This document shows positions 1 through 64,000 of a DNA stretch of 64,000 nt, one piece after another; the first letter of the stretch is position 1; each line of letters starts with the position of its first letter. The stretch lies in assembly GCA_017445025.1 (NCBI GenBank), contig JAFSVJ010000009.1, positions 1,536 to 65,535 of the forward strand, written 5' to 3'. Made by a program: the position numbers and the translations under genes. This DNA is from Abditibacteriota bacterium. GTDB taxonomy: Bacteria > Armatimonadota > UBA5829. The notes beneath the pieces were generated by a model that worked only from the letters and a program-made list of their open reading frames with translations, ran no database searches and was not told where the DNA came from.

Positions 1-806
1 TTGTGAACTTTTTGAAGATTACCATTAAAAGAACCGTTGGAAAAAGATATGGTAATTTTACCTGTATCCATATCTTCATTTATGGTATATTTTAAGTTGG
101 CTCCACCTTTTATATGAATAATATTATCTCTAAAATTGGCATATATATTCATATTGTCCACGATAAAGTTCTTAACTTTATTGCCTATATTAAGTTTTAA
201 ATATAGGCTTGAACCGGATTGACGAATTGGTTTTGTGTTTGGCACAGGAGTGTTTAATTTAAACATTGAGCGAGCAGAGTCGAGTGTCACCTGACCGAAA
301 AGAATATCTGCCACATTCTTAGGGTCTCTGTTTAAAGCGAGAGCGTTTGGATTGTGAACAGAGCCTATCAAATCCACCACCAAGCAATTATTCCAATAGG
401 AATATTCGTATGTGCTGGCAAAGGCAAATTCCAAATTAACAAAACCGTTTTCACAAGTGGCTGAAATAATCTTGTTGTAAATGGTGACATTATTGTTTCT
501 TCTTATATAATCTACACCCAAAGCACCACATAGCTCTGCTATATCAATAAAAGGCATATCATATTGGTTGTAAATATTGATATTTTTTTTACTTTTTTCC
601 AAAAAAATCATATTTAGACCGGAGGCACGGAAATCCAAGTCCAACTTAGACAAAATATCTATAGACATAAGGATTTTGTTTCCCTTCTCCAGGCTCATGG
701 CAGGAGTTATGGGCTGAGTTAAGCCTATAAAGACTTTAAAATCATCAGCCTCTGCCACAGAAGATAAAAGCAAAAACGCTAAAATTAATAATATATATTT
801 TTTCAT
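1..806 (-). CDS. Partial CDS (C-terminus lies beyond the window start); secreted hypothetical protein with N-terminal signal peptide (MKKYILLILAFLLLSSVAEA)
   Basis: Minus-strand frame is open from the ATG at 806 to the window edge, read manually. Hydrophobic signal peptide present. No motif recognised. Confidence 0.5.
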   Translation of the reverse strand, partial: MKKYILLILAFLLLSSVAEADDFKVFIGLTQPITPAMSLEKGNKILMSIDILSKLDLDFRASGLNMIFLEKSKKNINIYNQYDMPFIDIAELCGALGVDYIRRNNNVTIYNKIISATCENGFVNLEFAFASTYEYSYWNNCLVVDLIGSVHNPNALALNRDPKNVADILFGQVTLDSARSMFKLNTPVPNTKPIRQSGSSLYLKLNIGNKVKNFIVDNMNIYANFRDNIIHIKGGANLKYTINEDMDTGKITISFSNGSFNGNLQKVH

Positions 807-812
807 ATAAAA

Positions 813-1829
813 TTACGATGATAAATCCGTCAACATATTACCTAAATTTTTAGAAATAACCTCCACTCCCGCAATGGATATGGCATAGTCCATTCGAGTG
901 GGTCCTATAATTCCTATGACTCCCGCAGGGATACCCCCCACCTTATAACAACAAGAAACCAAGGAATAATCCTTCATAAAAGGATTAAAGTTTTCAGACC
1001 CAATTTTAACGGTTATTTCTTCACTTGTATATTTGAAAACATCTGTAAGCAAATCTTTGTTTTCAAGAGCTGCGAGCATAGATTGAAGCTTGTTTAAATC
1101 CTTAAATTCCGGGTAATTTAATATTTTCCCCACACCTTCATAAGAATATTCTGTATTAAAATTAAATTTCTCCGAATATTCCTCTATAATACCTTTTATA
1201 GCTTTAATAATATCGTCATACACACAAGGAAGTGCCTTGTAGCTTTGAATGTAGTCCACTTCCCTGTCAAGAAATATACTGTATAAATAATTAATGGCAT
1301 TTTCAAAGGAATAGATTTTGTCTTTAAAATTAAAATCTATTATTTTGTGAATGATATATCCGTTGGAAAAAGCCAAAACAAAGAGCTTTTTGTTTGAAAA
1401 ACAATCAGACACTGCAATATATTTTAATTTGGAATTATTAATTTTTGGGTATGAAGCCACAGCCACAAAACCTGTAATGTCAGAAAGCATTTGGCAACCG
1501 CTTTTTATAAGTGCCTCAATTTCCGCTTTGCTTTTAAGAGCTTTAGAAACTATATTTAAGATATTTTTGTCTAAATTTATCTTATCAAGCAAATTATCCA
1601 CATAAAATCTATACCCCAAATCAGTGGGAATTCTGCCTCCGGACTTATGAGGTTGCAAAAGAAAACCTAATGATGCCAGCTCATTCATTTCAGAACGAAT
1701 GGTGGCACTTCTAACATCAAAGTTATAAAAAGACACAAGCCTTTGACTTGCCACAGGCTCGCAAGTTGATACATAATCCGTTATAAGTGCCTTTAATATT
1801 GACTGTTTTCGTTTATCTAAAATATCCAT
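813..1829 (-). CDS. hrcA: Heat-inducible transcription repressor HrcA
   Basis: N-terminus LDKRKQSILKALITDYVSTCEPVASQRLV...SATIRSEMNELASLGFLLQPHKSGGRIPTDLGYRFYVD is the classic HrcA wHTH plus PTD(x)GYR block. True start is probably the internal MDIL Met at 1829, giving about 338 aa. The 32 aa upstream in the ORF track run through repeat DNA. Confidence 0.85.
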   Translation of the reverse strand: MDILDKRKQSILKALITDYVSTCEPVASQRLVSFYNFDVRSATIRSEMNELASLGFLLQPHKSGGRIPTDLGYRFYVDNLLDKINLDKNILNIVSKALKSKAEIEALIKSGCQMLSDITGFVAVASYPKINNSKLKYIAVSDCFSNKKLFVLAFSNGYIIHKIIDFNFKDKIYSFENAINYLYSIFLDREVDYIQSYKALPCVYDDIIKAIKGIIEEYSEKFNFNTEYSYEGVGKILNYPEFKDLNKLQSMLAALENKDLLTDVFKYTSEEITVKIGSENFNPFMKDYSLVSCCYKVGGIPAGVIGIIGPTRMDYAISIAGVEVISKNLGNMLTDLSS

Positions 1830-1859
1830 AAAACCAAATCCCAAAAAGTCTTGACGACT

Positions 1860-1985
1860 TTCCGGGTTGAATTGCGGCAATCTCGGGGTCCCCAAAAAGC
1901 CCTGCGAATAGCGAAAACAACCCAAGGGCTCCCGAAAAGTTGAAGCATCTGCGAAAACTTTTTGGGAATGGGTTTTAGGGGTGAA
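1860..1985. repeat. Copy of the mosaic GC-rich intergenic repeat family (modules gccgcaattcaacc / gggctcccgaaaagtt / cgaaaactttttgggaatgggttttaggg)
   Basis: Near-identical segments recur at 61420-61560, and partly at 36860 and 57395. See findings. Confidence 0.7.
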
Positions 1986-2039
1986 ATTTAAGATTTTTGA
2001 CTAGACCCTTGGAATTTCACAAAATAAAAATAAGATACC

Positions 2040-2060
2040 ACATATATTATACCACAAAAC
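2040..2060 (-). promoter_or_regulatory. Putative sigma70 extended -10 promoter (TGTGGTATAAT on the minus strand) upstream of hrcA
   Basis: The reverse complement of atattatacca is tggtataat. The same tttgtggtataat motif recurs at 9786 (minus), 15371 (plus) and, degenerate, at about 42330. Confidence 0.4.
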
Positions 2061-2074
2061 AGAATCTAAAAACA

Positions 2075-2100
2075 AAAAAAAGACCTATGTAGGTCTTTTA
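2075..2100 (-). terminator. Rho-independent terminator (bidirectional A-tract/stem/T-tract) after the 2121-4952 gene
   Basis: aaaaaaa-agacctatgtaggtct-ttt: a 7-bp perfect stem with flanking A and T runs. Confidence 0.6.
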
Positions 2101-2120
2101 TACAATAATCCATAAAATAA

Positions 2121-4952
2121 TCATGACAGTTTCCAATTAATCTTTAAAAAGTAGGTTTCACTTTCCCGTCTGTCTTTTGTGACAGCCCAAACAGCAATTT
2201 TACTGTCTTCCAAAATAAGGTTTACTCTTGTGGGATTGTCAAACTCATAAACCCAAAAGCCATCCTTATACTCAAAGAGACAATCCATTCCCCATATAGG
2301 ACAATTGTAAACTCCCTCAAGTTCTTCATAAGGCACATTAACTTTACATTTTATTATATTTTTCTCATTGGGATAGATAATATTATCATCATTAATTATG
2401 GCCTCGGTAATCTTTATGGAAGTGTCTAAAACAGGTGCGTTGTAATTTCCTGTTTCTCTGTCATAACCATAGAAAGCCATAGGAATGTTTTCATATTGAA
2501 GATACAACTCTCCGGCGGTAGTTTGTATTTCATTTATTTCATTCCACTTAACCTTATCTGTAATATCGGCAAAATAAACAAGTTTTATATTACAAAGAAA
2601 AGTCTCGAGTGTTAAAGCAACATCCTCTCCGTTTAAGGTTATTTTTGGCATCTCTCCTTCAATAAAAACACATAGCCACAGCCTGTCGGGACGATACCAC
2701 ATAATGTTTGATAAGATGTGATTTTTGCTGCAATGATTAAGTTTATCACCAACCTTTATAATTTCATCGGTTATATTATAACTATCAATTATCTTCTTTA
2801 TCTCACCTGAGGCAAAAAACGAACCTTTCCCCGCCTTTGTGGGAATATAAGTAGGTAATTTGGGTCTCTCTCTCCTTTCATCCTCTATAAGCCTGTCCGC
2901 AAGTTCCAAAACCATAACAGAATATTCGGGAACAATAAGATCAATTTTATCATTATAAGAGGCTTCTTTAACGGGAAATCTTTCGGGATAGATATTGTTT
3001 ATACAAACTTCTCCTCCCGTAAACCCTACTCGCTCATTAAGAACAAAACTAAAATTAAGGGGTTTATAACCTGAATTAACAAGAAAGATAAAACCTTTGT
3101 TATCTATAAGTTTGGAATATCCTTCTACTCCCACACCCACATGTTCCCCAAAAGGAATAGTATTTTTGCTATACTCCCAATTCTCTCTTTGCCAATTAAC
3201 CCAATATTTATAAAAATCTAAAACTTCTTTATCTAAATACCTTGGTACAATAGGCAAAGTTAAGGAACCGCCGCAAGCTATAACAGATAAGAGAGCATAT
3301 TTATATCCGCAATAGTCAAAAAGTTTATCGCAATCAGGCTCGTTAAACCAACCGCAATCCTGTGTCATATGGAAGGTTAAACCATGGTTGAGAGTTTGGT
3401 GCATAAATCTAAAGTAATAATTCCAATTAGATTGAAATCTCATATCAGAGGCAGTTTGCCTGTCAGCTGACATATCCTCAAAGAGAGGTATATCACAAAC
3501 TATATGGGCTTCCCAATAGCCTTCATGTTGATCTATGTATTTATATCCCCACAAGCCATATCTCTTGTTTCCGTAAAAACCGATTATGTATAAATCGGGA
3601 AATTCTCTTTTAAGCTCTGCCATTATTCTTAAATGATTGCGAAAGCCTTTATACTCTCCTTTACCTTTGAGATGACCGTGATTTTCACTAAAACAATACA
3701 TACAGTCACCGGGACCCGGGTCCCAATTCCAAAGTTTTAAGTTATACTTTCTGATAGTATTTTTTTGAACTTCAATATACCAATGCAAGAATTCTTTTGA
3801 GCCTATACAGTTTTCACGGCTTATATCTCCAAAAACATCTATTTTTTTCCATTTTGGGTTATCTGTATAATTTGAGTGAGGGTCATTGCAACCCTTAACA
3901 TTTACACTGGCACCCATATAGATTCCTATGTCAAGACCTTTGTTTTTGGCATAATCATATATCTCTTCCGCAAGAGTGTTTTCAGGAAAAAGCTCCCAGT
4001 AGGAATTCAAATCTTCATTAGGTATTTTATTTTCACATAAGGGGTTAAAAATTATGAGTTCTATACCTAATTTGACACAATTATCTATATGTTTGAAATA
4101 TCTCTCTTTTATATCTTCACCGGGATTATAAGGAAGATTGGAAAAATTATCGTAAGAGATAAATTTAAAGGGCTTTTTATCTGTTTCAAAATAGGTTTTT
4201 GTATATTCGTTAAATTCATAAGTTTCGGAAAAATATAGGGGTATGCCCTCACTTGGATTTCTGAAACGGGTGTAGTATCTGTCCCCTACTTTTTGAGTGG
4301 CATATTTGATTTGCTGAACTACTTTTTCTCCCCAAAGCTCATATAATCCTATAAAGTTAATATCACAATCAAATTCTTCTTTTGGTTCAAGGATTAAGTT
4401 AGGTTCAAACTCCACTCTGTTGCCGGATAGGTAAAAATATGGATTTTCAAAACCAAAGAACAAGCCTTTCTTCCCCTCTCGTGCGAAGACAGCCCCGGAA
4501 CCATACAAAAAAGTCCTATACAAAAAAGCTTCATCATAAGAATCAATACTCATACCAATCTTATAAAGTTCTGTTTTTTCAAAAAACTTTAAAGATAATC
4601 GTCTTTTAATGAAATTTTTTCCACAGAGCAAATACTCTAATTTAAAGACTGCCTTTTCACTCATATAGATATAATAATTATCTTTCTTTTGAACAGATAA
4701 TTTTGACAAATCATATATTCCTTTATTTGTTTCAATATAGATATTATCAGAGTGAAAGTCTATATCAATTTTGTTATTATCTAATTTAGTAATAAAACCA
4801 TGCTCATTTAACAAATAATCCATAGTAATACCTTTTTTTAATGCAAAATGCTGTCCCCCTAAGCCGAATTCAAAAAAAGTCAAATGTTCATCAACCTGAA
4901 ACAAGACGAACTCACCATCCTTAAACCACAAATTGCAAAAATGACCTGCCAC
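2121..4952 (-). CDS. Large cytoplasmic hypothetical protein, possibly a glycoside-hydrolase-like enzyme; start uncertain (a GTG at 4952 lacks an RBS; alternative Met at about 4823)
   Basis: A 943-aa open frame. No signal peptide. Aromatic-rich Asp/Glu-containing blocks (WNWDPGPGDCMYCF, GIYMGASVNV) suggest a TIM-barrel sugar hydrolase. No family motif was confidently recognised. Confidence 0.45.
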   Translation of the reverse strand: MAGHFCNLWFKDGEFVLFQVDEHLTFFEFGLGGQHFALKKGITMDYLLNEHGFITKLDNNKIDIDFHSDNIYIETNKGIYDLSKLSVQKKDNYYIYMSEKAVFKLEYLLCGKNFIKRRLSLKFFEKTELYKIGMSIDSYDEAFLYRTFLYGSGAVFAREGKKGLFFGFENPYFYLSGNRVEFEPNLILEPKEEFDCDINFIGLYELWGEKVVQQIKYATQKVGDRYYTRFRNPSEGIPLYFSETYEFNEYTKTYFETDKKPFKFISYDNFSNLPYNPGEDIKERYFKHIDNCVKLGIELIIFNPLCENKIPNEDLNSYWELFPENTLAEEIYDYAKNKGLDIGIYMGASVNVKGCNDPHSNYTDNPKWKKIDVFGDISRENCIGSKEFLHWYIEVQKNTIRKYNLKLWNWDPGPGDCMYCFSENHGHLKGKGEYKGFRNHLRIMAELKREFPDLYIIGFYGNKRYGLWGYKYIDQHEGYWEAHIVCDIPLFEDMSADRQTASDMRFQSNWNYYFRFMHQTLNHGLTFHMTQDCGWFNEPDCDKLFDYCGYKYALLSVIACGGSLTLPIVPRYLDKEVLDFYKYWVNWQRENWEYSKNTIPFGEHVGVGVEGYSKLIDNKGFIFLVNSGYKPLNFSFVLNERVGFTGGEVCINNIYPERFPVKEASYNDKIDLIVPEYSVMVLELADRLIEDERRERPKLPTYIPTKAGKGSFFASGEIKKIIDSYNITDEIIKVGDKLNHCSKNHILSNIMWYRPDRLWLCVFIEGEMPKITLNGEDVALTLETFLCNIKLVYFADITDKVKWNEINEIQTTAGELYLQYENIPMAFYGYDRETGNYNAPVLDTSIKITEAIINDDNIIYPNEKNIIKCKVNVPYEELEGVYNCPIWGMDCLFEYKDGFWVYEFDNPTRVNLILEDSKIAVWAVTKDRRESETYFLKINWKLS

Positions 4953-4954
4953 TG

Positions 4955-5285
4955 TTTTTTTAAGGAGGGGGGACCGTCGAACTCAAGGGTTCCCGGAAAA
5001 CCCCGCTTGCGAAATTTTTTGGGATTTGAGAAGCCGGTAGGTGGTCAGGAGTAAAATTTGCATAGAATTGCAAATTTATGATAGAAGCCTACTAATACAA
5101 ACCAACAACCCAAGTTAATAGATTTACCCTCTTTGAACTGAATTTGCAACCGCAAATTCCTTTCAAGGAAGGGGGACCGTCGAAGCCGGTGGGTGGTCAG
5201 GAGTAAAATTTGCAAAACTGCAAATTTTACGATAGAAGCCTAATAATTAAAGCCAACAACCCAAGTATAATAGCCCCCCCTATCA
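4955..5285. repeat. Two tandem copies of the mosaic intergenic repeat (core ggtggtcaggagtaaaatttgcaaaactgcaaattttacgatagaagcct)
   Basis: The core, with a perfect 12-bp inverted repeat gtaaaatttgca-aaac-tgcaaattttac, occurs at 5043-5092 and 5193-5242. Reverse-orientation copies are at 36720-36775 and 57115-57170, and a same-orientation copy at 61571-61620. Confidence 0.8.
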
Positions 5286-5286
5286 T

Positions 5287-7503
5287 TTATTCCACTATAA
5301 ATATCTTTGTTTCAAGAGGAGCAAGTTCTGTCTTGGCCTTTATGGCTTTCCCCTTTGCTGTTTCCGCTTTTTGAGGATAAATCTCACTTATTGTATATGA
5401 AGATTTTTCCTTTAAATACAAATCCGAAGGTGTGGCTTCAAAATCAACTTTTATACTGTCATTTATCTGTATATTGGTCAAGCAAACCATAGTTTTTCCT
5501 TTGTAGTTAAAAGAACAAGTTCTCACAACGGGGAAATCATAATCTCCCAATATACCAAAGTTTTGCAAAAATATTTTATCTTTGGGAACAGAGCTTGTTA
5601 TAGTGACATTTCTAACCATTTCACCAAAGTTAAAGTATTCCTTTCCTGCCCATCGTGCTTCTGCCACACCTTTTACATATTTTCCAAAATAGGGATAAGC
5701 GTGAACCTCATCTCCCGTTCCGAAACCCCAGCCCGGTTGCCAACCTTTGGTTAATACTATAGCTGTTTTATTTATAGCGGGAAGAGCCTCTTGTCTTGTA
5801 AACTCCTCACCATAATAATAGTTTCCGAAACTTGCCACATATCCTGAATATATAACAGTATTTACTGGGCTGTCAGCCAAACTGTCATTTAATTCATTAC
5901 ATCTGAGCCAAGCATCAAAAGGATAAGCCTCTGCGGAAGATTCCGTTGTGATTACAATGGGTTCCCCCTTTATTTCATTTAATTTTTCTCTTATTTCTTG
6001 TATTAATTTGTAATATGTGTCAGCCCAATGAGAACCACCACCCACAGGGTGATTGTGATCTTTGTTAAAACAGGTGAAAGCGGGCACACAACCCACTTGA
6101 TCCATATACAAAGCGTCAATGTTTTCCTCTTTCATTATATTTTGAACTTCTTCAAGATAAGCATCATAATAAGGGGAAGTTGGGCAACATGTGACATTAT
6201 TGGCACCTTCAGCTTGAAACTCGGAAATTCTGGGTTTTTCGTCAGGACCGAAGGAAAGCAAAATGTCCCCATATTTTTTGTATGTGGGAGCTTGGTTTAT
6301 ATCTACAAGGTGAGTGTTTGTGTAAGGCATAACCTTAATATCTTTGGCTTGAAAATCCATAATATCCTGTTTATATCTGTCTTGTGCGGGAAGCCAATTG
6401 GGATAGTGAGTATCAAAGAGATATTGAGACCAGTGATATGTATGAACAGCCACAGGAACACCCAAAAACTCTTTGGTTTTTATAACATTGGCTTTGGTTT
6501 CATCCGTAAGTCCGTGTTGAGTAAGCCACATAGGACAATCTTTAAACCACTGTGGCAGGTCTGCTCTGTCTTCAATTTTACCTTGAGAGAAGGGAGCAAA
6601 GTTAGATTTAATTCCCCAAGCTCTGAATTTCTTGGCAACATCAAACCAGTCACCCTTTAATGTGGCAAAATTAAAGTTATAGGATTGAACATATTCCTTA
6701 CCACCCACACCCATATAATCGGGGTTAAGAGTAATATAGAAATTCATATTATCAGGCTTTGGGGTTTTGAAAGAAAAGATTTTATGCTCTGCCTTAACAT
6801 CTTCGGGAGACATATAAAGTGATGTGCCACCTTTGGTGACGGAGGTTAATTGGTTGGAACACACAACACCGGGATATTCCAAATCCATATTGGTATCGAA
6901 ACCGTCAGAGAAATTACCACCGTATTGAGGAAGCAAAACATTATTTCCCTTTGCCACATCAATATTTGTTATGTTAGGGAAAATAATTTGCCAAACCCCA
7001 TAATCTTGGTTGGAAGATATACCTATGTTCCAATAAGAATTGTTTTCCGCCAAGGCACAATAAACTGTCACGTCAAAACCTGAGTTCATCCCGTAGATTT
7101 TTACATTTTCCCATACCATTTTAAGAGCGTCGGGAGTGCGACTTTTTGCGTCTTTAAACTTTTGTTCGGATAAAGGCTTTGAGGAATCAATCTTACCATC
7201 GGCAACAAGTGGGGTGACGGTAAGTTTTTCCGCATCTCTCGGACCTAAAAACATGGAATCAGCGGTAAATTGGTTTGAAGGTTTACAAATAAATGACCAA
7301 AGATTGTTGTTTTCGTCAGTATCTGTAATAAAATTTACTCTTGTGCCGTTGTCGGCAATTTTGGATATGGTGGCATTATAATCATCAGAGATGAAAATGC
7401 CAACGGTTATATCTTTGTTTTTAATAATATAATCTTTTGATTGAGCATTACAACCCATGGTTCCTATTACAATAATAATCAATAAAAGATATAATTTTTT
7501 CAT
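5287..7503 (-). CDS. Secreted lipoprotein, putative glycan-active hydrolase
   Basis: Signal peptide with lipobox-like ...VIGTMGC|NAQ. A 738-aa frame with an RBS-free but clean start. Asp/aromatic-rich core (YHWSQYLFDTHYPNWLP, ALYMDQVGCVP). Family not recognised. Confidence 0.5.
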   Translation of the reverse strand: MKKLYLLLIIIVIGTMGCNAQSKDYIIKNKDITVGIFISDDYNATISKIADNGTRVNFITDTDENNNLWSFICKPSNQFTADSMFLGPRDAEKLTVTPLVADGKIDSSKPLSEQKFKDAKSRTPDALKMVWENVKIYGMNSGFDVTVYCALAENNSYWNIGISSNQDYGVWQIIFPNITNIDVAKGNNVLLPQYGGNFSDGFDTNMDLEYPGVVCSNQLTSVTKGGTSLYMSPEDVKAEHKIFSFKTPKPDNMNFYITLNPDYMGVGGKEYVQSYNFNFATLKGDWFDVAKKFRAWGIKSNFAPFSQGKIEDRADLPQWFKDCPMWLTQHGLTDETKANVIKTKEFLGVPVAVHTYHWSQYLFDTHYPNWLPAQDRYKQDIMDFQAKDIKVMPYTNTHLVDINQAPTYKKYGDILLSFGPDEKPRISEFQAEGANNVTCCPTSPYYDAYLEEVQNIMKEENIDALYMDQVGCVPAFTCFNKDHNHPVGGGSHWADTYYKLIQEIREKLNEIKGEPIVITTESSAEAYPFDAWLRCNELNDSLADSPVNTVIYSGYVASFGNYYYGEEFTRQEALPAINKTAIVLTKGWQPGWGFGTGDEVHAYPYFGKYVKGVAEARWAGKEYFNFGEMVRNVTITSSVPKDKIFLQNFGILGDYDFPVVRTCSFNYKGKTMVCLTNIQINDSIKVDFEATPSDLYLKEKSSYTISEIYPQKAETAKGKAIKAKTELAPLETKIFIVE

Positions 7504-7554
7504 ATTATTGCTTCTCCTTTTTATGATTTTTTTGTTTTCTGCCTAATTTGTCAG

Positions 7555-7640
7555 CCTCCCCCCCCCGAGCCCCCCTCCCTTATGACTGCATTTTGTCCCC
7601 CTAAGCCGATAGGCTTGGGGGGTGGATTTTTGCATAGCAA
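7555..7640. repeat. Partial copy (reverse orientation) of the repeat-family module gtccccctaagc...gcttggggggtgg
   Basis: Its reverse complement matches 57228-57258 (ccaccccccaagctgtcgcttagggggacag). This is a GC-rich imperfect palindrome in AT-rich DNA. Confidence 0.6.
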
Positions 7641-7711
7641 AAAGACGGGGGAATGGACATCTAAATGCAAATTTATGCATTCACTCGCTTTGCGATATAA
7701 AAGCATAAATA

Positions 7712-8815
7712 CTAATCAATTTCTGAATGTATATACGGTATCAAAAATTCTGCCCACATTTCACCGTGTTTTTTAATTCCTTTCAAGCTTAAGTGGATTC
7801 CTTTTCCCTCAAAGTCTCTGTATTCTTCTTGAAGAGTATCAGTATCGGGACCTTCAAAAGCTATTTTATTATCCCATATTCTTTGGAAAGCGGCTCTGAC
7901 TTTTTCGTCCCCTCTCATGTGTGGTCCATGATAAGAAACCTTTGCCACAAACCAAGGTATATACCAACCGGCGTCTTTTCGTGAGCTTTCAATAATGTTT
8001 ACGGTTAAATTATAGAAGAAATCAGTTTCGTTTCCCACATTGGATTCCCCTTGATGCCATATAACACATCTAAAACCCTTGTTTCCGAATTGATAAACCC
8101 TTTTCATAAAATAGCTATACATATCCGTTTGCCCATTTAATTTATCTTGCACAGGCATCCACTTTCCTTCGGCATTTAGAGCAAGTTTATGTCTGGTCAA
8201 TTCTAAACCGGCTCCCGGTTGCCAACGTTCCGCTTCACTTCCCCCCCAAGGGGTTGGAGCAAAACCAATGGGAACATGAAATTCTTTGTATAAAGCATCA
8301 CCCAATGCAGGATAAAAGGAACCTCCTATGCTTCCATCTTGAATGCCAATTTGAGGATCATCTCCGTATTTCCAAATAACACCGTCAGTAGAAGAAACCA
8401 TTCCACTTTCCTGTTTAGAAACTTCAGAGCTGGCATTAGAAGCGTTGGACTGACCGGCACTTATAATAACTTCTCCCACACCAACACAATCGATTTCTTT
8501 AAAACCGTCATTTCCGTATCGGAGTTGAAGGCGATACCAACCTCCCGCGGGGGTTTCAATATCTGCTTTAAAAGCACCGTATTTGTCCGGCTTTATAGTT
8601 TTCTCTATTATAATTTCTTTGTCTTGATAGTTTTTACCTATAATTTTGCAGTTAATTTTATCGGAAGATGTCTTTCCGCTTACCAAAATATAACCAACAC
8701 TCTTGGTCTGTCTTTGAAAAACTTGATAATTTGTAGGCGAGTAAAGAGTCATATCTTGAGCAAACAAACCTATCGAACAGAACATTAATACCAATCCCAA
8801 AAGTATTATTTTCAT
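7712..8815 (-). CDS. Secreted SGNH-type carbohydrate esterase, sialate O-acetylesterase-like (DUF303 family)
   Basis: Signal peptide MKIILLGLVLMFCSIGLFA. The GQSNASN and WHQGESN blocks correspond to the GQSNM and QGESD hallmarks of the DUF303/SASA esterase family. Confidence 0.6.
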   Translation of the reverse strand: MKIILLGLVLMFCSIGLFAQDMTLYSPTNYQVFQRQTKSVGYILVSGKTSSDKINCKIIGKNYQDKEIIIEKTIKPDKYGAFKADIETPAGGWYRLQLRYGNDGFKEIDCVGVGEVIISAGQSNASNASSEVSKQESGMVSSTDGVIWKYGDDPQIGIQDGSIGGSFYPALGDALYKEFHVPIGFAPTPWGGSEAERWQPGAGLELTRHKLALNAEGKWMPVQDKLNGQTDMYSYFMKRVYQFGNKGFRCVIWHQGESNVGNETDFFYNLTVNIIESSRKDAGWYIPWFVAKVSYHGPHMRGDEKVRAAFQRIWDNKIAFEGPDTDTLQEEYRDFEGKGIHLSLKGIKKHGEMWAEFLIPYIHSEID

Positions 8816-8916
8816 ATCAGTTCCTTTTTAATATTAAAAAATGGTGCAATTGCACCATTATACTAAATCTATAAATATTCCAAACCACCGAGGTGGTTTG
8901 GAATTTACATATTTAA

Positions 8917-9663
8917 TTATCTCTTGATAGGCCACATGTTAATGGGAGTTGTTGTTGCTTCAGGCTTCATAGCCTTTGCGTGACCGTCAGCGAATGTCCA
9001 GTTGTCCATACCGTTGTGGTATCCCTTCATAGCTTTACAAGCGGGGTCGTTAAGCTCACTTCTTTGGTTACCAAAGGCAAGTAAGTATGTTTGGTAAGGA
9101 TTAATTGGTGGGAAGCAGGTGTCACCGTAAGCTATGTAGTTAAGAGTTCCCCAACCGTATCTCCATGTTTCAGCAACAAGAATTGTTTCGGCAGGATTGG
9201 CAATTTCTGCGTTAGTAATAACAGCTTCGGAAGTATCTCCGTCAAGGATGAATTGACACATACCGGACTCTCTGAAAATGTATACGTTACCACAATAAGA
9301 GTTTCTTCCGATGTGACCGTTCTGTTGCATCCAAGCAGCGAAACCATCGTCAGAGGGACATTTGAAAATTGTGGAGTGGCTCCATGTTCCTGCTTGACCC
9401 TTGTTACCTGCGTAAGGTAAAACCTTAATGGCCCAACCGTTGTATCCGCTACCGTTGGATGGGGGATAGGTTTCGTCATAGTCGTCTACGTAGAGCATAG
9501 TTGCCGTTCCGATTTGTTTCATATTGGACAGACAGTTAGCAGCTCTTGCTTTCTCTCTTGCTTGGGCAAATACGGGGAATAGAATTGCAGCAAGAATGGC
9601 AATTATAGCAATAACTACCAACAATTCTATAAGGGTAAATCCTTTTTTGAACATTGTGTTCAC
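8917..9663 (-). CDS. DUF1559-type protein with prepilin-type N-terminal cleavage/methylation domain (H-X9-DG family)
   Basis: N-terminus [29 protein letters not shown] is a type IV pilin-like signal. The C-terminal FADGHAKAM block matches the DUF1559 H-X9-DG signature. This family is typical of Planctomycetes, Verrucomicrobia and Lentisphaerae. Confidence 0.8.
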
Positions 9664-9783
9664 CTCATTTTAATTTATTAATTTATTTAAACGGTTTTAA
9701 GCACCGGTTAAACCAAATTTATTATAAGTATAACAGTATACTAATCAAAATCAAAAAATATAAGAGTTTTACTCTTTACAACT

Positions 9784-9800
9784 ATATTATACCACAAACA
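9784..9800 (-). promoter_or_regulatory. Putative extended -10 promoter (tttgtggtataat on the minus strand) for the DUF1559 gene
   Basis: Same motif as upstream of hrcA, oriented toward 8917-9663. Confidence 0.35.
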
Positions 9801-9924
9801 ACAAAAAAAGTCAAGAGTAAAAAGCCCTTTTTTTTTTAAAATAATAAATTTTTTGTTTTTTTGGTTTGAGAAGAAAATCCTAATGAGGATAGGCTCTATA
9901 GCCTGCCATAAATATTAAAGGCAA

Positions 9925-9952
9925 CTAACAAAAGTGGGGCAAAGCCCCACAT
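9925..9952 (-). terminator. Rho-independent terminator downstream of the lacI-family/amidase operon
   Basis: Minus-strand stem gtgggg-ctttg-ccccac followed by ttttgtt. Confidence 0.45.
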
Positions 9953-9972
9953 TCTAATTTCTCAAAAGCCAC

Positions 9973-10989
9973 TCATTGTTTTAAGTCCGGGAGAGTGCTT
10001 TCTCTCAAAACGATTTCCCCCTTTATTTGTTCATGGACCGGAGAAAAGACTTTTCCGTCAATCAAATTCAAAAGGATTTCCATTCCTCTTTTGGCTATAA
10101 GTTTTCCCGGTTGAGTCACGGAAGATAAGGTGGGAATAGTAAAATCACACATAATTGTATTATCATAACCCATTATTTCCACATCTTCCGGTATTCTGTA
10201 ACCCAATGAATTTAAACACCTCATCACTAACAAGGTATAAGCGTCAAACTGACCTAAAATTATCTCCGGTTTTTCTCTGTCCATATATTTTTTCAAAGCC
10301 ACCGGATCAATTTTACTTGAACGATAGCTGGCCTGATAGGACATTTCCTTTAAGCCATTATCTCTGATACAATCTTGATATCCCTTTAATCTTTCTCTTT
10401 GAGAAGGGTCCCAATCGGTGGCCCCCCAATGGACAAAACCTATTCTCTTTCTTCCGTGGTCAATCATATATTTAATTGTATCATAAACATTGTTATAGTT
10501 ATCAGTCGCTATAACATTTAATTCCGGAACGGGAATGTTTTGTTCAAGGACCACAAGAGGTTTTTTTCGACTAAACTCTACAAGATTTGAATAGATCTTT
10601 TCTTTTCGTTCTACAAAAGGGGTAACTATTAATCCGTCAACATATCTTTTCTTCATTATTTCAAGACATCTGTCTTCCTTTTCTGCCGACAGGTTAGACT
10701 CTCCCAAACAGACCACATACCCGGCATCCATAGCTATCTCTTCAACTTCACCTATAATATCCATAAATATACCGCCTAAATTAGGCACAACAACACCTAA
10801 ATTATAGGTTCTCCCCGTAACGAAGGTTTGAGCAATATAAGAAGGCTCATATCCCATTTCATTGGCAATTTTCTTTACTCGCTCTCTGGTTTGAGGAGAA
10901 ATATTACCGAAATTATTTAATGCTCTTTGGACTGTACCCACGGAAACATCCGCAGCCTTAGCTATATCTCTTATGGTCACTCTTTTCAT
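9973..10989 (-). CDS. LacI-family transcriptional regulator
   Basis: N-terminal HTH MKRVTIRDIAKAADVSVGTVQRALNN...TRERVKKIANEMGYEPS is the canonical LacI DNA-binding domain. It is followed by a periplasmic-binding-fold sugar domain. Confidence 0.9.
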   Translation of the reverse strand: MKRVTIRDIAKAADVSVGTVQRALNNFGNISPQTRERVKKIANEMGYEPSYIAQTFVTGRTYNLGVVVPNLGGIFMDIIGEVEEIAMDAGYVVCLGESNLSAEKEDRCLEIMKKRYVDGLIVTPFVERKEKIYSNLVEFSRKKPLVVLEQNIPVPELNVIATDNYNNVYDTIKYMIDHGRKRIGFVHWGATDWDPSQRERLKGYQDCIRDNGLKEMSYQASYRSSKIDPVALKKYMDREKPEIILGQFDAYTLLVMRCLNSLGYRIPEDVEIMGYDNTIMCDFTIPTLSSVTQPGKLIAKRGMEILLNLIDGKVFSPVHEQIKGEIVLRESTLPDLKQ

Positions 10990-10992
10990 CTT

Positions 10993-12471
10993 TTACTCTT
11001 TACTCAAAGGTTCAGCTTTTAAATATGTCTTTATACCATTCAAAATACCCTTTCCGAGAATTTCCTTAAACTCAGGAGTTTGAACATATTCTCTGTCAAT
11101 ATAGTGATTTATAAATCCTGTTTCAATTAAAGTGCAAGGCACTCTCTCCTTGCTTGCGGAACGCAAAACTCCATAACCTGATTTATACATAACCGTATCG
11201 CTTTTAATTCCCTTATCGGGAATAGTTATAAAAGGAACAATGCAGTCGTGTATGCAAGTGGCAATATATTTTGACCCGGTTAGATTCTTATGATAATAAT
11301 CTTCAAAACCTGTAGCTCTGTCCTCCCCTTCTGTGGAATTACAATGGACACTTATAAAAAAGTCACAATTGTTGTCTATTGACATTTGACCTCTCTCCGC
11401 TAAGGAAGGATTGCCCTCTAAATCTCTGGTCAAAATAACTTTTATTCCCTCTTCTTCTAAGATGGATTTCACAACCAAACACATATCATAATTTACATAT
11501 TTTTCATAAATATTATGACGACCGACACCAAATTCTTTACCACCATGGCCCGGATCCAAAACTATGGATATTTCATTTAATGATTTCCCCTCTGTTTTAA
11601 GAGGGCTTATTCTGATAATCATATCATTGTTTTCCGTCTTACTTGTGGCATCCATAATTTTATCAAGAAGACAGGTGATTTCTCTTTCCCCCACATCAAG
11701 TTTCAAATGTCCCGCAGATTTTTTACCCATAATTCTGCTTAAAACTTTTCCGTTTTTTAATTTTATTTTCAAAAGCCCTGTGCAAACATTAACATCTATA
11801 TCCGCCTCGGAAAGAGCACCTTCTTTTAAGACTATTACATAGTCATTGCCGGATTTACGAAAGTCCACTGCTTCTATATTTGAAAATGTTGTAATACCAC
11901 TTTCCGTCAGATTAATTTCCGCATTGGAAGTATTTAGATAAACAGGAGTTGTTTTATTGATTTTATTAAATGTGTTAAAATAAAAGATCAATTTATTATT
12001 CTCATTTTTAACTTCTATATTTTTCACACCGGGAGGCAAATTTATTGGAGCATAGGAATAAGTTATATCACTACCTTTAACACTGACAACAAAAGCTCTT
12101 TTGGAGCTTTGGCATATTATATCTGTTTTAAACAGGCATCCCAAAAAAAATGTATCACCTTTTATAAATGAATGAGTTATGGCATTATTAATTTCAAAAT
12201 ATTTTCCCTTTATTTTATAATGGGTACCCATTCTGCCTATTACTTGTTCAAGATCGTAAAGACCTGTATCTCCGTAAATATCTTCTTTGAAAATCTCTCT
12301 GTCCCCTACTTGGGCATAATCAAAAAAATCTTCCGATACGAGATATTTATTATCTCGAATAACTCTTTCATTGACTTTCAGATAATTTCCGTCTACACTT
12401 ATAAAATAATCGGAAGCAAATGAAACTATTGGCAAAAAAAACAAAATTATAACATAAAATATATTTTTCAT
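10993..12471 (-). CDS. N-acetylmuramoyl-L-alanine amidase (Amidase_3, AmiC/CwlC-like) with N-terminal signal peptide
   Basis: LDPGHGGKEFGV...FISVHCNS is the Amidase_3 zinc-binding signature. Start chosen at MKNIF (12471), which has a GAGGG RBS. The 5-codon upstream extension overlaps that RBS. The 4-bp gap to the lacI-family gene suggests co-transcription. Confidence 0.8.
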   Translation of the reverse strand: MKNIFYVIILFFLPIVSFASDYFISVDGNYLKVNERVIRDNKYLVSEDFFDYAQVGDREIFKEDIYGDTGLYDLEQVIGRMGTHYKIKGKYFEINNAITHSFIKGDTFFLGCLFKTDIICQSSKRAFVVSVKGSDITYSYAPINLPPGVKNIEVKNENNKLIFYFNTFNKINKTTPVYLNTSNAEINLTESGITTFSNIEAVDFRKSGNDYVIVLKEGALSEADIDVNVCTGLLKIKLKNGKVLSRIMGKKSAGHLKLDVGEREITCLLDKIMDATSKTENNDMIIRISPLKTEGKSLNEISIVLDPGHGGKEFGVGRHNIYEKYVNYDMCLVVKSILEEEGIKVILTRDLEGNPSLAERGQMSIDNNCDFFISVHCNSTEGEDRATGFEDYYHKNLTGSKYIATCIHDCIVPFITIPDKGIKSDTVMYKSGYGVLRSASKERVPCTLIETGFINHYIDREYVQTPEFKEILGKGILNGIKTYLKAEPLSKE

Positions 12472-12614
12472 AATCTTTACCCTCAATATTAATTATATCA
12501 CATTTTACCGATAATCTCAATTTATTTAATTATAAACCTAATTATAATTATTAAAAATTTTTTAAAATTTTACTTTAAATAAAATTATTATTTATATAAA
12601 TATGGTTTTAGGGC

Positions 12615-12643
12615 TTGACAAACTCGTAAAAATATGATATAAT
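12615..12643 (+). promoter_or_regulatory. Consensus sigma70 promoter TTGACA-17-TATAAT
   Basis: ttgaca (12615-12620), an exactly 17-nt spacer, then tataat (12638-12643). Confidence 0.7.
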
Positions 12644-12730
12644 ATAATTGTCATGAAAATAAATTTTTCAAAATTTAATAGAGATTATTATTGCTGGTAT
12701 TCTGTTTAAAGATTACCGCAATATTTTCAT

Positions 12731-12794
12731 ATCGCGGTGAAAACCGCGGTTTTTTTATAAAAAAAGACCGCATCAGTAGAATGCGGTCTTTTTT
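12731..12794 (+). terminator. Two tandem intrinsic-terminator hairpins in the 5' leader of the porin-like gene (candidate attenuator or small RNA 3' end)
   Basis: Hairpin 1: cgcggt-gaaa-accgcg plus T8 (12731-12755). Hairpin 2: gaccgcat-cagtaga-atgcggtc plus T8 (12764-12794). They lie between the consensus promoter and the RBS/ATG at 12838. Confidence 0.55.
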
Positions 12795-12837
12795 TTGAGA
12801 ATTTTGAAAGGTTAAAAACAAAACTAAGGAGACTTAC

Positions 12838-14115
12838 ATGAAGAAACTTCTATTCACCCTTCTTGTGCTTATAATGGGATTATCTCTCTTTGCACAAGAC
12901 GCAGAGGAAAAACAAGAACCCTTTAAATTTTGGGGTTCTGTTGACGTTGACGTTATCAAAGGTGATGAATTGTATTTCAGAAACCCGGATGAATTTAAAT
13001 TAATGGGAAACCTTGAATTAAACGGAAACTACAAAATTAACGATCAGTGGGAACTTAACGGAACAGTTGTTGTAGGTAACTACCTAAAATCATTGGAATC
13101 TACTCCTCTTGAAAACATTCACCACATTTACTCCCAACTCTACTACTTAAACGCAAAGTATAAAAATGAAAACTGGGGAGATGTAAGCATAGGTTCCTTC
13201 GGCTTTAAAGTAAATCCATATGTTTTACAAAGAGTAACCAATGATGATTACTTCTCAAACCCACTCACACAAAGCGGAAACTACCCCCTCTTAGGTGTTA
13301 ATTGGAAAAACACCATAAACAATTTTTCTTACAACCTTTGGGGTGGAAGATTGGGCAAAAACGGTTTTGACGATGCCAACTTATACCTATATTCTTACAA
13401 TTTAGGTCAATTAAAAGACACTTATGGTGTAGATTTGGGTTATGACTTTGGTCCTGTTCAAATTAACGCTTTATGGTCTCACTTTACCGGTGATGCTGAT
13501 GAACTCGTTGACCCGGGTGCCGATAAGACAAATGTCTACGGTGGTGGTGTTAAAGTTCCCATCAAAAGTATAGATTCCATGGTTGCCGGTAACTACTACG
13601 CAAGAAAAGCCGATAACATTGATAACACAAAGATGTGGGATCTCTACTTTACAAAGAATTTCGGTAAATTCTACACCAAATTGGGATATATTTATGTTGG
13701 TGAACACTACAACGCTCCCGGTGACTGGATGATGCACACAAGAAACGGTAGCGGTATCAAGGGATGGCAACTTTACTGGAACGGACCTATTGCGGGCAAA
13801 TTCTCCACATACGGTTATTTTCACAAAGGTAAAGACTTTAACGAACTCACTGAAGGTCCTCTCTTTAAATCAAAGTTAGGTTTGATTTATACTTTTGATG
13901 AAAACAATAATATTAACTTTAACTGGACATACAAACACAGAAAAGCAGACGCAGTTGACAGTCATGTAATAGATAACTACTGGTTTATTGGTTTCACTCA
14001 CATATTTGACGAACACATGAAAATCAGTTTAAACTATGAACTTAACAGATTCAACTATGATATAGACGACGGAACAAAAGACATGTTCTACACTCAATTC
14101 ACTTATTCATTCTAA
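12838..14115 (+). CDS. Putative outer-membrane beta-barrel (porin-like) protein
   Basis: Signal peptide MKKLLFTLLVLIMGLSLFA. The composition is rich in Gly, Tyr and Asn with alternating residues. The C-terminus ...QFTYSF ends in an aromatic residue (Phe), which is typical of outer-membrane beta-barrels. RBS aaggag. Confidence 0.55.
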   Translation: MKKLLFTLLVLIMGLSLFAQDAEEKQEPFKFWGSVDVDVIKGDELYFRNPDEFKLMGNLELNGNYKINDQWELNGTVVVGNYLKSLESTPLENIHHIYSQLYYLNAKYKNENWGDVSIGSFGFKVNPYVLQRVTNDDYFSNPLTQSGNYPLLGVNWKNTINNFSYNLWGGRLGKNGFDDANLYLYSYNLGQLKDTYGVDLGYDFGPVQINALWSHFTGDADELVDPGADKTNVYGGGVKVPIKSIDSMVAGNYYARKADNIDNTKMWDLYFTKNFGKFYTKLGYIYVGEHYNAPGDWMMHTRNGSGIKGWQLYWNGPIAGKFSTYGYFHKGKDFNELTEGPLFKSKLGLIYTFDENNNINFNWTYKHRKADAVDSHVIDNYWFIGFTHIFDEHMKISLNYELNRFNYDIDDGTKDMFYTQFTYSF

Positions 14116-14118
14116 AAG

Positions 14119-14140
14119 AAGCTCGGGAAACCGAGCTTTT
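14119..14140 (+). terminator. Rho-independent terminator aagctcgg-gaaa-ccgagctt+tttt; left copy of a 22-bp perfect direct repeat (candidate attL-side island boundary)
   Basis: An 8-bp stem with a GNRA loop, 3 bp after the porin stop. The identical 22-mer recurs at 34824-34845. Confidence 0.6.
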
Positions 14141-14220
14141 ACTATTGATTTAGAGTCTTTTTCTGTATTTAAACTTACCCTTAATTATTTGTCATAAACT
14201 ACAAATAAACTACAACTTTT

Positions 14221-15248
14221 TTATATAAATTGCAATTTATCTATTGCTGCAATTAAATCCATTTTTGGTAATCGAGTATATACATCAAGGGTTACATCTT
14301 TATACTTATGACCCATGATCTTTTTAATTGCTATAATATCTACTTTATTTTTAAGCATGTAATATGAAAAACTTTGCCTACAATTTTTAGGAACATGATC
14401 AAAAGAATGTTTTGAAAAGATTTGACGCAATTTTGATTCTGAGAAATTAAATACACCTTGTTTAACTTCTTCTGTTATTTTAAGAATATCTTTATGTATT
14501 GGAACTACTCTGTTAATTCCGGCTTCTGTTTTACTACCGGTTATTATATAACGTTCGTTTAAGTGAAATTCACTTATTTTTGATATTTCATTAAATCTTA
14601 TTCCCGTATATAAATAAAAAAGTTGTAATTTACAGGACAATTCATCTTTGTTTTTCCAAAGTTCTTGTATCTCACCAACTGTATAATTATTCTCCTCTTT
14701 TTTCGCTTGTGAAGATGAAGAAATTGCAATTGACGTTGCGTAATTTTTGGTAGCCCAGTCTTTATTTACAGCATATTCTGATAATTTCACCAACATTGTT
14801 CTAACTTTGCTTTGCATGGGGTATCCATATTTTAAAGTCTTAAATAAATTTACATAATCTTGGTGTTTAATATCACTCATAAGTTTGTTATGTAAAACAG
14901 CACAATCTTTAAAAGCTATTTTAGTATCCTTCTTCCAACTTTTGCTTTTATTTCCAAAAATGGTTATATAGTTAAACCATTGTTTGAATGCAACCTCAAA
15001 TGTAATTAGGACTAGATCATCAGGGTGTTCCTTTTTACAATTTTTTAAGGCTTCTTTTGCTTCTTCTTCTGTTTGGTAGTTTCCTAATGTTTTTTGAATT
15101 CTTTTAATTGTGCCATCTTCAGAAATATTATATGTTTGCGGTAATACTACTCTCCATTGCTTTTTTAATTCCGGACGGTTTATCTTGAAAATAGATTCTT
15201 CGCCTTTTTGTCTTCTTTTATATTCTATTTTTTTCTAAGTCTACCCAT
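14221..15248 (-). pseudogene. Tyrosine recombinase / phage-type integrase, interrupted by a frameshift in an A7 homopolymer (T7 on the plus strand at 15228-15234)
   Basis: The C-terminal catalytic region has TGIRFNEI (Arg) and IMGHKYKDVTLDVYTRL (His, Arg, Tyr). The open frame continues 107 codons upstream of the annotated Met with no ATG. The ATG at 15248 (MGRLRKK) is restored to frame by a +1 A in the A7 tract. Confidence 0.75.
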
Positions 15249-15638
15249 TCAAAATCCTCAAAATAATAATTTACTCCTATATATACCAATAAATTTACAT
15301 AAATTGACTTTTGTTAATATTTTATTATATTTTTCTTTAGATAATGGTATTTTAATTTGAAAAAACATTTTGTGGTATAATAAAGTTTTTTTGTATGCAG
15401 TTTAATCTTACTGTTTATGATTTTATTGTTTTCATAGGAAACCAAGGTAGAGAGATTTTTCTTTACCTTTTTTTATTTTTTAAGTTTTTTATGATTTTTA
15501 TTAAAATAAAATCAAAAAACGCTGATTTAATTGAAGATTTAGATATTTATATTAAGAATCTAAAAGAATAATTTAGTATAATTAAAGTTAAGTTTTCTTA
15601 TTTTTCAAAAAATAATATATATTTTTTGTTTTAAACAT

Positions 15639-15663
15639 AAAAAAAAGACCTGTTGAGAGGTCT
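15639..15663 (-). terminator. Rho-independent terminator downstream of the Panacea-pair operon
   Basis: Minus-strand stem agacct-ctcaac-aggtct followed by T7. Confidence 0.55.
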
Positions 15664-15701
15664 GCTTTAGTTATATTGTTTATATAATTTTAATATTCTA
15701 T

Positions 15702-15998
15702 TTAAGTCGTTATCATTAAGTTTGCCTTCATAGAGTTATAATCAGTAATCTCTGAAATATCAAATTCCATATAAGAATCAAGTTTGATAAAGGTTTCTTT
15801 TGGAAATGGTGGATAATACTGTTCTATAAGATAGTTACTTTCAAAATATAATCTGCTTTCCTTTCCTCTTAATGAAGAAGCATTTAATACTCCTATTTTT
15901 GAACCTGTCACTTTAACAATTAGATAAAATCTGTTATATTCCGGAAAAGTCCCATCCTTAAACCTAAGTTTTGTGAATATTGCCTGTCCTACTTCCAT
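15702..15998 (-). CDS. Small hypothetical protein; candidate toxin partner of the upstream Panacea-domain protein
   Basis: A 98-aa ORF whose start overlaps the stop of the Panacea gene by 1 nt (ATGA). No motif recognised. Confidence 0.45.
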   Translation of the reverse strand: MEVGQAIFTKLRFKDGTFPEYNRFYLIVKVTGSKIGVLNASSLRGKESRLYFESNYLIEQYYPPFPKETFIKLDSYMEFDISEITDYNSMKANLMITT

Positions 15999-16642
15999 TA
16001 GTATGCTTGCACTTCTCCGTCATCAAGGAATAAAGACATTGCCACTTCATCTGTAACTAAAGAAAGATCATATAGCTTGTCATAATCTTTGTCTGTTAAT
16101 GTGATTTCTTTTGGGTTGTAGTAAAATCTCACACCGTTAATGACTTCATAAACCTCTTCTTTATCCCTATTTTCGTAAGTAGAAATAACCTTATAGGTTT
16201 TATCTATTTCCTTTTTTATTAATTCTGTAGGGATAACAGCATCACCGGGATTGGTTTTGGATGATTTTTTATATGTGTCATTCCAAAAATTAAAGGTGTG
16301 ATTAAGTTCGGAAAGTTCCTTTGCAGAATAATGACTGAAAATTTCATTGGTAAGTTCTAATACTTTATCGGTTTCTTTAGAGAAGTTTGGCTTAAAGGCA
16401 AGACTGTCTTTCAAAAAAGTATTAAAATTATCTTTAAATTTGAGACGAACATCTCCTATTACACAACCTTGTTTAAAGGCAAATATATTGTCTTTGTATA
16501 AAGGAGAGTTGTATAGTGATAGGTTTATCAGATATGCAAACAGAAGCAGTTTCTGCAATTTCATATTACTGTCAAAGTTAGACTGTTGAATATCAAGATT
16601 GGTTTTAACAAAGAATTTAGCTAAATCGTAAACATTTTCCAT
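15998..16642 (-). CDS. Panacea-domain (DUF4065, SocA/GepA-like) putative antitoxin
   Basis: ...MKLQKLLLFAYLINLSL...AFKQGCVIGDV matches the KLQKLLYfa...AWeyGPV core of DUF4065. Start set at MENVYD (16642), which has a strong AAGGAGG RBS, rather than the ORF-track start at 16666. Confidence 0.55.
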   Translation of the reverse strand: MENVYDLAKFFVKTNLDIQQSNFDSNMKLQKLLLFAYLINLSLYNSPLYKDNIFAFKQGCVIGDVRLKFKDNFNTFLKDSLAFKPNFSKETDKVLELTNEIFSHYSAKELSELNHTFNFWNDTYKKSSKTNPGDAVIPTELIKKEIDKTYKVISTYENRDKEEVYEVINGVRFYYNPKEITLTDKDYDKLYDLSLVTDEVAMSLFLDDGEVQAY

Positions 16643-17012
16643 AATAAACCTCCTTTTACTAACCATACTATTATACTATATTTTATTTATTTTGTCAAAT
16701 ATTAAACCAGCAATAATATATACTTATATTTTGAACCCAAAGTTCCCAAAGTAAGAATTAATATGTGTTTTTTCTGATTTTTGAGATTTAGGGTCAAACT
16801 GTCAAAATTAATGAACAATTTTTAAAAACTATAAAAAAACTGTTTTTTTAGTGGATTTTTGTAGTAAAAATATAGTATAATATATTGAGAGATATTTAAA
16901 ACAGCTTTCTTTTACGCCTATTATTATTAATTTGAAAAAACACTTAAAATATTATATAATAATTATGTGTATCTAATTATAAATAATAGTATAATTTAGT
17001 TATAAAGTAAAA

Positions 17013-18887
17013 ATGACAGACGAGAAGCCTTTTGAGTTAAAATTGAATAATGACAAATATGTGACAATAGATGAACTAACAAAAATAGATTTAGCCGGAA
17101 CTAAGCCTATTGATTTTGTTATAGGTAATAATCCACCGGTTTCTGTTAAGTTTTGGCGTTTATTATTAAGTAAAACCGTAGATGAACTCATAAAACTATA
17201 TCCACATAAAGATATATTGCACTTTTCCTCTGCCAATACAAGAATGCTATTATTTTCTTATAACAAAGAGGATTTACACAGAGGTGAACTATTATCTAAT
17301 GGTTTGTTTTTGGAAACCTGTTTTAGCTCTAATAAAGTAGTTGAATTAATCAAAGCTTTTTTTGATTTCTTCGGGTATAAAGGTGAGTATTTATTAAATT
17401 ACAGACGGGAGAGAACTCCTTCTATACAAAGAAGAAATCAAAAATTAAATATTGTTGAAACAAGTAATGAACAAAATTTTAATAAAGAAAATATAAATAA
17501 TTCATTTGAATTATATGATAAAGAATTAATAGATATAGCTAATGTTATATTAGAAGAAAAGTTTTCTAATGCTTTTAGATTAAATTCAAATATTGCTAAA
17601 AATAAGTTTAGGAGGGCTTATTTTGATTTATTGGGTAAAGAGTTAATAGAAGAGTTTAATATAGATGATTTAATTAAGACTTTAGGAGTTGTTTTTGAAG
17701 ACAAAGTATATATAATATCATCAAAAGCAAAAGATATTTTAAGTGAATTAATTAATGAAGCAATAATAAATAATAATAATATAATTTATTATAAAGATTT
17801 TTATGATAAGAATAGTTCAATTCTTTCTTCTTTAAACATTTTCAATTATGAAATATTAAAAAAAGTAATTCAGTCATATTTTGAAAATCTATTTATTGAT
17901 ACTCATTTTTTTAAACCATTGGAAGATAATAATTTAGTTAATGATTTAGTTGAATGCTTTAAAGGGAAAGACATGTTGTCTATATATGAAATAAAGAATA
18001 AACTATTATATACTGATATTAATCACATTAAAAGAATGTTACAATTAGATAAGAATTTTGTATTTGCCAAAAGATATAATTATATGTATGTAGAAAACTT
18101 ATCTATTTCTACAGATGATGTTGAAGAAAGTAAGAAAATAATAGAAAAATCCTTTACTGACAAAGGAACAGCCAGTTTATCCGATATAGTTGTTAATAAT
18201 AGTATAAATTTAAACTATAATGCAACTGAAAATGCTTTACGAGAGGCAATATTCATTAAATGTTTATCTAATATGTGTGACAGAAACAGATCCATATTAT
18301 ATCCCAAGGGAAAAGATAAAATATCCGGTGCTTTATTAATGGAGGAATATTGTTTAAGTCATAATAAAGTCACTGTAGAAGAATTAGAAGAATATGAAAA
18401 CAAAATGACTGGTCATACTTATTTTTGGTTGATAAAAGCTATGAATAATATGATAAGAGTGGATCAAAAAACATTTGTTAGTTTTGATTTAATTGAATTC
18501 GATATTGAAAAAACTAATGAAGCTATTGGAAGATTTATATATGATAAGATAGTTCCCTTTAAGAAAATAGATAGTTTTATTGGGTTTCCTGAAGTGGAAG
18601 GATATATTTGGAATAAATATTTATTAGCTTCTTTTTGTTTACATGTAAGTAATAAATATAATTCTTGGCATAAATTTGCTAAGAATGATATTTTAGGTGG
18701 AATATATCCTAATACAATGGAGATAGATAGTTATAATGACTTTTTATATTATGTGGTATTAGAAAACAATATACCATTAACTAATGAATCTATTAATCTT
18801 TTTTTAAAAGATAATGGTTATATAAAGAAAAACATAAATACAGATTGGATAATATCTAAAATTAACGAATATAAGGAAGTAAATTAG
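17013..18887 (+). CDS. Uncharacterised 624-aa protein, first gene of the defence operon; translationally coupled to the downstream BrxP-like gene
   Basis: No recognisable motif and very N/K/I-rich. Its TAG stop overlaps the GTG start of the next gene (tagtg at 18885-18889). Confidence 0.5.
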   Translation: MTDEKPFELKLNNDKYVTIDELTKIDLAGTKPIDFVIGNNPPVSVKFWRLLLSKTVDELIKLYPHKDILHFSSANTRMLLFSYNKEDLHRGELLSNGLFLETCFSSNKVVELIKAFFDFFGYKGEYLLNYRRERTPSIQRRNQKLNIVETSNEQNFNKENINNSFELYDKELIDIANVILEEKFSNAFRLNSNIAKNKFRRAYFDLLGKELIEEFNIDDLIKTLGVVFEDKVYIISSKAKDILSELINEAIINNNNIIYYKDFYDKNSSILSSLNIFNYEILKKVIQSYFENLFIDTHFFKPLEDNNLVNDLVECFKGKDMLSIYEIKNKLLYTDINHIKRMLQLDKNFVFAKRYNYMYVENLSISTDDVEESKKIIEKSFTDKGTASLSDIVVNNSINLNYNATENALREAIFIKCLSNMCDRNRSILYPKGKDKISGALLMEEYCLSHNKVTVEELEEYENKMTGHTYFWLIKAMNNMIRVDQKTFVSFDLIEFDIEKTNEAIGRFIYDKIVPFKKIDSFIGFPEVEGYIWNKYLLASFCLHVSNKYNSWHKFAKNDILGGIYPNTMEIDSYNDFLYYVVLENNIPLTNESINLFLKDNGYIKKNINTDWIISKINEYKEVN

Positions 18888-21238
18888 TGGCACGGTATAT
18901 ATATGATTCTGAAACAGGTGGTATTCTGCTTCAGTATTTTGATGGAATAACATCTAACGAACCAAGACCTGTATATGCAACAGAGTTAAATATATTGGGA
19001 GTTGATGAATATTGGGATTATGAAAATCAAGATGATATCCCTTATATGTGGGCTGAGGCTAATCACTATTATTATAAAGGTATAAAAATATTTGACACTA
19101 AAGGTGGTAACCTTTATGAAAAGCCCAAAATTGAAATAATATATCAAAAAACTGAAAAAGAGAAGTTAACAGAAAATCCTGTTTTACCTTTTCATACTAA
19201 ATTAGATAAAATAAAAATCAAAGAAATGTGTGAGAAGAATAAGGAAGAATTAAATATATTAGAGCAATTAACTTGTAAAAAAATATATAATGAGTATTGC
19301 AAATATAAAGATAAACTTGATTGTTTTCATGTAGCTTTTAGTGGTGGTAAAGATAGTATTGTATTATTGGAACTTGTTAAAAAAGCTCTTCCTAAAAGCA
19401 GTTTTATTGTTTTATTTGGTGATACTCAAATGGAATTTCCGGATACTTATAAGATTATAGATATAGTAGAAGAGGGATGTAAAAAAGAGGGCATTGAATT
19501 TTATAGGGCCAAATCTCATCTAAAACCGGAAGAGAGTTGGAGATTATTTGGGCCTCCTTCAAGAGCATTAAGGTGGTGTTGTTCAGTTCATAAATCTGCT
19601 CCTCAGACTTTAAAATTAAGAGAAATATTAGGTAAAAAAGATTATATTGGAATGGATTTTGTAGGTGTTAGAGCTTTTGAAAGTTCAACCAGGGCTACCT
19701 ATGAAGAAGAGAATTTTGGAAAAAAACAAAAAGGCCAATATTCTTTTAATGCAATACTAAATTGGACTTCCGCCGATGTGTGGTTGTATATATATTCTAA
19801 TAATTTACCTATAAATGAAGCTTATAAAAAAGGCAATTCTCGTGCAGGATGTTTGTTTTGCCCAATGGGTGGTGGAAAAGGAGATTTTTTTCAGTATTAT
19901 TCATATTCTAAAGAAATGAATCCGTTAATATCAATAGTAAAAGACTTGTATATAAATGATACTGATAGTCAAGAAAAAATAAATTCTTATGTTTTTTCTG
20001 GTGGATGGAATGCTAGAAAAAATGGTAGGGATTTAACTATTTCTAAAAATAATTATAAAGAAGAAAAAATAGGACAAGACTTAATTATAACAATAAAGAA
20101 TCCTAGATCTGATTGGAGAGAATGGATTAAAATCTTAAGCAATTATAACTTAAATTATGATATTGTTAGTAATGATAATACTTTAAAAATAATTATTAAT
20201 GAAAATTCATTAGATAAAAATTTAGTTAAATATAGTAATAATTCTAAAGATTTATCTTTAAAAAGAGTATTTAAACAAGTATTTAAGAAAGCATCAAGTT
20301 GTGTGGGTTGTAAAGTATGTGAGGCTAATTGTCGTTATGGGCATATATCATTTAATGATGGTCTTAAAATTAATGGTTGTATACAATGTTATGAATGTCA
20401 AGATTTAGTAAATGGTTGTTTACTGTATAATTCTTTAATAATACCAACAGGAGATAAAAGAAAATTGAGTATTAATTCTTTTGCTAATCACGCACCTAAG
20501 CCAGAATGGATAAAAGATTTTGTCCAAAATTATAAAAATAATGTTGATTTTTGGTCTAATAATACATTAGGTCCTCAACAAATACCTAGATTTAAAAAGT
20601 TTGTTAAAAGTTGTGGCTTTTTAGATAATTCAAATAAACCAACAAAATTATTAAACTTATTATCAAATAAAAGATATAATTCAATTGATATTTGGGGTAT
20701 TGCTTATGCGAATTTTGCTTATAATACGCAAAGTCGATGGTATATAGAAAATATGGAAATAGATACCATTTACACTCGTGATAAAATCTCAGATATGCTT
20801 GTTGAAGAAGGATTAAGTAGAGATGATTCTACTTCAGTTATTAATGCATTTAAACGTTTTTGTGATATACCTTTTGGTGTTTATCTTAAATTTGGCAATG
20901 TTAAATTAAGTAATAAGACTATAAAGACATTGTCAAGAACAAAGACTTCTTTAGATAATAATAATAAGTTAGTTCTTTTATATTCTTTATATAAATATGC
21001 TGAAGAATGTGGTGATTATTATCAATTTAGCTTATCTACTTTAATGGATATGACTATAAAGTCTAAGGGTATAAGTCCTGTGAAAATATTTGGTTTTAGT
21101 CGTGATGAAATGGAAGTTATGCTTAGTGGATTGTCAAGCAAATACACAGATTTTATTGATTACACGCCTACTCATGGTTTAGAAAAGATAACCTTAATGG
21201 ATTATCATACTTCACAGGACGTTTTAGATTTATTTTAG
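18887..21238 (+). CDS. brxP: PAPS-reductase-domain protein, BrxP-like (DndC-like ATP pyrophosphatase fold plus Cys-rich C-terminal region)
   Basis: FHVAFSGGKDSIVLLEL is the PP-loop SGGKDS motif of the PAPS reductase/DndC family. Downstream cysteine clusters (CLFCPMGGGK; CVGCKVCEANC...CIQCYEC) follow. GTG start. Confidence 0.65.
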   Translation: MARYIYDSETGGILLQYFDGITSNEPRPVYATELNILGVDEYWDYENQDDIPYMWAEANHYYYKGIKIFDTKGGNLYEKPKIEIIYQKTEKEKLTENPVLPFHTKLDKIKIKEMCEKNKEELNILEQLTCKKIYNEYCKYKDKLDCFHVAFSGGKDSIVLLELVKKALPKSSFIVLFGDTQMEFPDTYKIIDIVEEGCKKEGIEFYRAKSHLKPEESWRLFGPPSRALRWCCSVHKSAPQTLKLREILGKKDYIGMDFVGVRAFESSTRATYEEENFGKKQKGQYSFNAILNWTSADVWLYIYSNNLPINEAYKKGNSRAGCLFCPMGGGKGDFFQYYSYSKEMNPLISIVKDLYINDTDSQEKINSYVFSGGWNARKNGRDLTISKNNYKEEKIGQDLIITIKNPRSDWREWIKILSNYNLNYDIVSNDNTLKIIINENSLDKNLVKYSNNSKDLSLKRVFKQVFKKASSCVGCKVCEANCRYGHISFNDGLKINGCIQCYECQDLVNGCLLYNSLIIPTGDKRKLSINSFANHAPKPEWIKDFVQNYKNNVDFWSNNTLGPQQIPRFKKFVKSCGFLDNSNKPTKLLNLLSNKRYNSIDIWGIAYANFAYNTQSRWYIENMEIDTIYTRDKISDMLVEEGLSRDDSTSVINAFKRFCDIPFGVYLKFGNVKLSNKTIKTLSRTKTSLDNNNKLVLLYSLYKYAEECGDYYQFSLSTLMDMTIKSKGISPVKIFGFSRDEMEVMLSGLSSKYTDFIDYTPTHGLEKITLMDYHTSQDVLDLF

Positions 21239-21249
21239 GAGTTTTCATA

Positions 21250-24200
21250 ATGAAGAAATATATAGATTACTTTGATATTGATCCTTCTTATTATCCGGAA
21301 ATTAATCCCGATTCAATTAAAGACCAAAAGTGGTATAGAACAACTCCACATAAAACTTTTATTGATGTTTTGAAACAAGTTGAAAGAACATTAAGTAGAG
21401 AAACAACAGAAGCTTGCAAAGGAATATGGATAGAAGGTTCATATGGAACAGGAAAGTCAAGAGTTATATGGACTATAGATAATATTTTGACTTGTTCTAA
21501 CGAGGAATTGAGTAAATACTTTAATAGCTATGCTCTTTTACAACAAGAAAAAGATTTACTTAATAAGATAAATGCTCTTAAATCCGGAAAAATACTAACT
21601 GTTTATAAATATAAATCCGGTGATATAGATAATATTAATAAGCTTATTATCAAAATATATGAAAGTGTTACCAAAGCATTAAAGAATAATAAATTTGATT
21701 ATATTGGAAAAGATACAATACGTGGAAAAATAGTTTCTTTTTTAGAAGAAGATGAAGAGAATAGGAACATCTTTGCTCAATTAATAAATAAACCAAAATA
21801 TAAGTCGTTAGGTAGTCTAAACGGAAAATCTGTTAGTGAGATTATCAAAATATTAAAAAATACTAATCAAAATGCTGAGGATTTAGTTAATGATATCATA
21901 AAGATATCAGATGATAATATTAATCTTTTTTCTTTAGATATGGATGATTTGAAATCATGGATATCAGAAGTGTTATCAGAGAATAAAGATAAAGGATTAA
22001 AAGCTATAGTATTATTATGGGATGAGTTTTCAGCATTTTTCAAGAAAAATAAAGATTCTCTTGATGTTTTTCAATCATTAGCTGAATTATCAAATAATGA
22101 TCCTTTCTATTTGATTATAGCAACTCATGAAAGTTCTTCTATAGTATCTCCGGAAGAAAAAGCTTCTTTTAAAGTTATTTCTGACAGATTTAATCATTTT
22201 AATATTAAAATGCCAAACTCAACTGCATTTGAATTGATTGCAGATGCAATGGATATAAAAAAAACTTCTAAATCTGAATATGAAATACTAACATCTGAAT
22301 TAAATGACAATATGAAAAAATCAAGGGAAGCTGTATGTAGGTTAAATGACAAGGATATAATTAGTGAAGAAACTATGAAAAGATTATGTCCTATTCATCC
22401 TATGACGGCTCTTTTATTAAAGCATATATCTACTTTTTTTGCGTCAAACCAAAGAAGTATGTTTAATTTTATTAAAGATAATGATAGTGATAAACTAAAA
22501 GCTTTTCAGTGGTTTATTAATAATTATTCTCCTGAAGATGGTCAACTTTTAGCCGTAGATTTTTTATGGGATTTCTTTTATAATTATGGAACAACTGATC
22601 ATAGTTCTTTTTCAGGCAGAGCAAATTTAGATATAATTATAGCTAATATTCTTGACACCTATCCAAGGGAAGAAAAAAAACTTAATAATGAGCAAAAAAG
22701 AGTCTTAAAAGCTGTTTTAATGATGCTTGCTATAAACAAAAGATTAAATAATAGTGTTGAATTATTAATTCCTAATGATAAAAATATTAAAATGGTATTT
22801 GAAGGAGATGATAATTTAGAAGATAAAGCTGTAAATATTGTTAAAAACTTTTTTGTAGATAATTTTAAAATACTTTATATTGATAAAGATGAAAATAATC
22901 AAGATGTTTATAAAGTTAATATGCCTGGTGAAGAACAAGAAATATTAAAGATAAAAGAAAGGTTACTTCAAGAAGTTAAAACAATTAATATATTAGAATC
23001 CGGTGAAAATTCTATACTTTCATCTATTTCTTTTCCTAATAAGATTAACATAAGATATAAATTTTATTATCTAACAGTTGATAATTTTACAAAAAAACTT
23101 AATAAAATTGCCGAAGAAGAAACTAAACTTTTTAAAGCTGTTTTATGTTTTGCCAGAAATAAAAATGAACAATTAATTATCAATAATAAAATAAAAGAAG
23201 CAATAAAAGATGATATATTTAAAGATATTGTTTTTGTAGATATGTCTAATAATTTATTAAGTGATGATAAATTTAACAATTTTATAGATTACAGTGCAAG
23301 AGAAGAATACTGGCGAGGAAAAGATGATAGTTTAGCTGATGAAAAGAAAAGAAACAAAGAAATGATTCTTGATGATTGGGCTAATGATATTAATAATGGA
23401 GAGTATAAAGTATCTAATGTTAAAAATGCATATGCTAAAGATTGTAATTCATTTGATAGTTTAAAAGAAGCATTAGTAGAAATAGTATTAAAGTATTATC
23501 CTTTGGTATTTGATAATTATAAAATTGCTGAACCTTTATTTAATTCTTCTGACTTTAATATTGGAATTTTGTGTGGGTTAGGAATATCTAATAAAAAAGG
23601 AGATAAATATTACAGCGTTTATCAAGAAAAAGATATTAGAATGATCTTAGGAAAACTTGTTGATGATGATAATTATTGGATTACAGATAAAAGCCATAAT
23701 ATATCTCAAATAAAGATAAAATTAGATGAATATATTCAAAATGAATTTGATAGAAATAATAAGGTTTCTATAGGTGATATATTTGATTTCTTAATGGGTC
23801 TTGGGTTTATATATAATAATTTATATGCATATTTGACCGGATTTTTATTAAAGGGTTATTCCTGCAGACCCTATCGTTATAGTATAGGTTTAGAAGGAGA
23901 AAATGGTGGTGAAATAGATCCTAATAAACTTGCTGAATTTGTTAGTGAATATATGAAATTTAAACAAACTGGTAAAAATGAACCAAAAATTAAATATATT
24001 CAAATAATGACAGATAATCAACGAGAATTTTTAAGTTTTATTAATTCTTCCTATGGTGTTGATAAAGATTTGTCTGTTGAACAAGCAGTAATTCACTTAA
24101 GAAATAAACTTTTGAGTATAGGTTATCCGTTATGGGTTTATAAAACAATTGATGAAAATGGATTAAGTGACTACATTGATAAGTTAAGTAATATAGTTAA

Positions 24201-25461
24201 TACAGATCGAAGTCAAAACGTTGCTGATTTAGTTGAACAATTTGGGAAACAATTAGTGAATAATACTAATTTAGCAATTAATTTAAAGGCATTACTTACA
24301 TTAGAGAAAGGTAAAGAAGCTATGGATACCTTTTTAGATACTTTTGAAGCAGGTTCTATAAAAACATTAGCTAAAGAAATTAGAGTAATTGATTATATTA
24401 AGGAAGTTCAAGAAACTATCAGTAAAGGTATAAAAGCATGGTTATGGAACGAAGAAGATGGTAAAAAAGAGTTAAGAAAATTAATTCTTGATTATAAGAT
24501 TATTGCTAAAAGTAATAATATTATTGATAGGACAAATTGTTTTTCTGATTGTATTGCTAAATGGAAAGAATTCTTTGAACATAATATTAAATTACCTTAT
24601 TCAATTGTTATGGTAGAATATAATGAATTATCTGATTTTTTTGATTGTATAAAAGAATCAATATCTTCTGCCATGAATATTATTAGTTATGAGAGTAGGC
24701 AAAAGTTTTTTGATGCAATATCTAATAATGAAAATACAATAATTAATATTAATGAAAGATGTAAAGAACTATTAAAAAATAAGTTTATAACATTTGTTAC
24801 TGATTTCTCTGATGATGATATAGAAAATTTATATATTAGTCTTTCTAATGATTCTTTTATAAAATCAGAATCAGAATTTTATCAAATTATTAAAAGAGAA
24901 GCTAATCTTATACAAAATCGTTTATTGAGAAACAAAATAGTATCCAAATGGAAAGAATTAACTAATACAGCATCTTCTAAAGAATGGTGTAATAAATACA
25001 GGTGTCCTATATTAATTATGATTGATGATGCTGAATTCAATGATGCTAAAGACCTATTTACTGTTTTGGATGAAAGTTTTAAATTTAATGATAGTATGTT
25101 ACAGAGAGTATTAGAGTTTATTGAAAAAAAACCTAAATTTATTTTTAAAATAAATAATAAAACAGAAATTGATAAAGTTTTTAGTAATAAAATGATTCGT
25201 GAATATCAAGTTATAATAGATGATGTAGAAGATCTAAAGAATAAACTATCTTCAATAGACTCAAATTATTATAATTGGTATGGCAATCAAGTTATAAATG
25301 ATGCTATTAGAGAGTTTGCTCAAGATAAATATCTTAATGGAGGCTTTGAAGAAATCAAAAATGATATTCAGGGAAAAACAGCAGATGAAGTTAAAAGCCT
25401 TTTATTAGATTTAATTTCAAATAATGTTGATGCAGGAATATTAGTAATAAAGAAAAGGTAG
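21250..25461 (+). CDS. brxC: Giant P-loop ATPase, BrxC/PglY-like
   Basis: 1403 aa with an N-terminal Walker A (GIWIEGSYGTGKSRV) near residue 60 and a long alpha-helical remainder. Size and architecture are typical of BrxC. RBS aggag. Confidence 0.6.
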   Translation: MKKYIDYFDIDPSYYPEINPDSIKDQKWYRTTPHKTFIDVLKQVERTLSRETTEACKGIWIEGSYGTGKSRVIWTIDNILTCSNEELSKYFNSYALLQQEKDLLNKINALKSGKILTVYKYKSGDIDNINKLIIKIYESVTKALKNNKFDYIGKDTIRGKIVSFLEEDEENRNIFAQLINKPKYKSLGSLNGKSVSEIIKILKNTNQNAEDLVNDIIKISDDNINLFSLDMDDLKSWISEVLSENKDKGLKAIVLLWDEFSAFFKKNKDSLDVFQSLAELSNNDPFYLIIATHESSSIVSPEEKASFKVISDRFNHFNIKMPNSTAFELIADAMDIKKTSKSEYEILTSELNDNMKKSREAVCRLNDKDIISEETMKRLCPIHPMTALLLKHISTFFASNQRSMFNFIKDNDSDKLKAFQWFINNYSPEDGQLLAVDFLWDFFYNYGTTDHSSFSGRANLDIIIANILDTYPREEKKLNNEQKRVLKAVLMMLAINKRLNNSVELLIPNDKNIKMVFEGDDNLEDKAVNIVKNFFVDNFKILYIDKDENNQDVYKVNMPGEEQEILKIKERLLQEVKTINILESGENSILSSISFPNKINIRYKFYYLTVDNFTKKLNKIAEEETKLFKAVLCFARNKNEQLIINNKIKEAIKDDIFKDIVFVDMSNNLLSDDKFNNFIDYSAREEYWRGKDDSLADEKKRNKEMILDDWANDINNGEYKVSNVKNAYAKDCNSFDSLKEALVEIVLKYYPLVFDNYKIAEPLFNSSDFNIGILCGLGISNKKGDKYYSVYQEKDIRMILGKLVDDDNYWITDKSHNISQIKIKLDEYIQNEFDRNNKVSIGDIFDFLMGLGFIYNNLYAYLTGFLLKGYSCRPYRYSIGLEGENGGEIDPNKLAEFVSEYMKFKQTGKNEPKIKYIQIMTDNQREFLSFINSSYGVDKDLSVEQAVIHLRNKLLSIGYPLWVYKTIDENGLSDYIDKLSNIVNTDRSQNVADLVEQFGKQLVNNTNLAINLKALLTLEKGKEAMDTFLDTFEAGSIKTLAKEIRVIDYIKEVQETISKGIKAWLWNEEDGKKELRKLILDYKIIAKSNNIIDRTNCFSDCIAKWKEFFEHNIKLPYSIVMVEYNELSDFFDCIKESISSAMNIISYESRQKFFDAISNNENTIININERCKELLKNKFITFVTDFSDDDIENLYISLSNDSFIKSESEFYQIIKREANLIQNRLLRNKIVSKWKELTNTASSKEWCNKYRCPILIMIDDAEFNDAKDLFTVLDESFKFNDSMLQRVLEFIEKKPKFIFKINNKTEIDKVFSNKMIREYQVIIDDVEDLKNKLSSIDSNYYNWYGNQVINDAIREFAQDKYLNGGFEEIKNDIQGKTADEVKSLLLDLISNNVDAGILVIKKR

Positions 25462-25465
25462 TATT

Positions 25466-27619
25466 ATGGAAGATTTTGAATCTGTTAAAATAAATATCGA
25501 TAATTATTTTTCTAGTAAAGAACCCTTCCCTTTCTTCCTTTCAATTAATGGGACTGAAGAATATAAAGAAGTATTAAACCAATATCCCGGTATACAAAAA
25601 ATATATATAAGTGATTATTGTAATGAAGATTCTTTTATTGATTCTGATAAATTAATTAATTATCTTTCTCAAAATAATAGTAAATGCTTATTATTGGGGT
25701 TGGGTGATTATATTAGTCTGTCTTATGATACTAATATTTTTGAAAGAATCAGTAATTTATGCATTAGTGGAAAACTATTAGTTTTGTGTAAAGGAATAAA
25801 AAACTTTATTAATAGTCAATCATCTATTGATGATAAATTTGATAACAGAAGGTATTATATAGTGAATTCCTCTTGTCATAATAATACTATTATTAAAGTT
25901 AAATTTGATATTGAGTATAATAATGCAATTTATGGTTTTAAACAATTACTTAAGAAAATGGAAAATTGTGACGATAGTAAATTTATAGTTAGAACTGAAT
26001 TGCATATAAAAAATGATTATGAGATAACTTCATATTATGATGCATTAAAGTATGAAAAAAAGATATCCAATATTACTGAAGATGTATTATCACAAGACCT
26101 ATGGAAAGAATTTTATAAGGATGAAAGACTTACCGATTATAAAATTAGCCATTGGAGGTTTTACTTAAAAGTATTATTGAACGGAACAAAGGATGAATAT
26201 TTATGTGAAGTTATTAAAAAATCCCCAAATTATGATACATATAAGCAGCAGATTTATAATTGTATTTTAGATATTGATTGTTCTGATAAAAGGTTTGATT
26301 TATTATATGAAAAAAGAAAAATATTGTTAAAAGACTTAAACAAGAATGCTCCAGAATTAGATGAATATTTGTTGAGAACGAAGGATAAGAGTAAAGATAG
26401 GGTTTATTATTTAACAGATAATACAGATAAAGAGAAATATGAAATTATTGAGGAAATATGTAAATTTAAAGAAATACCTAAAAATTTAATAAATATTTAT
26501 CCTGATTTAAATAAGTATCTTCAAAATTATAAATTTGAAACTACAGATAGTGAAATATATACAGAATATTTCAATCAATATAAAAAACAAAAACTTTTGA
26601 ATTATATTGAGCCAGAGTTTTTAAATAAAGTAATAGACTTAGCTAATAAAAGAATATACAATACACTTGAAACAAATTATTCTGTTATAGAAAAGTATAA
26701 AAATGGGAATAATTTTCTATATTGGATAGACGCTTTAGGAGTAGAATTTCTTGGTTATATTCAAAAAAAAGCTTATGATAAAGGATTAAATATAAATTTT
26801 ATAATTGCAAGGTGTATTTTACCTTCTCTGACTAGTTTAAATTCTTTTTTTTACAATGAATGGAAGGGAAAGAAAACTGCAAACAAAAATTTAGACAAAA
26901 ACAAGCATGAAGGTGATAATAGATTTAATTATTTAAATAAAAAGACTCCTATTCATTTAGTTGAAGAATTAAAAATAATATCAGAAGCGTTAGATTTTGC
27001 AAAAAGTGAATTAACACAGCATAATTTCGAAAAAGTAATTATTGCTTCAGATCATGGCTCTAGTCGATTGGCAGTAATTAATGAACAAGAGAATAAATGG
27101 GTAATGAAAACAAAAGGAGAACATTCTGGAAGATGTTGCCCTGTTGACGAATTATCTGAAAAACCTGAAGTTGCAACTAACGAAAATAATTATTATGTGT
27201 TGGCTAATTATGATAGATTTAAAGGTGGACGAAAAGCAAGTGTTGAAGTTCATGGTGGAGCTACACTTGAAGAGGTTTTGGTTCCTATTATTGAGATATC
27301 ATTATTGTCCGGTAATATAGATTTTCCGTTGGATTATGAACCGAAAATAATAAAGTGTGGACCAGAACATAAACCTGAAATAACATTATTTGTCCCCGTT
27401 AAGTCTAATAATGTAATACTTAGAATAAACAGTTATAATTACAATGCAACTCCAATTGATGATTCACACTATAAGGTTGTTTTAGATGATATAGTTAATA
27501 CCGGTGAGTATACAGCTGATGTTATTGTTGATAATAATATTAAAGGTTCAATAACATTTAAAACACAAAATATAATTGCTAGTTCAAATGATAGTGATTC
27601 TTTTTTTGAAGATTTTTAA
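25466..27619 (+). CDS. pglZ: PglZ-like alkaline-phosphatase-superfamily protein
   Basis: 717 aa. VIIASDHGSS and EVHGGATLEEVLVPII resemble the metal-ligand DHG and HGG motifs of the alkaline phosphatase/PglZ clan. Position directly after the BrxC-like gene fits BREX order. Confidence 0.5.
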   Translation: MEDFESVKINIDNYFSSKEPFPFFLSINGTEEYKEVLNQYPGIQKIYISDYCNEDSFIDSDKLINYLSQNNSKCLLLGLGDYISLSYDTNIFERISNLCISGKLLVLCKGIKNFINSQSSIDDKFDNRRYYIVNSSCHNNTIIKVKFDIEYNNAIYGFKQLLKKMENCDDSKFIVRTELHIKNDYEITSYYDALKYEKKISNITEDVLSQDLWKEFYKDERLTDYKISHWRFYLKVLLNGTKDEYLCEVIKKSPNYDTYKQQIYNCILDIDCSDKRFDLLYEKRKILLKDLNKNAPELDEYLLRTKDKSKDRVYYLTDNTDKEKYEIIEEICKFKEIPKNLINIYPDLNKYLQNYKFETTDSEIYTEYFNQYKKQKLLNYIEPEFLNKVIDLANKRIYNTLETNYSVIEKYKNGNNFLYWIDALGVEFLGYIQKKAYDKGLNINFIIARCILPSLTSLNSFFYNEWKGKKTANKNLDKNKHEGDNRFNYLNKKTPIHLVEELKIISEALDFAKSELTQHNFEKVIIASDHGSSRLAVINEQENKWVMKTKGEHSGRCCPVDELSEKPEVATNENNYYVLANYDRFKGGRKASVEVHGGATLEEVLVPIIEISLLSGNIDFPLDYEPKIIKCGPEHKPEITLFVPVKSNNVILRINSYNYNATPIDDSHYKVVLDDIVNTGEYTADVIVDNNIKGSITFKTQNIIASSNDSDSFFEDF

Positions 27620-27629
27620 GGATTAAAGT

Positions 27630-29093
27630 ATGATAGATAAGTTAAGAAAATATTTTGATGAAATGGTAGTATATAAAGATTTAAAGAATAGTAATTTCTT
27701 TTCTGCTTTGAGTTTACCTTCATTTACTCGTGATTGGCTATTAAAGCGATTTGAAAACAAAGAAGGTCAATTTGATATTGATAATTTAGCTGCATTTGTT
27801 AAGAAGAATATCCCAAAAAAAAATGATTGGACTGCAATTGAAAGTAGAATAGTTAAAGATTATGAAAGAGTAAAAATATTAGCTAAAATTTCTATTGATA
27901 TAGATATTAAAACAGGAGAAGTTTCTTTTTCTTTACCTGAATTTGGTTTGTCTTCTAAAAATACTATTATTGAAGATGATGTATATGATGAATTTAAAGA
28001 AGATTTAGTTAGCGGACATGAAGTTTGGGGTATGCTTGAATTAGGATATAGACAACCAAATGATACTGTTAAGCCTAAAATTCCTGGAAAAATAAAATTA
28101 ATTAAATTTAAAAACTTTTGTCCCTACAATATAAATGTAGATTATTATAAAAATGTTAGGTCTAAATTTACTATTGATGAATGGATAAATGTTCTTTTAG
28201 GAGCTATTGATTATAATGCAGATGGTTACAAAGATAATGAAGAAAAACTATCTATGCTTACAAGACTCTTACCATTCTGTGAAAAAAGATTAAATCTTAT
28301 AGAATTAGCTCCTAAAGGAACAGGTAAATCATATGTCTATGGTAGAATAAGTAGATTTGGTTGGCTTTCCAGTGGTGGTGTTATGAGCAGAGCTAAAATG
28401 TTCTATGACATTTCAAAAAGAGCAGAAGGTTTAGTTAGTGGAAATGATTTCATTACTCTTGATGAAGTGCAAACAATTTCTTTCACAGATATAGATGAAA
28501 TGAGAGCCGCATTAAAAGGTTATTTAGAGCAAGGTGTTTTTACTGTAGGTAATTATGAAGGATCAGCATCTTCGGGTGTCATTTTATGTGGTAATATATC
28601 CAAGAAAATAATGGATCAAGATGGAACAACTGATATGTTTAAAGAACTTCCAGATGTTTTCCACGAATCTGCTTTAATAGAACGTTTTCACGGGATAATT
28701 AGAGGTTGGAATATACCAAGAATGAATGATGATTTAAAAATATGTGGTTGGGCATTAAATTCTGAATACTTTTGTTCTATATTACACGAATTAAGAGAAG
28801 ATACAACATATCGAGTTGTTGTAGATAAGTTAATAGAGGTTCCTGAAGGGGCAGATACAAGAGATACTGAAGCTATTAAAAGAATTGTAACTGCTTACTT
28901 AAAACTTTTATTTCCGAATGTTAGACAGCCCGAAGATATTTCTCCTAGAGAATTTAAACAGTATTGTTTAAGACGTGCTAGAAATATGAGAGCCTTGATT
29001 AAATCTCAATTAGGAATTATTGATGAAGAATATAGAGGAAAAGATATTCCTAATTTAGTTGTTAATCCTCAATACTTAAATGATGATTTATAA
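27630..29093 (+). CDS. brxL: AAA-type ATPase, BrxL-like (Lon-related ATPase region; no protease Ser-Lys motif seen)
   Basis: 487 aa. Walker A LELAPKGTGKSYVY and Walker B FITLDEVQ. Position after the PglZ-like gene matches type 1 and type 4 BREX order. Confidence 0.45.
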   Translation: MIDKLRKYFDEMVVYKDLKNSNFFSALSLPSFTRDWLLKRFENKEGQFDIDNLAAFVKKNIPKKNDWTAIESRIVKDYERVKILAKISIDIDIKTGEVSFSLPEFGLSSKNTIIEDDVYDEFKEDLVSGHEVWGMLELGYRQPNDTVKPKIPGKIKLIKFKNFCPYNINVDYYKNVRSKFTIDEWINVLLGAIDYNADGYKDNEEKLSMLTRLLPFCEKRLNLIELAPKGTGKSYVYGRISRFGWLSSGGVMSRAKMFYDISKRAEGLVSGNDFITLDEVQTISFTDIDEMRAALKGYLEQGVFTVGNYEGSASSGVILCGNISKKIMDQDGTTDMFKELPDVFHESALIERFHGIIRGWNIPRMNDDLKICGWALNSEYFCSILHELREDTTYRVVVDKLIEVPEGADTRDTEAIKRIVTAYLKLLFPNVRQPEDISPREFKQYCLRRARNMRALIKSQLGIIDEEYRGKDIPNLVVNPQYLNDDL

Positions 29094-29106
29094 ATGGTAA
29101 TTAATA

Positions 29107-29307
29107 ATGAAAAAAGTTTACAATTGTTGTGCTTGTGGAAAAAGAAATTTAGAAAAAGATGAAATAGCGGTTTGTAAGAAAATGTTAGGTAGGAAAATAG
29201 AAAAGTTTTTCTGTTATGACTGTTTAGCAAATTATTTGGATTGTTCGGTTCAAGATATTTTAGATAAAATTGAAGAATTTAAAGCTCAAGGATGTAAACT
29301 GTTTTAA
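29107..29307 (+). CDS. Small zinc-ribbon protein
   Basis: 66 aa with CCACGK...C...CYDC Cys pairs. Lies between the BrxL-like and OLD-like genes in the same operon. Confidence 0.45.
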   Translation: MKKVYNCCACGKRNLEKDEIAVCKKMLGRKIEKFFCYDCLANYLDCSVQDILDKIEEFKAQGCKLF

Positions 29308-29322
29308 ATAACAACTAATAAT

Positions 29323-30945
29323 ATGATAGAAAAGATAAGAATTATTAATTTTAAAAAATTTAGAGACATTACTATAAATTTAAATGAAAATATTAACATT
29401 ATTGTTGGAAATAATGAAGAAGGTAAATCTACTATTTTGGAAGCTTTAAATTTAGCTCTTACAGGATTTTATCGAGGAAAGCCAATTAATAATGAATTAT
29501 CACAGTATTTGTTTAATAATGATGTTGTTATTGAATATCTTAAGTCATTACAAACAGAAAAAATAACAGATCTGCCATGTATTAAGATAGAAATATATTT
29601 TTCTACTGGAACAGCCCCTATTTTTGAAGGAAATAAAAATATAGATAATGAAGATAATGAAGGATTTACTTTTCATATAGGTTTTAATGAAGATTACAGA
29701 GAAGAATATGATTTTTATATTAGAAATAACCAAATAGACAATTTACCTATTGAATATTATGAAGTTTGGTGGGAAACTTTTGCTCGTGACAAAATCACTA
29801 CAAAAAAACTTCCTATTAAATCTTTTATGATTGATTCTTCAAATTATAAATATACAAATAGTTCCGATATTTATATATCAAGAATAGTTAATAACATTTT
29901 AGATAAAAAGGATATTCTATCTATTGCTCAATCACATAGACGTTTAAAATATAAATTCAGTGAAGAAGATTCCATAAAGAATATAAATTCTAAAATATCC
30001 AAAGATTTATTCATAAATGATGATATAATTAACTTAGGTGTAGAAGTAGATACTAAGAACGCTTGGCAAAATAGTTTGGTTGTTCAAGTTAATGATATTC
30101 CTTTTGAAAATATAGGAAAAGGAACGCAATGTATATTTAAGACAAAAATGTCATTACTAAAAAACAAAGATAATCAAAATTCTGTAATTTTAATTGAAGA
30201 GCCTGAAAATCATTTATCATATTCTAAATTAAATGAATTTATAAAAATTATTAAAGATATTAACATTGGCAAACAAATCATAATGACAACTCATAGTAGT
30301 TTTGTAGCCAATAAATTAGGATTAAACAATTTAATATTAATAAATGACAAAAATGTATTAAGAATAAGTAACGTTAAATCATTTGATTTCTTTAAGAAAA
30401 TTCCAGGATATGATACATTAAGATTTTTACTATCAAAGAGAGTAATTTTAGTAGAAGGGCCATCAGATGAATTAGTCGTTCAAAAAGCTTATATGATGCA
30501 TAATAATGGTAGAATACCTATTATGGATGGAATAGATGTTATTTCCGTAGGAACTGCTTTTTTAAGATATTTAGAATTAGCTATCAGACTAAATATTAAA
30601 GTGAGTGTTATGATTGATAATGACGGAAATATTAAAGCAATAGAAGAAAAATATAGTGATTATAAAGATAATAAGAATATAACTATATGCTATGATGAAG
30701 AAGTTAATGATAAAAAAGAATCATTAGGTGAAAGGTTTAATTATAATACATTAGAGCCTAATTTGTTGAAGGTTAATAGTATAGAAGTTTTTAATAAAAT
30801 ATTAAATATGTCCTTTATTACAGAAAAAGACTTATTACAATATATGAAGAATAATAAAACTGATGTTGCTTTAAAAATATTTGAAACAAAAGAAAACATT
30901 AATTTTCCTAATTATGTATTAAAGGCTATTAATAATGAAGAGTAA
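29323..30945 (+). CDS. OLD-family ATP-dependent nuclease (N-terminal ABC-type ATPase plus C-terminal Toprim), GajA-like
   Basis: Walker A IIVGNNEEGKSTILEAL. Walker B-like VILIEEPENHL. C-terminal Toprim ILVEGPSDELVVQ. Confidence 0.65.
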   Translation: MIEKIRIINFKKFRDITINLNENINIIVGNNEEGKSTILEALNLALTGFYRGKPINNELSQYLFNNDVVIEYLKSLQTEKITDLPCIKIEIYFSTGTAPIFEGNKNIDNEDNEGFTFHIGFNEDYREEYDFYIRNNQIDNLPIEYYEVWWETFARDKITTKKLPIKSFMIDSSNYKYTNSSDIYISRIVNNILDKKDILSIAQSHRRLKYKFSEEDSIKNINSKISKDLFINDDIINLGVEVDTKNAWQNSLVVQVNDIPFENIGKGTQCIFKTKMSLLKNKDNQNSVILIEEPENHLSYSKLNEFIKIIKDINIGKQIIMTTHSSFVANKLGLNNLILINDKNVLRISNVKSFDFFKKIPGYDTLRFLLSKRVILVEGPSDELVVQKAYMMHNNGRIPIMDGIDVISVGTAFLRYLELAIRLNIKVSVMIDNDGNIKAIEEKYSDYKDNKNITICYDEEVNDKKESLGERFNYNTLEPNLLKVNSIEVFNKILNMSFITEKDLLQYMKNNKTDVALKIFETKENINFPNYVLKAINNEE

Positions 30946-32032
30946 GCTAATAATGGCATGTGCCGGTTCCGGAAAAACTACTTATTTGATAGAACGAGCT
31001 TTAAAAATAAAGGACAAAAGCATATTAATTACTACATATACTAATTCTAATGAACAAGAGATAAAGAATAAATTTATAGATAGAATAGGTTATATCCCAA
31101 AAAATATAACTATCCAAACTTGGTTTTCATTCTTATTACAGCATTGGGTTAGACCTTATCAAAGTGTAATATATGATTGTGACATCAAAGGAATAGATAT
31201 TTCAGATAAAAAATCTACTAAATATGTAACAGAAAACAATGCTAAAGAATATTATTTTAATAGTAAAAATGAAATATATCGAGATAATCTCTCTAAATTT
31301 GCTTTTAAAGTAAATGAAAAAACTGAAGGAAAACTTATAGCCAGATTAGAAAAAATATATCAATATATTTTTATTGATGAAATTCAAGATTTGGCAGGAT
31401 ATGATTTAGATTTAATAAATGAAATAGTTAATTCTAGTATTTGGTTAATAATGGTTGGTGATAGAAGACAAACTGTTTATATTACACATTATGAAAAACG
31501 CAATGAAAAATATAGAGGAAAAATTGATGAATATGTGATAGATAAACTAACAAATAAAGTTTACATGGATGTAAAATCCTTATCTAATAGTTATAGATGT
31601 AATCAAAAAATATGCGATTTTGCTAATGATGTTTTTAAAGATTTGCAACCTATGAAATCGTCAAACAAACAAAAAACAGAACATGATGGTGTTTTTTTAG
31701 TTAGACCTTGTGATATAAATGATTATTTGATTAAGTTTAGTCCTGTTCAGCTACGATATAGCAAATCTATAAAGGTAAATATAAATTATAAAGCTTATAA
31801 TTTTGGTGAATCAAAAGGTTTAACTTTTGATAGAGTATTAATATATCTAACTAAAAATCAAACTGATTGGTTAAAAAATCATACTATAAAGTTAAAAGAG
31901 CCGGAAAAATTATATGTTGCTATTACAAGAGCTAAATATAGTGTTGCAATTGTATTTGATGAATTAGATAAATATCAACCAAAACATACAGAAGTGTATC
32001 CTTATAAAAGAGATTTATTTACACTTGATTAG
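30935..32032 (+). CDS. Compact UvrD/PcrA-like SF1 helicase, GajB-like
   Basis: Motif I ACAGSGKTT, Ia TYTNSNEQEI, II FIDEIQD, III MVGDRRQT, V GESKGLTFDRV, VI VAITRAKYSV. Overlaps the OLD-like gene by 11 nt. Confidence 0.6.
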   Translation: MKSKLIMACAGSGKTTYLIERALKIKDKSILITTYTNSNEQEIKNKFIDRIGYIPKNITIQTWFSFLLQHWVRPYQSVIYDCDIKGIDISDKKSTKYVTENNAKEYYFNSKNEIYRDNLSKFAFKVNEKTEGKLIARLEKIYQYIFIDEIQDLAGYDLDLINEIVNSSIWLIMVGDRRQTVYITHYEKRNEKYRGKIDEYVIDKLTNKVYMDVKSLSNSYRCNQKICDFANDVFKDLQPMKSSNKQKTEHDGVFLVRPCDINDYLIKFSPVQLRYSKSIKVNINYKAYNFGESKGLTFDRVLIYLTKNQTDWLKNHTIKLKEPEKLYVAITRAKYSVAIVFDELDKYQPKHTEVYPYKRDLFTLD

Positions 32033-32192
32033 TCTTTTACTAATTATTAATTTATAAAAGTGTATTTTTAATTGAGTACATTATGGCAAAAACGAATGAA
32101 TAAATATGTATATTTTTAAACCTTTAAATTAAATGGGTTAAAGATTTTATTCCAAAATGTATAATAATAATATTAAATGGAGAAATTTTAAG

Positions 32193-34730
32193 ATGAATAA
32201 GAAAGGTTTTAATTATGTTGAGTTATTGATAATACTTGCGATTATAGTAGTTGTATCTGCTGTTGTATATCCCGTTATTGGTGCAAATAGTAGGTTTGTT
32301 GAAGATGAAAGTGTAAGAGAAACTTGTATTGATAATGTTGCTAAAATAACTAAAGCACTTTTGATGTATATTGAAGATTGGGATAATACAACTCCGAGAT
32401 GTTACGGTCCCGGATCAGGTGCAACAATAGCTACCTTCGGTGCTAAATTAAACGACGGTCGTCCTAATGGTATAGGTTGTTTGTATGACTATGTGGCCGG
32501 TGAAGGTGCTTTTGATAGCTTTATAAATACAGGGAAAAACCCTGAAGTATTAAAATGTCCTAATGATGAAGTATGGAGTAATACAAATTGGTGTTGTTCT
32601 TACTTCTGTGGACCAAGTCCATATTGGTTTTGGGAAGGAGGAACAGACAATTGGGGTAAAGAAGGTGAATCCATATCAGAATATGAAAATCTTTCCACTT
32701 CTGCTGCTATAATTGAATCAAGACAATTTTTCTATTGGAGAAGTTGTGAAAAAAAAGGGCATAATTATACTACCCCTTGTGGATTTTTAGACGGACATGT
32801 AGAAGTATTTCCTGTTTTAACTCCGAAGCAGTTATATAGAGATCAAAATCAAGATTATGACTGGGAAATCACTGCCGGATGGGGCCCATGTGATGCTCAA
32901 GGTAATATTAGTTGGGGTGAAACAAGTGAATATTGGAATCCACAAATATATTATTATTTTTATTGGTCACATGATAATGATATTCAATGGGTACTATTAA
33001 ATGAAGAAAATATTACAATAGATCAAGGAAAAGCTTACACTGATCTATCTGTTTCTATTTTACCTGAAACTGCTTCTGATATTGATATTGAATTTACATG
33101 GTCTTCGAGTGATGAATCTGTTGCTACAGTAGATCAAAATGGTGTAATAAATGCTATAGGTGAGGGCAAAGCTATTATAACTGTTAAGGCTAAATATACA
33201 GATTATTATGGTAATTATAATAGAGAATTAACTGATGAATGTGAAGTGACAGTTATTCCACCGGAACCTACATCTATTACAATAGATAAAACAAGAATAA
33301 TGATTGTGGGTCAAACTTCTTCCATTACTGCTAATATTTTACCTGAAAATGCAAATCAAAGTGTTGTTTGGTCAACAAAAGATAAAAATATTGCTATTAT
33401 TTCAAACGGTAAAATTACGGCTGTAGGAGTGGGATCGGTTTATATCATAGCTTATACTTATGATAAAAAATTATATGCTAAATGCAAAGTAACGGTTCTT
33501 CCGGAACCCGAGTCTATAGTTCTTGATAAAACAAAAGAAACTGTTTGTATAGGAAAGACAATAGACTTAAACGCAACTGTTCTTCCTAAAAATACACTTC
33601 AAGATGTTGTATGGATATCTAAAGATAAATCTATTGCTACTGTATCAAACGGTAAAGTTAAAGGTGTAAAAGAAGGAATTGTTAAGATAAATGCATATAC
33701 TTATGATAAAAAGTTATATGCTTCCTGTAAGGTAACAGTTGTTCCTTATCCTGCGTCTATTACTCTTGACAAAAAAACAGAAACAGTATGTATTGGTAAA
33801 ACTGTAGACTTAAAGGCTACAATATTGCCTGCTAATGCGCCTCAAGATGTTGTATGGATATCTAAAGATAAATCTATTGCTACTGTATCAAACGGTAAAG
33901 TTAAAGGTGTAAAAGAAGGAACTGTTAAGATAAATGCATACACTTATGATAAAAAGTTATATGCTTCCAGTAAGGTGACAGTTGTTTCTTATCCTGAGTC
34001 TATTACTCTTGATAAAACTTCATCTTCTGTAGTTGTCGGAAAGAAAATAACATTGAAAGCAACTGTTTTACCTATCAATGCTCTTCAAACAGTTGTTTGG
34101 GTAAGTAAAGACAAATCTATTGCTACAGTATCAAACGGACAAGTTAAAGGTGTAAGTCCGGGGACTACTTATGTAAATGCATATATTTATGATAAAAAAC
34201 TTTATGCTAAATGTAAGGTGACAGTATATCCGGCACCTACGGAAGTGGTCTTGAATAAAACCTCTATGACCGTTTATGTTGGAAAGACAGGAACATTAAC
34301 AGCTTCTGTTTTGCCTGAGGGTGCTGTTCAAAGTGTCACCTTTGAATCCTCAGATACAAGCATAGCAACAGTTAATTCAAATGGTCTTGTTAAAGGATTA
34401 AAAGTAGGATCTACTACTGTCATAGTCAGAACAAAAGACAAATCCAAATACAAAAAGTGTAAAATAACCGTTAAGAATAAACCCGTCACGGGAGTATCAT
34501 TAAATAAGACATCTTTAACTTTGGCAGTGGGAAAGTCAACAACTCTGACTGCAACCATAAAACCTTCTGACGCAACCATTAAGACTGTCACTTGGACATC
34601 TTCAAACACCAAGGTTGCAAAGGTATCTTCTACCGGAAAGGTGACAGCTGTGGCCAAAGGCACCGCTACCATATCTGTCATAACAACTGACAGTTCTAAA
34701 AAAGCCACCTGTAAGGTGACAGTAAAGTAG
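32193..34730 (+). CDS. Prepilin-type N-terminal domain protein with about 8 tandem Big_2 (bacterial Ig-like) domains
   Basis: N-terminus MNKKGFNYVELLIILAIIVVV is a pilin-like cleavage/methylation motif. Repeated ...SSDESVATVDQNGVINAIGEGKAIITVKA...KVTV units. Start chosen at 32193 (RBS ggag). Confidence 0.7.
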   Translation: MNKKGFNYVELLIILAIIVVVSAVVYPVIGANSRFVEDESVRETCIDNVAKITKALLMYIEDWDNTTPRCYGPGSGATIATFGAKLNDGRPNGIGCLYDYVAGEGAFDSFINTGKNPEVLKCPNDEVWSNTNWCCSYFCGPSPYWFWEGGTDNWGKEGESISEYENLSTSAAIIESRQFFYWRSCEKKGHNYTTPCGFLDGHVEVFPVLTPKQLYRDQNQDYDWEITAGWGPCDAQGNISWGETSEYWNPQIYYYFYWSHDNDIQWVLLNEENITIDQGKAYTDLSVSILPETASDIDIEFTWSSSDESVATVDQNGVINAIGEGKAIITVKAKYTDYYGNYNRELTDECEVTVIPPEPTSITIDKTRIMIVGQTSSITANILPENANQSVVWSTKDKNIAIISNGKITAVGVGSVYIIAYTYDKKLYAKCKVTVLPEPESIVLDKTKETVCIGKTIDLNATVLPKNTLQDVVWISKDKSIATVSNGKVKGVKEGIVKINAYTYDKKLYASCKVTVVPYPASITLDKKTETVCIGKTVDLKATILPANAPQDVVWISKDKSIATVSNGKVKGVKEGTVKINAYTYDKKLYASSKVTVVSYPESITLDKTSSSVVVGKKITLKATVLPINALQTVVWVSKDKSIATVSNGQVKGVSPGTTYVNAYIYDKKLYAKCKVTVYPAPTEVVLNKTSMTVYVGKTGTLTASVLPEGAVQSVTFESSDTSIATVNSNGLVKGLKVGSTTVIVRTKDKSKYKKCKITVKNKPVTGVSLNKTSLTLAVGKSTTLTATIKPSDATIKTVTWTSSNTKVAKVSSTGKVTAVAKGTATISVITTDSSKKATCKVTVK
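33480..34230 (+). repeat. Intragenic tandem repeats, period of about 242 bp (Big_2 domain units), including 75-bp perfectly identical stretches
   Basis: gatgttgtatggatatctaaagataaatctattgctactgtatcaaacggtaaagttaaaggtgtaaaagaagga occurs identically at 33603-33677 and 33845-33919. Confidence 0.8.
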
Positions 34731-34744
34731 TGATTTATACAACA

Positions 34745-34790
34745 AAAAACCAAGCAAAATTGCTTAATTTTACTTGGTTTTATTCGTAAT
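34745..34790 (+). terminator. Rho-independent terminator (A-tract, stem aaccaag...cttggtt, T-tract)
   Basis: A 7-bp stem enclosing an internal caaaattg palindrome, then ttttatt. Confidence 0.5.
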
Positions 34791-34823
34791 AAACTACAAA
34801 TAGAATACAAATTGTGTTTAAAA

Positions 34824-34845
34824 AAGCTCGGGAAACCGAGCTTTT
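34824..34845 (+). terminator. Second copy of the aagctcgggaaaccgagctttt hairpin terminator (candidate attR-side island boundary)
   Basis: A 22/22 identity with 14119-14140 in the same orientation. Confidence 0.6.
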
Positions 34846-34873
34846 TTATTAACTTTATATTTTTCTGTAAATA

Positions 34874-34882
34874 TGGTATAAT
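34874..34882 (+). promoter_or_regulatory. Extended -10 promoter (TGgTATAAT) for nadA
   Basis: tggtataat lies 36 nt upstream of the nadA ATG. RBS ggggtaaaatt. Confidence 0.45.
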
Positions 34883-34917
34883 ATAAGTGTAAAAAAATAT
34901 TTTTTTGGGGTAAAATT

Positions 34918-35811
34918 ATGACAGAAAGAATCAAACAACTTGCCAAAGAGAAAAATGCTGTTATACTGGCTCACAACTACACTCCTCCGGAAATCCAAGA
35001 AATAGCCGATTATACAGGCGACAGTTTGGAGCTGTCCCGTATCGCCGCAAAAACCGAAGCAAACACCATTGTATTCTGTGGAGTTCACTTTATGGCTGAA
35101 ACCGCCAAAATTCTCTCCCCGGAAAAGACTGTCCTTATCCCGGATGAGAAAGCAGGCTGTCCCATGGCAGACACTATTACCCTTGAAAATTTACGTGATT
35201 TTAAAGCCAGATACCCGGGCCTTCCGGTAGTGGCTTATGTAAATACAACTGCAGAAATTAAATCCGAAGTTGATATATGTTGCACCTCAGGAAACGCCCT
35301 TAACTTGGTTTGTAAATTACCTTATGATAAAATGTTATTCGTTCCGGATAAAAACTTAGGTGCATATATACAAAAACTGGTTCCGGAAAAAGAACTTATC
35401 TGTTGGCAAGGGGGTTGTCCCGTTCACCAAAGAATCACAGATATAGATATTTCCAAATGCAAAAGAGAACACCCGGAAGCCTTGGTAGTGGCTCACCCGG
35501 AATGTGCTAAAGAAGTTTTGAATCTTGCAGATATAATTGCAAGCACCAGCGGTATGATTAGAGAGATTACAGCAAGTAAGGCAAAAGAATTTATCATCTG
35601 CACCGAAAGAGGTCTTATTCATCAATTCCAAAAAGCAAATCCGGATAAAATTTTCTATAACCCCTCTCCCATAAACATTTGTCCTAACATGAAAAAGAAT
35701 ACCATGGAAAAACTTCTCAACTGTCTTGAAACGGGAGAAGGTGAAATTATCCTCTCTGAAGATATTATCAAAAAAGCCAAAACTGCCATTGAACGAATGA
35801 TTGAGTATTAG
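34918..35811 (+). CDS. nadA: Quinolinate synthase A
   Basis: VILAHNYTPPEIQEIADYTGDSLELSR and ...CTSGNAL... are the NadA Fe-S enzyme signatures. 297 aa. Confidence 0.92.
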   Translation: MTERIKQLAKEKNAVILAHNYTPPEIQEIADYTGDSLELSRIAAKTEANTIVFCGVHFMAETAKILSPEKTVLIPDEKAGCPMADTITLENLRDFKARYPGLPVVAYVNTTAEIKSEVDICCTSGNALNLVCKLPYDKMLFVPDKNLGAYIQKLVPEKELICWQGGCPVHQRITDIDISKCKREHPEALVVAHPECAKEVLNLADIIASTSGMIREITASKAKEFIICTERGLIHQFQKANPDKIFYNPSPINICPNMKKNTMEKLLNCLETGEGEIILSEDIIKKAKTAIERMIEY

Positions 35812-35820
35812 GAGATAGAT

Positions 35821-36666
35821 ATGTTATATTTAGATCCAAAATATATTACCCAAAAAGTGACGGAAGCTCTTATGGAAGACGCTCCCTACGGAGACATTAC
35901 CACACAGTTTACCGTAGACCATGACGTTGTTGTGACCGGAAAGCTTTGGGCAAAAGCCCGGGGCATTCTCTCCGGTATAAATGTAGCTCGTGAAGCTTTT
36001 AGGTTATGTGACGAAAACATTATTTTCACTCCCCTTAAATCTGACGGTGAAGAGTTAAAATATGGTGACACCATAGCAACAGTAAAAGGTATGTCAAGCC
36101 CTATTCTCACAGCTGAGCGAATAGCTCTTAACTTTATGCAGAGAATGAGCGGAATTGCCACCATGACCAAAAAATATACGGATTTGACTTCTCACACCCA
36201 TGCCAAAATAGTGGACACAAGAAAAACCACTCCCCTTTTAAGAATGTTTGAAAAATATGCCGTCCGATGCGGTGGCGGTGTTAATCACAGAACCGGTCTC
36301 TCCGACGGAATTTTGATAAAAGATAACCACATTATAGCCGCCGGTGGAATTACAGAGGCTATCACCAGGGCAAGAAGTGAAGCAGCTCACACTCTTAAAA
36401 TTGAAGTGGAAATAAAATCTTTAGATCAATTAAGTGAAGCTTTAAATGCAAAAGCCGATATAATAATGTTGGATAATTTCTCTCTTGAAGATATGAGAGT
36501 GGCAGTTGAAAAAGTTAATGGCAAAGCTCTCCTTGAGGCCAGTGGCGGAATAAACGAAACCACAGTCAAGGAAATTGCGGAAACGGGAGTTGACATTATA
36601 TCTTCCGGTGCCTTAACTCACTCTGTAAAAGCTTTGGATATATCATTGGATCTTGACAAAGAATAA
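35821..36666 (+). CDS. nadC: Nicotinate-nucleotide pyrophosphorylase (quinolinate phosphoribosyltransferase)
   Basis: IVDTRKTTPLLR...IIMLDNFS...SGG conserved NadC blocks. Lies adjacent to nadA. Confidence 0.92.
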   Translation: MLYLDPKYITQKVTEALMEDAPYGDITTQFTVDHDVVVTGKLWAKARGILSGINVAREAFRLCDENIIFTPLKSDGEELKYGDTIATVKGMSSPILTAERIALNFMQRMSGIATMTKKYTDLTSHTHAKIVDTRKTTPLLRMFEKYAVRCGGGVNHRTGLSDGILIKDNHIIAAGGITEAITRARSEAAHTLKIEVEIKSLDQLSEALNAKADIIMLDNFSLEDMRVAVEKVNGKALLEASGGINETTVKEIAETGVDIISSGALTHSVKALDISLDLDKE

Positions 36667-36689
36667 ACTTGTTATTTCAAATATCACCC

Positions 36690-36900
36690 CCCTACGTCCG
36701 AGCGGGTGGCTAAAATTATTAGGCTTTTATCGTAAAATTTGCAGTTTTGCAAATTTTACTCCTGACCACCCACCGGCTTCGCCGGTCCCCCCCTCCTTGA
36801 AAGGAATTTGCTGTTGCAAATTCAGTTCAAAGAGGGTGAATCTAACAACTGAGGCCTTTTGCCGCAATTCAACCCCTTACGTAGTAGGGGGAGGAGTTGT
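36690..36900. repeat. Reverse-orientation copy of the mosaic intergenic repeat (core aggcttttatcgtaaaatttgcagttttgcaaattttactcctgaccaccc plus cccccctccttgaaaggaatttgctgttgcaaattcagttcaaagagggtg)
   Basis: Reverse-complement matches to 5100-5240. It generates the spurious ORF 36653-36928. Confidence 0.8.
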
Positions 36901-36924
36901 AGTAATTTATAATTTTCTAAACAC

Positions 36925-36954
36925 TTGACAAAAACACCAAAAATATGTTATAAT
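36925..36954 (+). promoter_or_regulatory. Sigma70 promoter TTGACA-18-TATAAT for tRNA-Ser
   Basis: ttgaca (36925-36930), tataat (36949-36954). tRNA 5' end at 36967. Confidence 0.6.
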
Positions 36955-36966
36955 ATATATTGCGGC

Positions 36967-37058
36967 GGAAGAGTGGCTGAGTGGACGAAAGCGGCTGCCT
37001 GCTAAGCAGTTGTACCTAAATACTGGTACCTCGGGTTCGAATCCCGACTCTTCCACCA
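36967..37058 (+). tRNA. tRNA-Ser (anticodon GCU), long variable arm, encoded CCA
   Basis: Acceptor stem ggaagag/ctcttcc, T-arm tcggg-ttcgaat-cccga. Anticodon loop cuGCUaa. A long variable arm fits class II tRNA-Ser. Ends ...cca followed by a T-run. Confidence 0.8.
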
Positions 37059-37088
37059 TTTTTTTTGATACGGATTGATTATATATAA

Positions 37089-38165
37089 ATGTTGAAAACA
37101 GTTAAAATTTTAATATATATACTTATGATAGGCATACTTTCTCTTCCTGTTTTTGCCTCTTCTCCCATTACAGGTGAAGAATATGTAAAAGCCCTAAGAG
37201 AATTAAAGCCTTCAAAAAGCATTCAATCTCTTCTTGAAGACCCACAATCCGGCTGTGGATATGTGGAAGTCAGAGGAAAGGTTATAAATATTTTTGAATT
37301 TGGCACGAATAGGTTTTTCACTCTCCACTTTGAAGGTGAAAACAACCCAATTGAATTTATTTATGTAAATTTTCCGGAAGGCACCGAAAAAGAAGATTTT
37401 GAAAACAAAAATATAGCCGCTATTTTAAAATGGGATATTTTGTCACTTAACCAAAATATCATCCAAACCATTGAATTAAATCAAGACCAACACTACGACA
37501 TAGAAAAGTGTGCTTTTCTTGAAGCTGTTGAAGAATACGAATCCCAACTCACTTCCAAAAAGCCAAAGAGCAAATCTATGATTCATCAGTTTGGAAAACC
37601 CGCAACCTTTGTTTTACCCGCAGAACTTGCCACTCCTGAGGAATTGGCTGAAAACAGCGAATATATGAGCTATAATATTCAATCCACCGGAAAGAATAAG
37701 ATTATAACCATTATAAAATCCGTTAACAAAGACATTTCCGACACATTGACAATGGCTTATGCAGACTTTATTTTAACATATTCTTCCGCTCATGGTGTAG
37801 ACCCCTTATTTGTCTGTGCAATTTTAACACAGGAATCAAAATTCAAAAACACTGCCACTTCATACAGAGGTGCACAGGGATTGGGACAACTTATGCCCTT
37901 CACAGCCAAAGGTTTGGGAGTTTTAAACGCCTACGACCCGCAACAAAACATTTACGGAACGACCAAATATTTAAAAAACGCCTCCGGTCAACTGTTTAAC
38001 AAATATCCCAAGGAATTAAATATTAATCAGTTAAAACTTTTGGCAGCCTCATACAATGCAGGCCCGGGTGCTGTTAAAAAATATGGAGGAGTTCCACCCT
38101 ACTCCGAAACTCAAAACTATGTAGTTAAAGTCTTGGGATATTACTATAAATATTTGAATATATAA
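37089..38165 (+). CDS. Secreted lytic transglycosylase (SLT domain)
   Basis: Signal peptide. CAILTQESKFKNTATSYRGAQGLGQLMPFTAKGLG matches the SLT catalytic ES...GLMQ...T motif. Confidence 0.8.
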   Translation: MLKTVKILIYILMIGILSLPVFASSPITGEEYVKALRELKPSKSIQSLLEDPQSGCGYVEVRGKVINIFEFGTNRFFTLHFEGENNPIEFIYVNFPEGTEKEDFENKNIAAILKWDILSLNQNIIQTIELNQDQHYDIEKCAFLEAVEEYESQLTSKKPKSKSMIHQFGKPATFVLPAELATPEELAENSEYMSYNIQSTGKNKIITIIKSVNKDISDTLTMAYADFILTYSSAHGVDPLFVCAILTQESKFKNTATSYRGAQGLGQLMPFTAKGLGVLNAYDPQQNIYGTTKYLKNASGQLFNKYPKELNINQLKLLAASYNAGPGAVKKYGGVPPYSETQNYVVKVLGYYYKYLNI

Positions 38166-38174
38166 ATAAAAAAA

Positions 38175-38197
38175 GGAGCCGAAAAGCTCCTTTTTTT
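38175..38197 (+). terminator. Rho-independent terminator
   Basis: ggagcc-gaaaa-gctcc plus T7. Confidence 0.6.
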
Positions 38198-38294
38198 AAT
38201 ACATATCACAAGGCCCCCCAAAGTAATACGGTCAAAATCTTTTTTAAAAGGGGAGATATTTGTGATTTGGAAAAATAATGCTATGCATTACTTT

Positions 38295-38834
38295 CTACAA
38301 TAAACTCTTAACACACTCTTCCACAAGGCTCATATCTGCTGTAGGTTCAAAACGTGCTACCACATTTCCTTCTCTATCTACAACAAACTTTGTAAAATTC
38401 CACTTGATTTTGTTGTTGTTTTCGTAATCCGGATCAATTTTCTTTATGTAATCTCTCATAAAGTCAGCCATTTCACCTTCACCAAAACCTTCAAAGCCCT
38501 TTTTACTCTTGAGGAAAGTATACAAAGGAAGTTCTCCCTCACCGTTTACATCTGATTTCTTCATTTGAGGAAAAGTTGTATTGTAATGAACGGTGCAAAA
38601 CTCATGAATTTCATCATCTGTGCCGGGAGCCTGTCCTCCGAACTGATTGCAAGGTATATCCAATATACATAATCCCTTGTCGTGATATTTTTTATACATC
38701 TCTTCAATGGGAGCATATTGAGGAGTAAAACCACAACCTGTGGCTGTATTTACTATCAAAATAACCTTGCCCTTACATTCTGACAAGTTAAAATCCTTGC
38801 CCTCTCTTGTCTTAATGGTGTAATCGTAGATCAT
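38295..38834 (-). CDS. Glutathione peroxidase family protein (Cys-type)
   Basis: VNTATGCGFT, CNQFGGQAP and KWNFTKFVVD are conserved GPx blocks. Confidence 0.88.
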   Translation of the reverse strand: MIYDYTIKTREGKDFNLSECKGKVILIVNTATGCGFTPQYAPIEEMYKKYHDKGLCILDIPCNQFGGQAPGTDDEIHEFCTVHYNTTFPQMKKSDVNGEGELPLYTFLKSKKGFEGFGEGEMADFMRDYIKKIDPDYENNNKIKWNFTKFVVDREGNVVARFEPTADMSLVEECVKSLL

Positions 38835-38844
38835 ATTTATCTCC

Positions 38845-39270
38845 TTAATATTTTATTTTTTCTATATTTATCAATTCCTTTTTAATGTTAAGCCCGGAGC
38901 TGTAACCACCAATAGAATTAAACCCAACAACTCTGTGACAGGGGACTATTATGGGAATGGGATTCTTACCGCAAGCATTTCCTACAGCTCTCACAGCTTT
39001 TGAATTTTTTTTTTCAGCCAACTGCTTGTAAGTCAAAGTCTTTCCGTAAGGAATATTCATCATTTCTTTCCAAACTGACATTTGAAAATCTGTTCCCTTT
39101 AAATATAAAGGCAAATCAAATTCAAACAGTTGCCCGGCTAAATAAGCTTCCAATTGACTGTATGCCTTCATTAGCAACATACTATAATATTTATAAGTAT
39201 TTTTCTCAAAATACAAATTTGTTATTTTATTATTCTGTTCCTCTATCAGAATATTGTCAACTGTCAGCAT
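38845..39270 (-). CDS. ogt: Methylated-DNA-protein-cysteine methyltransferase
   Basis: VWKEMMNIPYGKTLTYKQLA...IIVPCHRVVG contains the PCHRV active site. Confidence 0.85.
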   Translation of the reverse strand: MLTVDNILIEEQNNKITNLYFEKNTYKYYSMLLMKAYSQLEAYLAGQLFEFDLPLYLKGTDFQMSVWKEMMNIPYGKTLTYKQLAEKKNSKAVRAVGNACGKNPIPIIVPCHRVVGFNSIGGYSSGLNIKKELINIEKIKY

Positions 39271-39274
39271 AATT

Positions 39275-40111
39275 CTATTTTTTTAAAACTATTCTATATA
39301 TTTGCGGAAGAGCTTTAAATCTTATTCTAAAAACGCTGGTACCCAAACCATTAGAAATAACCGTCCAAAAGTTTTCTATTTTCTTATTAATAACTTTCCC
39401 CAACTTCTCTCCGTTCCACAGACCCAAATTAAAGAATTTATGCCTGTTCATGTGAGTATAAACCGTAAAAAAGGGGAGTTTCACCTGGCCCCCGTGAGTG
39501 TGTCCAGCCAACACAAGATTTACCTTATAATCCACAGCTTCCACTCCCATTGAAGGACAATGAGACAACAGAATTTTAAAAGAATTTTCATCTACACCCT
39601 TGAAAGCCTTGGGCAAATCTTCCAAAAAATTAATAGGGTCATCTACACCAATAACAGAAATATATTCACCTTCTCTTTCAATTCTTGTAGATTCATTTCG
39701 CAAAACCACATATCCGAAACCCTTATATATTTCACAAAGTTTTTCCGGGTTGTTGTGAATTTTATACTCTGTGTTTCCTAAAACAACATAAGTATCACCC
39801 TTTATTTTGGAATAAGACAGAAGGCGGGGAATGTTTCCCGTAGCTTTTTCATTGTAAGCCAAATCTCCCGTTATAACACAAATATCACACTCTTTAACTA
39901 AAGATAACTTTTCACTTAGACATTTCTCAAAACAGCCCCATTTGGAAGTGTGTATATCGGAAAGAAACAATATACTGAAACCTTCAAAAGCTTTTGGAAG
40001 ATTTTCAAATTTTAATTCCAAATTCTTAATCTCTATGCAATAAGGCTCAACAAACAACCACACCCCAAATATCAAACATAAAATAGCCAAAACACAAATA
40101 AATATTATCAT
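39275..40111 (-). CDS. Membrane-anchored metallophosphoesterase (calcineurin-like)
   Basis: N-terminal TM segment. Motifs SDIHTS, ITGDLAYN, GNTEY and AGHTHGGQ. Confidence 0.8.
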   Translation of the reverse strand: MIIFICVLAILCLIFGVWLFVEPYCIEIKNLELKFENLPKAFEGFSILFLSDIHTSKWGCFEKCLSEKLSLVKECDICVITGDLAYNEKATGNIPRLLSYSKIKGDTYVVLGNTEYKIHNNPEKLCEIYKGFGYVVLRNESTRIEREGEYISVIGVDDPINFLEDLPKAFKGVDENSFKILLSHCPSMGVEAVDYKVNLVLAGHTHGGQVKLPFFTVYTHMNRHKFFNLGLWNGEKLGKVINKKIENFWTVISNGLGTSVFRIRFKALPQIYRIVLKK

Positions 40112-40116
40112 AAATA

Positions 40117-42285
40117 TTACCTTTTAATGCTATAATCACAATCTTTATTTGTGCATTTTAATTCGTGAATAGCTTTGGTTTTTCTGTCCCCTAAGGGATA
40201 TCCGCATTTGGGACATTTCTTATCCGTAGGTTCATACCAAGTGGCAAACTTACAGTCCGGATAATTGGAACAACCGTAAAAAGTGCCTTTTTTGGCTCTT
40301 CTGATTCCTATAACACCGTCGCAGATAGGGCATTTTCCGTAATCTTTCTTTTTCTCTTGTTGAATATATTTACAATTAGGATAATTGGAACAACCTATAA
40401 ATGTTCCATATTTTCCGTTTTTCTCCACCAAGGGACTGCCACACTCGGGACAGGTTCCTTCCACCACTTTAGGCTTTGGCCTCTCATCATAAGAATAATT
40501 ACAATCGGGATAATTACTGCAAGATTTGAATTTACCGTATTTACCGTGACGCAGGAGCAAAGTTCCCCCACATTTTGGGCATTTTTCCGAAAGCTCCACA
40601 GGCTTTTCCATTTCCACCTCGGCGTTCTTTATCTCTTTACAAAAACCGGGATAAAAATCGGATAGCATTTTCTCTTTTGTCAAGTTTCCGTCTGCTATAT
40701 CGTCCAACTGTTCTTCCAAAATAGAGGTAAATTTTACATCCATAATGGATTTTACATACTCACTTAAACCTTCGCAGACTTCCATACCCAATTCCGTAGG
40801 ATGAAGTTTACCGTCGTTTTTATCCTTAACCACATATTTTCTCTGTTTAAGAGTTTTAGGATATGTGGAAATGGTAGAAGGTCTACCGATTTTTTCTTCG
40901 TCAAGCTTGGCAGCAAGAGATCTTTCGTCATAACGGGCCGGAGGCTTGGTCTGTTTCTTTTCACATTTTAGTTCTATAAGATTTAACTTATCTCCCACTG
41001 AAAGCTTTGGCAATTCCACTCTGTTATTTTCTCTTATAATCTTTGACGCACCGTCAAAAACAGTGACTGAACCGAGTGCCTTAAAATCACATTTGTTGGC
41101 ACCTATAATGGCTGTGGTCAAATTATATTTTTCCGGAGCCATCATTGCTCCCATAAACTGTTTCCAAATGGTAACATAAAGCTTCTTCTCATCCGGTGAC
41201 AGAGATTTTAGAGCTTCACTTGTGGGAGTTTTGTTAATATCTGTAGGCATTATAGCTACATGACCGTCTTGAACACCCTTTTCCTTTCCAGGTTGAATAT
41301 AAAAGGATGTATATTCACTGCCATAATTAGCTTCAATGAAAGCTTTGGCTTCCGCTAATTTATCCTCAGGCACACGAGTTGAGTCCGTTCTGTGATAGGT
41401 TATAAGGTTCTTATCCTTTAATTTTTGAGCTATTGACATGGTTTTATCCGGGTCCCAAGGCATAGCTTTTTGCATGGTGGTAGCCTTAAAAGGACGAATT
41501 TTAGAAGCGGTTTTTAGCTCAGTTTTAATATCTTTAATTATGTAATCAGCTCTGTTTAAGTCGGAATTTATACTGTTAAAAAGAGCTTCATCCTTTACAT
41601 CCCTTTCACCAAGTTTTTTACCATCAAAACCTACAAGCTTGGCATTAAAAACTTTTGAAGATACAACTTCTTGCAAATCAACGGAAATATCATAAAAATC
41701 TTCAGGAACAAAGTTCATTATTTCCTTTTCTCTTTCACAAACAAGCAAAAGAGCCACAGACTGAATTCGTCCTCCGCTTAAAGAATGAATACAGAATTTC
41801 TTTTGAATAAGAGGGCTTAAATCATATCCCACCAACTTGTCCAAAACAGCTCGTCCCACTTGGCTTTCAACCAAGTTTTCGTTTATCAAACCCGCATTAT
41901 CATAGGCAGCCTTAACAGTTTTGTAGGTATATTCATAACAAGGCATTCTCTTATATTTCTTTAAACCCAAAACTTCTTTTAAATGCCAAGCAATGGCCTC
42001 ACCCTCACGGTCCTGGTCCGTAACAAGGTAAACCATATCCGCTCCTTCAATATCTTTTTTTAGAATATTCACAGTTTTGGGATCTTTAATTACATAATCC
42101 GGAGCATAAGTATTTAAGTTAATTCCATAATCTTTTTCTTTCCTGTATGTATTTCCTTCTCTAATCTCTCTGATGTGTCCTTTACAAACAGAGGTCTTAT
42201 ATTCACCTTTCTTTAAAAATTTAGCCAAACAAGGAATAAGTTCATTGGCATCTGTTTGGGACTCTACTATAAAAACTTCTTTCAT
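40117..42285 (-). CDS. topA: DNA topoisomerase I
   Basis: N-terminal Toprim (FIVES...), LVTDQDREGEAIAWHL, and C-terminal tandem C4 zinc ribbons (CPKCGG...C..YPDC, repeated three times). Confidence 0.85.
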   Translation of the reverse strand: MKEVFIVESQTDANELIPCLAKFLKKGEYKTSVCKGHIREIREGNTYRKEKDYGINLNTYAPDYVIKDPKTVNILKKDIEGADMVYLVTDQDREGEAIAWHLKEVLGLKKYKRMPCYEYTYKTVKAAYDNAGLINENLVESQVGRAVLDKLVGYDLSPLIQKKFCIHSLSGGRIQSVALLLVCEREKEIMNFVPEDFYDISVDLQEVVSSKVFNAKLVGFDGKKLGERDVKDEALFNSINSDLNRADYIIKDIKTELKTASKIRPFKATTMQKAMPWDPDKTMSIAQKLKDKNLITYHRTDSTRVPEDKLAEAKAFIEANYGSEYTSFYIQPGKEKGVQDGHVAIMPTDINKTPTSEALKSLSPDEKKLYVTIWKQFMGAMMAPEKYNLTTAIIGANKCDFKALGSVTVFDGASKIIRENNRVELPKLSVGDKLNLIELKCEKKQTKPPARYDERSLAAKLDEEKIGRPSTISTYPKTLKQRKYVVKDKNDGKLHPTELGMEVCEGLSEYVKSIMDVKFTSILEEQLDDIADGNLTKEKMLSDFYPGFCKEIKNAEVEMEKPVELSEKCPKCGGTLLLRHGKYGKFKSCSNYPDCNYSYDERPKPKVVEGTCPECGSPLVEKNGKYGTFIGCSNYPNCKYIQQEKKKDYGKCPICDGVIGIRRAKKGTFYGCSNYPDCKFATWYEPTDKKCPKCGYPLGDRKTKAIHELKCTNKDCDYSIKR

Positions 42286-42446
42286 TCATATCCTCATAAT
42301 CTTAGAACATTTACACAAAACTTTTTAATCTTTTCTATTATTTATAATACCACAAAATCACCAATCTTGTCAAGAGTTATGATAAAAACATAATTGATTT
42401 TAACGCAAAAACCAATTAATCCAATATCTTATCTTTATAAAATCTA

Positions 42447-43013
42447 TCATCTGTATTCGCAATCTGCTAAATGGTCGTTTACAATTCCTATTGCTTGCAA
42501 AAAAGAATAAGTTATTACAGGTCCCACAAAACTAATTCCTCTCTTTTTCATATCTTTACAAAGCCTTTCGGACAAATCCGATTGTGTAGGAATCATCTCA
42601 GGTTTTCTCCATTTTCCGTCAATTTGTTTTCCGTCAGAAAAACCCCATAAATAGACATCAAAAGAACCAAATTCCTTTTGTATATCTTTCACAACCAAAG
42701 CATTGCTCCTAACACTGTATATTTTACTGCGATTTCGTATAAGAGATGTGTCAAAAAGCAATTCGTTAAGCTCCTCATCCGACATTTTTGCGCATAAATC
42801 TATATCAAATCCGTGAAAAGCCTTACGATAGGATTCCCTTTTATTAATTATAGTTTTCCAAGACAGGCCTACACTTGCTCCTTCAAGACACAACATTTCA
42901 AATTGATAATTGTCATTATGATTTATCTTACACCATTCAAGGTCATGATACTTCTCTAATAAAGGGTCACCCTCCGCCCAGTTGCGACAAATACTATCAC
43001 TCATTTTCTTCAT
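42447..43013 (-). CDS. tag: DNA-3-methyladenine glycosylase I
   Basis: YHDLEWCKI...FEMLCLEGASVGLSWKTIINKRESYRKAFHGFD corresponds to the Tag HhH/zinc signature. Confidence 0.88.
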   Translation of the reverse strand: MKKMSDSICRNWAEGDPLLEKYHDLEWCKINHNDNYQFEMLCLEGASVGLSWKTIINKRESYRKAFHGFDIDLCAKMSDEELNELLFDTSLIRNRSKIYSVRSNALVVKDIQKEFGSFDVYLWGFSDGKQIDGKWRKPEMIPTQSDLSERLCKDMKKRGISFVGPVITYSFLQAIGIVNDHLADCEYR

Positions 43014-43084
43014 TCTCTTTATAACTATATTCTATTTTTATTATACCATATAACAAATAAAATTACAAATATAAACTTTGCTTT

Positions 43085-43195
43085 CTGCTTTTGATAAAGG
43101 GAACGGTAAATGTGTCCCCTATTTCCGAAGGAAATGAGGGGTGGCATTTGCCGAAGCAAATGACGGGGGAAATAAGTGGTTTTCAAAGAAAATCA
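43085..43195. repeat. Partial copy of the mosaic repeat family (modules gggaacggtaaatgtg / gcaaatgacggggg); two GNRA-type hairpins
   Basis: Reverse complement of 57440-57480 (ggggaacggtaatgtgg). Shares gcaaa(a/t)gacgggggaa with 7640-7660. Confidence 0.55.
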
Positions 43196-43328
43196 CATTT
43201 TGTGTAGCAAAATAATTATTTATACAATTAAAGATAAGTCTATTTTTAATATTAATTATCTTTAAAGTTGCAAAAAATAAAAAAAATGTGTATAATAATA
43301 TTGTATATATTTGTCAAAAGGAGAGTAA

Positions 43329-44465
43329 TTGGCAATTATGAAAAAACTTTTAGCTGTCTTTATGCTGATATTAATTGCAAGTATTTGTCTTGCCTATACC
43401 ATCGGTTATGAAGATGTTTTGCAAATTAAGTCTGTTTCCGTTCCTGAAATCAACGGAGAGTATATAGTTTCTCCTGACGGTTTTATTTCTGTTCCTTATG
43501 CAGGACGTCTTCAAGTCTACGGAAAAACTGAAGCACAAGTTATAAAAGACCTACAAGATATGCTTTCAGACAGAATTAAATATCCGGAGGTATATGTAAA
43601 CCTAACCAAAACTACCCACGAAGTAGTATTTGTGACAGGTTTTATCAAAAATGCAGGATCTGTAGTTATTAATAACGATACAACTCTTGCCACCATTGTT
43701 GCGGAAAGAGGAGATATTCCTGTTGCCGACAAAACTTCCATTATAGGTAATATTTACATTTCCATAAAAAGCATTGACGGTGCAAAAAAGGAACTTCGTT
43801 ACGAAGACATTATGGATGTTGATTATACTCCTCGAAACGGAGATATAATTAACTTTGAAATTAAGGATAAAGTTAATGTAAATGTAGTAGGAAAAGTAAA
43901 CATTCCCGGAAAATATATCCTTTCTTTGGATAACAATTCAATTATGAGTGCCATAGTTTTAGCAGGTGGCTTTACCTCTGATGCAGATTACTCTCAAGTC
44001 ACTCTCTATAACGCTGACGGGAAAGGACAAACCATAGATCTTTCCGACTTTATTAACGGAACAGCGGATGTGACTTTGGCAAAAGTGACAGACAACTCAA
44101 CCATTGTAGTTCCCGAACTCATTTCCGGTGTGACTGTATTGGGATGGGTTAACAAACAAGGAAAACAAACCTATCGTCCCGACCAAACCATTTACCTTTC
44201 TGATGTAATAGCCGAAGCCGGTGGCGGAGTGCGAAACAAAGCAAGATTTAAAGAAGTATATGTTTTAAGAAATGTAAACGGTGAATTAACCAAAACCGCC
44301 TACAACTTCAACGATTACAAAAACAAGGGCGACATAACCGGCAACCCCATTATCAAAAACGGTGATGTAATTTATATGCCTTGCACACTTGAAATCGATT
44401 GGGCCACTGTTATTTCTTCACTCAGAGGTCTTATTGGCGTAGGCAAAGATATTGATAGTTTTTAA
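43329..44465 (+). CDS. Polysaccharide export protein (Wza/KpsD-like; Poly_export plus SLBB domains)
   Basis: Signal peptide, then SPDGFISVPYAGRLQVYGKTEAQVIKDLQD, the Poly_export motif. Repeated beta-grasp SLBB-like segments. Confidence 0.75.
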   Translation: MAIMKKLLAVFMLILIASICLAYTIGYEDVLQIKSVSVPEINGEYIVSPDGFISVPYAGRLQVYGKTEAQVIKDLQDMLSDRIKYPEVYVNLTKTTHEVVFVTGFIKNAGSVVINNDTTLATIVAERGDIPVADKTSIIGNIYISIKSIDGAKKELRYEDIMDVDYTPRNGDIINFEIKDKVNVNVVGKVNIPGKYILSLDNNSIMSAIVLAGGFTSDADYSQVTLYNADGKGQTIDLSDFINGTADVTLAKVTDNSTIVVPELISGVTVLGWVNKQGKQTYRPDQTIYLSDVIAEAGGGVRNKARFKEVYVLRNVNGELTKTAYNFNDYKNKGDITGNPIIKNGDVIYMPCTLEIDWATVISSLRGLIGVGKDIDSF

Positions 44466-44478
44466 GGAGAAGGATTAA

Positions 44479-46653
44479 ATGGCTGACGAATATAAGGATA
44501 CAAATTCTCCGGAAGTTATAAATAAAGAAGAAGAATTTTCTATTGAAGATTATCTGTTTATAATAAACAGAAGAAAATGGGTAGTTATAATTATATGTTT
44601 GGTTATTCTTGTTTTGGGAATGCTCTATACAAACAGCAAAACGAGAATATATGCTTCCGCATGTGAAATTTATACCAACCGAGATAAAAACCAAAACGTA
44701 TACGGTCAAGACCAACTTATGGCTATTGCAAATATAGCCAACATGTCTTCCAACTCCACAGAAATGATAACCAAGCTTATCTGTAACCCAGACAATATGG
44801 AAGAAGCTTTCAATTTGTTAAGCAACGAAAACAAACAAAATGGTTTTGACGGAAAAATGCCCACAACCGGAGTTGTGGTAAACGAAGTAGAAAAAGGTGG
44901 TAGAATCTTTAATGTTATAGTAAACTCAAAAGACCCAACAGCCTCTGCCAACCTTGCCAATAATCTTGCCCTGTTATACTTCGAAAAAGAAGCTAAAAAC
45001 TTTAACGATTATTCCAACATAGCTCAGGTTCAAATCAAAGAAGAAATTGATAAAATCTTGGTTCAAATCGATGAAGTACGAGACAAAATTGTTGGTTTAA
45101 AACAACAAACCGGAATATATTCTATTGATAATGATGTCAGAGCACAAGTTTCCAACAAATATAACATTGAAAACCAAATCAACCAAGCAGAAGTTGACCT
45201 TGCATCTCTTCAAAGTCAATATGACGAAGCTCTCCGAGCTTATAACAATACTCCCAAAAACCTTGTCACAGAATCACAACAATCAGTATCTTCCGTTAGA
45301 GATATTAACAAAAGACTTGACGAGTTAACCACAGAAAGAAATGAATTATTACTGAAATTTACTCCCAATTCAAGAGAAGTTAAAGATGTTGATGATAAAA
45401 TAGCCTTTGAAAAGAGTAAAATGCAAGACGCAGAAGCTGACAAAGGTTATGTAGAAAAAACTCACAGCATCACATATAACAGAGATCCCTTACAAAGATT
45501 ACAATCCAGAATGGATGATCTTAGAATCCAAATACAAGGTAAGAAAACAAGTATTGCAAGACTTAATGCATTGCTCGCAAAAACAAACCAAAATTTGAAG
45601 GTTGTTCCCGCAAACGAAAACGAACTTGCAAAAGTTATGGAACAATACCAACTCCTTAAAGATAACTTGGCTCTGTTGCAGTCCAACTACTACAGACTTG
45701 TATTTAACTCTCAAAGTGATTACAACATAGGTAGAATTATTTCAAAAGCTATTCCCCACTCCACTCCCGTATCTCCAAACCTTCCAAAGTCTTTTGTTAT
45801 ATATCTTATAGCCGGTTTAATCTTAGGTGGTTTTGCCGCTCTCTTAACTGATAACCTTGATAATATTGTCTACGACGACAGCAGTATGAAGAAAATTACC
45901 ACCTTGCCCTGTCTGTCAAAAATACCTCTCATTAACACAAACTCCACAGACAGACTTCAAATCGGTAAGTTAACAGGTCACTCCAACTTCTTGGAAGCTT
46001 TCAGAATTTTCAGAAACAACATCATGCTTACTGAAATTATGTCAGAAACCCAAGGTATTGATAAGAACAAATCCTTCGCTATAACCGGTCCTGACGTAAA
46101 ACAAGGAAAGTCCACCACAGCCGCCAACTTAGCCATCGCCATGGCTCTTGACGGAAACGAAGTTCTGTTGGTCGACGCTGACTTGCGTAAGCCTAACGTT
46201 GCTAAATTCTTTAATGTTCCTAACGATGTTGGATATACAACTCTTGTTAAAGGAACCACAACTTTGGAAGAAGCTATCAAGCCTTCCGGTGTTGAACACT
46301 TAGACCTTTTGACATCCGGTCCTCTTCCTCCAAACCCCACTGAGTTCCTTAACTCCGAAGAGAACAGAAATATGGTAACAAAATTACAAAACGCCTATGA
46401 TATTGTAATATTTGATACATCCCCCTGTTCCTTCATTTCCGATGCCCAGATTGTTACCACTTTCGTTGATGCTGTAGTTTTGGTTATAACAGTTAAGACT
46501 ACAAGAATACCTATTGTTAAAACCGCCATTGAACAGCTTAACTTGGTTAAGGCTCCGATTATCGGCTATGTATTGAACAAAGTTCAAAGCAACCAGAAGC
46601 GTAGAGGCTACTACTACAACTATTACTACTATGCTTCCGACGATAAAGAATAA
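44479..46653 (+). CDS. Polysaccharide co-polymerase / BY-tyrosine kinase (Wzc/EpsB-like)
   Basis: N-terminal TM plus coiled-coil. Walker A ITGPDVKQGKSTTAANLA, Walker A' VLLVDADLRKP. C-terminal Tyr cluster RRGYYYNYYYYA. Confidence 0.85.
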   Translation: MADEYKDTNSPEVINKEEEFSIEDYLFIINRRKWVVIIICLVILVLGMLYTNSKTRIYASACEIYTNRDKNQNVYGQDQLMAIANIANMSSNSTEMITKLICNPDNMEEAFNLLSNENKQNGFDGKMPTTGVVVNEVEKGGRIFNVIVNSKDPTASANLANNLALLYFEKEAKNFNDYSNIAQVQIKEEIDKILVQIDEVRDKIVGLKQQTGIYSIDNDVRAQVSNKYNIENQINQAEVDLASLQSQYDEALRAYNNTPKNLVTESQQSVSSVRDINKRLDELTTERNELLLKFTPNSREVKDVDDKIAFEKSKMQDAEADKGYVEKTHSITYNRDPLQRLQSRMDDLRIQIQGKKTSIARLNALLAKTNQNLKVVPANENELAKVMEQYQLLKDNLALLQSNYYRLVFNSQSDYNIGRIISKAIPHSTPVSPNLPKSFVIYLIAGLILGGFAALLTDNLDNIVYDDSSMKKITTLPCLSKIPLINTNSTDRLQIGKLTGHSNFLEAFRIFRNNIMLTEIMSETQGIDKNKSFAITGPDVKQGKSTTAANLAIAMALDGNEVLLVDADLRKPNVAKFFNVPNDVGYTTLVKGTTTLEEAIKPSGVEHLDLLTSGPLPPNPTEFLNSEENRNMVTKLQNAYDIVIFDTSPCSFISDAQIVTTFVDAVVLVITVKTTRIPIVKTAIEQLNLVKAPIIGYVLNKVQSNQKRRGYYYNYYYYASDDKE

Positions 46654-46662
46654 AAAAACCTT

Positions 46663-46688
46663 GACGGCTTTTACAGCCGTCATTTTTT
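46663..46688 (+). terminator. Hairpin plus T-run between the kinase and phosphatase genes (partial terminator or attenuator)
   Basis: gacggct-tttac-agccgtc followed by attttttaa. Confidence 0.4.
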
Positions 46689-46696
46689 AAGAAACT

Positions 46697-47485
46697 ATGA
46701 TTGACATACACTCCCACGTATTATTTGACGTTGACGACGGATGTTTTCACATTGAAACATCCATAGAAACAATAAAAGAAGAGGCCCAAGGAGGGGTGAC
46801 TGATATAATTTGCACTCCCCACGTTGATTCAGAAGATGTAGACATAGAAAAGCATCGTAATCATTTTAATCAGTTAAAAGAGAGATTAAAGGAAGAGAAT
46901 ATAAATGTCAACATTCACACAGGTGCCGAGATAGGTCCTAATTTTAATCCCTCTATATTATGGAACAGAGGAATAAACCTATCTGTAGACGGTCTTAACA
47001 AATACGCTCTTATAGGTCCATTTTTTACAGATAAATACTATGAAACATCTTTTCAAACTGTTTTATACGACCTGCAAATGCTTAAGATCATACCCATCAT
47101 TGCCCACCCGGAGAGAATGAGCTATTTCCAAGACAATCCGGAGCTGCTTACGAACTTCTTAAACCAAGGTTGTCTTTTGCAGGTGAATGCTCAAAGCCTT
47201 TTAGGACTTTATGATGAAAAATGTGAAACATTTTCCAACAGACTTTTAGAACTTAATTATATTAGTTTTGTTGCTTCAGATAAACACAGAAAATACGGGT
47301 TTTCCTTAATGGAAAAGGCATATAACCACATAAAAGAAAATTATGGTGAAGCCTTAGCCAACAAACTTTGTTATGAAAACCCCAAAAAGATCCTTGACAG
47401 TGTTCCTATGGTCAATTATGATTACAAAACCTGGACAGAACCTCCAAAACCAAAAAAATCTTTTTGGTCATTTCTAAAAAAATAA
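46697..47485 (+). CDS. PHP-family protein-tyrosine phosphatase (CpsB/YwqE-like)
   Basis: MIDIHSHVLFDVDDG and ...TPHV... are the HxH...DDG signature of CpsB-type Mn-dependent tyrosine phosphatases. Confidence 0.85.
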   Translation: MIDIHSHVLFDVDDGCFHIETSIETIKEEAQGGVTDIICTPHVDSEDVDIEKHRNHFNQLKERLKEENINVNIHTGAEIGPNFNPSILWNRGINLSVDGLNKYALIGPFFTDKYYETSFQTVLYDLQMLKIIPIIAHPERMSYFQDNPELLTNFLNQGCLLQVNAQSLLGLYDEKCETFSNRLLELNYISFVASDKHRKYGFSLMEKAYNHIKENYGEALANKLCYENPKKILDSVPMVNYDYKTWTEPPKPKKSFWSFLKK

Positions 47486-47513
47486 AATTATTTTCAATTT
47501 TTGGTTTTTAAAA

Positions 47514-47542
47514 TTGCATTTTTAACAAAAATGTAGTATAAT
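47514..47542 (+). promoter_or_regulatory. Sigma70 promoter TTGCAT-17-TATAAT for the infC-rpmI-rplT operon
   Basis: ttgcat (47514-47519), a 17-nt spacer, tataat (47537-47542). Confidence 0.6.
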
Positions 47543-47667
47543 ATATAGTGTGTGTAACTATTTTGCATTGCTATTAGCCCCCGCTTTGAGCAATAATATA
47601 TATTATTATTCCCCTTTTAATATATGTTTTAGCAATTAGTTATATAATATAAATTAATTTATACGGA

Positions 47668-48198
47668 GTGTCCATACTGAAAGAGAAACAACTTTTTATC
47701 AACGAACGCATTAGAGCCAAAGAAGTTCGTTTAATCGGTGTTGATTCAGAGCAACTTGGTATTGTTTCTATTCAGGAAGCCCTAAAGTATGCTTCTAACG
47801 TGGGGCTTGACTTAATAGAAGTCTCTCCTCAAGCCAATCCTCCGGTTTGTAAAGTCATGGATTATGGCAAATACAAATACGAGCAAGGCAAAAGGGAAAG
47901 AGATGCTGCCAAAAAGCAAAAACAAGTTGAAATCAAAACCATTAGAATGCGTCCCGCTACCGACGATCACGACTTTAACTTCAAAACCAACAATGCCATT
48001 AAGTTTTTAAAACAGGGCAACAAAGTTAAAGTTCAAATTATGTTCAAAAGTAGGGAAATTACTCACCCCGAAATTGCCAAACAGAATATGGATAAAATAG
48101 CTGCCAAAATAGCTAATGAAGGTTGTGGAAAAGTGGAGAAAGGCCCCATTATTGAGGGTAAATCCATGAATATGATGTTGGCACCTGTAGAAAATTAG
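47668..48198 (+). CDS. infC: Translation initiation factor IF-3 (start codon uncertain)
   Basis: INERIRAKEVRLIGVDSEQLGIV...LIEVSPQANPPVCKVMDYGKYKYE is the canonical IF-3 N- and C-terminal domain pair. Confidence 0.9.
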   Translation: MSILKEKQLFINERIRAKEVRLIGVDSEQLGIVSIQEALKYASNVGLDLIEVSPQANPPVCKVMDYGKYKYEQGKRERDAAKKQKQVEIKTIRMRPATDDHDFNFKTNNAIKFLKQGNKVKVQIMFKSREITHPEIAKQNMDKIAAKIANEGCGKVEKGPIIEGKSMNMMLAPVEN

Positions 48199-48218
48199 TT
48201 TTTTACCGGAGGAAAACA

Positions 48219-48419
48219 TTGCCTAAACTAAAAACATGTAAAACTGCTGCCAAAAGATTTTCTAAATCCGGCACAGGTAAAATCATGAGAAACACAACCG
48301 GTATGAACCACCTTAAAATGAAAAAAACCAAGAGTGCATTAAGAAGATTAACTTTGAAAGGCACAGTATCAAAAGGTTTTGCTAAGGTAATCAAGAAACA
48401 AGTACCGGGTCTTAACTAA
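48219..48419 (+). CDS. rpmI: 50S ribosomal protein L35
   Basis: MPKLKTCKTAAKRFSKSGTGKIMR... Confidence 0.93.
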   Translation: MPKLKTCKTAAKRFSKSGTGKIMRNTTGMNHLKMKKTKSALRRLTLKGTVSKGFAKVIKKQVPGLN

Positions 48420-48487
48420 TTACACCCACCGCAAAGAGTCTATAGGATTTCGATGCTGGTAAATCTAAGGAAAAAGAGGTAAACTAT

Positions 48488-48841
48488 ATGCCACGCGTTA
48501 AGCGAGGAATGATGACCCATAAACGTCATCACAAAATTATCAAATTAGCTTCCGGATACTGGGGCGGAAAACACAGATTATTCAAGACAGCTAAAGAAGC
48601 TGTTATGAAGAGTGGAAACTACGCTTTCAGAGACCGAAGAAACAAAAAGAGAGAATTTAGAAAATTGTGGATTGCAAGAATCAACATTGCTTGCAGAATG
48701 AACGGTCTTCAATACTCTAAATTTATCAGCGGATTAAAGAAAATCAACTGCGAATTGGACAGAAAGTCCTTAGCTAACTTAGCTGTTAACGACCCTTCAG
48801 TCTTCGCAACTATAGTTGAAAAAGCAAAAGCCGCATTATAA
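48488..48841 (+). CDS. rplT: 50S ribosomal protein L20
   Basis: [51 protein letters not shown]... Confidence 0.93.
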
Positions 48842-48880
48842 CAAAAATACTATTAACTAAATTATTATATACAGACAACA

Positions 48881-48912
48881 AAAACCCTATGGTAAATTCC
48901 ATAGGGTTTTTT
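48881..48912. terminator. Bidirectional rho-independent terminator between rplT (+) and the VanW-like gene (-)
   Basis: aaaa-ccctatgg-taaatt-ccataggg-tttttt. Confidence 0.65.
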
Positions 48913-48936
48913 AATTATAATACTTTATAGATTTTC

Positions 48937-50361
48937 TTACAACTCTATCGCTGTGTCCGGAGCGGTAGCAGCTGAAGTAGGCTTAGGTTGGGTTGGTTTT
49001 GGCTTCGGCTGTGCCTTAGGCTCTACATTAACCTCTACTTTGTTATCACCGTCAGCTGCGGCTCTCGTGGTTCCTTTCTTCTGTTGTGTGGTTTTCTTTT
49101 CCGTAGTTGACTTTGGTTTTGGTCTTTGGTAAACACTTGTGGCAGAATAGTTGGCGGTCTTATTTCCGTTTCCGTCCACCACATATCTTGTTATCTTGGC
49201 ATAATATCCACCATTACCCACAGAACCGGCAACGGAGCAACTTTTCTTATCCGCAGAATTTCCCCAAATCTCCACATTTAACTTTCCTCTGTAAGCATTG
49301 GCAAATATAACAACAGGATTCTTACTATTGTTTTTAAATTGAAAGTCGGAACTGCCGTAAGATACCATGGCATCTCGTCCTAAGGGAACATATACAACCT
49401 TTAAAGAGTGACATCGCCTTTGAACTATTTCCATATTTGAGAGAAGGGCAGCATTAAAGACTGTTGAGGAAACCTGGCATATTCCACCTCCTAAACCTTC
49501 CACTTCCTGTCCATCTTGGAAAATAATAGCATTTTTAAATCCGTTTTGAGGAGTTCGAGGGCCCACAACTTTGTTAAAAGCAAAAACTTCTCCGGGCATT
49601 ATAATATGGGCATTGATTTTTCTGCAGGCAACGGAGAGGTTAGAACTTCTGTTTACCTTTCCTGTATTATAATTGGTATCATAGGAGCCTAAACGAGTAT
49701 CTATTTTCTTAAGGCTTTCCGTAGTTATTTTAGGCAAAGCTTCTTTGGTAGGAATGGTTACCTCGGTATATTTGTTGTTAAGTGCCTCAAGTATAAGCTC
49801 ATTTGCCACAGCTTTGTCTATGGTGACACCTGACTCAGAGGGAACTAAAAATATCTTTCCGTTATCTCTGTATAAAGAAGCGTTTTTTGCTTTTGTGCCT
49901 AATTTGGATTGAAGATTTGTAATATAATCAAGGATAATCTCATCGTTTCTGATTTCGTCAACAGTAATATTGTAAACACCCACACCGTTAATGGCTAAAA
50001 TGTCTTTAATGGGGTTTCCGGAACGACCATAACTGTAAGCCTTGTCAATGGCCCCTTCCACGTCATAGCTGTAACCCAATTCCTTATATGTGGGAGTATA
50101 GATTTTACTGCCAATTTTAACAGAGAGTTTTCTGTTTAAAAGGTTGTTAATATGGTCTTTTACAATAGCTTCGGTTTCGGTTTTAGACAATCCTCCGATA
50201 TCAGTGTTATCTATTTTAACACTTTTAACGATTTTTTCAGATTGCTGAAATCCGGAGCCGTCTTTGTAAGCATTTAAACACAGACCGGCTGAAACTCCCA
50301 GTGCCAGAATAAAAACTCCGAGAATTATTAAAAATACTTTCATGATTATATTCTTTTCCAT
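48937..50361 (-). CDS. VanW-family protein with N-terminal TM anchor and Pro/Thr/Lys-rich C-terminal tail
   Basis: GLGGGICQVSSTVFNAALLS matches the VanW GGGVCQVSTTLYNA motif. Confidence 0.75.
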   Translation of the reverse strand: MEKNIIMKVFLIILGVFILALGVSAGLCLNAYKDGSGFQQSEKIVKSVKIDNTDIGGLSKTETEAIVKDHINNLLNRKLSVKIGSKIYTPTYKELGYSYDVEGAIDKAYSYGRSGNPIKDILAINGVGVYNITVDEIRNDEIILDYITNLQSKLGTKAKNASLYRDNGKIFLVPSESGVTIDKAVANELILEALNNKYTEVTIPTKEALPKITTESLKKIDTRLGSYDTNYNTGKVNRSSNLSVACRKINAHIIMPGEVFAFNKVVGPRTPQNGFKNAIIFQDGQEVEGLGGGICQVSSTVFNAALLSNMEIVQRRCHSLKVVYVPLGRDAMVSYGSSDFQFKNNSKNPVVIFANAYRGKLNVEIWGNSADKKSCSVAGSVGNGGYYAKITRYVVDGNGNKTANYSATSVYQRPKPKSTTEKKTTQQKKGTTRAAADGDNKVEVNVEPKAQPKPKPTQPKPTSAATAPDTAIEL

Positions 50362-50384
50362 TTTAAAATCTTATTCAAACAAAT

Positions 50385-51803
50385 CTACACTTTGTGCCAG
50401 AGAGTCCCCTCTCTTGTATCCTCAAGGACAATTCCTTTCTCAAGAAGCTCCTGTCTTATCTCGTCAGCTCTCTTGAAATCCTTATTCTTTCTGGCAACTT
50501 TACGCTCATCTATCAGTTTTTGAACTTCATCTTCAAGACTTGCGGAACTTTCAGCAATTTCCTTAAATCCCAAGCCAAAAACCTCATCAAATTTGTAAAG
50601 TTCCTCTAAAATATTATATTCCTTAGTCTCTTGAGCCTTCTTTATCATTTCATTCATAACAGCCATAGCCACAGGCATATTCAAATCGTCAGAAATGGCG
50701 TCTTCAAACTTTTGGACATATTCAGCGACCCAAGATGGCTTCTCTCCCCCTATTTGGACCGCTCTTGATATAAAATCCCTTATGTTTTCGTAGGCATTCT
50801 TGGCAGCGGTCAAACTCTTGTTGGTAAAGGTGAGTTTACTTCTATAATGACTGGATACACACATCATTCTGTAATGAACAGGCAAAAATCCGTTGTCTAT
50901 AATAGTTTGAAGTCTTAAGAAATTACCTTCAGACTTACTCATCTTAACCTCTTCATCACTATCATCTTTTCCCACTACCAAAAAGGCACCATGGAGCCAA
51001 TATCTTACAAACTTTTTACCTGTGTAGCACTCGCTTTGAGCTATTTCGTTAGGGTGGTGAACCCAAATATGGTCTTCTCCACCTGTGTGAATATCAAAGG
51101 TTTCACCCAAATATTTAATACTCATGGCGGAACATTCAATATGCCAACCGGGAAAACCCTCTCCCCAAGGAGATGGCCATTTCATAATATGATTGGCAAA
51201 TCTTCCCTTTGCTTTAAACCAGATAGAAAAATCCTGAGGATGTTTCTTTTGAGGGTCCTCATTTACTTCGTCACGAGCGCCTACCACTTTATCGTCTAAT
51301 TTCTGACCTGAAAGCTGAGTGTAGGTAGGGAATTTGGTTATATCAAAATAAATAGCTTGATCTGTTTCATAAGCAAAACCATCCGCAAGAAGCTTTGCCA
51401 CCATCTTTTGCATATCTTCTATATGTTCCGTAGCTCTACATTTCACAGTTGGTAGGATTATATTTAATTTCTCTAAATCTTCAAAGAAAATCTTTTCATA
51501 ATGTCTTGCTATTTCATAGGGATCTATACCGGAGGATGCGGAAGCTTTTTGGAGCTTATCCTCTCCTTCATCATCGTCTCCCGTTAAATGTCCCACATCT
51601 GTCACGTTCATTACATGCTTAACATTATAACCAAAATAGGTCAAAACTCTCTTTAAAACATCTGCAAATATATATGAACGAAGATTACCTATATGAGCAT
51701 AATTATATACAGTGGGACCACAGCTGTAAATACCCACAAAATCTTTATTAAAAGGGGTAAATTCTTCTTTTTTCTTAGTTAACGTATTATAAAATTGTAT
51801 CAT
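50385..51803 (-). CDS. cysS: Cysteine-tRNA ligase
   Basis: [19 protein letters not shown] (HIGN) and KMSKSEGN (KMSKS) class I motifs. Confidence 0.93.
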
Positions 51804-51882
51804 TTTTCATCCTTATTAATCCTATATCTAAACCTTCTTCACCCGGCCTTAACAAAGGCAACAGGGTTGTCTGCTTCCTGAT

Positions 51883-52515
51883 TTATTTCTCTAAATTATT
51901 TACTTTTTCTTCCAACTCTCTCACTTTATTACACAATAATTTGATAATATCTTCTTCCGGGTCTACGCCACAAGCTTGGGAAAGTCTGTCTGCTTCCACT
52001 TCTTCTTTCTTTTCTTTCTCAACCACTCTTCCGGGAACACCTACAACCACACTGTCCGAAGGAACATCCTTTAAAACCACAGAATTGGCACCTATACGAA
52101 CATTATCCCCTATGATAATGTTTCCTAAGACTTTGGCACCTGCTCCCACTACAACATTGTTTCCTAAAGTAGGATGTCGCTTGGTTTTAGAGAGGTTTAC
52201 ACCTCCTAAGGTGACATTGTGGTAAAGCAAACAGTTGTCCCCTATTTCTGCAGTTTCACCTATAACCACACCCATTCCGTGATCTATAAAGAAACCTTTC
52301 CCTATTTTTGCCCCGGGATGTATCTCAATTCCCGTGCAAAATCTGGCACATTGGCTAATCCACCTTGCCAAGGTAATACACTTGCATTTCCAAAGCTTAT
52401 GAGCTATTCTATACCAAAAAACCGCATGAATTGAAGGGTATAAACCAACCTCAAAAATACTCTTGGCGGCTGGATCATTTTTAAATACTACATTTATATC
52501 ATCTTTAAAAGACAT
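51883..52515 (-). CDS. cysE: Serine O-acetyltransferase
   Basis: Hexapeptide left-handed beta-helix [44 protein letters not shown]. Neighbours cysS. Confidence 0.85.
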
Positions 52516-52545
52516 ATCAAATCCATTATTATAATTTTAAGGAAA

Positions 52546-53256
52546 TTACCTCAAAAGTTTTTCAAATTCCTCGCACACTTTTATATAATCTTCGGAAGTG
52601 TCCACCCCTAAGGGCTTTTCCTTAACTTCCAACATCTTTATCTCATATCCGTTTTCCAAAACTCGAAGTTGTTCTAAGGACTCACACTTTTCATATGGAG
52701 TTTTAGTCATTGCACCATACTTTAAGAGAAATTCCTTTGTATATCCGTAAACTCCTATATGTCCATAAAAAGAGCCTTCAAGAGGATTTCTCTCAAAAGG
52801 TAATTTTGCCCTTGAAAAATAAAGAGCATTGTTATTCTTGTCGCAAATGACTTTTACCAAATTGGGATTTTCAGCATCCTTAGGAGAGATTTTCACCATA
52901 AGAGATGCCATAGGAGCCTCATCAAGCGCATCTTCCAATCTATTTATACAATCTATATTAATTAAAGGCTCATCTCCTTGAATGTTGATAACCTTATCCG
53001 TATCTATATTTTGGACCGCTTCAATAATCCTGTCTGTTCCGCAAACATGGTCCTTTCTTGTCATTATAACCTTTCCGCCAAAGCCTTCCACTACTTCATA
53101 TATTTCCTCATCACAAGTGGCAACATATACATCCAAACCTGATTTTAAAGCATTTTCATAAACTCTCTCTATCATAGGCTTTCCGCATATATCAAGGAGA
53201 GCCTTTCGAGGAAGTCTGGTAGAACCCAATCGAATAGGTATTACAATAATTGACAT
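52546..53256 (-). CDS. kdsB: 3-deoxy-manno-octulosonate cytidylyltransferase (CMP-Kdo synthetase)
   Basis: IVIPIRLGSTRLPRKALLDICGKPMIERVYENA corresponds to the KdsB N-terminal motif. Confidence 0.8.
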   Translation of the reverse strand: MSIIVIPIRLGSTRLPRKALLDICGKPMIERVYENALKSGLDVYVATCDEEIYEVVEGFGGKVIMTRKDHVCGTDRIIEAVQNIDTDKVINIQGDEPLINIDCINRLEDALDEAPMASLMVKISPKDAENPNLVKVICDKNNNALYFSRAKLPFERNPLEGSFYGHIGVYGYTKEFLLKYGAMTKTPYEKCESLEQLRVLENGYEIKMLEVKEKPLGVDTSEDYIKVCEEFEKLLR

Positions 53257-53258
53257 TT

Positions 53259-54335
53259 TTATTTAACCTTAATATAACTGTTTACCGGGACGGATTTCAC
53301 ATAACCATTTATTTCCATCATCATAAGAGTTGAAGTGATGTCCTTCATATCCATTCCGGATTTTTCTACAAGAGTATCAACGCTTATAGGATCAAACTCC
53401 AAAAGCTCGTAAAGAGTCATTTCCTTTTCGCTAAGCAAAAGATTTAAAGTGTTCTCTTCCGGAGTCAGAGGCAAATTTAATTCCAAAAGAATATCTTCCG
53501 CATCCTCCACCATCAAAGCACCGTCTTTTATGAGTTTTAGACAACCGGAAGACTTTTTCTCCGTAATGTTTCCCGGAATCGCATAGACACCTCGTCCCTG
53601 TTCTAAAGCACAATTAGCAGTAATGAGAGAACCGCTGTGAATAGGAGCTTGACAGACCAAAACTCCGTCACTCAAGCCGGAAATTAATCTGTTGCGGACA
53701 GGAAATCTAAAGGGTTGAGGTTGAGAACCTAAAGGAGCCTCACTGATTATGGCACCACCTTTTGAAATAATCTCATCATAAAGAGTTGCATTGGATGCGG
53801 GATAAGGCACATCTATCCCGCTACCCAAAACTGCCACAGTCTTACCTCCACAGTCAAGGGTAGTTCTATGGGCCACAGAGTCTATACCATAGGCACCACC
53901 GCTTACTATAACCAGTCCGTGACGAACTAAGCCCCGAGTCACCAATTCGCAGGCGGTTTTTCCGTAAAGGGTACAATTTCTGCTCCCCACCACTCCTATG
54001 AAAATATCGTCATCGGAAGGTATAGTGCCTCGAACATAAAGGATAACGGGAGGGTCATATATTTGGGTCAGCCTTTTGGGATAATTATCGTCCCAAAAAG
54101 ATATGAGATTAATACCAAGCTCTTCACACTTTGCCATATCGGAAGAGAGATCCGCATTTTTGTAAAAGTCAAAAGCTTGCGTTTCTTTGGTATTAAATTG
54201 AAAAGCGATTAAATCATTTTTATTTAAAGAAAAAAACTCTTCTGCCGAACCAAGATTTGAGCATATTGCCTGTTTTGCCTTAGGATTTAGCTCTATTCTG
54301 GCTATACGCAAAAGAGTTAATAAATTATCTTTCAT
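53259..54335 (-). CDS. dprA: DNA processing protein DprA/Smf
   Basis: GVVGSRNCTLYGKTACELVTRGL...VSGGAYGIDSVAHR...VLGSGID Rossmann-like DprA core. Confidence 0.88.
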   Translation of the reverse strand: MKDNLLTLLRIARIELNPKAKQAICSNLGSAEEFFSLNKNDLIAFQFNTKETQAFDFYKNADLSSDMAKCEELGINLISFWDDNYPKRLTQIYDPPVILYVRGTIPSDDDIFIGVVGSRNCTLYGKTACELVTRGLVRHGLVIVSGGAYGIDSVAHRTTLDCGGKTVAVLGSGIDVPYPASNATLYDEIISKGGAIISEAPLGSQPQPFRFPVRNRLISGLSDGVLVCQAPIHSGSLITANCALEQGRGVYAIPGNITEKKSSGCLKLIKDGALMVEDAEDILLELNLPLTPEENTLNLLLSEKEMTLYELLEFDPISVDTLVEKSGMDMKDITSTLMMMEINGYVKSVPVNSYIKVK

Positions 54336-54339
54336 ATAT

Positions 54340-56813
54340 TTACCATACAGGAGGTGCAGGTGGCTTTATTTCCTCATCACCTATATCATTATAAGGATTG
54401 CTTTTCTTTCTTTGCTTTGGAGTATCTTCCTTTATGATAACGTCCGGGTCGTAATCAACTATGTGATACTCACCGTTTTCGTCGTAATAACTCCCTCGCT
54501 TATCGGCAGGCATACCTTGGAAATCCTTATCTCCCGAATTATTGTTATCTTTATTGTTATTATTTAATTCAGATGAGGAATTGTTGTCACCTTGGGCATC
54601 GGAAAGGTCACCTACATTATTTTTTTTTTATCTCCTTGATTAACTCCTACAACTCCACCGGTTTTACCGGTAGAAGAAGCAACATTTGTGCCGGCTGAAC
54701 CCTCTTTAGAACCGGAAGAAGCTGACTTATCTAAAATTGAAACTACCCCGTTAATAAAATCAATGGGATCTATTTCAAGGAGTTTTCCTGTTTTAACATC
54801 AAAATAGGAACTGCCTGGAGCTTGTTCTTCCTTGTAAGCCACGGAAGCGTCTATCTTAAAGGACCACTTCTTGGTTAACACATTTCCTGCGTAGTCTTCA
54901 AGAGTAAACACACATTTCATATCGCCGTCAGGGAAGGGGTTAACGGTGGCTCCGTCCTTTTCGCCTCTAATATAACCATAGAAAGATTGGTTTACAGGGT
55001 CATAAATGAGATAAGGTATATATTCTTTTCCTTTTGCGTCTGTGGCAACTAAATTAGCTGTTCTAAATTTAATACCACTTCCTTTATCAAATACAAATAC
55101 CTTCACAAGAATGTCACCTACAGCGGAAACTGTCTTGTTTGTATCGTTAGAACCGGGGGCAAATTCAAAGGTGTAAGGCACTTGATTGTCCACTGTTATA
55201 AATGAGCGAACTCTGTAGTGTCCATCGTTGGTAATGTAGCCTAAGTAGCCGTTTCCGTAGAAAGGTTTAGACATAATCTCGCTGGGAACAAATTCTCTTG
55301 AAGGGTCGTTATAGAACTTATCAAGGTCTACATCATACATATCACCATTTTGAGTTAAAACATTAACATAGGTAATAGGTTTGGTTGTTCCGGTCATTCC
55401 CATTCCACCGGGGTTCATACCACCCGGGTTCATGGGATTCATACCACCACCGGGTCCCATACCGGGTCCCATTCCTGGGCCCATTCCGGGTCCCATACCG
55501 GGTCCCATACCACCGGGAGGAAAAGGTACTTGGGCAATTAACTTTTCGCCTTCAAAGGTTATGGATGATGAAAGGTAACTGTCCAAACTTTCGGTTCTTC
55601 TTCCAACAAAACCGGGACCGCCACCGAAGCCTCCGCCTCCGAAGCCGCCACGGCCACCTCTGCCACCTCTGCCACCTACAGCACCGCCGCCCATACCACC
55701 GGTGCCTCCACCGGTCATAACTTGTTGCTTAACGGTTATATCGTTGGTTGCAAGACCCGGAACTGATGTGGTAACACCACCGGCAGTATACATACCGGAT
55801 TCAAATTGCCATACAAGGTCCATGGTGCCTAAATCGTAGGTGGAAATGAGGCCTTCACCATCTTGGATAATTATGTTGTCATCACTTATGGCAACAAAAT
55901 TGCTAACCACATTGGGAGTTCTGAAAGGCTCGCCTTCTACAGTTAACTTGTTGTCAAGTTTTAGTTTGTAAATATTGGTATCAATACAAGCCACATAGAT
56001 GTTCTTTCCGTTAGTAATGGCTGATGTGGCTATAGGTGAAAACTTCTTTCTTGTAATTTCTTTTCCCGTTGAGAGCTTGTAAAGAATAACATGCTCCCCT
56101 GAGGTGAGAATGATATAGTCATCAAATATAACGGGACTGAAACCTTGAGATGTGGCGGGAATTGAGAGAGAATATTTTTGCTTTTCGGGCTTTGTAAGGT
56201 CGTGACAGATCAATTTGTTATCATAAGCGGTCACTACCAAATAATTGTCTTTGATGAGCAAGTTATTTTTGGCGGAAGAGCTTTTGTAAACAATGGGATT
56301 AGCTACTTCTTCACCTGTGGCAGGGTTAATTCTGTGAACTTTTTTGTCATCAAGAGCAATATACATAACACCATCATGAACCTTAAATATGGGGTTAAGA
56401 GTCTGCTCAATGTTCTTTCTCCACAGAATTTTACCGGTTAACTCGTCAAGACAGAAAAGAGTTTTGAGAGTGGTAAAGTAAACGTTACCATTATAACTGA
56501 TAGCTGTGGAAGTAATGCTTTCGTCAATGGCCTTGTCCTTTGGGTATTTCCAAAGTTCCATACCGGACTTATCGTAAGCATAGATTCTGTCAGCAGCCAC
56601 GAGAACGGCAACTTTATCCGTAATGATAGACTGAACATCACTGGAATGAATGAGCTCTACTTTTACGTCAAAAGCTTTCATAAAGGGCTTTGACAGGTCT
56701 TCATTATAGTAATAAGTTCCTGCATTATTTCCGCCTGAAAGGAAACCATCAGAATATGCAAAAGCACAGGTAACACAAACAAGCACCAAAATCAACAAAA
56801 ATTTGATTCTCAT
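54340..56813 (-). pseudogene. Secreted BamB-like (PQQ beta-propeller) protein with long Gly/Arg-rich and PGMG-repeat low-complexity linker; C-terminal region out of frame because of a T10 homopolymer (54620-54629)
   Basis: Signal peptide MRIKFLLILVLVCVTCAFA. The annotated frame stops at 54612 (..GDKKKIM*). The +1 frame continues stop-free for 96 codons to 54340, 5 bp before dprA. Confidence 0.6.
55425..55510 (-). repeat. 15-bp tandem repeat (ggtcccataccgggt-like, about 5 units) encoding (PGMG)n
   Basis: cccataccgggtcccattcctgggcccattccgggtcccataccgggtcccatacc lies within the Gly-rich protein gene. Confidence 0.75.
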
Positions 56814-57084
56814 ATAATATCCTCCAAAAAGAAGCTGACTTACACTTATACACTTATATTATAACACATTTAAAGATTTTTTACAATTTTAAATGCTATA
56901 AAAATATATATTTTATAAACTTTTTTAAAAAAAAGAGATTTTTGAGATATTTATGATTTATTTATCAAAAAAATGTATATCTTAAAAATCGGAAAAGAAA
57001 AAAGCACTCAAAGAGTGCTTTATATATGAGGTGTTCATCTCAAAATTTGTTAAACTGTTGCAGTGCATAAAGGGAGAGGGAGGC

Positions 57085-57480
57085 TGATATACTTGAGTAG
57101 CTCTGTTAAATTATTACGTTTCTATCGTAAAATTCACAGTTTTGCAAATTTTACTCCTGACCACCCACCACAATCCAAATCCCTAGAAGTCTTATATCCA
57201 TCCCCCCGTCATCTCTCCGAGATGCCACCCCCCAAGCTGTCGCTTAGGGGGACAGACTTTTTGGGGTCTAGTCAAAAATCTTTAATGGTAAAGATTTTTG
57301 CCGTCGGTCACCGAAAAATCATAGATTTTCCGGCTCTTGCTAAAAACGACAAGCAGTTGTCGTTTTTACAAAAAAGCGATGCTTTTTTGCCGCAATTCAA
57401 CCTTGGATATGGCTATCGCCTTGTGGTCCCCTTCCACATTACCGTTCCCCGTGGATTAGGGGACAATTACATCTCAAAGA
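57085..57480. repeat. Large reverse-orientation copy of the mosaic intergenic repeat
   Basis: Contains the core ...cgtaaaattcacagttttgcaaattttactcctgaccacccacc, the ccaccccccaagctgtcgcttagggggacag module, gccgcaattcaacc, and ccgttccccgtggattaggggac. Generates the spurious ORF 57063-57485. Confidence 0.8.
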
Positions 57481-59890
57481 GATAGAAATCTAAGGAGTCG
57501 ACTTTTATTTTATCATATTCTTTTCCTGTGAGAAGATCTTTAGCTGTTTTTGGGAAGGATATGTCAATGGGTTTTCTGTCATAATTCATAACATAGAAAT
57601 AAGTTTTTCCGTCAAAGGAATAGCTTCGGCTCTCAAGTCCCCATTTGTTAAATCTTATTTCACTCTTGCAACCATATTTATCAATACTGTTCTTTAAACT
57701 TCCAAAAAGGCTCTTACCGGTGGCTGAGGTTTTAAACTTAACCACATTGACATCTTTTAAAGCTTCCATAGCTTCTTTTGAAACATCAGCATCATCCATT
57801 ATGGCGATAAATTTATATTCTTTGGCTTTACCTTTCTCTATCATTTTGTTTGTGATAAAGTCGAAGTTAACGCCTGTAAAGTCGGCGGCTGTGTAGAGTT
57901 TTTGCATTTCACTTCCGCCGTAGAATATGGCAAATTCTCCTTTTTGTTTAGCAAAAGGAACTACCTTATCCGCAACTCTGTTTACATCCATATGAGCCTT
58001 GGCGGCGGCATAAACTGCCATAGGTTGAGCGCTGAAAGGATTGGCTGTATTTTCTATATCTCTGCCCCACACCCAAATAGCGTTAAGATCTTTACCTCTG
58101 ACAAAGTTGTTCCACATAACAAATTCCATCTTCTTTTTAGAGAAGTTGGGTTTTCCGAAAGGAATAACGTGGTATTCGCCATCTTGGATAATCTTATTTG
58201 GGTCAAAGGAGCGATAGCTGTCAAGATTGATACATTGTTGCCATAAATTATATGCAAACTCTCCGTCGTCATCGGTCCAGTGGTTGACTTGATCCATTCC
58301 GTTGGCGGAAAGTATCTCGGATATATTCTCTCTGTCACCACCTAAAACTTCACCAAATCCTATAACTTTTGTGAAAATTATATGGTCTTTGTCATATTTT
58401 TCCACTTCTGCTCTATACCATTTCAAAAACTCTTCCGTATTATATTTTGTAAATTTTGACTCGGCAGTCCAAGGATCCTTTGGGTGCTCTCCCATAACCT
58501 TAACAAAGCTTTCATAGGAAAAGTCCGGTAGCATGTCATACCAAAATTCGTTTATAAGGTCATAACCTATAAAATTCGGAAAGTCTTTAATGGCGGGGAC
58601 TAAAGTTGCTATATAATCTGCCATATATTCTCTAAATCCCTCTGACTGAACATTAAAAGGCATAAACACATTAGCTATTCTTCTTGCGGAATTTCTGTCC
58701 ATATCGGGATACTTTTCAAAAGCTTCACCACCTGCATAGTGTGGAGAAAGCAAAATCGTCACAGCCAAATTGTTCTCTCTTAAGGCTTCAAAATTAGCTT
58801 TTGTGCCTCTGATTGCCTCAGGCTCTTTATATGCGTAAGTGGGGAATTCGGGAGCGTAATAGTTAAACCCTAAATCTCTCATTATCTTGAAATCATTGGG
58901 GCCGCCCCAACCGTTATAACCCGTCAGAAATACAGGTCTAAGGCCGTCATAGCAAACTCCGTCTATTATTTTAATGTTATTCATGTTAGGGGAAACATAT
59001 TCAACATAATTCTTTAGATCTTGCTCTATGGCATCCAATCTTGCGATATTCTCATCGGCAATTTTTATTAAATCTTCAAGTTGTGTATATGCTCTGTTAA
59101 GATGACCTTCTTGCTCTTCGGATTTATTATAACCTAAGAAAAGGTCAATACAGGTCAAAGCTGAAAGTTCATATTTACAAGTCAAGCCTTTTGCTATTTG
59201 AGCGTCTAACTTTTCCTTTAATATATCTCTCTTTTTTTCCGCAGTCTCTCTTAAAGCACTGATCTCTTCATGAGTTTTTTGAGGGAAATACTGCCCTTCA
59301 CTATATACAAAATTAATGGGACCTATATAGGCAGAATATTTTCCGCCGTTAACCCATTCGGCAGCACCTTCCTGAGTTCCTATAAAAATGCTTTTAACAT
59401 CTTCAATACCCTTAGCACCATAAGCAAAAGGAGTCATTTCCTTAGGTTTTAAAGAAATACCGTTCCATTGACAGTCATTTATATTAAAATATGGAAAAGA
59501 TACTACTCTGTTTCCTTTGGAATCCTCAATACCTATATACATTTTAAACTGCCTTAAAACTCCCGGGTGCACATCCTTGTGAGCGTTTGGATAAAATTGA
59601 AAATAAATCTGCTCGGGAAGGGGCATATTTATATTATTCTTTACCAAACCCACAACAGAATTTCTGTATTTATCAATGGTAAATTCCCATAAAAGAGAAT
59701 GTTTCGAATAATATGTAAAGTCACTAACGGATAACTTTCCCTTGGAAATGTAGGTCCAGTCCGCAACCTTAGAGCAGTCGTCTATGGTGACAATATCTCT
59801 ACCGCTCATAGGATCTGTGTTGTAGTTTACGTTTTGAGCAAATAATCCTCCGCAAATGAGAATTAATGCTAAAATAAACATTACTTTCAT
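57467..59890 (-). CDS. Secreted protein, paralogue of 61658->64000; putative TIM-barrel glycoside hydrolase
   Basis: Signal peptide MKVMFILALILICGGLFA. Shares N- and C-terminal blocks with the downstream paralogue (…DLLTGKEYDKIKVDSLDFYLFEM vs …DLLTGETYTKITLKPLDFYIMKY). Family not recognised. Confidence 0.5.
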   Translation of the reverse strand: MKVMFILALILICGGLFAQNVNYNTDPMSGRDIVTIDDCSKVADWTYISKGKLSVSDFTYYSKHSLLWEFTIDKYRNSVVGLVKNNINMPLPEQIYFQFYPNAHKDVHPGVLRQFKMYIGIEDSKGNRVVSFPYFNINDCQWNGISLKPKEMTPFAYGAKGIEDVKSIFIGTQEGAAEWVNGGKYSAYIGPINFVYSEGQYFPQKTHEEISALRETAEKKRDILKEKLDAQIAKGLTCKYELSALTCIDLFLGYNKSEEQEGHLNRAYTQLEDLIKIADENIARLDAIEQDLKNYVEYVSPNMNNIKIIDGVCYDGLRPVFLTGYNGWGGPNDFKIMRDLGFNYYAPEFPTYAYKEPEAIRGTKANFEALRENNLAVTILLSPHYAGGEAFEKYPDMDRNSARRIANVFMPFNVQSEGFREYMADYIATLVPAIKDFPNFIGYDLINEFWYDMLPDFSYESFVKVMGEHPKDPWTAESKFTKYNTEEFLKWYRAEVEKYDKDHIIFTKVIGFGEVLGGDRENISEILSANGMDQVNHWTDDDGEFAYNLWQQCINLDSYRSFDPNKIIQDGEYHVIPFGKPNFSKKKMEFVMWNNFVRGKDLNAIWVWGRDIENTANPFSAQPMAVYAAAKAHMDVNRVADKVVPFAKQKGEFAIFYGGSEMQKLYTAADFTGVNFDFITNKMIEKGKAKEYKFIAIMDDADVSKEAMEALKDVNVVKFKTSATGKSLFGSLKNSIDKYGCKSEIRFNKWGLESRSYSFDGKTYFYVMNYDRKPIDISFPKTAKDLLTGKEYDKIKVDSLDFYLFEM

Positions 59891-59907
59891 TTTAAATCTC
59901 CTATAAT

Positions 59908-61239
59908 TTATTCCTTTGTAATGGTCTCATGCCTTATTTTTTTGGTTTTGGCATATTTTTCCCCATATGATCCTTTTACAACTTTTAAAACTATCTTAGA
60001 ACCGTAAAAAGCTTTATCCCCTATTTCTGTAACAGACTCGGGAATAACAACAGTCTTTAAATGTTTGGCACTTCTAAAAGCACTTCTGCCCACTCTTTCC
60101 AAACCTTCGGGAATTGTATAACTGCTATCCTCTCTTCCGGAAGGATAAAACATTAGAACAGATCCGCCATTATGGACGGCTTTTTCATCTTTCTTAAATA
60201 ATACTCCGTCAATATCTATATATCTGACAGAAACTGAAAATATATCATAATTATCTATGCCTTTAAATAATACTGCTTCTCTCTCAGCTCCGCCTATACG
60301 CTCTAATTTAATCTCTTCCGCAGCAAAATCTTGTGGAAAAATCCCTTCACCCTGCAATGGGGCATCACCCGGAATTGACATATTAAATTCTTCATTTGCG
60401 GGGACATTTTCCGGCTCACCTATTCTTTGCAAATCATAGGTATAATACCCCCCTTTATAAGCATCATAAAAAGTTATTTCACCGTCTTCATATTGAGTTT
60501 GCAAGAAATAGCTCGGTTTCCCGGTATAATTATCCACAACAAAAGCTAAGGGAGGAATCTCTCCGGGAACTCTTTCATATATATAAGAAATCTTATTGTT
60601 TTTGTTTTGGTTATCGTAATTTTCACCGCAAACATGATAAGCTTTTATATTGGGATTGTCCAAAAAGGCATCTTCGTCAATATATTTAACATTTGGATCG
60701 ATTTTTACATACTCCAATTTTTGGTTTTCAGCCACACTCCCCGGATCAAAGGTAACAAAGGGACCTGCCCAAAAATCTGTTATGTTCTTTTTTTTGAAAG
60801 CATTTCTTTGAATATTACCGTTTGGATTGGCACAAATTCTCTTATATTTACCTAAATTTTTATCTTCGGTTAAATTTGTAATCCAATTACCTTCTATAAC
60901 AAAGTTGTCTTCAAAAAGAACATCTTCCTTAGGCAATATGTTTTTATCTTTATCCATAAAGTAATGTATATTATCATAAAAAGGATTTACCAAACAGGAA
61001 TTTGCCAAACTCTCCTTTAATCTGTCTGAGCTGAATTGAGAAAGTATTCTATATTTCTTTTCCGCCTCTTCTTTTGTCAGATTATCATTTATCTCCTTTT
61101 CTTTTTGGTTAAACAAATTAATATCATATCCGCAATCCCTAAACAAATCGATTGTATCAAGCTCTGAAATTGTTGCATATAAACAAAGTGATAATCCCGT
61201 TAATATTAAAGCAAAAATCAATAAACAAAACTTTTTCAT
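59908..61239 (-). CDS. Secreted protein with C-terminal BspA-type leucine-rich repeats (LRR_5-like)
   Basis: Start at MKKFCLLIFALILTGLSLCLYA (RBS aggtg). C-terminal IPEGLERVGRSAFRSAKHLKTVVIPESVTEIGDKAFYGS repeats. Confidence 0.55.
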   Translation of the reverse strand: MKKFCLLIFALILTGLSLCLYATISELDTIDLFRDCGYDINLFNQKEKEINDNLTKEEAEKKYRILSQFSSDRLKESLANSCLVNPFYDNIHYFMDKDKNILPKEDVLFEDNFVIEGNWITNLTEDKNLGKYKRICANPNGNIQRNAFKKKNITDFWAGPFVTFDPGSVAENQKLEYVKIDPNVKYIDEDAFLDNPNIKAYHVCGENYDNQNKNNKISYIYERVPGEIPPLAFVVDNYTGKPSYFLQTQYEDGEITFYDAYKGGYYTYDLQRIGEPENVPANEEFNMSIPGDAPLQGEGIFPQDFAAEEIKLERIGGAEREAVLFKGIDNYDIFSVSVRYIDIDGVLFKKDEKAVHNGGSVLMFYPSGREDSSYTIPEGLERVGRSAFRSAKHLKTVVIPESVTEIGDKAFYGSKIVLKVVKGSYGEKYAKTKKIRHETITKE

Positions 61240-61374
61240 TATAACACCTATTTCATTCCAAATCCCAAAAAGTCTCGACAACTTTTCGGGAACCCTCAGA
61301 AAATAATACCTATTATATTATATCACTTTTTATTACAAAAAAACAATTTCAAAAAAACATATACACAAACCCAC

Positions 61375-61650
61375 GCGTGAAAATATTCACCCTCTTTCTC
61401 ATCCCAAAAAGTTGAGCTTGCGAAACGACCCAAGGGCTCCCGAAAAGTTTCGCACGGCCCCCCCACGGGAAAATCAAAGATTTTCCTCGTAGCCCCCCTA
61501 AAGGGGGTTCATTGATAAAAAAGCGAAAACTTTTTGGGAATGGGTTTTAGGGATTTGGATTGCGGTGGGTGGTCAGGAGTAAAGTTTGCTAAACTGCAAA
61601 TTTTACGATAGAAGCCTACTAACTTAAACCAACAATCCGGAATTGTGAGG
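61375..61650. repeat. Copy of the mosaic intergenic repeat (same orientation as 4955-5285)
   Basis: gggctcccgaaaagtt..., cgaaaactttttgggaatgggttttaggg, and ggtgggtggtcaggagtaaagtttgctaaactgcaaattttacgatagaagcct. Confidence 0.8.
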
Positions 61651-61657
61651 GGTGACA

Positions 61658-64000
61658 TTAATATTTCATTATATAAAAATCTAAAGGTTTTAAAGTAATT
61701 TTGGTATAGGTTTCTCCTGTAAGTAAATCCGTAGACTTTCCGGGCAAAACCACAGATATATCTTCCTTATTATAATTACTTAAATAAAAAACTGTTTCTT
61801 TATCCTTTTTATAACTGCGACAATCAAGCCCAAATTTTCCCGGTGCAACCAAAGGAGAGACTGAATACTTTTTCTTTGCGGCTGCAATATCATTCCAATA
61901 TTTTTTCATATCCTGTCCCTTTTTCAACATAACCAACGGGATACCCTTGTTTGCTATAGCTTTTAGAGTTTCCTTAGAAACCTTTGCGTCTTCCAAAATA
62001 CCAATAAATTTATACTTTGGCAAATTCTTCTCTATGGTTTTCTCTGTGACAAAATCAAAGTTGGCATCGGAAAAAGTCACAGCCTTATACAAATCCCACA
62101 CATTAGTTCCACCATAGAAAATACCAAAATCCCGGGGAGCTTTTGCGAAGGGCACCACATATTCAGCCACTCTGTTTACATCCATATTTGCCACACCAAG
62201 GGCGTGCATACCCCAAGGCTGACAGTGGAACATATTGGCATAATCTTCCACATCCGTGCCCCAACCCCAAACACAGGACACATCCTTTCCTCTCACAACA
62301 CAGTTCCAAATAGTCCATTTTACAAACTCTTCGGAGCAGTCTGCACCGTCAGCTTCTACCATATTGAGGTGAAATTCACCTTCGGTTATTATCTTATCCT
62401 TTGCAAAGGAATTGCTCTTGTCCAGCTCCATTCCTTCCATAAAGAAATCGGCTGCAAAATCCCCCGTTGTGTCCTTTGGCAGTGAATATGACCAGAAGGA
62501 ATTTCCTGTCAATTCCTCGGACATTTCTTCTCTTGTATAACCGTGAGTTTCCAAGCCGGGACAACACTTAGTCCAAATAGGCCTTGTATCGTCTAATTTC
62601 AAGATCTCGTCTCGGAAAAATTTCACAAACTCCATCATATTAAATTCATTATACTTAACCAATCTATCCTGTGGGGTCATATAATCTTGGTTATCTCTTT
62701 GATACTTTTCATAAGTAAAATCAGGGAAAGGATAGGAGAAAAGTTCGTTTTCCAAATCGTAGCCCAAGCAACATGGGTTATCTTTAAGGAAAGGAACCAC
62801 ATTCTCCACGTGGTGCTTCACAAGTTTTTTTATACTGTCGCTTGCCACGTTATACATGGAAATATACTGACCTTTTCGGAAACCAAAGGGGTCTAAATCC
62901 TTCATTTCCTCATACTGCTCCCCGGAAATATAGTGAGGTGAAAATAAAACCTGGAAAGCCATATTGTTATCTTTTAGGAAATTACTCTTGTTTACGAAAT
63001 AGGCTCTCTCGTTCAAATCGTCCGTATTCACCATAGGTATCTCAAAGGCTGTCACATTATATCCGTAGTCCTTTTGAATTAGAAAATGAGGATCGTAAAC
63101 CCAACCCACCATTCCGTTTAAGAAAAGGGGATAGTCTACCGTCTCTCCGTTTATTTCCTTGGGGGCGTAAATCTCACCATCTACGATTTTCATTTTGGAC
63201 AGGTCGCTTTCCACATAATCTATTCGGCTCTCCGGGTTAGCCTCAATTTGGGATAACTCTTTATCTGTCTTGTTTGCCAGTTCTTCAAGGTAATTTAAAA
63301 TTTTGTCTGCCCGAAAAAGCCAATTCTTGTCCGCTTCTTTTTTGGCTTCTTCCAAAAATTGGTCAATAATTCTTATGGCGGCAAGTTGATATCTGCAAGG
63401 ATAACCTTTATCTGAAAGAGTTTTGTGCTTTGCTGTCAAATCATCACAAAAGCCTCGCAAATCACCTATCTTTGCATTTATTTGCTCGAGAGTGGAGTGC
63501 TTATAATAGGTGCCTAAGGGATAGGTGAAAGCTATATCGTCAAAATATATAGGTTTTTCGCCATTCTCCCCCAAAGCGGGAACAAAAAAGGAGATTTTGG
63601 AAATGTCTTCAATTTTAGGAGCGTCTATGGCAAAGGGGAGAATATCCTCCACCTTGATTTTCACATCGTTCCATTGCATAGGTTTTACATCTTTAAGATA
63701 AACAAGACCAAAATTACCTTTCATATCTTCAAAACCTACGATAAATGCAGATTGATGATAAAATGACACGGAAGGGAAAACCCGAAACTGCACATATTCA
63801 GGCATGGGAAGAGAAATATTATCTTTAACTATACCCACAGCCTGGTTTCTCGTTCCGTCCAAAACCGGAGTCCATTTGAGTTTATCTTTAAACAGTTGGT
63901 CCTTGGAAACCTCAAGCTTATTGTTGCCTAAGAAAGTCCAACCCTCTGTGCTGTTTGAAGTTGCTACCACCACCAAATCACAGTCAACTCTGTTTGATGC
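61658..64000 (-). CDS. Partial CDS (N-terminus beyond window end); paralogue of the 57467-59890 secreted protein
   Basis: The frame stays open to the window edge upstream of the ORF-track start. Paralogous blocks as above. Confidence 0.5.
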   Translation of the reverse strand, partial: ASNRVDCDLVVVATSNSTEGWTFLGNNKLEVSKDQLFKDKLKWTPVLDGTRNQAVGIVKDNISLPMPEYVQFRVFPSVSFYHQSAFIVGFEDMKGNFGLVYLKDVKPMQWNDVKIKVEDILPFAIDAPKIEDISKISFFVPALGENGEKPIYFDDIAFTYPLGTYYKHSTLEQINAKIGDLRGFCDDLTAKHKTLSDKGYPCRYQLAAIRIIDQFLEEAKKEADKNWLFRADKILNYLEELANKTDKELSQIEANPESRIDYVESDLSKMKIVDGEIYAPKEINGETVDYPLFLNGMVGWVYDPHFLIQKDYGYNVTAFEIPMVNTDDLNERAYFVNKSNFLKDNNMAFQVLFSPHYISGEQYEEMKDLDPFGFRKGQYISMYNVASDSIKKLVKHHVENVVPFLKDNPCCLGYDLENELFSYPFPDFTYEKYQRDNQDYMTPQDRLVKYNEFNMMEFVKFFRDEILKLDDTRPIWTKCCPGLETHGYTREEMSEELTGNSFWSYSLPKDTTGDFAADFFMEGMELDKSNSFAKDKIITEGEFHLNMVEADGADCSEEFVKWTIWNCVVRGKDVSCVWGWGTDVEDYANMFHCQPWGMHALGVANMDVNRVAEYVVPFAKAPRDFGIFYGGTNVWDLYKAVTFSDANFDFVTEKTIEKNLPKYKFIGILEDAKVSKETLKAIANKGIPLVMLKKGQDMKKYWNDIAAAKKKYSVSPLVAPGKFGLDCRSYKKDKETVFYLSNYNKEDISVVLPGKSTDLLTGETYTKITLKPLDFYIMKY

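Follow-up and report, generated by a model that had tools for sequence, protein, structure and literature searches.

GC-Rich Hairpin Modules Recur in Mosaic Arrangements in the Intergenic DNA of an Uncultured Abditibacteriota Bacterium

Seven intergenic regions in a 64,000-nucleotide stretch of DNA from an uncultured Abditibacteriota bacterium (the window, meaning the whole stretch analyzed) were found to hold GC-rich hairpin modules that are reused in differing order and orientation. About eight modules build the family: M1, M3, X, K, P, a 16-mer, the T hairpin, and the A/T-flanked hairpins. We think it fairly probable that they constitute a new family of small, non-coding, interspersed palindromic repeats of the REP/BIME, BOX, or MITE kind in the intergenic DNA of this organism. 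The original prediction for this DNA, made from the sequence alone, had offered MITE/REP-like elements as one of several readings. That reading fits best with modules that are non-coding, hairpin-forming, mosaic, present in both orientations, nested, intergenic, often located after stop codons, and absent from a foreign low-GC island.

Composition and Distribution of the Modules

The seven regions (A to G) were compared by repeat detection and all-against-all blastn, which returned shared modules whose combinations and orientations vary by locus. The lineage sequence compared consists of the 64-kb window and one 2.2-kb contig (L001). The features of the window are listed below in window coordinates.

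Region A, 1834 to 2008
1834 to 1872, minus strand: X copy A1 (CCCGGAAAGTC-GTCAA-GACTTTTTGGGATTTGG); 58.1 bits with X model R1; ends 10 nt before the hrcA ATG at 1829
1865 to 1880, minus strand: exact copy of the 16-nt module TTGCCGCAATTCAACC
1886 to 1980, plus strand: long X variant (A3+A2), GGGGTCCCCAAAAAG..ACCCAAGGGCTCCCGAAAAGTT-loop-GCGAAAACTTTTTGGGAATGGGTTTTAGGG; 70.6 bits; inverted relative to A1; 30/30 identical to 61523 to 61552
1990 to 2008, plus strand: 19-nt module common to region F; 19/19 versus the reverse complement of 57264 to 57282
Separate fragment
4852 to 4867, plus strand: 16-nt K fragment (GTCCCCCTAAGCCGAA), 16/16 identical to 7594 to 7609; from the ORF translation, within a probably spurious N-terminal extension of the 943-aa ORF
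Region B, a tandem pair with the array [M3'-X-M1][M3-M1] and M1 copies as direct repeats; the element ends 1 to 5 nt from the stop codon of the DUF6259 gene at 5287
4958 to 5034, plus strand: 3' fragment of M3, then X copy B1 nested at the M3/M1 junction; 64.7 bits
5036 to 5115, plus strand: M1 copy B1, degenerate, with a 9-bp stem
5119 to 5176, plus strand: M3 hairpin, outer stem of 11 bp and inner stem of 8 bp; 92% to 36788 to 36850
5187 to 5270, plus strand: M1 copy B2, the reference copy; perfect 12-bp stem, AAAC loop, tail ..CCAACAACCCAAGT
Region C
7551 to 7584, plus strand: C-run module P (TCAGCCTCCC..CTCCCTTATG), read directly; common to region F (57066 to 57087, minus strand)
7594 to 7652, plus strand: K double hairpin (TGTCCCCC-hp1-GGGGGGTGG-hp2-GACGGGGGA)
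Region D
36686 to 36698, plus strand: left end CACCCCCCTACGT; possible short inverted repeat with the hairpin at 36873 to 36891; the ends pair in the fold, weakly (~8 bp)
36707 to 36780, minus strand: M1 copy, 95% to 5171 to 5255
36786 to 36844, minus strand: M3 copy
36859 to 36891, plus strand: 16-nt module TTGCCGCAATTCAACC fused to the hairpin CCCCTTACGTAGTAGGGGG; the hairpin is also found in contig L004 at 6139 to 6157
Region E
43099 to 43114, plus strand: module GGGAACGGTAAATGTG common to region F, read directly; reverse complement of 57436 to 57451
43112 to 43172, plus strand: K double-hairpin copy, both helices of which differ in sequence from the C and F copies
43176 to 43196, plus strand: flanking 9-bp hairpin (GTGGTTTTC-AAA-GAAAATCAC)
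Region F
57066 to 57087, minus strand: P module copy, read directly and compared with region C
57108 to 57185, minus strand: M1 copy with two G.U-preserving stem changes (TGTGAA)
57198 to 57256, minus strand: K double-hairpin copy
57264 to 57402, unstranded: four unique hairpins flanked by A-runs and T-runs, with 9- to 12-bp stems; 16-nt module at 57387 to 57402
57426 to 57464, minus strand: hairpin GTCCCC..GGGGAC with GGGGAACGGTAATGTG in the loop; starts 3 nt past the stop codon of the 807-aa gene
Region G
61258 to 61299, minus strand: X copy G1, in the leader of the LRR_5 gene (ATG 61239); 64.8 bits
61398 to 61552, plus strand: long X variant (G3+G2), 53.7 bits; the loop is a 73-nt multi-hairpin K-like segment at ~61450 to 61522
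61563 to 61650, plus strand: M1 copy, 91% identity; ends a few nt from the stop codon of the 772-aa gene at 61658

The window thus contains five copies each of M1 and the X hairpin, three to four of the K double hairpin, two of M3, and three of the 16-mer, plus smaller pieces. M1 (GGTGGGTGGTCAGGAGTAAAATTTGCAAAACTGCAAATTTTACGATAGAAGCC) starts at 5036 (+), 5187 (+), 36713 (-), 57108 (-), and 61563 (+), with identities of 62-100%. The 30 nt of GCGAAAACTTTTTGGGAATGGGTTTTAGGG at 1951 recur unchanged at 61523, and the GC palindrome at 57228 to 57251 is reverse-complemented at 7597 to 7622. Such recurrence greatly exceeds that of shuffled sequence. The 49-nt core of M1, with up to 3 mismatches, was matched 3 times versus 0.00 expected from 100 shuffles of the window. 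The X pattern CCCGRAAARY..RYTTTTTGGGA was matched 4 times versus 0 expected from shuffles, and the 16-mer TTGCCGCAATTCAACC is present in 3 exact copies versus 0.07.

Upon direct reading of the seven regions, the modules quoted in the original prediction were all present, at or near the places where it had put them, and its tandem pair at 4955 to 5285 is real, with a spacing of 151 nt. In its list of copies, region A should begin at 1834 rather than at 1860, and the additional X copy in G (61258 to 61299) and the K fragment (4852 to 4867) had been missed. The description of the copies as GC-rich holds for the hairpin modules, which make up the high-GC 30-nt segments (60-83% GC) of a window that is 33% GC; it does not hold for the whole regions, the GC content of which is 26-43% (E 26%, F 35%, A 37%). 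No other intergenic DNA is as rich in these high-GC segments as the seven regions. A value of 60% GC is also reached by 1 to 812 and by 54336 to 54611, the latter of which reads as ordinary sequence without modules. Within the window, the hairpin modules are confined to intergenic DNA and are far above chance.

Folding and Covariation of the Modules

All of the modules fold into hairpins, and the stems are kept through wobble and some compensatory change. M1 is ~80 nt in length, with five copies in the window and one in L001. On the G-rich strand its fold consists of an outer stem of 5 bp, two of them G.U, followed by a 2-bp step and a hairpin of 12 bp. The degenerate copy B1 excepted, the changes in the 12-bp stem are wobble changes, found in F, G, and L001, together with one U.U that closes the loop in G. 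In the M1 consensus, 19 pairs vary through wobble alone, and no pair is altered on both sides. M3 is an 11+8-bp hairpin with two copies in the window plus one in L001.

The X module is a hairpin of the form CCCGRAAARY-loop-RYTTTTTGGGA with loops of 5 to 73 nt, in which 97% of the aligned cells are paired. Its variation comprises one fixed G.U, one polymorphic A:U/G.U, and one double change from G:C to A:U. The X covariance model recovers the five window copies and L001 and nothing else. The loop is 9 nt in A2 versus a 73-nt multi-hairpin segment in G2. K occurs in regions C, E, and F, and the loop of X copy G2 contains a K-like segment. In K, two helices are bracketed by conserved C- and G-runs (TGTCCCCC..GGGGGGTGG..GACGGGGGGA); their sequence is unrelated between the three copies, and they always pair (TTTTTGC/GCAAAAA, CATCTC/GAGATG, and CATTTGC/GCAAATG). 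The MAFFT alignment of K is not structure-consistent, and therefore no pair counts were taken from it. Folding had been proposed as a check in the original prediction, and the hairpins are conserved across the copies.

Relative to shuffles, all seven regions fold with z values of -2.2 to -6.9 on at least one strand. In the per-module folds the G-rich strand is the more stable in 17 of 18 copies, a test with some circularity, since the G.U strand had been taken as the top strand and a G-rich strand folds better in any case. The whole-region minimum free energies show no consistent strand preference, and the strand bias applies to the per-module folds only. From this asymmetry, the relevant form would seem to be one strand alone, as ssDNA or as RNA.

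The consistent asymmetry in folding and the wobble-only variation of M1 are what would be expected of independently transcribed, structured small RNAs, or of a novel class of ncRNA, encoded on the G-rich strand, and a weak promoter-like site on the minus strand (36931 to 36904) points into D. We nevertheless consider such RNAs very improbable. In the Rfam search that the original prediction had proposed, only the tRNA-Ser reaches the gathering threshold, and the element regions have no match even at E ≤ 5. The modules are shuffled, truncated, nested, and tandemly duplicated in ways that a discrete RNA gene would not tolerate, and no promoter or terminator accompanies them consistently. Promoter-like matches are near chance in A to C (43 versus 33.6) and in F and G (18 versus 16.6). 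For D and E the scan is moderately above the shuffles (34 versus 23.9 ± 4.0), and no scan ties a promoter to a module border. The suggestion of a structured ncRNA family in the original prediction is thus weakened, also by the mixed orientation of the modules with respect to genes and by the location of E, which is described below.

Joining and Nesting of the Modules

The junction of M3 with M1 can be read with and without an intervening module. Without X, GCCGG.. directly follows ..ACCGTCGAA in B2 and ..ACCGGCGAA in D. In B1 and L001 this junction contains an X of 55 nt, giving ..TCGAA(CYCAAGGG...GGGATTTGRG)AAGCC... The outer stem of the nested X carries a compensatory difference, CTCAA/TTGAG in B1 versus CCCAA/TTGGG in L001. 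The flanks of the nested X are GAA..(G)AA, and the nesting may go back to one event. The replicative unit of REPINs is an inverted doublet of REPs that folds into one long hairpin. In the window, inverted pairs of X copies are found in A (1834 to 1872 versus 1886 to 1980) and in G, and the K copies are single. M1 faces opposite ways behind the paralogous gene pair at F and G, which rules out a simple co-duplication with these genes.

Neither an empty site nor a target-site duplication nor a transposase was found in the window and the available relatives, and the ends of region D share only ~8 bp. The only strain difference found is in L029, a variant contig of a third sample, which matches the window at 99.94% identity across hrcA and diverges from it completely starting at 1838/1839. 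The divergence point is near the 3' edge of X copy A1, 5 nt inside the ATTTGG tail. Judged from this gapped scaffold, which provides no clean empty site, the divergence hints at structural instability at the border of an element. L029 ends inside region A.

Position Relative to Neighboring Genes

The genes that adjoin the elements are hrcA and those for a 943-aa protein of unknown function, a DUF6259/GHL6 protein, a SASA esterase, nadC, tRNA-Ser, tag, a wza-like exporter, a beta-propeller protein, two paralogous proteins of ~800 aa, and an LRR_5 protein. These flanking genes have no common function and hence provide no support for the idea, put forward in the original prediction, of a regulon of secreted enzymes. 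The accompanying idea of a shared terminator cassette fares no better: most of the GC-rich hairpins are without a T-tract, only two module hairpins were flagged as intrinsic terminators, neither of them at a gene end, and the genuine terminators (2099 to 2078 and 57021 to 57001) lie outside the modules, beside the elements. A CIRCE operator is absent before hrcA.

Five of the eight composites (B, D, F, G, and L001) start no more than about 20 nt from a stop codon, and those of F and L001 lie between the stop codon and a genuine terminator. Region A and X copy G1 occupy gene leaders. Both leader X copies, before hrcA and the LRR gene, have the same orientation and are located just upstream of the start codons. 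A serious rival to mobile repeats is therefore a host-selected function in the 3'-UTR, since adjacency to stop codons is found in two unrelated families, the second being the hairpin repeats of a distant relative (L006), which are placed alike. In its full form, this explanation holds that the modules are cis-acting RNA structures, namely, stem-loop arrays in 3'-UTRs or between cistrons together with 5'-leader hairpins, and that repetition reflects the reuse of a functional cassette. We rate it as unlikely. The preservation of stems through G.U and compensatory changes is consistent with it, as are the leader copies of X. The roles proposed for such structures, to which we assign the same rather low probability, would be protection from 3' exonucleases, attenuation of read-through, or slowed termination at the stop codon. 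However, the orientation of the better-folding (G.U) strand varies: with respect to the genes beside it, this strand is antisense at B, D, G-M1, A2, and G2 and sense at F, L001, A1, G1, and C. Region E is found between divergent predicted promoters and is thus outside the predicted transcripts. The missing U-tracts and the diversity of the flanking genes also argue against this explanation, and most intergenic regions have no elements.

A stretch of 24% GC at 14-32 kb is a defense island with BREX-like and Gabija-like genes. High-GC segments of the element kind number zero in the intergenic regions of the island versus seven of ~20 listed regions outside.

The modules also create open reading frames. 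Those predicted to share ..FYRKI.SFANFTPDHPP exist, and the shared peptide (FYRKICSFANFTPDHPP) in the frames through several copies is what might point to the remnants of a duplicated gene fragment, that is, to pseudogene debris. Among 5.8 billion proteins, no homologue of the peptide was found (the criterion was three shared 5-residue words), and the module peptides have no match in Pfam. The frames and their lengths differ between copies, and the variation tracks the pairing of the stems rather than codon position. No origin from a single duplicated gene fragment, which would have spoken against the original prediction, was thus found, and we judge pseudogene debris, like the artefact of assembly or chimera formation considered below, to be extremely unlikely.

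Other Assemblies and Relatives

Two or three independent metagenome assemblies from ENA, made from different samples, contain regions A to E at 100% identity, and hence these regions are not assembly artefacts. The ENA records of the matching assemblies are from samples labelled XIEF21. F and G are without a second assembly because the 807-aa and LRR proteins are not on record. An artefact is further contradicted by L001, a JGI contig from another sample, which was the single contig returned by the metagenome scan. L001 carries the same M1+X+M3 composite in the order tail-M3-X-M1, with modules that are 90-98% identical, and the copies are therefore not restricted to the window. A search with the cupin protein of L001 for sister strains returned only itself and widespread cupins. 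In the GTDB genomes, where this lineage is not sampled (a scan with HrcA found only Firmicutes relatives at ~33% identity), a 21-mer of M1 had 0 matches.

More distant contigs share little with the window. L004, the contig with the closest orthologue (70% in amino acids), has the 19-nt hairpin CCCCTTACGTAGTAGGGGG as its only common piece, and L005 (orthologue 66%) has no shared modules. Neither is syntenic with the window, which precludes an empty-site comparison. Contigs L027 and L028 are without such repeats. L006, the distant relative mentioned above (a 279-kb contig of 33% GC whose orthologue is 52% identical), possesses its own mosaic hairpin repeats of unrelated sequence. These are found in three intergenic regions directly after stop codons, with compensatory stem changes and with identical stems that have different loops. 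From the comparison of the window with L006, this kind of element appears to be a trait of the lineage, with sequences that turn over. The same turnover of sequence between lineages has been reported for REPIN families (PMC3116915). Selection for a role in the 3'-UTR could explain equally well why two families of unrelated sequence are both found behind stop codons.

Comparison with Known Systems

The REP, BIME, and REPIN elements of Proteobacteria are mobilized by RAYT Y1 transposases (PMC3116915, PMC3337134), and REPINs have conserved flanks, a hairpin spacer, and compensatory changes (PMC3116915). The window family resembles these elements in its short, GC-rich, imperfect palindromes, which are extragenic only and form mosaic clusters of variable orientation. 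The flanks are conserved and the spacer is constrained only to form a hairpin, the elements are often directly 3' of genes, and each lineage has its own sequence family. The window family differs in having many distinct modules versus one to three REP types and in its host, an AT-rich Abditibacteriota MAG outside the groups with documented REPIN-RAYT systems. Three further differences count against the reading as mobile repeats. The M1 copies in B are direct rather than inverted. Classical REPs have a conserved 5' GTAG, whereas here the motif is sporadic (B1 variant, T hairpin, and G2 loop) with no fixed position. No RAYT, a gene usually flanked by its REPs, and no IS gene was found among the 40 ORFs scanned in the 64 kb.

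The BOX elements of streptococci are modular (boxA-boxBn-boxC), and those of S. suis occur as permutations of A/B/C/D/E/F (PMC3049150). Like them, the elements described here are strongly folded, intergenic composites of tens to hundreds of bp in which separate modules are combined in varying number and order. BOX elements were also once suspected to be regulon signals, based on their neighboring genes. There is no sequence similarity between the two, however, and the window family shows no evident fixed terminal modules like boxA and boxC and is built of modules that are GC-rich relative to the genome. MITEs (PMC3184786) are likewise small, non-autonomous, folded elements, whereas their classical hallmarks, namely, clear terminal inverted repeats, target-site duplications, and a parent IS, were not recognized for the window family in the available sequence. 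The STAR elements of Staphylococcus (PMC3532100) are GC-rich, interspersed, intergenic repeats of a low-GC genome, but they are direct-repeat arrays rather than hairpins. Their consensus, T(G/A/T)TGTTG(G/T)GGCCC(C/A), is absent from the window family and has one 2-mismatch match in the window, inside a gene, versus 2.4 expected.

Other candidates were rejected as well. Integron attC sites were dismissed since cassettes are lacking and housekeeping genes flank the elements. A blastn search against plasmids and phages returned nothing, and the four matches of an M1 16-mer in viral contigs were all due to chance, with no extension.

The GC clusters of yeast mitochondria (PMC4478555) are also GC-rich palindromic hairpins, single or in tandem arrays, in very AT-rich intergenic DNA, with the hairpin under constraint and with no transposase encoded by the element. 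They belong to a eukaryotic organelle, their sequences are unrelated, and they have a defined AG target-site duplication, whereas none is established in the window family. A bacterial counterpart of these clusters might exist in genomes of the Abditibacteriota lineage. It would consist of strand-asymmetric, GC-rich hairpin cassettes that merge, nest in junctions and loops, settle behind stop codons, and are propagated without RAYT or IS (for example, by an RNA- or ssDNA-hairpin-mediated route), with a separate set of cassettes in each lineage (the window and L001 versus L006). We regard this proposal as quite unlikely.

The reading that we favor is that of interspersed repeats mobilized by an enzyme acting in trans. 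By analogy with the known systems, we infer mobility and a trans-acting Y1-type enzyme that recognizes ssDNA hairpins; the elements are probably mobilized in trans. The modules would be joined, nested, and tandemly duplicated in intergenic DNA and would spread or be reshuffled as selfish, non-autonomous elements in the style of REP/BIME/REPIN, BOX, or MITE sequences. The most likely route would involve single-stranded hairpins on the G-rich strand that are recognized by a transposase or nuclease whose gene lies elsewhere in the genome, for which a Y1/HUH enzyme of the RAYT or IS200/IS605 type would be the obvious candidate. Insertions would survive only at harmless places: immediately 3' of a stop codon, within a leader, or in an older copy. 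If co-transcribed, the stable stem-loops would probably serve, as a side effect, as putative 3' stabilizers of mRNA or brakes on translation termination.

Conclusions

A literature search found no mention of an interspersed-repeat family for the Abditibacteriota, a phylum known here only from metagenome-assembled genomes. If the favored reading is true, this family would be the first one described for the phylum. The elements generate spurious ORFs and false N-terminal extensions in annotations (the 140-aa ORF at 57063 to 57485 and the 91-aa ORF at 36653 to 36928) and false starts (the hrcA TTG at 1925 and the GTG at 4952). They would be usable as markers for strain typing, and their absence from the BREX/Gabija island would mark that island as recent. 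Liang, Rudd, and Deutscher reportedly found in 2015 that the REPs of E. coli modulate the mRNA stability or translation termination of upstream genes. The hairpins that abut stop codons in this bacterium could have a similar, putative effect on the stability of the mRNA or the termination of translation of the genes upstream of them.

Gene Starts and the hrcA Leader

The starts of genes seem to have been drawn into the repeats at window positions 4823-4952 and 1830-1925. When the 943-aa ORF is begun at the GTG at 4952, the start used in the ENA gene call, it runs through the 16-nt fragment of the K double-hairpin module (4852-4867), and a start at the ATG at 4823 is more plausible. The longest ORF for hrcA, from the TTG at 1925, runs through region A (1834-2008), and the true start of this gene is the ATG at 1829. 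The hrcA leader of approximately 200 nt consists of repeat modules almost throughout, and a CIRCE operator for hrcA (813-2120) was found nowhere in the window.

Possible Strain Variation and Tandem Repeats

The variant strain from the third sample, represented by the gapped scaffold L029, is 99.94% identical to the window over hrcA. The first 56 nt of the scaffold (1-56), upstream of ..TTTGGTTTTATG, are unrelated to the window. The breakpoint was located at window position 1838/1839, close to the border of X copy A1 (1834-1872, minus strand) and 5 nt into the A1 tail. At scaffold positions 1755-1765, near window positions 131-141, there is an N gap followed by differing sequence. Within the 943-aa gene, the contigs of both ENA assemblies share a break point at 3288-3295, with L007 and L008 ending at approximately 3295 and L030 and L031 starting at approximately 3288 (window coordinates), a pattern that hints at a site that varies between strains or is repeated.

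The gene at 32157-34730 (L002 160-2478) contains 243-nt tandem repeats at 33288-34316, and its product has seven Big_2 domains. The length of this protein is 772 aa in one ENA assembly versus 857 aa, reflecting either copy-number variation of the repeats or assembly collapse.

GC-rich tandem repeats of 12 nt (CCGGGTCCCATA and similar) were observed at 55389-55725, within the beta-propeller gene at 54612-56813 (minus strand). These repeats are unrelated to the intergenic modules and probably code for a stretch of low complexity in the protein.

Operator-like Motif in a Distant Relative

L006, from a 279-kb contig of a distant relative, carries a conserved promoter-plus-operator-like motif, TTGACA..TATAAT..AAGTGGTACCGTTATAC, upstream of several genes, two of which are N_methyl/DUF1559 genes. 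The copies are as follows.

L006 7830-7891, motif copy
L006 9041-9102, motif copy
L006 22466-22527, motif copy

LacI-family regulators are found near the copies, and the motif is probably a LacI-type operator.

Low-GC Intergenic Region and Island

The intergenic region at 12687-12840 (22% GC), preceding the gene at 12838-14115, gave sub-threshold Rfam matches (Thr_leader on both strands, scoring 39 and 35 bits, MicC, and others) that are most likely an artefact of base composition.

An island at 14221-32032 has a GC content of 24% versus about 36% in its flanks. The right flank is covered by two ENA contigs, both of which begin at 31998, beside the island edge. GC-rich windows such as those in the element regions are absent from the intergenic regions of the island. 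It is a carrier of defence genes, and its contents include the following.

Integrase fragment
SocA/Panacea antitoxin
BREX-like set: PAPS-reductase protein, 1403-aa protein (no match in Pfam), DUF7862-7864 protein, and BrxL Lon-like protease
Gabija-like pair: OLD/TOPRIM ATPase and UvrD-like helicase

Follow-up and report, generated by a model that had tools for sequence, protein, structure and literature searches.

How is a gene expressed when two strong intrinsic terminators stand between its promoter and its ribosome-binding site (RBS)? The question is raised by a gene for a porin-like outer-membrane protein (12838-14115, + strand; 425 aa, with a signal-peptide-like N-terminus and the C-terminus ...FTYSF) from an uncultured gut Abditibacteriota bacterium, located in a 64-kb window (the whole stretch of DNA analysed, 64,000 nt). 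The window protein itself had no Pfam match; Porin_4 (PF13609) was matched by three of six family members (best E 4.6e-08). The coding sequence is intact and constrained, with 23 synonymous vs 14 non-synonymous differences in the related locus L007 and 21 synonymous vs 5 non-synonymous differing codons in L099, so the gene must be expressed despite the two terminators. Its 190-nt leader most likely represents a new switch acting by premature termination, outside the catalogued RNA families. We tentatively favour, with less than even confidence, a cis-acting transcription attenuator that governs the porin gene by conditional read-through.

Promoter, hairpins and terminators of the leader

The leader is ordered as an extended sigma-70 promoter, hairpin A, terminator T1, bidirectional terminator T2, an AAGGAG RBS and the porin-like ORF. 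Promoter P1 (12615-12643, + strand) comprises TTGACA (12615-20), a 17-nt spacer and a TG-extended TATAAT (12635-43), a 12/12 consensus match; from its spacing, transcription is predicted to start at G12650. Sites with at most one mismatch from the P1-type consensus numbered 10 in the 64-kb window vs 1.46 expected, a count reached by 0/100 shuffled sequences, and only two were perfect. This enrichment indicates that a sigma-70-type consensus is in use in the host genome. Both P1 hexamers are unchanged in the window, L001, L007 and L099.

T1 (12731-12756, + strand; -12.5 kcal/mol) consists of segment 3 (12731-12738), a GAAA loop and segment 4 (12743-12750), forming eight pairs (five G-C, one G.U), with seven U at 12750-12756, the first of which closes the stem. 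T2 (12759-12796, + strand; -18.6 kcal/mol) has fully complementary 15-nt arms (12759-12773/12781-12795), the core being segment 5 (GACCGCAU, 12766-73), a loop (12774-80) and segment 6 (AUGCGGUC, 12781-88). Since this core is flanked by A7 on its 5' side (12759-65) and U8 on its 3' side (12789-96), T2 is bidirectional. Comparable perfect-stem hairpins with a U-tract occur about 6-7 times per strand in the 64 kb, and the remaining ones lie just 3' of ORF ends, as read from the window ORF map. The Shine-Dalgarno sequence AAGGAG (12826-12831, + strand) and the porin start codon ATG (12838-12840) follow T2. An earlier note on this DNA had described a TTGACA-17-TATAAT promoter, two tandem hairpin-plus-U-tract terminators and, only after these, the RBS and porin-like ORF. 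These elements are all present, the promoter being additionally TG-extended and both terminators lying at or near the positions it gave; only the start of T2 shifts, from 12764 to 12759, when the A/U extension is counted. The note placed the upstream gene on the opposite strand and did not count the terminators as its own; that gene, for an N-acetylmuramoyl-L-alanine amidase (10993-12471), is divergent on the minus strand with its own promoter (12520-12492). Hairpin A (12689-12723, + strand; RNAfold, 13 pairs, -13.9 kcal/mol), formed by segment 1 (12689-12703) and segment 2 (12710-12723), is a third leader hairpin, absent from that description.

The note further saw no other evident promoter between the terminators and the ORF, and this holds, save for one weak, unconserved element within T2. 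Scanning the T2-to-ORF interval gave no good promoter, the sole candidate being P2 (TTTATA-17-TAGAAT, 12754-12782, + strand), a 9/12 match embedded in T2 and a rival start for the porin mRNA. Matches of 9/12 occur at chance frequency in the AT-rich DNA of the window. No two of the three strains share the P2 -35: it is TTTATT in L007, and in L099 TTTACA, with the spacer at 16 nt and an overall score of 10/12.

The same layout would suit a stand-alone small RNA (sRNA) gene, in which P1 drives a trans-acting RNA of ~105 nt (12650 to ~12756; made up of an AU-rich 5' stretch, hairpin A, a linker also rich in A and U, and T1 ending in U7), T2 is a fail-safe, and the porin is made by leaky read-through or from P2. 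We regard this as possible but on the unlikely side. A perfect promoter, an RNA of ~100 nt and a strong terminator backed by a second one (predicted RNA lengths of about 105 nt from P1 to T1 and about 145 nt from P1 to T2) favour such a gene, as does the rise of P2 in L099, while the variability of the P2 -35 counts against it.

Alternative pairings and a short leader ORF

By default, the nascent transcript would fold into hairpin A (1:2), T1 (3:4) and T2 (5:6), so that most transcripts would end at T1, at a length of about 105 nt, while T2 would catch any leak-through. The earlier note had proposed searching for an alternative anti-terminator pairing by RNA folding, and two such pairings were found. 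They arise from ACCGC/GCGGU cores that recur in the 3' arm of hairpin A, in each arm of T1 and in the T2 5' arm. Hairpin 2:3, a candidate T1 antiterminator (12713-12740, + strand; -10.7 kcal/mol), pairs UUACCGC (12713-19) with GCGGUGA (12734-40) and contains an inner 4-bp helix (12721-24/12729-32). Hairpin 4:5, a candidate T2 antiterminator (12746-12771, + strand; 11 pairs, -13.2 kcal/mol), pairs GCGGUUUUUUU (12746-56) with AAAAAGACCGC (12761-71). In folding, 2:3 excludes T1 and 4:5 excludes T2.

The alternative pairings are non-random. When base pairs were permuted within the three leader stems (n = 3000), 0.4% of controls were as stable as 2:3 and 0.7% as stable as 4:5, and 0/3000 matched both together. 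The ACCGC motif is also unused by the other terminators of the 64-kb window. A stand-alone sRNA gene leaves this complementarity unexplained, and it would be statistically unexpected in a passive insertion (below). The sharing of ACCGC/GCGGU could nevertheless stem from a single hairpin having been duplicated, and not from selection for switching. The equilibrium lies strongly on the side of the terminator fold, at about -45 kcal/mol against about -24 kcal/mol for the alternative fold; therefore, any switching must be kinetic.

An attenuator of this kind would respond to masking of segment 1. Segment 2 would then pair with segment 3 and prevent T1, and segment 4, left free together with its U-tract, would pair with the A-tract and segment 5 and prevent T2, allowing RNA polymerase to transcribe into the porin gene. 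The likeliest mask would be a ribosome translating a candidate leader peptide, encoded by an 18-codon ORF read from the sequence (12653-12709, + strand; MKINFSKFNRDYYCWYSV followed by a stop codon). Codons Y12 Y13 C14 W15 Y16 (12686-12700) overlap segment 1, and the hairpin A loop that separates segments 1 and 2 contains the stop codon (12707-09), an arrangement like that of trp attenuators. A ribosome stalled within Tyr-Tyr-Cys-Trp-Tyr would act in the trp/phe manner, whereas one at the stop codon would cover segment 2 and favour termination. Folding is consistent with this proposal: with masking up to 12701-12707 (P-site Tyr12-Cys14), the minimum free energy (MFE) structure of 12650-12757 lacked T1 (-13.7 kcal/mol), and with masking to at least 12710 (ribosome at the stop codon included) or with no ribosome, T1 was part of the MFE structure.

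Translation of the ORF is the more doubtful step. No Shine-Dalgarno sequence precedes it, whereas 25/41 surveyed window ORFs show one, and its AUG lies 3 nt downstream of the predicted transcription start, so translation would need near-leaderless initiation. The survey of 41 ORFs in the 64-kb window documented no example of leaderless initiation, and a separate, unrelated consensus promoter in the window likewise has a chance ATG 3 nt past its -10 hexamer. In L099, the start, stop and length of the ORF are all kept; both changes are non-synonymous (I3M, D11N) and none is synonymous. An ORF with solely non-synonymous changes and no Shine-Dalgarno sequence fits the sRNA gene. A porin would also be an atypical target of amino-acid attenuation.

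The missing Shine-Dalgarno sequence would no longer be a problem if the attenuator dispensed with ORF translation and a protein, small RNA or metabolite instead bound hairpin A or 2:3, by a logic akin to Bgl/Sac-type, PyrR, TRAP or riboswitch systems. The structural evidence for this factor-dependent version and for the ribosome-mediated one is identical. We nonetheless judge the former improbable: Rfam gave no match to a riboswitch, T-box or leader family, no repeated GAG/UAG triplets were read from the sequence, hairpin A does not overlap T1, unlike RAT-type antiterminators, and no candidate RNA-binding regulator adjoins the locus, the neighbours being a LacI-type DNA binder and the amidase.

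Among the three options that the earlier note had raised, the attenuator gains from the position of the block, the alternative pairings and the ORF geometry. The riboswitch is unsupported, with no Rfam family at threshold and ~80 nt from the predicted transcription start to T1. The sRNA option is equally compatible with the sequence: an RNA of ~105 nt ending at T1 would fit just as well and could coexist with attenuation, and a dual role, in which an attenuator also yields an sRNA as in rnTrpL, is possible by analogy. Returning to the ribosome-mediated attenuator, its most specific form would be a domino attenuator, in which a near-leaderless ORF with many Tyr, Trp and Cys codons senses the supply of aromatic or cysteine aminoacyl-tRNA, 2:3 and then 4:5 disarm both terminators, a major porin is regulated and the terminated RNA may act in trans. 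This full chain is unlikely, and a link of the porin to aromatic amino-acid uptake is speculation. Because one sensor would disarm both terminators, T2 would cut basal leak without limiting induced expression. Such a compact switch, with low leak and high dynamic range, would be of interest for synthetic biology, and outer-membrane permeability would be coupled to amino-acid starvation. A working attenuator would offer a rare example of premature transcription termination controlling a porin and would be the first regulatory RNA element that we are aware of for Abditibacteriota, for which a term search of the literature on regulatory RNA gave nothing relevant. A mere sRNA or passive dampener would be an ordinary feature of modest interest.

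Lineage specificity and conservation of the terminator block

Six homologous porin loci carry the same strong promoter type about 20-30 nt before the RBS, without terminators. In the syntenic orthologue L002 (74% protein identity), which shares the divergent gene and the promoter, the porin promoter reads TTGAAT-17-TGgTATAAT and its -10 hexamer lies about 23 nt from the RBS. In the more distant L003-L006 (37-43% identity), a strong consensus promoter likewise precedes the RBS by about 19-25 nt, and there are no terminators. Relative to these homologues, the window retains the porin promoter and has about 150 nt extra before the RBS; the terminator block (~150 nt) is therefore lineage-specific. 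An attenuator would thus have been installed, in this lineage, between an ancestral strong porin promoter and its RBS. The porin promoters of all homologues are orthologues of P1, which argues against the stand-alone sRNA gene, since the RNA would have been inserted into the porin unit rather than arising as an independent gene.

Absence of the block from the 74% orthologue and all more distant homologues would also fit a constitutive dampener or an evolutionary scar, i.e. ~150 nt of terminator DNA that landed between promoter and RBS and lowers expression by a fixed amount, with no sensing. Its source could be the 3' end of another locus, what is left of a mobile element, or a hairpin site resembling att. 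Terminator hairpins do serve as integration sites here: the porin gene's own 3' terminator (GCUCGG-GAAA-CCGAGC, 14117-14140, + strand) doubles as the attachment-site repeat of an adjacent 20.7-kb island. A 10-nt inverted repeat (TTTCAAAATT/AATTTTGAAA, 12666-75/12800-09) brackets the block, and the leader shows neither covariation nor a known aptamer. The repeat is, however, short, does not extend and lacks a target-site duplication; no further copy of the block was found in any searched collection; and promoter mutations would be a simpler way to lower expression, yet P1 stays a perfect consensus. A fixed dampener is thus doubtful, the more so as the stems survive in a lineage whose leader has diverged by 7%. 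A MITE/REP-like element was considered and rejected on similar grounds (single copy, inverted repeat of only 10 nt, no target-site duplication).

The terminator block recurs in four contigs, representing three distinct sequences. The most diverged copy, L099, differs at 14 places in 194 nt, of which 11 are substitutions and 3 are single-base indels, and all stems survive; divergence in the neighbouring amidase gene and upstream spacer is 25-26%. Only one substitution falls within the 72 stem nucleotides (binomial P = 0.046). This sole T1 change, A12731G, converts A-U to G.U and keeps pairing in both T1 and 2:3. All 13 pairs of hairpin A are invariant in the three distinct sequences, its loop being 1 nt shorter in L099. 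The T2 core stem is likewise invariant, with the A-run and U-run each one base shorter and one loop change in L099. Every position of hairpin 2:3 is paired in all three sequences, and the variable bases 12758/12759 lie within the loop of 4:5. No compensatory covariation was seen among the three distinct leader sequences, because no more than these three exist. Retention of hairpins while loops vary would also suit the sRNA gene; counting against it, the putative 5' 'seed' part, with 3 changes in 45 nt, is conserved no more than the remainder.

Within the species, the leader has 1 difference in 223 nt vs 7% upstream (Fisher P = 5e-4). We rejected strong constraint on the leader as the explanation because the first ~800 nt of the porin coding sequence are equally undiverged. 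The pattern instead points to a mosaic low-divergence tract. Judged by these sequence comparisons, leader, promoter and porin appear to travel as one recombining unit, and the leader appears to have evolved recently.

Family searches and comparison with known leaders

At the gathering score, Rfam detected only a tRNA (36967-37055) in the whole window and assigned the leader to no family. A permissive scan of 12450-12900, the check that the earlier note had suggested, returned sub-threshold scores driven by the terminators, the alignments covering essentially just their hairpins: Thr_leader at 39.4 and 35.1 bits vs a gathering score of 55, Trp_leader at 14.9 vs 41 and MicC at 28.7 vs 90. The top riboswitch score (PreQ1, 15.3 bits vs 39) fell downstream of T2, and T-box gave no match at E <= 10. 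Motifs for sigma-54, TRAP triplets, ANTAR, RAT and ops, checked by eye, had no match in the leader.

No second copy of the leader was found by BLAST in the window or by covariance model in the window and related loci. In 185,579 representative genomes, the T1 18-mer (the only pattern used; a longer or gapped one would be cleaner) had 87 matches, all in unrelated taxa sharing the hairpin alone and none in Abditibacteriota. A gapped leader pattern had 0 matches in JGI metagenomes, IMG/VR and other viral contigs gave just two unrelated terminators, phage and plasmid collections held nothing meaningful related to the leader, and a porin-profile locus search added only a duplicate of L005. This lack of other copies weighs against a stand-alone sRNA gene. 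So does the lack of an outstanding duplex target: among 41 translation-initiation regions of the window there was no outlier, the porin's own region being ordinary, in a prediction that is non-specific in AU-rich leader sequence.

With trpL, pheL, thrL and hisL, the leader shares a strong promoter followed by a promoter-proximal short ORF. As in those trp, phe, thr and his leaders, a cluster of one class of codon lies in segment 1 and the stop codon falls between it and segment 2, with predicted mutually exclusive hairpins 1:2, 2:3 and 3:4 and an intrinsic terminator before the structural gene. Unlike in Trp_leader and Thr_leader, neither sequence nor structure is homologous. The porin leader further differs from amino-acid leaders in that its ORF is nearly leaderless and has no Shine-Dalgarno sequence, its gene is a porin rather than a biosynthetic operon or a handler of the encoded amino acid, its second terminator is coupled through the extra alternative hairpin 4:5, and it is confined to one lineage.

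Leaderless translation is, to our knowledge, undocumented for the phylum of this host. In mycobacteria, leaderless short ORFs (polycysteine LL-sORFs) are amino-acid-sensing attenuators whose stalled ribosomes remodel downstream RNA (bioRxiv 10.1101/834739), and the porin leader resembles them in its Shine-Dalgarno-less 5' ORF and run of codons for scarce amino acids. LL-sORFs unmask an RBS and so act at the level of translation, whereas the porin leader would act on intrinsic terminators. LL-sORFs also start exactly at a 5'-AUG, whereas the predicted start in the porin leader lies 3 nt upstream, and a quarter of mRNAs are leaderless in their host phylum.

MicF and MicC are separate genes adjoining porin genes (ompC, ompN) and are not part of a porin leader. 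In common with them and with rnTrpL, the locus is predicted to make, beside a porin gene and under a strong promoter, a short terminated transcript. Unlike MicC, whose model it matched so far below threshold, the porin leader has no target complementarity that stands out. The liberated attenuator RNA rnTrpL regulates in trans (PMC6614838), and this ability of attenuator RNAs favours a trans-acting product here as well.

The two adjacent terminators behind a short ORF also have a counterpart in the leader-peptide attenuator of erm(K), with two adjacent Rho-independent terminators downstream of a short leader ORF (PMC4335068, citing Kwak et al. 1991). Unlike the erm(K)/erm(D) class, the porin leader is only 190 nt long, its ORF has no RBS and the gene it precedes is a porin. 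The erm(K) leader is reportedly 357 nt long, with a leader peptide that has its own RBS. Members of that class sense a macrolide-stalled ribosome and control a resistance methylase.

Promoter, terminators and the porin-like gene

The porin-like gene (12838–14115, 425 aa) is preceded by P1, a TG-extended consensus promoter on the plus strand (TTGACA at 12615–12620, a 17-nt spacer and the extended TATAAT at 12635–12643) matching 12/12 positions in a consensus scan. From sequence counts, this sigma consensus is clearly in use in the genome, because sites with at most one mismatch occur 10 times in the 64-kb window (1.46 expected; 0/100 shuffles reached 10). Only two sites in the window are perfect. 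Three hairpins follow on the plus strand: A (12689–12723, 13 pairs, −13.9 kcal/mol), the terminator T1 (12731–38/12743–50, an 8-pair stem with GAAA loop and U7 run at 12750–56, −12.5 kcal/mol), and the terminator T2. The perfectly complementary 15-nt arms of T2 (12759–73/12781–95, −18.6 kcal/mol) comprise A7, the core GACCGCAU/AUGCGGUC and then U8, and would terminate transcription in both directions. An AAGGAG ribosome-binding site (12826–31, plus strand) precedes the porin ATG at 12838. The promoter, both terminators and this site had all been claimed in an earlier note and are confirmed here. In a simple scan, perfect-stem U-tailed hairpins number only 6–7 per strand in the window, and the others lie just past ORF 3′ ends, as far as the ORF map was read; two terminators at most 65 nt apart in a 5′ leader are therefore not background. 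They cannot belong to the upstream neighbor, as also proposed, since that gene, which encodes an Amidase_3 protein (10993–12471), is read divergently from the minus strand under a near-consensus promoter of its own (12520–12492). A single promoter-like match, P2 (TTTATA-17-TAGAAT, 9/12, 12754–82, plus strand), was found downstream of P1 and is buried in T2; 9/12 matches occur at chance frequency (18 found versus 14.5 ± 4.5 expected in 3 kb), in keeping with the claim that no second promoter is evident.

NCBI lists the 425-aa product as a hypothetical protein from an Abditibacteriota MAG; it has no Pfam match itself. The label "porin-like" is reasonable because 3/6 family members match PF13609 Porin_4 (best E 4.6e-08), the N-terminus is signal-peptide-like and the C-terminus reads ...YSF. 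The family is very small, forming six clusters among 5.8 billion database proteins. The coding sequence is intact and under purifying selection, and the gene must therefore be expressed. This need, with P1 as the only strong, invariant promoter, supports a cis-acting attenuator, which we tentatively favor, with less than even confidence, among the options raised in the earlier note.

Homologous loci and origin of the terminator block

We consider the comparison with homologous porin loci, for which DNA around all homologues was fetched, the most informative result. In the syntenic locus L002 (74% protein identity), the divergent gene start and the TTGAGA-17-TGnTATAAT promoter of that gene align with the window. 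Its porin promoter is TTGAAT-17-TGgTATAAT, with ~23 nt and no hairpin between the −10 hexamer and GGAG. The more distant L003–L006 (37–43% identity) carry TTGAAA/TTGAAT/TTGACA-17-TGnTATAAT, with ~19–25 nt from the −10 hexamer to the ribosome-binding site. As these genes have like promoters, and by eye the −10 regions of L002 (AAAATATGgTATAATAaATAAT) and the window (AAAATATGaTATAATAtAATT) match, P1 is the ancestral porin promoter. The ~150 nt with A, T1, and T2 between P1 and the ribosome-binding site occur in the window's lineage only, and by parsimony this block is an insertion. That it acts merely as a passive dampener, or is an insertion scar, is unlikely.

A mobile-element origin appears unsupported, because no other copy was found, the 10-nt inverted repeat bracketing the block (12666–75/12800–09) has no extension, and no target-site duplication surrounds it. 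BLAST and a covariance model from three sequences detected no second copy of the leader in the window, and searches of phages, plasmids, JGI metagenomes, and IMG/VR returned nothing; among 185,579 representative genomes, the T1 18-mer has 87 matches, every one of which comes from an unrelated taxon and covers the hairpin only. An Rfam scan of the leader gave no family at gathering score, so the riboswitch option of the earlier note finds no support. Sub-threshold matches (Thr_leader, 39.4 and 35.1 bits versus 55; SSRC34, 32.8 versus 64; MicC, 28.7 versus 90) cover little beyond the terminator hairpins. By these profiles, the leader is not a riboswitch, T-box or known sRNA.

Alternative pairing and a candidate sensor

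The cores ACCGC/GCGGU are common to the 3′ arm of A (UUACCGCAA), the arms of T1 (CGCGGU/ACCGCG) and those of T2 (GACCGCAU/AUGCGGUC), and are found in none of the window's other terminators. With the hairpin arms numbered as segments 1–6 (A, 1:2; T1, 3:4; T2, 5:6), these shared cores make alternative helices possible. RNA folding, which the earlier note had suggested for finding an anti-terminator, predicts two: segment 2 (12713–19) can pair with segment 3 (12734–40) plus an inner 4-bp helix (−10.7 kcal/mol), excluding T1, and segment 4 with the U-tract (12746–56) can pair with the A-tract and segment 5 (12761–71) over 11 pairs (−13.2 kcal/mol), excluding both T1 and T2. The strain-variable bases 12758 and 12759, between the terminators, lie in or beside the 4:5 loop. 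When the three hairpins were kept and base pairs permuted and randomly flipped within each stem (3000 variants), helices as stable arose in 0.4% (2:3) and 0.7% (4:5) of variants, and in none together; the alternative complementarity is non-random. The terminator fold far exceeds the alternative in stability (~−45 versus ~−24 kcal/mol), so any switch would be kinetic, as in classical attenuators, and would need segment 1 masked.

An 18-codon ORF (MKINFSKFNRDYYCWYSV, 12653–12709, plus strand) is the candidate leader peptide. Its start codon lies 3 nt beyond the predicted transcription start, G12650, which is placed 7 nt past the −10 hexamer. The Tyr-Tyr-Cys-Trp-Tyr codons of the ORF (12686–12700) fall in segment 1 and its stop codon in the loop of A, the same arrangement as in trp leaders. 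When 12650–12757 is folded under constraints with ribosome-like masking, T1 is gone from the minimum-free-energy structure (−13.7 kcal/mol) if masking reaches 12701–12707 (P-site Tyr12–Cys14), and present if it reaches 12710–12719, including a ribosome at the stop codon, or with no ribosome. By default, A, T1, and T2 would form, P1 transcripts would end at ~12756, and leakage would be caught by T2. Occupation of segment 1, for which a ribosome stalled at the aromatic/Cys codons is the most plausible agent, would let 2:3 form and then 4:5, so that both terminators would be bypassed and the porin gene transcribed. The other option of the earlier note, a stand-alone sRNA of ~105 nt, is rather unlikely; it could coexist with attenuation, as RNAs from attenuators are able to act in trans (PMC6614838).

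The ORF reading has clear weaknesses. No Shine–Dalgarno sequence precedes it (25/41 surveyed window ORFs show one), and the RNA is predicted to begin with GUC-AUG, so that the AUG is not truly leaderless. At the divergent locus L099, start, stop and length are kept, and both changes (I3M, D11N) are non-synonymous. The window's second perfect 12/12 promoter (16670–16698, minus strand), upstream of a SocA/Panacea gene pair in the neighboring island, has an ATG 3 nt after its −10, and the likely start is a downstream ATG preceded by AAAGGAGG; this chance ATG cautions against reading promoter-proximal ATGs as leaderless starts. An attenuator responding to a factor or ligand, which would dispense with ORF translation, is very unlikely. 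Leaderless sensory short ORFs have a non-homologous precedent (bioRxiv 10.1101/834739).

The attenuator reading belongs to a known kind, termination-based leader regulation. The leader would work like trp/phe-type attenuators, yet it matches no model, its ORF has no ribosome-binding site, and the gene is of another type. It would also work like erm(K), a non-homologous leader-peptide attenuator with two adjacent terminators (PMC4335068), and differs in the same two features of ORF and target. Possibly new are the coupling of one sensor to two terminators, the porin target and the near-leaderless ORF. The leader's layout is unusually clean and of recent origin, though the organism is uncultured and only three sequence variants exist.

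Strain variation and the neighboring island

Leader copies at L001 and L007 were obtained by exact or cluster look-ups, and L099 by a search with the neighboring amidase. The leader is unchanged in L001, where two SNPs precede the −10 (one immediately before the −35, the other in the spacer); the L007 leader has the single change A12759T. Relative to the window, L099 is 25% divergent in the amidase coding sequence and 26% in the spacer upstream; the figures fall to 10% for the promoter, 7.2% (14/194) for the leader and 4.6% for the initial 605 nt of the porin gene (21 synonymous, 5 non-synonymous codons). Promoter, leader, and porin thus move together as a single unit, bounded by a recombination break near 12610. 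Only one of the leader differences (11 substitutions, 3 single-base indels) is a substitution within the 72 stem nucleotides (binomial P = 0.046): A12731G, by which A-U becomes G.U in T1 and U-A becomes U.G in the alternative helix. The indels make the loop of A shorter and remove one base from each of the A-run and U-run of T2. Every helix retains its energy in L099, and 99–100% of cells pair in both folds. Compensatory covariation is absent among the three distinct leader sequences, a comparison that shows conserved hairpins and proves neither fold.

L007 differs from the window by 0.7% over 12614–13640 and ~6.5% over the final (3′) third of the porin gene. The near-identity of its leader was rejected as a sign of constraint, as the adjoining 800 nt of coding sequence are equally undiverged. 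Strain divergence is thus a mosaic (breaks at ~12610 in L099 and ~13640 in L007), suggesting that recombination transfers alleles of promoter, leader, and porin from one lineage to another.

The porin gene may not be alone in having a long structured leader. A DUF1559/prepilin-like gene (8917–9654, minus strand) has a near-consensus promoter (TTGACT-17-TGgTATAAT, 9814–9786) and an unusually long leader of ~115 nt, beginning with a small hairpin, AAGAGU/ACUCUU (9776–9762), then AUAUUUUUU.

Downstream of the porin gene lies a 20.7-kb island (14119–34845) of low GC (0.264, against 0.355 and 0.372 to either side). Direct repeats of 22 nt, AAGCTCGGGAAACCGAGCTTTT (14119–14140 and 34824–34845), bound it, and this repeat is the terminator hairpin of the porin gene itself. 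The window's sole Rfam match at gathering score, a tRNA with a long variable arm (36967–37055, plus strand, 89 nt, 60.1 bits), lies ~2 kb past the right end, so the island is not inserted in that tRNA. The island's site is empty in strains L007 and L008. The island encodes a phage-integrase-family protein (14221–14880, minus strand), a SocA/Panacea protein (15998–16666, minus strand), a PAPS-reductase-domain protein (18887–21238), a BREX-like BrxL (27630–29093), an OLD-type ATPase/TOPRIM protein (29323–30945) adjoining a UvrD-like helicase (30935–32032) in a Gabija-like arrangement, and a Big_2 repeat protein (32157–34730).

Follow-up and report, generated by a model that had tools for sequence, protein, structure and literature searches.

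Genomic islands and prophages which target tRNA or tmRNA genes integrate at the 3' end of the structured RNA gene, thereby restoring that end. Class C group II introns, IS200/IS605 elements and some other insertion sequences home to terminator or REP hairpins, using retrohoming or HUH single-strand transposition, and do not generate an attL/attR duplication by means of a tyrosine recombinase. In a contiguous 64-kb stretch of DNA (hereafter "the window") from an uncultured Abditibacteriota bacterium, the segment 14141-34845 very likely constitutes an integrated genomic island, inserted by a phage-type tyrosine integrase into the hairpin that terminates a porin gene. It is an ordinary island at a less common target site: a foreign, AT-rich block of 20.7 kb which harbours two anti-phage systems.

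Terminator hairpins at the island ends

An exact repeat search reveals two copies of the 22-mer AAGCTCGGGAAACCGAGCTTTT in direct orientation on the plus strand of the window, one at 14119..14140 (the left copy of the terminator hairpin, attL core) and one at 34824..34845 (the right copy, attR core). Both are found where an earlier note on this DNA had placed them, and no further match exists in the window even at three mismatches. If one mismatch is allowed, the identity around the 22-mer reaches 26-27 nt. The same note had judged such an identity very unlikely to arise by chance, which is confirmed by dinucleotide-preserving shuffles of the window, none of which (0/100) contains any match. 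The 22-mer folds into a stem, AAGCTCGG/CCGAGCTT, closed by a GAAA loop. The attL hairpin, which was scanned as terminator-like (-17.8 kcal/mol, z = -4.8), has its T-tract cut to TTTT-AC by the junction, while the attR hairpin (-20.0 kcal/mol, z = -6.7) keeps the full T-tract TTTTTTATT, presumably that of the original porin terminator. Other terminators of the window share the style of a GC stem with a GAAA loop, e.g. the one at 12731-12750. Independent metagenome assemblies span the porin-hairpin-int junction (L001) as well as the Big_2-hairpin-nadA junction (L002-L005) at 99.9-100% identity and, hence, the arrangement of the contig is not a misassembly.

The left flank is formed by a gene for a porin-like outer-membrane protein (12838..14115, plus strand), an open reading frame whose homologs give faint or weak Porin_4 matches and whose GC3 of 0.387 is host-like. 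Its stop codon (14113-14115) lies 3 nt before the left copy. On the right, the extended -10 element TGGTATAAT of the nadA promoter is situated about 30 nt past the copy (nadA promoter and gene: 34854..35811, plus strand), and a tRNA-Ser(GCT) gene is present at 36967-37058. These positions agree with the earlier description of a left copy directly after the porin stop, a right copy just upstream of the nadA promoter and a tRNA 2.1 kb outside the right repeat. The GC content amounts to 0.23-0.29 over 14-32 kb and to 0.31-0.35 over 32-35 kb, compared with 0.34-0.41 in the flanks; GC3 is 0.13-0.29 in every island gene, the Big_2 gene included, versus 0.27-0.39 in the flanks. Windowed GC and GC3 thus both bear out the proposed AT-richness of the island.

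With any base permitted at the first loop position, the 22-mer is found in the genomes of 31 out of 185,579 species, which belong to unrelated taxa. It always occurs once per genome, and not one of these 185,579 reference genomes contains two copies; unrelated metagenome and viral contigs likewise carry single copies. The earlier note had named as a refutation a hairpin recurring at many unrelated terminators throughout the genome; this scenario was not observed. The hairpin is present once per genome and not dispersed. We consider it highly improbable that chance or convergence produced a generic terminator twice, independently, and that the AT-rich block either is a variable native region or was acquired otherwise, for instance when flanking DNA recombined homologously. 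In favour of this explanation, the 22-mer has originated separately as a terminator in unrelated taxa (31 species) and in phage and metagenome contigs that are likewise unrelated, and its stem-loop style recurs within the window (12731-12750). Yet, there is no genome with two copies, and from a frequency of about 1.7e-4 per genome the expectation for a second copy within 64 kb is merely ~1e-6 to 1e-5. Independent terminators would, in addition, leave four features unexplained (see below): the exact coincidence of the low-GC3 block with the interval between the copies, an integrase gene whose end lies 81 nt inward from the left one, matching 11-mers on the inner side of each, and the position of the right one behind a gene with a terminator of its own.

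Duplication of a single terminator upon insertion, our preferred reading, is illuminated by related contigs. In L007, a contig from another species whose porin is 74% identical, a single hairpin copy with a GCAA instead of a GAAA loop follows the porin stop codon, which identifies the hairpin as the terminator native to the porin gene; the DNA coming after the porin in this contig is other than nadA. Sequence comparison thereby supports the porin terminator as the probable integration target. In L045, which encodes a NadA 80% identical to that of the window and a distant porin ortholog (35% identical, E=1e-90), the order is porin, one terminator hairpin, a conserved TGGTATAATATAARTGTAA promoter, nadA, nadC and SLT. 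L045 and the window are collinear in the gene at 231-782 as well as in porin, nadA, nadC and SLT, and the distance from hairpin to -10 element in L045 matches that at attR. Between its porin and nadA no counterpart of the 14.1-34.8 kb segment, Big_2 included, is present. This locus looks like an empty site. The check for an empty site proposed in the earlier note is thus answered by a single-hairpin porin-nadA order, although from a different species; an empty site of the same species was absent from the assemblies searched. In L127 and L046 different genes are located upstream of nadA, so the adjacency of porin and nadA is not universal. The predicted attB 30-mer has 0 matches in JGI metagenomes, a collection apparently devoid of this lineage, and neither an attB nor an attP junction was found in the collections searched. 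All testable parts of the original attL/attR reading are borne out, i.e. the native terminator, the gene order of L045, the non-dispersed hairpin and GC3.

Putative arm-type repeats and the integrase gene

A second direct repeat, overlooked in the earlier note, is located on the island side of both hairpins, at 14185-14229 and 34780-34824 (80% identity over 45 nt), and is composed of 11-mers ATAAACTACAA. The P' arm, which extends from the attL core to the integrase stop codon (14141..14220, plus strand), contains two exact ATAAACTACAA copies in tandem (14194-14215). In the P arm, which abuts the attR core (34780..34823, plus strand), ATAAACTACAA at 34789-34799 is followed by the degenerate ATAGAATACAA at 34800. 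The three exact copies of ATAAACTACAA in the 64-kb window are never more than 75 nt away from a hairpin copy and share one orientation, and the motifs stand on both sides of the putative attP core. They look like arm-type sites to which the integrase would bind. Comparable short tandem repeats are observed directly 3' of the int stop codon in three phage relatives (L041, L042 and L043).

If the crossover had taken place at the 11-mer block (14185-14229/34780-34824) instead of at the hairpin, the island would be about 110 bp shorter and both hairpins would have been chromosomal before insertion. Despite the fact that the block is a direct repeat with an exact core of 14 bp (ATAAACTACAAATA) and adjoins the integrase gene, we regard such a crossover as very unlikely. 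It needs an empty site with two identical 22-bp hairpins some 100 bp apart, whereas L007 and L045 each possess one hairpin after the porin and the spacing to the -10 element in L045 is as at attR. Moreover, the blocks are only 80% identical compared with 100% for the hairpins, and both their placement (44 nt from one core, abutting the other) and the repeats after int in the phage relatives better fit arm-type sites.

The gene adjoining the P' arm encodes a phage-type tyrosine integrase (14221..15248, minus strand; PF00589, phrog_1 and PDB matches) and is disrupted. Its open reading frame terminates at 14221, at a distance of 81 nt inward from the left copy, in accordance with the recombinase reported about 80 bp inside; the supposedly intact protein of 219 aa, however, turned out to be a frameshifted gene of about 343 codons. 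Downstream of the ATG at 15248, an A7 run (15228-15234), which is covered by one assembly only, shifts the frame and leads to a TAG at 15225-15227 after seven codons. The long open frame from 15231 to 14224 comprises 336 codons devoid of stops, and an A8 run would result in a protein of ~343 aa. Within this frame, no in-frame ATG, GTG or TTG start is available before codon 118.

The integrase matches PF00589 with 33.8 bits (gathering score 27.1) and phrog_1 at full length, over residues 5-333 (E=2e-27). Its profile matches in the PDB comprise XerC-like, Tn1549 Int, XerA and HP1 Int structures, none of the solved structures matching its first ~65 residues. A weak match to PF14657 (Arm-DNA-bind_4; E=0.0036, 17.3 bits, below the cut-off of 22.3) concerns two of six family members. 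Five of the six residues of the catalytic pocket are present (R212, K234, R285, the His of the GH motif and Y318). The HxxR position reads KNCR, with Lys in place of the His found in all five aligned relatives. Homologs measure 331-380 aa, three of them spanning 88-98% of the 336-aa open frame; the full-length relatives sit on phage contigs together with tail, RecT and repressor genes, and at least 394 relatives are contained in IMG/VR. The integrase belongs to a phage lineage of ~335-aa proteins.

We propose that a circular attP element was inserted into the intrinsic terminator hairpin which separates the porin gene from the nadA promoter, probably by its own phage-type integrase. Its attP would consist of the 22-bp hairpin with ATAAACTACAA arm-type sites on either side, int being placed by the P' arm as in lambda. 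The integrase may bind the stem halves AAAAGCTC and GAGCTTTT as inverted core-type sites, and strand exchange would take place across the central GGGAAACC overlap, its position within the 22 bp being purely conjectural. Since attP and attB would share the 22 bp, one core copy is left at each junction. The porin gene would thereby retain its terminator at attL while nadA would stay insulated from the island at attR, and keeping the terminator after insertion would follow the same logic as the restoration of the tRNA 3' end by tRNA islands.

A more general and tentative idea, to which we assign a rather low probability, is that the lineage of ~335-aa phage integrases habitually recognises as attB the intrinsic terminator hairpins at which convergent host genes end, with the stem halves as core-type sites and the terminator regenerated at both junctions. 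The window fits such a habit, and so does L042, of which one junction only is visible: here the tandem repeats come after int and are separated by ~45 nt from a terminator-like hairpin, with which the stop codon of a convergent open reading frame overlaps; DNA of higher GC content lies beyond. L041 shows no clear hairpin. If the idea is true, terminator targeting by this lineage would be the protein-gene equivalent of tRNA 3'-end targeting.

Cargo and present state of the island

Two overlapping genes on the minus strand encode a SocA/Panacea-domain protein (15998-16666; PF13274, 36.1 bits) and a partner of 98 aa (15702-15998). The cassette (15702..16666) matches phrog_1281 and phrog_13386, and NCBIfam SocA_antitoxin below its cut-off. 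It represents a putative toxin-antitoxin pair in which the 98-aa protein would act as the toxin. All further cargo genes are encoded on the plus strand. A complete type 4 BREX system forms one operon (18887..29093) consisting of brxP (18887-21238; PADLOC BrxP, 754 bits), brxC/pglY (21250-25461; BrxC, 672 bits), pglZ (25466-27619; PglZ, 378 bits; NCBIfam BREX_PglZ_4, 394 bits at a cut-off of 140) and brxL (27630-29093; BrxL, 728 bits); each protein spans most or all of its PADLOC model, and Pfam agrees. The first gene of the operon encodes a 624-aa protein (17013..18887), its stop codon overlapping the brxP start. Neither this protein nor that of a 66-aa open reading frame between BREX and Gabija (29107..29307) has a family match in Pfam, PADLOC, NCBIfam or PHROGs. 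The Gabija system (29323..32032) comprises gajA, coding for an OLD-type ATPase-TOPRIM protein (29323-30945; PADLOC GajA, 641 bits, E=4e-193), and gajB, coding for a UvrD-like helicase (30935-32032; GajB, 421 bits, E=1e-126). Both are near full length, their genes overlap by 11 nt, and Pfam reports AAA_15, OLD-like_TOPRIM and UvrD. Of the "BREX/OLD operon" named previously, the BREX part stands, as type 4, but two systems are present, BREX type 4 and Gabija.

The last cargo gene (32157..34730) encodes an 857-aa surface protein whose N-terminus, KKGFNYVELLIIL, is of the prepilin type and which has seven Big_2 domains; the gene contains 243-nt tandem repeats, and its GC3 of 0.197 is island-like. 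The PHROG matches of this protein are Ig-domain matches only. A separate hairpin directly after its stop codon (34746..34781; scanned on the minus strand, and followed by TTTTATT on the plus strand) is likely the gene's own terminator, which makes the 22-mer hairpin downstream the second in a row. The TA-like pair and the prepilin-Ig surface protein listed as cargo in the earlier note correspond to the SocA/Panacea pair and to this Big_2 protein. Based on the family assignments of its cargo (SocA/Panacea, BREX type 4, Gabija and Big_2), the element serves as a defence island.

Among island open reading frames of at least 60 aa, Pfam, PHROGs and NCBIfam reveal no phage structural, packaging, lysis or replication genes, and Pfam detects no relaxase, coupling protein or T4SS domains in the island proteins. 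No excisionase or repressor gene is recognisable in the island. Due to the disruption of the integrase gene, activity cannot be assumed, and the frameshift in the A7 run together with the Lys at the HxxR His has probably immobilised the island. Considering also that recognisable excisionase, replication, packaging and transfer genes are missing, the island is at present most likely unable to move at all, or able to do so only if a helper supplies integrase. It seems doubtful that the element is still mobile, which would imply that the A7 run is slippery, phase-variable or an assembly error, that the full-length integrase is made and that Lys functionally replaces the HxxR His. In its favour, the stop-free 336-codon frame can be aligned with intact relatives over its whole length, only one of the six catalytic-pocket residues is changed, the A7 run rests on a single assembly, and the cores of attL and attR have not diverged. 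Nevertheless, in the available sequence the frame is stopped after seven codons and no in-frame start precedes codon 118, the HxxR His is conserved in all five relatives, no excisionase-like gene is recognisable, and no collection searched contains an attB or attP junction.

Comparison with known systems

Like phages and islands with lambda-type (heterobivalent) integrases, the probably immobilised island possesses an int gene which adjoins att and points with its 3' end towards the P' arm, a dyad-symmetric core flanked on both sides by short arm-type motifs and duplicated identically as attL and attR, and an integrase homologous to phage integrases (phrog_1, PF00589). Unlike lambda-type phages, it lacks structural, lysis, replication and repressor genes as well as a recognisable Xis. 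Furthermore, it has a disrupted integrase and a core which is at the same time an intrinsic terminator, and its arm-binding domain is only weakly detectable. With integrase-associated defence islands it shares the complete BREX type 4 and Gabija systems and the TA-like pair beside an integrase; it differs from other BREX/Gabija islands in its host phylum, Abditibacteriota, from an uncultured gut or rumen lineage, and in the extra 624-aa gene which heads the BREX-4 operon. As in the hairpin-homing introns and insertion sequences (class C group II introns, IS200/IS605), the target is a terminator-type hairpin, by which damage to host genes is minimised, but enzyme and chemistry are entirely different. 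From tRNA/tmRNA islands it is distinguished by its target, the terminator of a protein gene, with the nearest tRNA gene (Ser-GCT, 36967-37058) left untouched. In common with these islands, it uses a dyad-symmetric target which encodes an RNA stem-loop and carries a copy of that target, so that its function, here termination, is kept.

The 22-bp hairpin and its two junctions

The 22-mer AAGCTCGGGAAACCGAGCTTTT, reported in the earlier note to occur twice in the same orientation immediately after the porin stop codon and upstream of the nadA promoter, is indeed present in exactly two copies within the 64-kb window, at 14119-14140 and 34824-34845, both on the + strand. No further match with up to three mismatches exists in the window and none was obtained in 100 dinucleotide-preserving shuffles. 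If one mismatch is allowed, the identity of the two copies reaches four A's more leftward. Both copies fold into strong hairpins (left, -17.8 kcal/mol, z = -4.8; right, -20.0 kcal/mol, z = -6.7) which are picked up by a scan for terminator-like sites. The left one begins 3 nt past the stop codon of the gene encoding the 425-aa porin-like protein (12838-14115, +) and the right one is located ~30 nt upstream of the extended -10 element of nadA (promoter and gene, 34854-35811, +). The porin-hairpin-int junction is also found in metagenome contig L001 and the Big_2-hairpin-nadA junction in contigs L002-L005, all from independent assemblies and 99.9-100% identical to the window. Misassembly is ruled out since independent contigs cross both junctions; therefore, the arrangement is real and no artefact of a single assembly.

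A scan of 185,579 species, each represented by one genome and with any base permitted at the first loop position, returned 31 matches, all of them single-copy and in unrelated groups that include Clostridia, Tenacibaculum and Rodentibacter, with none of the 31 in an Abditibacteriota genome. Further single-copy matches in JGI metagenomes (26) and IMG/VR (3) resemble the window in nothing but the hairpin. The concern that the 22-mer might be a common terminator motif is dispelled, since in all of these scans, of genomes, metagenomes and viruses, it occurs only as a single copy in unrelated contexts. The hairpin is rather a generic, convergently evolved terminator design consisting of A-tract, GC stem, GNRA loop and T-tract, and no dispersed repeat. 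At a frequency of ~1.7e-4 per genome in the species scan a second independent copy 20 kb away is very unlikely; the two must go back to one origin. That they are independent terminators paired by chance, with the island acquired by some other route, is highly improbable in our estimate, as it leaves the coincidence with the boundaries, the integrase and the 11-mers described below unexplained.

The remaining long exact repeats of the window belong either to the Big_2 domain repeats or to a separate GC-rich interspersed family unrelated to the hairpin, and an Rfam scan yielded tRNA only. Copies of this family lie at 5016-5279, 36707-36850, 57078-57188 and 61545-61638 as well as at 1834-1980 together with 61258-61552. 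They are intergenic, ~70-145 nt in length, 84-93% identical to each other, present in both orientations (example GGTGGGTGGTCAGGAGTAAAATTTGCAAAACTG) and without any Rfam match. One copy occupies the gap between nadC and the tRNA-Ser gene, so that the 91-aa ORF called at 36653-36928 is probably not a real gene. In a relative, 900 nt of non-coding DNA past the porin gene are filled with similar motifs (L007:1560-2360). Within this lineage, the family may be an element of MITE or REP type.

Related contigs and a probable empty site

In L007 (metagenome assembly GCA_024712465.1), whose porin is 74% identical, the porin stop codon is followed by one copy of a near-identical hairpin (AAGCTCGGGCAACCGAGCTTTTTTTT). 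By this position, the hairpin is to be regarded as the native terminator of the porin gene, predating the island. In L045, a relative with a NadA 80% identical, the gene directly upstream of nadA encodes a porin ortholog of full length (identity 35%, E = 1e-90). The 183-nt spacer between them contains a single terminator hairpin of differing stem sequence and the conserved promoter block TGGTATAATATAA(A/G)TGTAA, which is spaced as at the right junction of the window. L045 is collinear with the window with respect to the gene at 231-782, porin, nadA, nadC and SLT and has no counterpart of 14.1-34.8 kb. We read this contig as the predicted empty-site architecture, though from another species. 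The empty site suggested for comparison in the earlier note has thus been recovered as to porin, single hairpin and nadA, but with a different stem and outside the species; exact-protein look-ups for porin and NadA gave occupied junctions only and no empty site from the same species. Two further relatives, L127 (NadA 81% identical) and L046 (73%), possess other genes upstream of nadA, so porin-nadA adjacency is not universal. L044 (NadA 91% identical) begins 30 nt before nadA and, like L127 and L046, is uninformative.

On the other side of the porin gene, the adjacent gene of L045 (positions 1-700) is orthologous to the one at 231-782 in the window, with 52% identity of the proteins. Therefore, ~12 kb of the window (783-12837), including a LacI-type regulator and an amidase, are absent from this position, a difference which may reflect a second insertion or a rearrangement upstream of the porin gene.

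Island content and the integrase gene

The claimed AT-richness of the island (14141-34845) relative to its flanks is supported both by windowed GC, which amounts to 0.23-0.29 at 14-32 kb versus 0.34-0.41 outside, and by GC3, which divides island genes (0.13-0.29 in every case) from flank genes (0.27-0.39) more sharply than overall GC. Inside the left hairpin, an 80-nt spacer holding two tandem exact 11-mers (ATAAACTACAA, 14194-14215) precedes the tyrosine-recombinase gene (stop codon 14221, - strand; PF00589 above threshold). The further content comprises a SocA/Panacea-domain gene with an overlapping gene for a 98-aa partner (15702-16666, -), both in PHROG families, a gene for a 624-aa protein of unassigned function (17013-18887, +), a complete BREX type 4 operon (BrxP, BrxC/PglY, PglZ and BrxL; PADLOC matches span each model wholly or for the most part, and the NCBIfam BREX_PglZ_4 score is well over its cut-off), a 66-aa ORF, a Gabija system (GajA and GajB, by PADLOC) and a protein of 857 aa that combines a prepilin-type N-terminus with seven Big_2 domains. 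A hairpin directly 3' of the Big_2 gene (34746-34781) is probably its own terminator, and a third exact 11-mer with a degenerate copy (34789-34810) abuts the right hairpin. The TA-like pair, the defence genes and the prepilin-Ig protein named previously are hence all present, but the supposed BREX/OLD operon has to be redefined as BREX type 4 plus Gabija.

The SocA/Panacea protein (222 aa) and its partner match phrog_1281 and phrog_13386, phage families without assigned function, and probably constitute a PanA-type antitoxin and an uncharacterised putative toxin. The 624-aa protein has no match in Pfam, PADLOC, NCBIfam or PHROGs. Its gene heads the BREX operon, the stop codon overlapping the brxP start. 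Canonical BREX-4 has four genes, so this protein may be an undescribed accessory component.

Within the Big_2 gene, four 243-nt tandem repeats (33288-34316) encode one Big_2 domain apiece; they are 62-68% identical to the reference copy, and two have an 80-nt exact stretch in common. Although L002 and the window show only two nucleotide differences in 9.6 kb, the Big_2 gene call in L002 (160-2478) ends early (772 versus 857 aa). Assembly breaks occur inside int in L001 (14499) and at the end of gajB, where L002 and L003 both begin exactly at 31998; the 78.9-kb MAG contig alone carries the complete integrase ORF. These breaks may reflect poor coverage of the cargo of 23-25% GC or a cargo that varies among strains in the stretch from int to the Big_2 gene. 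The common start of L002 and L003 and a higher overall GC prompted us to consider the Big_2 gene native and the island to end near 32.0 kb. This is ruled out by the GC3 of the gene (0.197), by the 11-mers and hairpin downstream of it and by L045 being empty between porin and nadA.

A tyrosine recombinase just inside the left copy had been proposed, which is correct as to location and family, but the annotated 219-aa ORF represents only the C-terminal two thirds of a frameshifted gene. The integrase frame is open over 336 codons, up to 15231, without a start codon. An ATG at 15248 opens a frame reading MGRLRKK before a TAG, and one A added to the A7 run at 15228-15234 would join the two frames to encode a protein of ~343 aa. 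Homologs in the protein database comprise 331-380 aa, and the nearest three on contigs span 88-98% of the 336-codon frame. The integrase is matched along its full length by phrog_1, has at least 394 relatives in IMG/VR and shows a weak, sub-threshold match to Arm-DNA-bind_4 in its N-terminal region. In an alignment with five relatives, the integrase retains the catalytic residues Arg, Lys, second Arg, His and Tyr, while the His of the HxxR motif, present in all five, is replaced by Lys.

The three nearest relatives are located on phage-like contigs. A tape-measure protein is encoded on L041 together with tail genes, and L042 encodes RecT alongside an SMC-like ATPase, a methylase and an HTH-type repressor. 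Short tandem repeats immediately follow the int stop codon in all three relatives whose contigs were read and, in L042, a terminator-like hairpin is situated ~45 nt beyond them, a layout as in the window. There (L042:11000-11181), a tandem TTGCTAGTAG repeat comes after the stop codon of the integrase (31% identical). The long hairpin overlaps a convergent ORF at its stop codon and gives way to higher-GC DNA, so that this end of the L042 element has the junction layout of the left end of the island. Among the metagenome and viral contigs carrying the 22-mer hairpin, no donor phage with the hairpin beside a related integrase was found.

Proposed integration and likeness to known systems

Classical site-specific integration is the best-supported reading. 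In the circular form, attP would consist of the 11-mers (P arm), the 22-bp hairpin core, 44 nt, the tandem 11-mers (P' arm) and the int 3' end, while the porin terminator would serve as attB. Recombination inside the shared 22 bp would leave attL with the porin side, the core and P', and attR with P, the core and the nadA side. The two halves of the stem, AAAAGCTC and GAGCTTTT, may act as inverted core-type sites and GGGAAACC, comprising loop and upper stem, as the overlap, with the integrase N-terminal domain presumably binding the 11-mers. If instead the 11-mer block were the true crossover site, the empty site would have to contain two identical hairpins, which is seen in neither L007 nor L045; we consider this very unlikely. 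For site-specific integration within the hairpin, the predicted junctions are ...TTCATTCTAAAAGAAGCTCGGGAAACCGAGCTTTTTTATTAACTTTATA... for the restored attB and ...ACAAATTGTGTTTAAAAAAGCTCGGGAAACCGAGCTTTTACTATTGATTTAGAG... for attP of the excised form. The predicted attB 30-mer had no match in JGI metagenomes, a collection seemingly without this lineage.

The terminator hairpin is kept at both junctions. At attL the porin T-tract is cut to TTTT-AC, and the full TTTTTTATT tract is now located at attR where, as read from the sequence, it would insulate the nadA promoter from the island. Scans of the island proteins against Pfam, NCBIfam and PHROGs recognised no excisionase, replication, packaging or transfer gene which, along with the frameshift and the His-to-Lys change, suggests that the island is now fixed in place. 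That it is still mobile, for instance by slippage in the A7 run or because this run is an assembly error, we regard as unlikely, albeit with an appreciable residual chance.

With this island, two anti-phage systems, BREX type 4 and Gabija, are documented as horizontally acquired in Abditibacteriota, a phylum with, to our knowledge, almost no cultured members and for whose mobile elements we found no description in the literature. Its exact boundaries and the predicted attB and attP sequences can be searched for in raw reads. It provides a clean case of a tyrosine-integrase element targeting a protein-gene terminator and not a tRNA, which is of small relevance to island-prediction tools anchored on tRNA genes and leaves the general understanding of island function unchanged. 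An intergenic att site that shows dyad symmetry is unsurprising; the literature search brought up no clear precedent in which a terminator hairpin serves as attB.

As a whole, the island belongs to a well-known kind, the defence island bounded by an integrase. Less usual are the intrinsic terminator of a protein gene as att core, the Abditibacteriota host, the combined BREX-4 and Gabija cargo, BREX type 4 being rare, and the extra gene heading the BREX-4 operon. No structural genes were found, so it is not a prophage, nor, on the defining features examined, an ICE or IME. It follows a logic similar to that of tRNA-targeting islands, with a protein-gene terminator as target, and it would work as lambda-type integrative elements do, the proposed attP layout corresponding to that of lambda.

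Follow-up and report, generated by a model that had tools for sequence, protein, structure and literature searches.

A Panacea-domain antitoxin gene overlapping the frameshifted gene of a predicted MazF/PemK-fold toxin in an Abditibacteriota genomic island

The window, a stretch of 64,000 nt, carries two overlapping genes that we read as a type II PanA–PanT toxin–antitoxin (TA) cassette. Its toxin would be a divergent endoribonuclease of the MazF/PemK fold and a predicted member of the published toxin cluster T23, and the copy found here is probably inactive or weakened; we put the probability of this reading at roughly 0.75. It draws on the gene structure, the domain membership of the antitoxin, the fold of the toxin family, an arginine conserved within that family, the conserved pairing of the two genes and a frameshift near the 3′ end of the toxin gene.

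Results

Gene layout and operon signals

An earlier sequence-only reading of this DNA had called two ORFs at the site, of 214 and 98 aa, and both are present on the minus strand (16642 to 15998 and 15998 to 15702, respectively). We regard them as real genes and not as chance ORFs, because the large protein has 118 homologues and the small one belongs to a family with 127 representatives. Judged from the promoter, the ribosome-binding site, the coupled junction and the terminator listed below, panA and panT are predicted to form one operon.

16670–16698, minus strand: promoter-like site of the panA–panT operon, deduced from the sequence; −35 element TTGACA at 16698–16693, spacer of 17 nt, −10 element TATAAT at 16675–16670
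16649–16655, minus strand: putative Shine–Dalgarno element AAGGAGG, 6 nt 5′ of the panA ATG at 16642
15998–16642, minus strand: panA, Panacea-domain antitoxin gene, 214 aa; matches PF13274 and is full length compared with its homologues
15996–16000, minus strand: TAATG stop/start junction; the panA TAA (16000–15998) shares A15998 with the panT ATG (15998–15996), a 1-nt overlap
15702–15998, minus strand: panT, gene of the putative MazF/PemK-fold toxin, 98 aa as read here; assigned from the family profile and the fold of a homologue
15638–15663, minus strand: predicted intrinsic terminator; hairpin AGACCTCTCAACAGGTCT (15663–15646), then T8

The promoter-like site matches the sigma-70 consensus at 12 of 12 positions, is the best such site of the region and places the predicted transcription start at about 16663. 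The longest ORF of panA opens at ATG 16666 and encodes 222 aa, the alternative ATG at 16642 giving the 214-aa protein. We favour the 214-aa start because of the predicted transcription start, the spacing of the AAGGAGG element, which had been picked out as a strong ribosome-binding site from the outset, and the starts of the homologues, which lie at the aligned ‘MRDVYD...’ position.

An overlap between the two genes had also been described, in the form of ATGA. The overlap is there, a single nucleotide long, but the junction reads TAATG instead. With its shared A, this junction implies that translation of panT may be coupled to that of panA, and the motif T(A/G)ATG is kept in nearly all of 30 related loci. 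At the other end of the operon, the terminator begins 3 nt past the stop codon (15669–15667) of the unshifted panT frame. A search of 14000–17100 with Rfam returned no RNA families.

Conserved pairing of the two genes

That the small gene is the toxin partner of PanA was initially a proposal, which the neighbourhoods of its homologues support well. In all the longer loci examined (L001–L007), the gene directly upstream of the toxin homologue codes for a PanA homologue, and in one of these (L003) the pair adjoins an integrase. Among loci from species-representative genomes, PanA of the same subtype is found directly upstream in 24 of 25; the hosts are Lachnospiraceae, Oscillospiraceae and other Clostridia (Bacillota), Synergistaceae, Gastranaerophilales and Thermosediminibacter, and so belong to several phyla. 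The pair is also carried by the Clostridium tetani prophages phiCT19406B and phiCTC2B and by a C. botulinum type D phage and plasmid, the first of which leads to the published cluster T23 discussed below.

The toxin family

Taken alone, the 98-aa protein yields nothing meaningful against Pfam, NCBIfam and PADLOC (one spurious leu-leader match) and no match to PF02452 even at E ≤ 1. Its description as a protein devoid of recognisable motifs therefore holds for searches with the single sequence; it fails at the level of the family, where the protein appears as a distant MazF/PemK homologue. A word-indexed protein search with the window PanT finds only three relatives. The family was revealed solely by an exhaustive HMMER profile search, with 127 representatives (clusters at 50% identity), a number to be read as a lower bound; 65 of them are found at E ≤ 1e-10, and a length of 110–150 aa is typical.

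Intact relatives are 110–155 aa long. Their alignment contains nearly invariant G, G, R, K (within S-S-x-x-G-K-E), N, P-P and D (within K-L-D-S). The window PanT is homologous to the family over residues 1–88 and keeps R23, S41/S42, G45-K46-E47, N55, P63-P64 and D74.

The structure of an intact homologue, P0003, which is 51% identical to the window PanT, was modelled with AF2. The model obtained with an alignment of 80 sequences is confident (pLDDT 96.1, pTM 0.89), and only with that alignment; an alignment of three sequences gave a pLDDT of 44.5.

A frameshift at the 3′ end of panT

The 98-aa ORF is present as first described, but it derives by frameshift from a gene for a protein of about 110 aa, a point missed by the sequence-only reading. 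Two features define the shift.

15736–15737, minus strand: frameshift site; GATTATAACTC in the window, GATTATAAACTC in L008, a relative with 91% identity; one A is missing from the window (AAA to AA)
15667–15735, minus strand: displaced 3′ end of panT; the other frame encodes LYEGKLNDNDLNRILKLYKQYN and ends at the stop 15669–15667

The displaced segment LYEGKLNDNDLNRILKLYKQYN, with its stop, corresponds to the C-terminus of P0002, a relative with 91% identity, and the final 10 residues of the window PanT (the NSMKANLMITT region) are read out of frame. Putting back the missing A would give a PanT of 110 aa. The deletion of one nucleotide swaps out the last ~22 residues of the protein, including the conserved C-terminal helix: the lost segment has the family consensus G-x-x-L-x-x-x-E-L-x-x-I and corresponds to helix 100–114 of the P0003 model. 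Because of the frameshift, the window PanT lacks this helix.

The same 1-nt deletion occurs in a metagenome contig from a different ENA sample (L009). As this assembly is independent, the deletion is a true allele rather than an error of assembly. Programmed frameshifting was considered as a way of reaching the shifted 3′ end and rejected, since the site, TAT AAC TCT, is no slippery heptamer and the close relative has the extra A.

We consider it fairly probable that the window PanT is disabled or weakened in its toxicity. panA itself is intact in the window despite the frameshift in panT; with its toxin gene truncated in this manner, the cassette may have ceased to work as a TA pair.

Alternatively, the cassette could still work fully as a TA or abortive-infection unit, the 98-aa PanT remaining toxic and the frameshift trimming only a dispensable tail. 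The nearly invariant core residues are indeed all intact in the window PanT, as are panA, the promoter, the ribosome-binding site and the junction. In addition, the 98-aa form recurs in five contigs and in no fewer than two independent assemblies; being present in several assemblies, it appears stably inherited and could keep some function. Against this stand the conservation of the lost segment across the family and the confidence with which it forms a C-terminal helix in the model, the length of the intact relatives and the position of the terminator, which immediately follows the stop codon of the unshifted frame. Structures of MazF and CcdB have their C-terminal helix packed on the barrel and the dimer interface, which further argues against its being dispensable. 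The occurrence of other decayed toxin copies points in the same direction: one has no start codon (L031), one is a remnant (L035) and one has its 5′ end replaced (L008). Altogether, we judge a fully working unit unlikely, while taking it more seriously than the other rivals below, and retain the reading of a cassette with a disabled or weakened toxin.

The decayed copies differ from one another. In L031 (~2989–3228) the toxin start codon is ACG and the ORF has just 70 aa; L035 (1607–1807; Gemmiger formicilis) holds a 66-aa toxin remnant without panA; the copy in L026 (2980–3279) is 99 aa long. In L008 (1–526; ENA ERZ28653829) the 3′ end of the toxin is intact, its first ~20 codons are replaced by unrelated sequence and there is no panA upstream; either this toxin copy decayed by another route, or the short contig is a chimera. 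Loss of the toxin with retention of panA seems to recur across genomes.

Fold and likely activity of PanT

Sequence profiles connect the family to MazF-type toxins. Compared with the PDB, the PanT family profile finds Staphylococcus aureus MazF (4of1, E = 5e-6; 4mzm, E = 1.2e-5), followed by Bacillus subtilis EndoA and B. anthracis PemK/MoxT (E ~0.006–0.012). The Pfam family PemK_toxin (PF02452) is matched individually by 16 of 83 members, with a best E of 1.6e-6. With B. subtilis MazF, hhalign aligns the family over 102 columns at E = 2.9e-4. In that alignment, the nearly invariant arginine of the family falls on the catalytic R25 of MazF, and the column of the catalytic Thr48 is variable, with a conserved Ser-Ser pair 2–3 residues upstream. 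The variability of the Thr48 column suggests that the chemistry or the substrate may differ from those of MazF.

The predicted structure agrees with the profiles. A structure prediction had been suggested for the small protein; carried out on its intact homologue P0003, it gives a MazF-type fold, at odds with the motif-less description. The first 49 matches of the model in a Foldseek search of the PDB are all of MazF type (MazF, EndoA, MoxT), with TM scores of 0.62–0.72 and a probability of 1.00; Escherichia coli CcdB comes at rank 50. From profiles and model together, we place the PanT family among the distant members of the MazF/PemK fold family, a homology visible only at the level of the family profile and of the fold.

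The rank of CcdB calls for a comment, as the fold, an SH3-like barrel, is common to CcdB and MazF, and a CcdB probability of 99.0% by HHpred is given for T23 (PMC8832971). The small protein could accordingly be a CcdB-like poison of DNA gyrase, sharing the barrel with a different target, and not an RNA-cutting enzyme. However, the 49 better structural matches are all of MazF type and the sequence profiles match only MazF, PemK and EndoA: CcdB (PF01845) is absent both from the Pfam matches of the 83 members and from the PDB profile matches, and hhalign relates the family to E. coli CcdB with E = 0.18 over 15 columns only. The catalytic arginine of MazF is conserved, and the validated MazF-like PanTs block translation, not replication (PMC8832971). 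A gyrase poison is therefore very improbable, and PanT is most likely an RNase that would act by cleaving RNA.

One family member, from phiCT19406B (L036 2501–2968; KM983331.1 36600–37067), is annotated as ‘xkdS-like protein’ and has the MazF fold by homology. Its gene is located near attR, flanked by the lysis genes on one side and the Cro/CI module on the other. We rejected the annotation, which is the name of a PBSX tail protein, given the MazF fold and the lack of any such Pfam match in the 83 members.

The PanA antitoxin

The identification of the 214-aa protein as a DUF4065 (Panacea) protein came with the proposal of a PF13274 search, and is supported by it: the SocA_Panacea model scores 36.1 bits against a gathering cut-off of 25.7 (E = 1.3e-8), the match spanning residues 29–120 and model positions 1–112 of 113. 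The core motif cited for DUF4065 is present as well, as MKLQKLLLFAYL. The 118 database homologues are mostly 217 aa long.

Aligned with 21 homologues, PanA divides into two parts, a Panacea/SocA-like core (~1–155) and a C-terminal module of ~55 aa (residues ~160–214; 15998–16162, minus strand). The module is acidic and conserved, with the pattern E-x-x-N-G-x-x-F-Y-Y ... L-V-I-Y. E166 is nearly invariant, N169-G170 invariant and F173 conserved; the terminus is aromatic, of the L-V-I-Y type. The module has no match in Pfam, and no sequence relative of known structure was found in the PDB for it or for full-length PanA. It is possibly a dedicated toxin-binding domain.

That PanA would instead be a SocA-type (type VI) protease adaptor, which delivers the toxin to ClpXP and does not block it by binding, is scarcely credible: the Panacea domain is named after SocA and the NCBIfam SocA equivalog model NF047745 does align to residues 25–155, but with 27.6 bits, so far under the cut-off of 190 that PanA is no SocA equivalog, and neutralisation by published PanAs requires neither ClpXP nor Lon and proceeds in stable PanA:PanT complexes, one of them demonstrated for the MazF-like pair of P. 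moraviensis (PMC8832971).

Proposed mechanism

In the type II cassette that we favour, a bicistronic mRNA would be made from the single consensus sigma-70-type promoter. A strong ribosome-binding site would drive translation of panA, to which that of panT would be coupled through the TAATG junction. PanT would then be held inactive through direct binding by PanA, the likely contact being the acidic C-terminal module, which is specific to this PanA subtype. Should PanA be lost or triggered, free PanT dimers could cut cellular RNA in a ribosome-independent manner and translation would stop; as a result, the mobile element would be stabilised or a phage infection aborted.

Rather speculatively, the C-terminal module might be the counterpart of PAD1, Phd-C or ZBD of other PanAs, with the Panacea core as the sensor. 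Extra domains of PanA often neutralise, and Panacea may be a sensor, according to Ernits et al. 2023 (PMC10440598); this view fits a neutralising role of the module here, without proving it.

More tentatively, three ideas can be combined: the module would be an undescribed domain that neutralises the MazF fold, the toxin would cut another RNA target, and orphan PanA would be kept for protection. We hold this combination to be possible and rather doubtful. The second idea comes from the family's own invariant set and its want of the canonical threonine, which suggest that the RNA target might be other than that of classical MazF. The third comes from the repeated decay of toxins whose PanA is retained (window, L031, L035), whereby an orphan PanA could guard against related cassettes borne by phages.

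Island context

The island and defence setting noticed at the outset is borne out. The cassette lies in a segment of low GC content at ~14–32 kb (24–29%, compared with 34–41% in the flanks), together with a short integrase-like ORF, BrxP, BrxC, PglZ and BrxL, and GajA and GajB.

The integrase-like ORF (14221–14880, minus strand) encodes 219 aa, of which only the last ~40 residues (163–204) match the Phage_integrase catalytic domain. No long ORF is found in the 800 bp upstream of it. As a recombinase, it is possibly short or degraded.

A type 4-like BREX gene set occupies 18887–29093 on the plus strand, with BrxP (783 aa, PAPS reductase; PADLOC, 754 bits), BrxC/PglY (1403 aa), PglZ (717 aa; Pfam DUF7862–7864) and BrxL (487 aa). 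Ahead of brxP there is an ORF of 624 aa (17013–18887), whose stop overlaps the brxP start and which has no match in Pfam or PADLOC. Directly downstream of BREX, also on the plus strand, follows a Gabija pair (29323–32032). GajA has 540 aa, with AAA_15 and an OLD-type TOPRIM (PADLOC, 640.8 bits); GajB is short, a UvrD-like protein of 365 aa (420.7 bits). At the right end of the island, a gene for an 857-aa Big_2 (bacterial Ig-like) surface protein contains four tandem units of 243 nt (33288–34316, plus strand) with 62–68% identity.

An exact 22-nt direct repeat, AAGCTCGGGAAACCGAGCTTTT, which resembles a terminator hairpin, is present at 14119–14140 and 34824–34845, 20.7 kb apart. Just inside these copies there is a 45-nt repeat with 80% identity (14185–14229 and 34780–34824). 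The repeats bracket the low-GC island with the integrase, panAT, BREX, Gabija and the Big_2 protein, and are candidates for the island ends, attL/attR.

On either side of panAT, the sequence TTAATTTGAAAAAACA(T/C)TT occurs on the plus strand at 15352–15370 and 16927–16945, with a chance expectation of 0.01. Both copies sit within promoter-like TTGAAA...TATAAT sites of the plus strand, the right-hand one pointing at the BREX operon. The 19-nt repeat (15352, 16927) was rejected as marking the cassette ends, as it reflects two similar promoter-like sites.

Comparison with known systems

PanA and PanT were defined by Kurata et al. 2022 (PNAS, PMC8832971). Two of their PanTs, from P. moraviensis (T6, WP_083201923.1) and B. 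ruminantium (T25, WP_026646888.1), are MazF/PemK/EndoA-like by HHpred, without CDD hits; both are toxic, are neutralised by their own PanA and inhibit translation (PMC8832971). In Dataset S1 of that paper, the order is antitoxin then toxin, with gaps of −1 or −4 for the MazF-like clusters (PMC8832971). Panacea partners had been described as very diverse and often novel toxins, but the one here is not of a new type: it has a predicted MazF/PemK fold, and the window cassette is a further example of the published arrangement of PanA with a MazF-like PanT.

The pair of phiCT19406B (YP_009276959/YP_009276960) is listed in Dataset S1 as belonging to the predicted PanAT toxin cluster T23 (pT24), as is that of Virgibacillus proomii (WP_077317559/WP_077317558), whose toxin HHpred assigns to MazF at 99.67% (PMC8832971). 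T23 comprises 9 rows of Dataset S1, every one marked ‘notest’ (PMC8832971); the T23 accessions, searched for in the NetFlax 2023 supplements, are not present there. The phiCT19406B toxin matches the PanT family HMM over its full length (152.7 bits, E = 8.5e-49), and its PanA matches the HMM of the window PanA family with 179.9 bits, the C-terminal module being likewise present. Since phiCT19406B is in T23, these scores indicate that the window pair belongs to an already predicted PanAT cluster.

By itself, one more PanAT, apparently from an Abditibacteriota MAG, changes the known picture little. In metagenomes, the T23-type toxin cluster, with its 127 representatives (50% identity), far exceeds the 9 published RefSeq rows in size and is taxonomically broader. 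‘MazF/PemK-fold PanT toxin’ can take the place of two annotations, ‘hypothetical protein’ for the window gene and ‘xkdS-like protein’ for those of Clostridium phages. The window PanT is a natural frameshift variant and should not be counted, as it stands, as a functional TA or defence gene. Three leads remain: the C-terminal module of PanA, the conserved residues in which the toxin family departs from the canonical set, and the repeated decay of toxin genes beside a preserved panA.

With T23, the window pair shares the toxin family, the PanA subtype with its C-terminal module, the antitoxin-first order and the overlapping or abutting junction. It differs from T23 in that its toxin is ~30–35% identical to the Clostridium members and has 98 aa compared with their 150–155 aa, in that the copy is frameshifted, and in its host, an Abditibacteriota MAG and not one of the Bacillota. 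In size, the 9 rows of Dataset S1 compare with 127 cluster representatives found here in metagenomes.

With T6 and T25, the likeness lies in the Panacea antitoxin upstream of a small toxin, in a similarity to MazF/PemK/EndoA that emerges mainly from profile or fold comparisons, in the −1 or −4 overlap and in the translation inhibition to be expected; their toxins, however, form sequence clusters separate from that of the window pair.

Finally, the toxins of MazEF, PemIK and Kis-Kid (PF02452) resemble the window family in fold (TM 0.62–0.72) and in the arginine corresponding to R25 of B. subtilis MazF, and their operons in the antitoxin-first order and translational coupling. Contrary to these systems, whose antitoxin is a DNA-binding protein of MazE/AbrB or RHH type, the window pair has an unrelated Panacea domain. 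The column equivalent to Thr48 is not conserved in the window family, and the window protein falls under the threshold of PF02452. The family has an invariant set of its own, SS-x-x-GKE, N, PP and KLDS, which sets it apart from the toxins of MazEF, PemIK and Kis-Kid.
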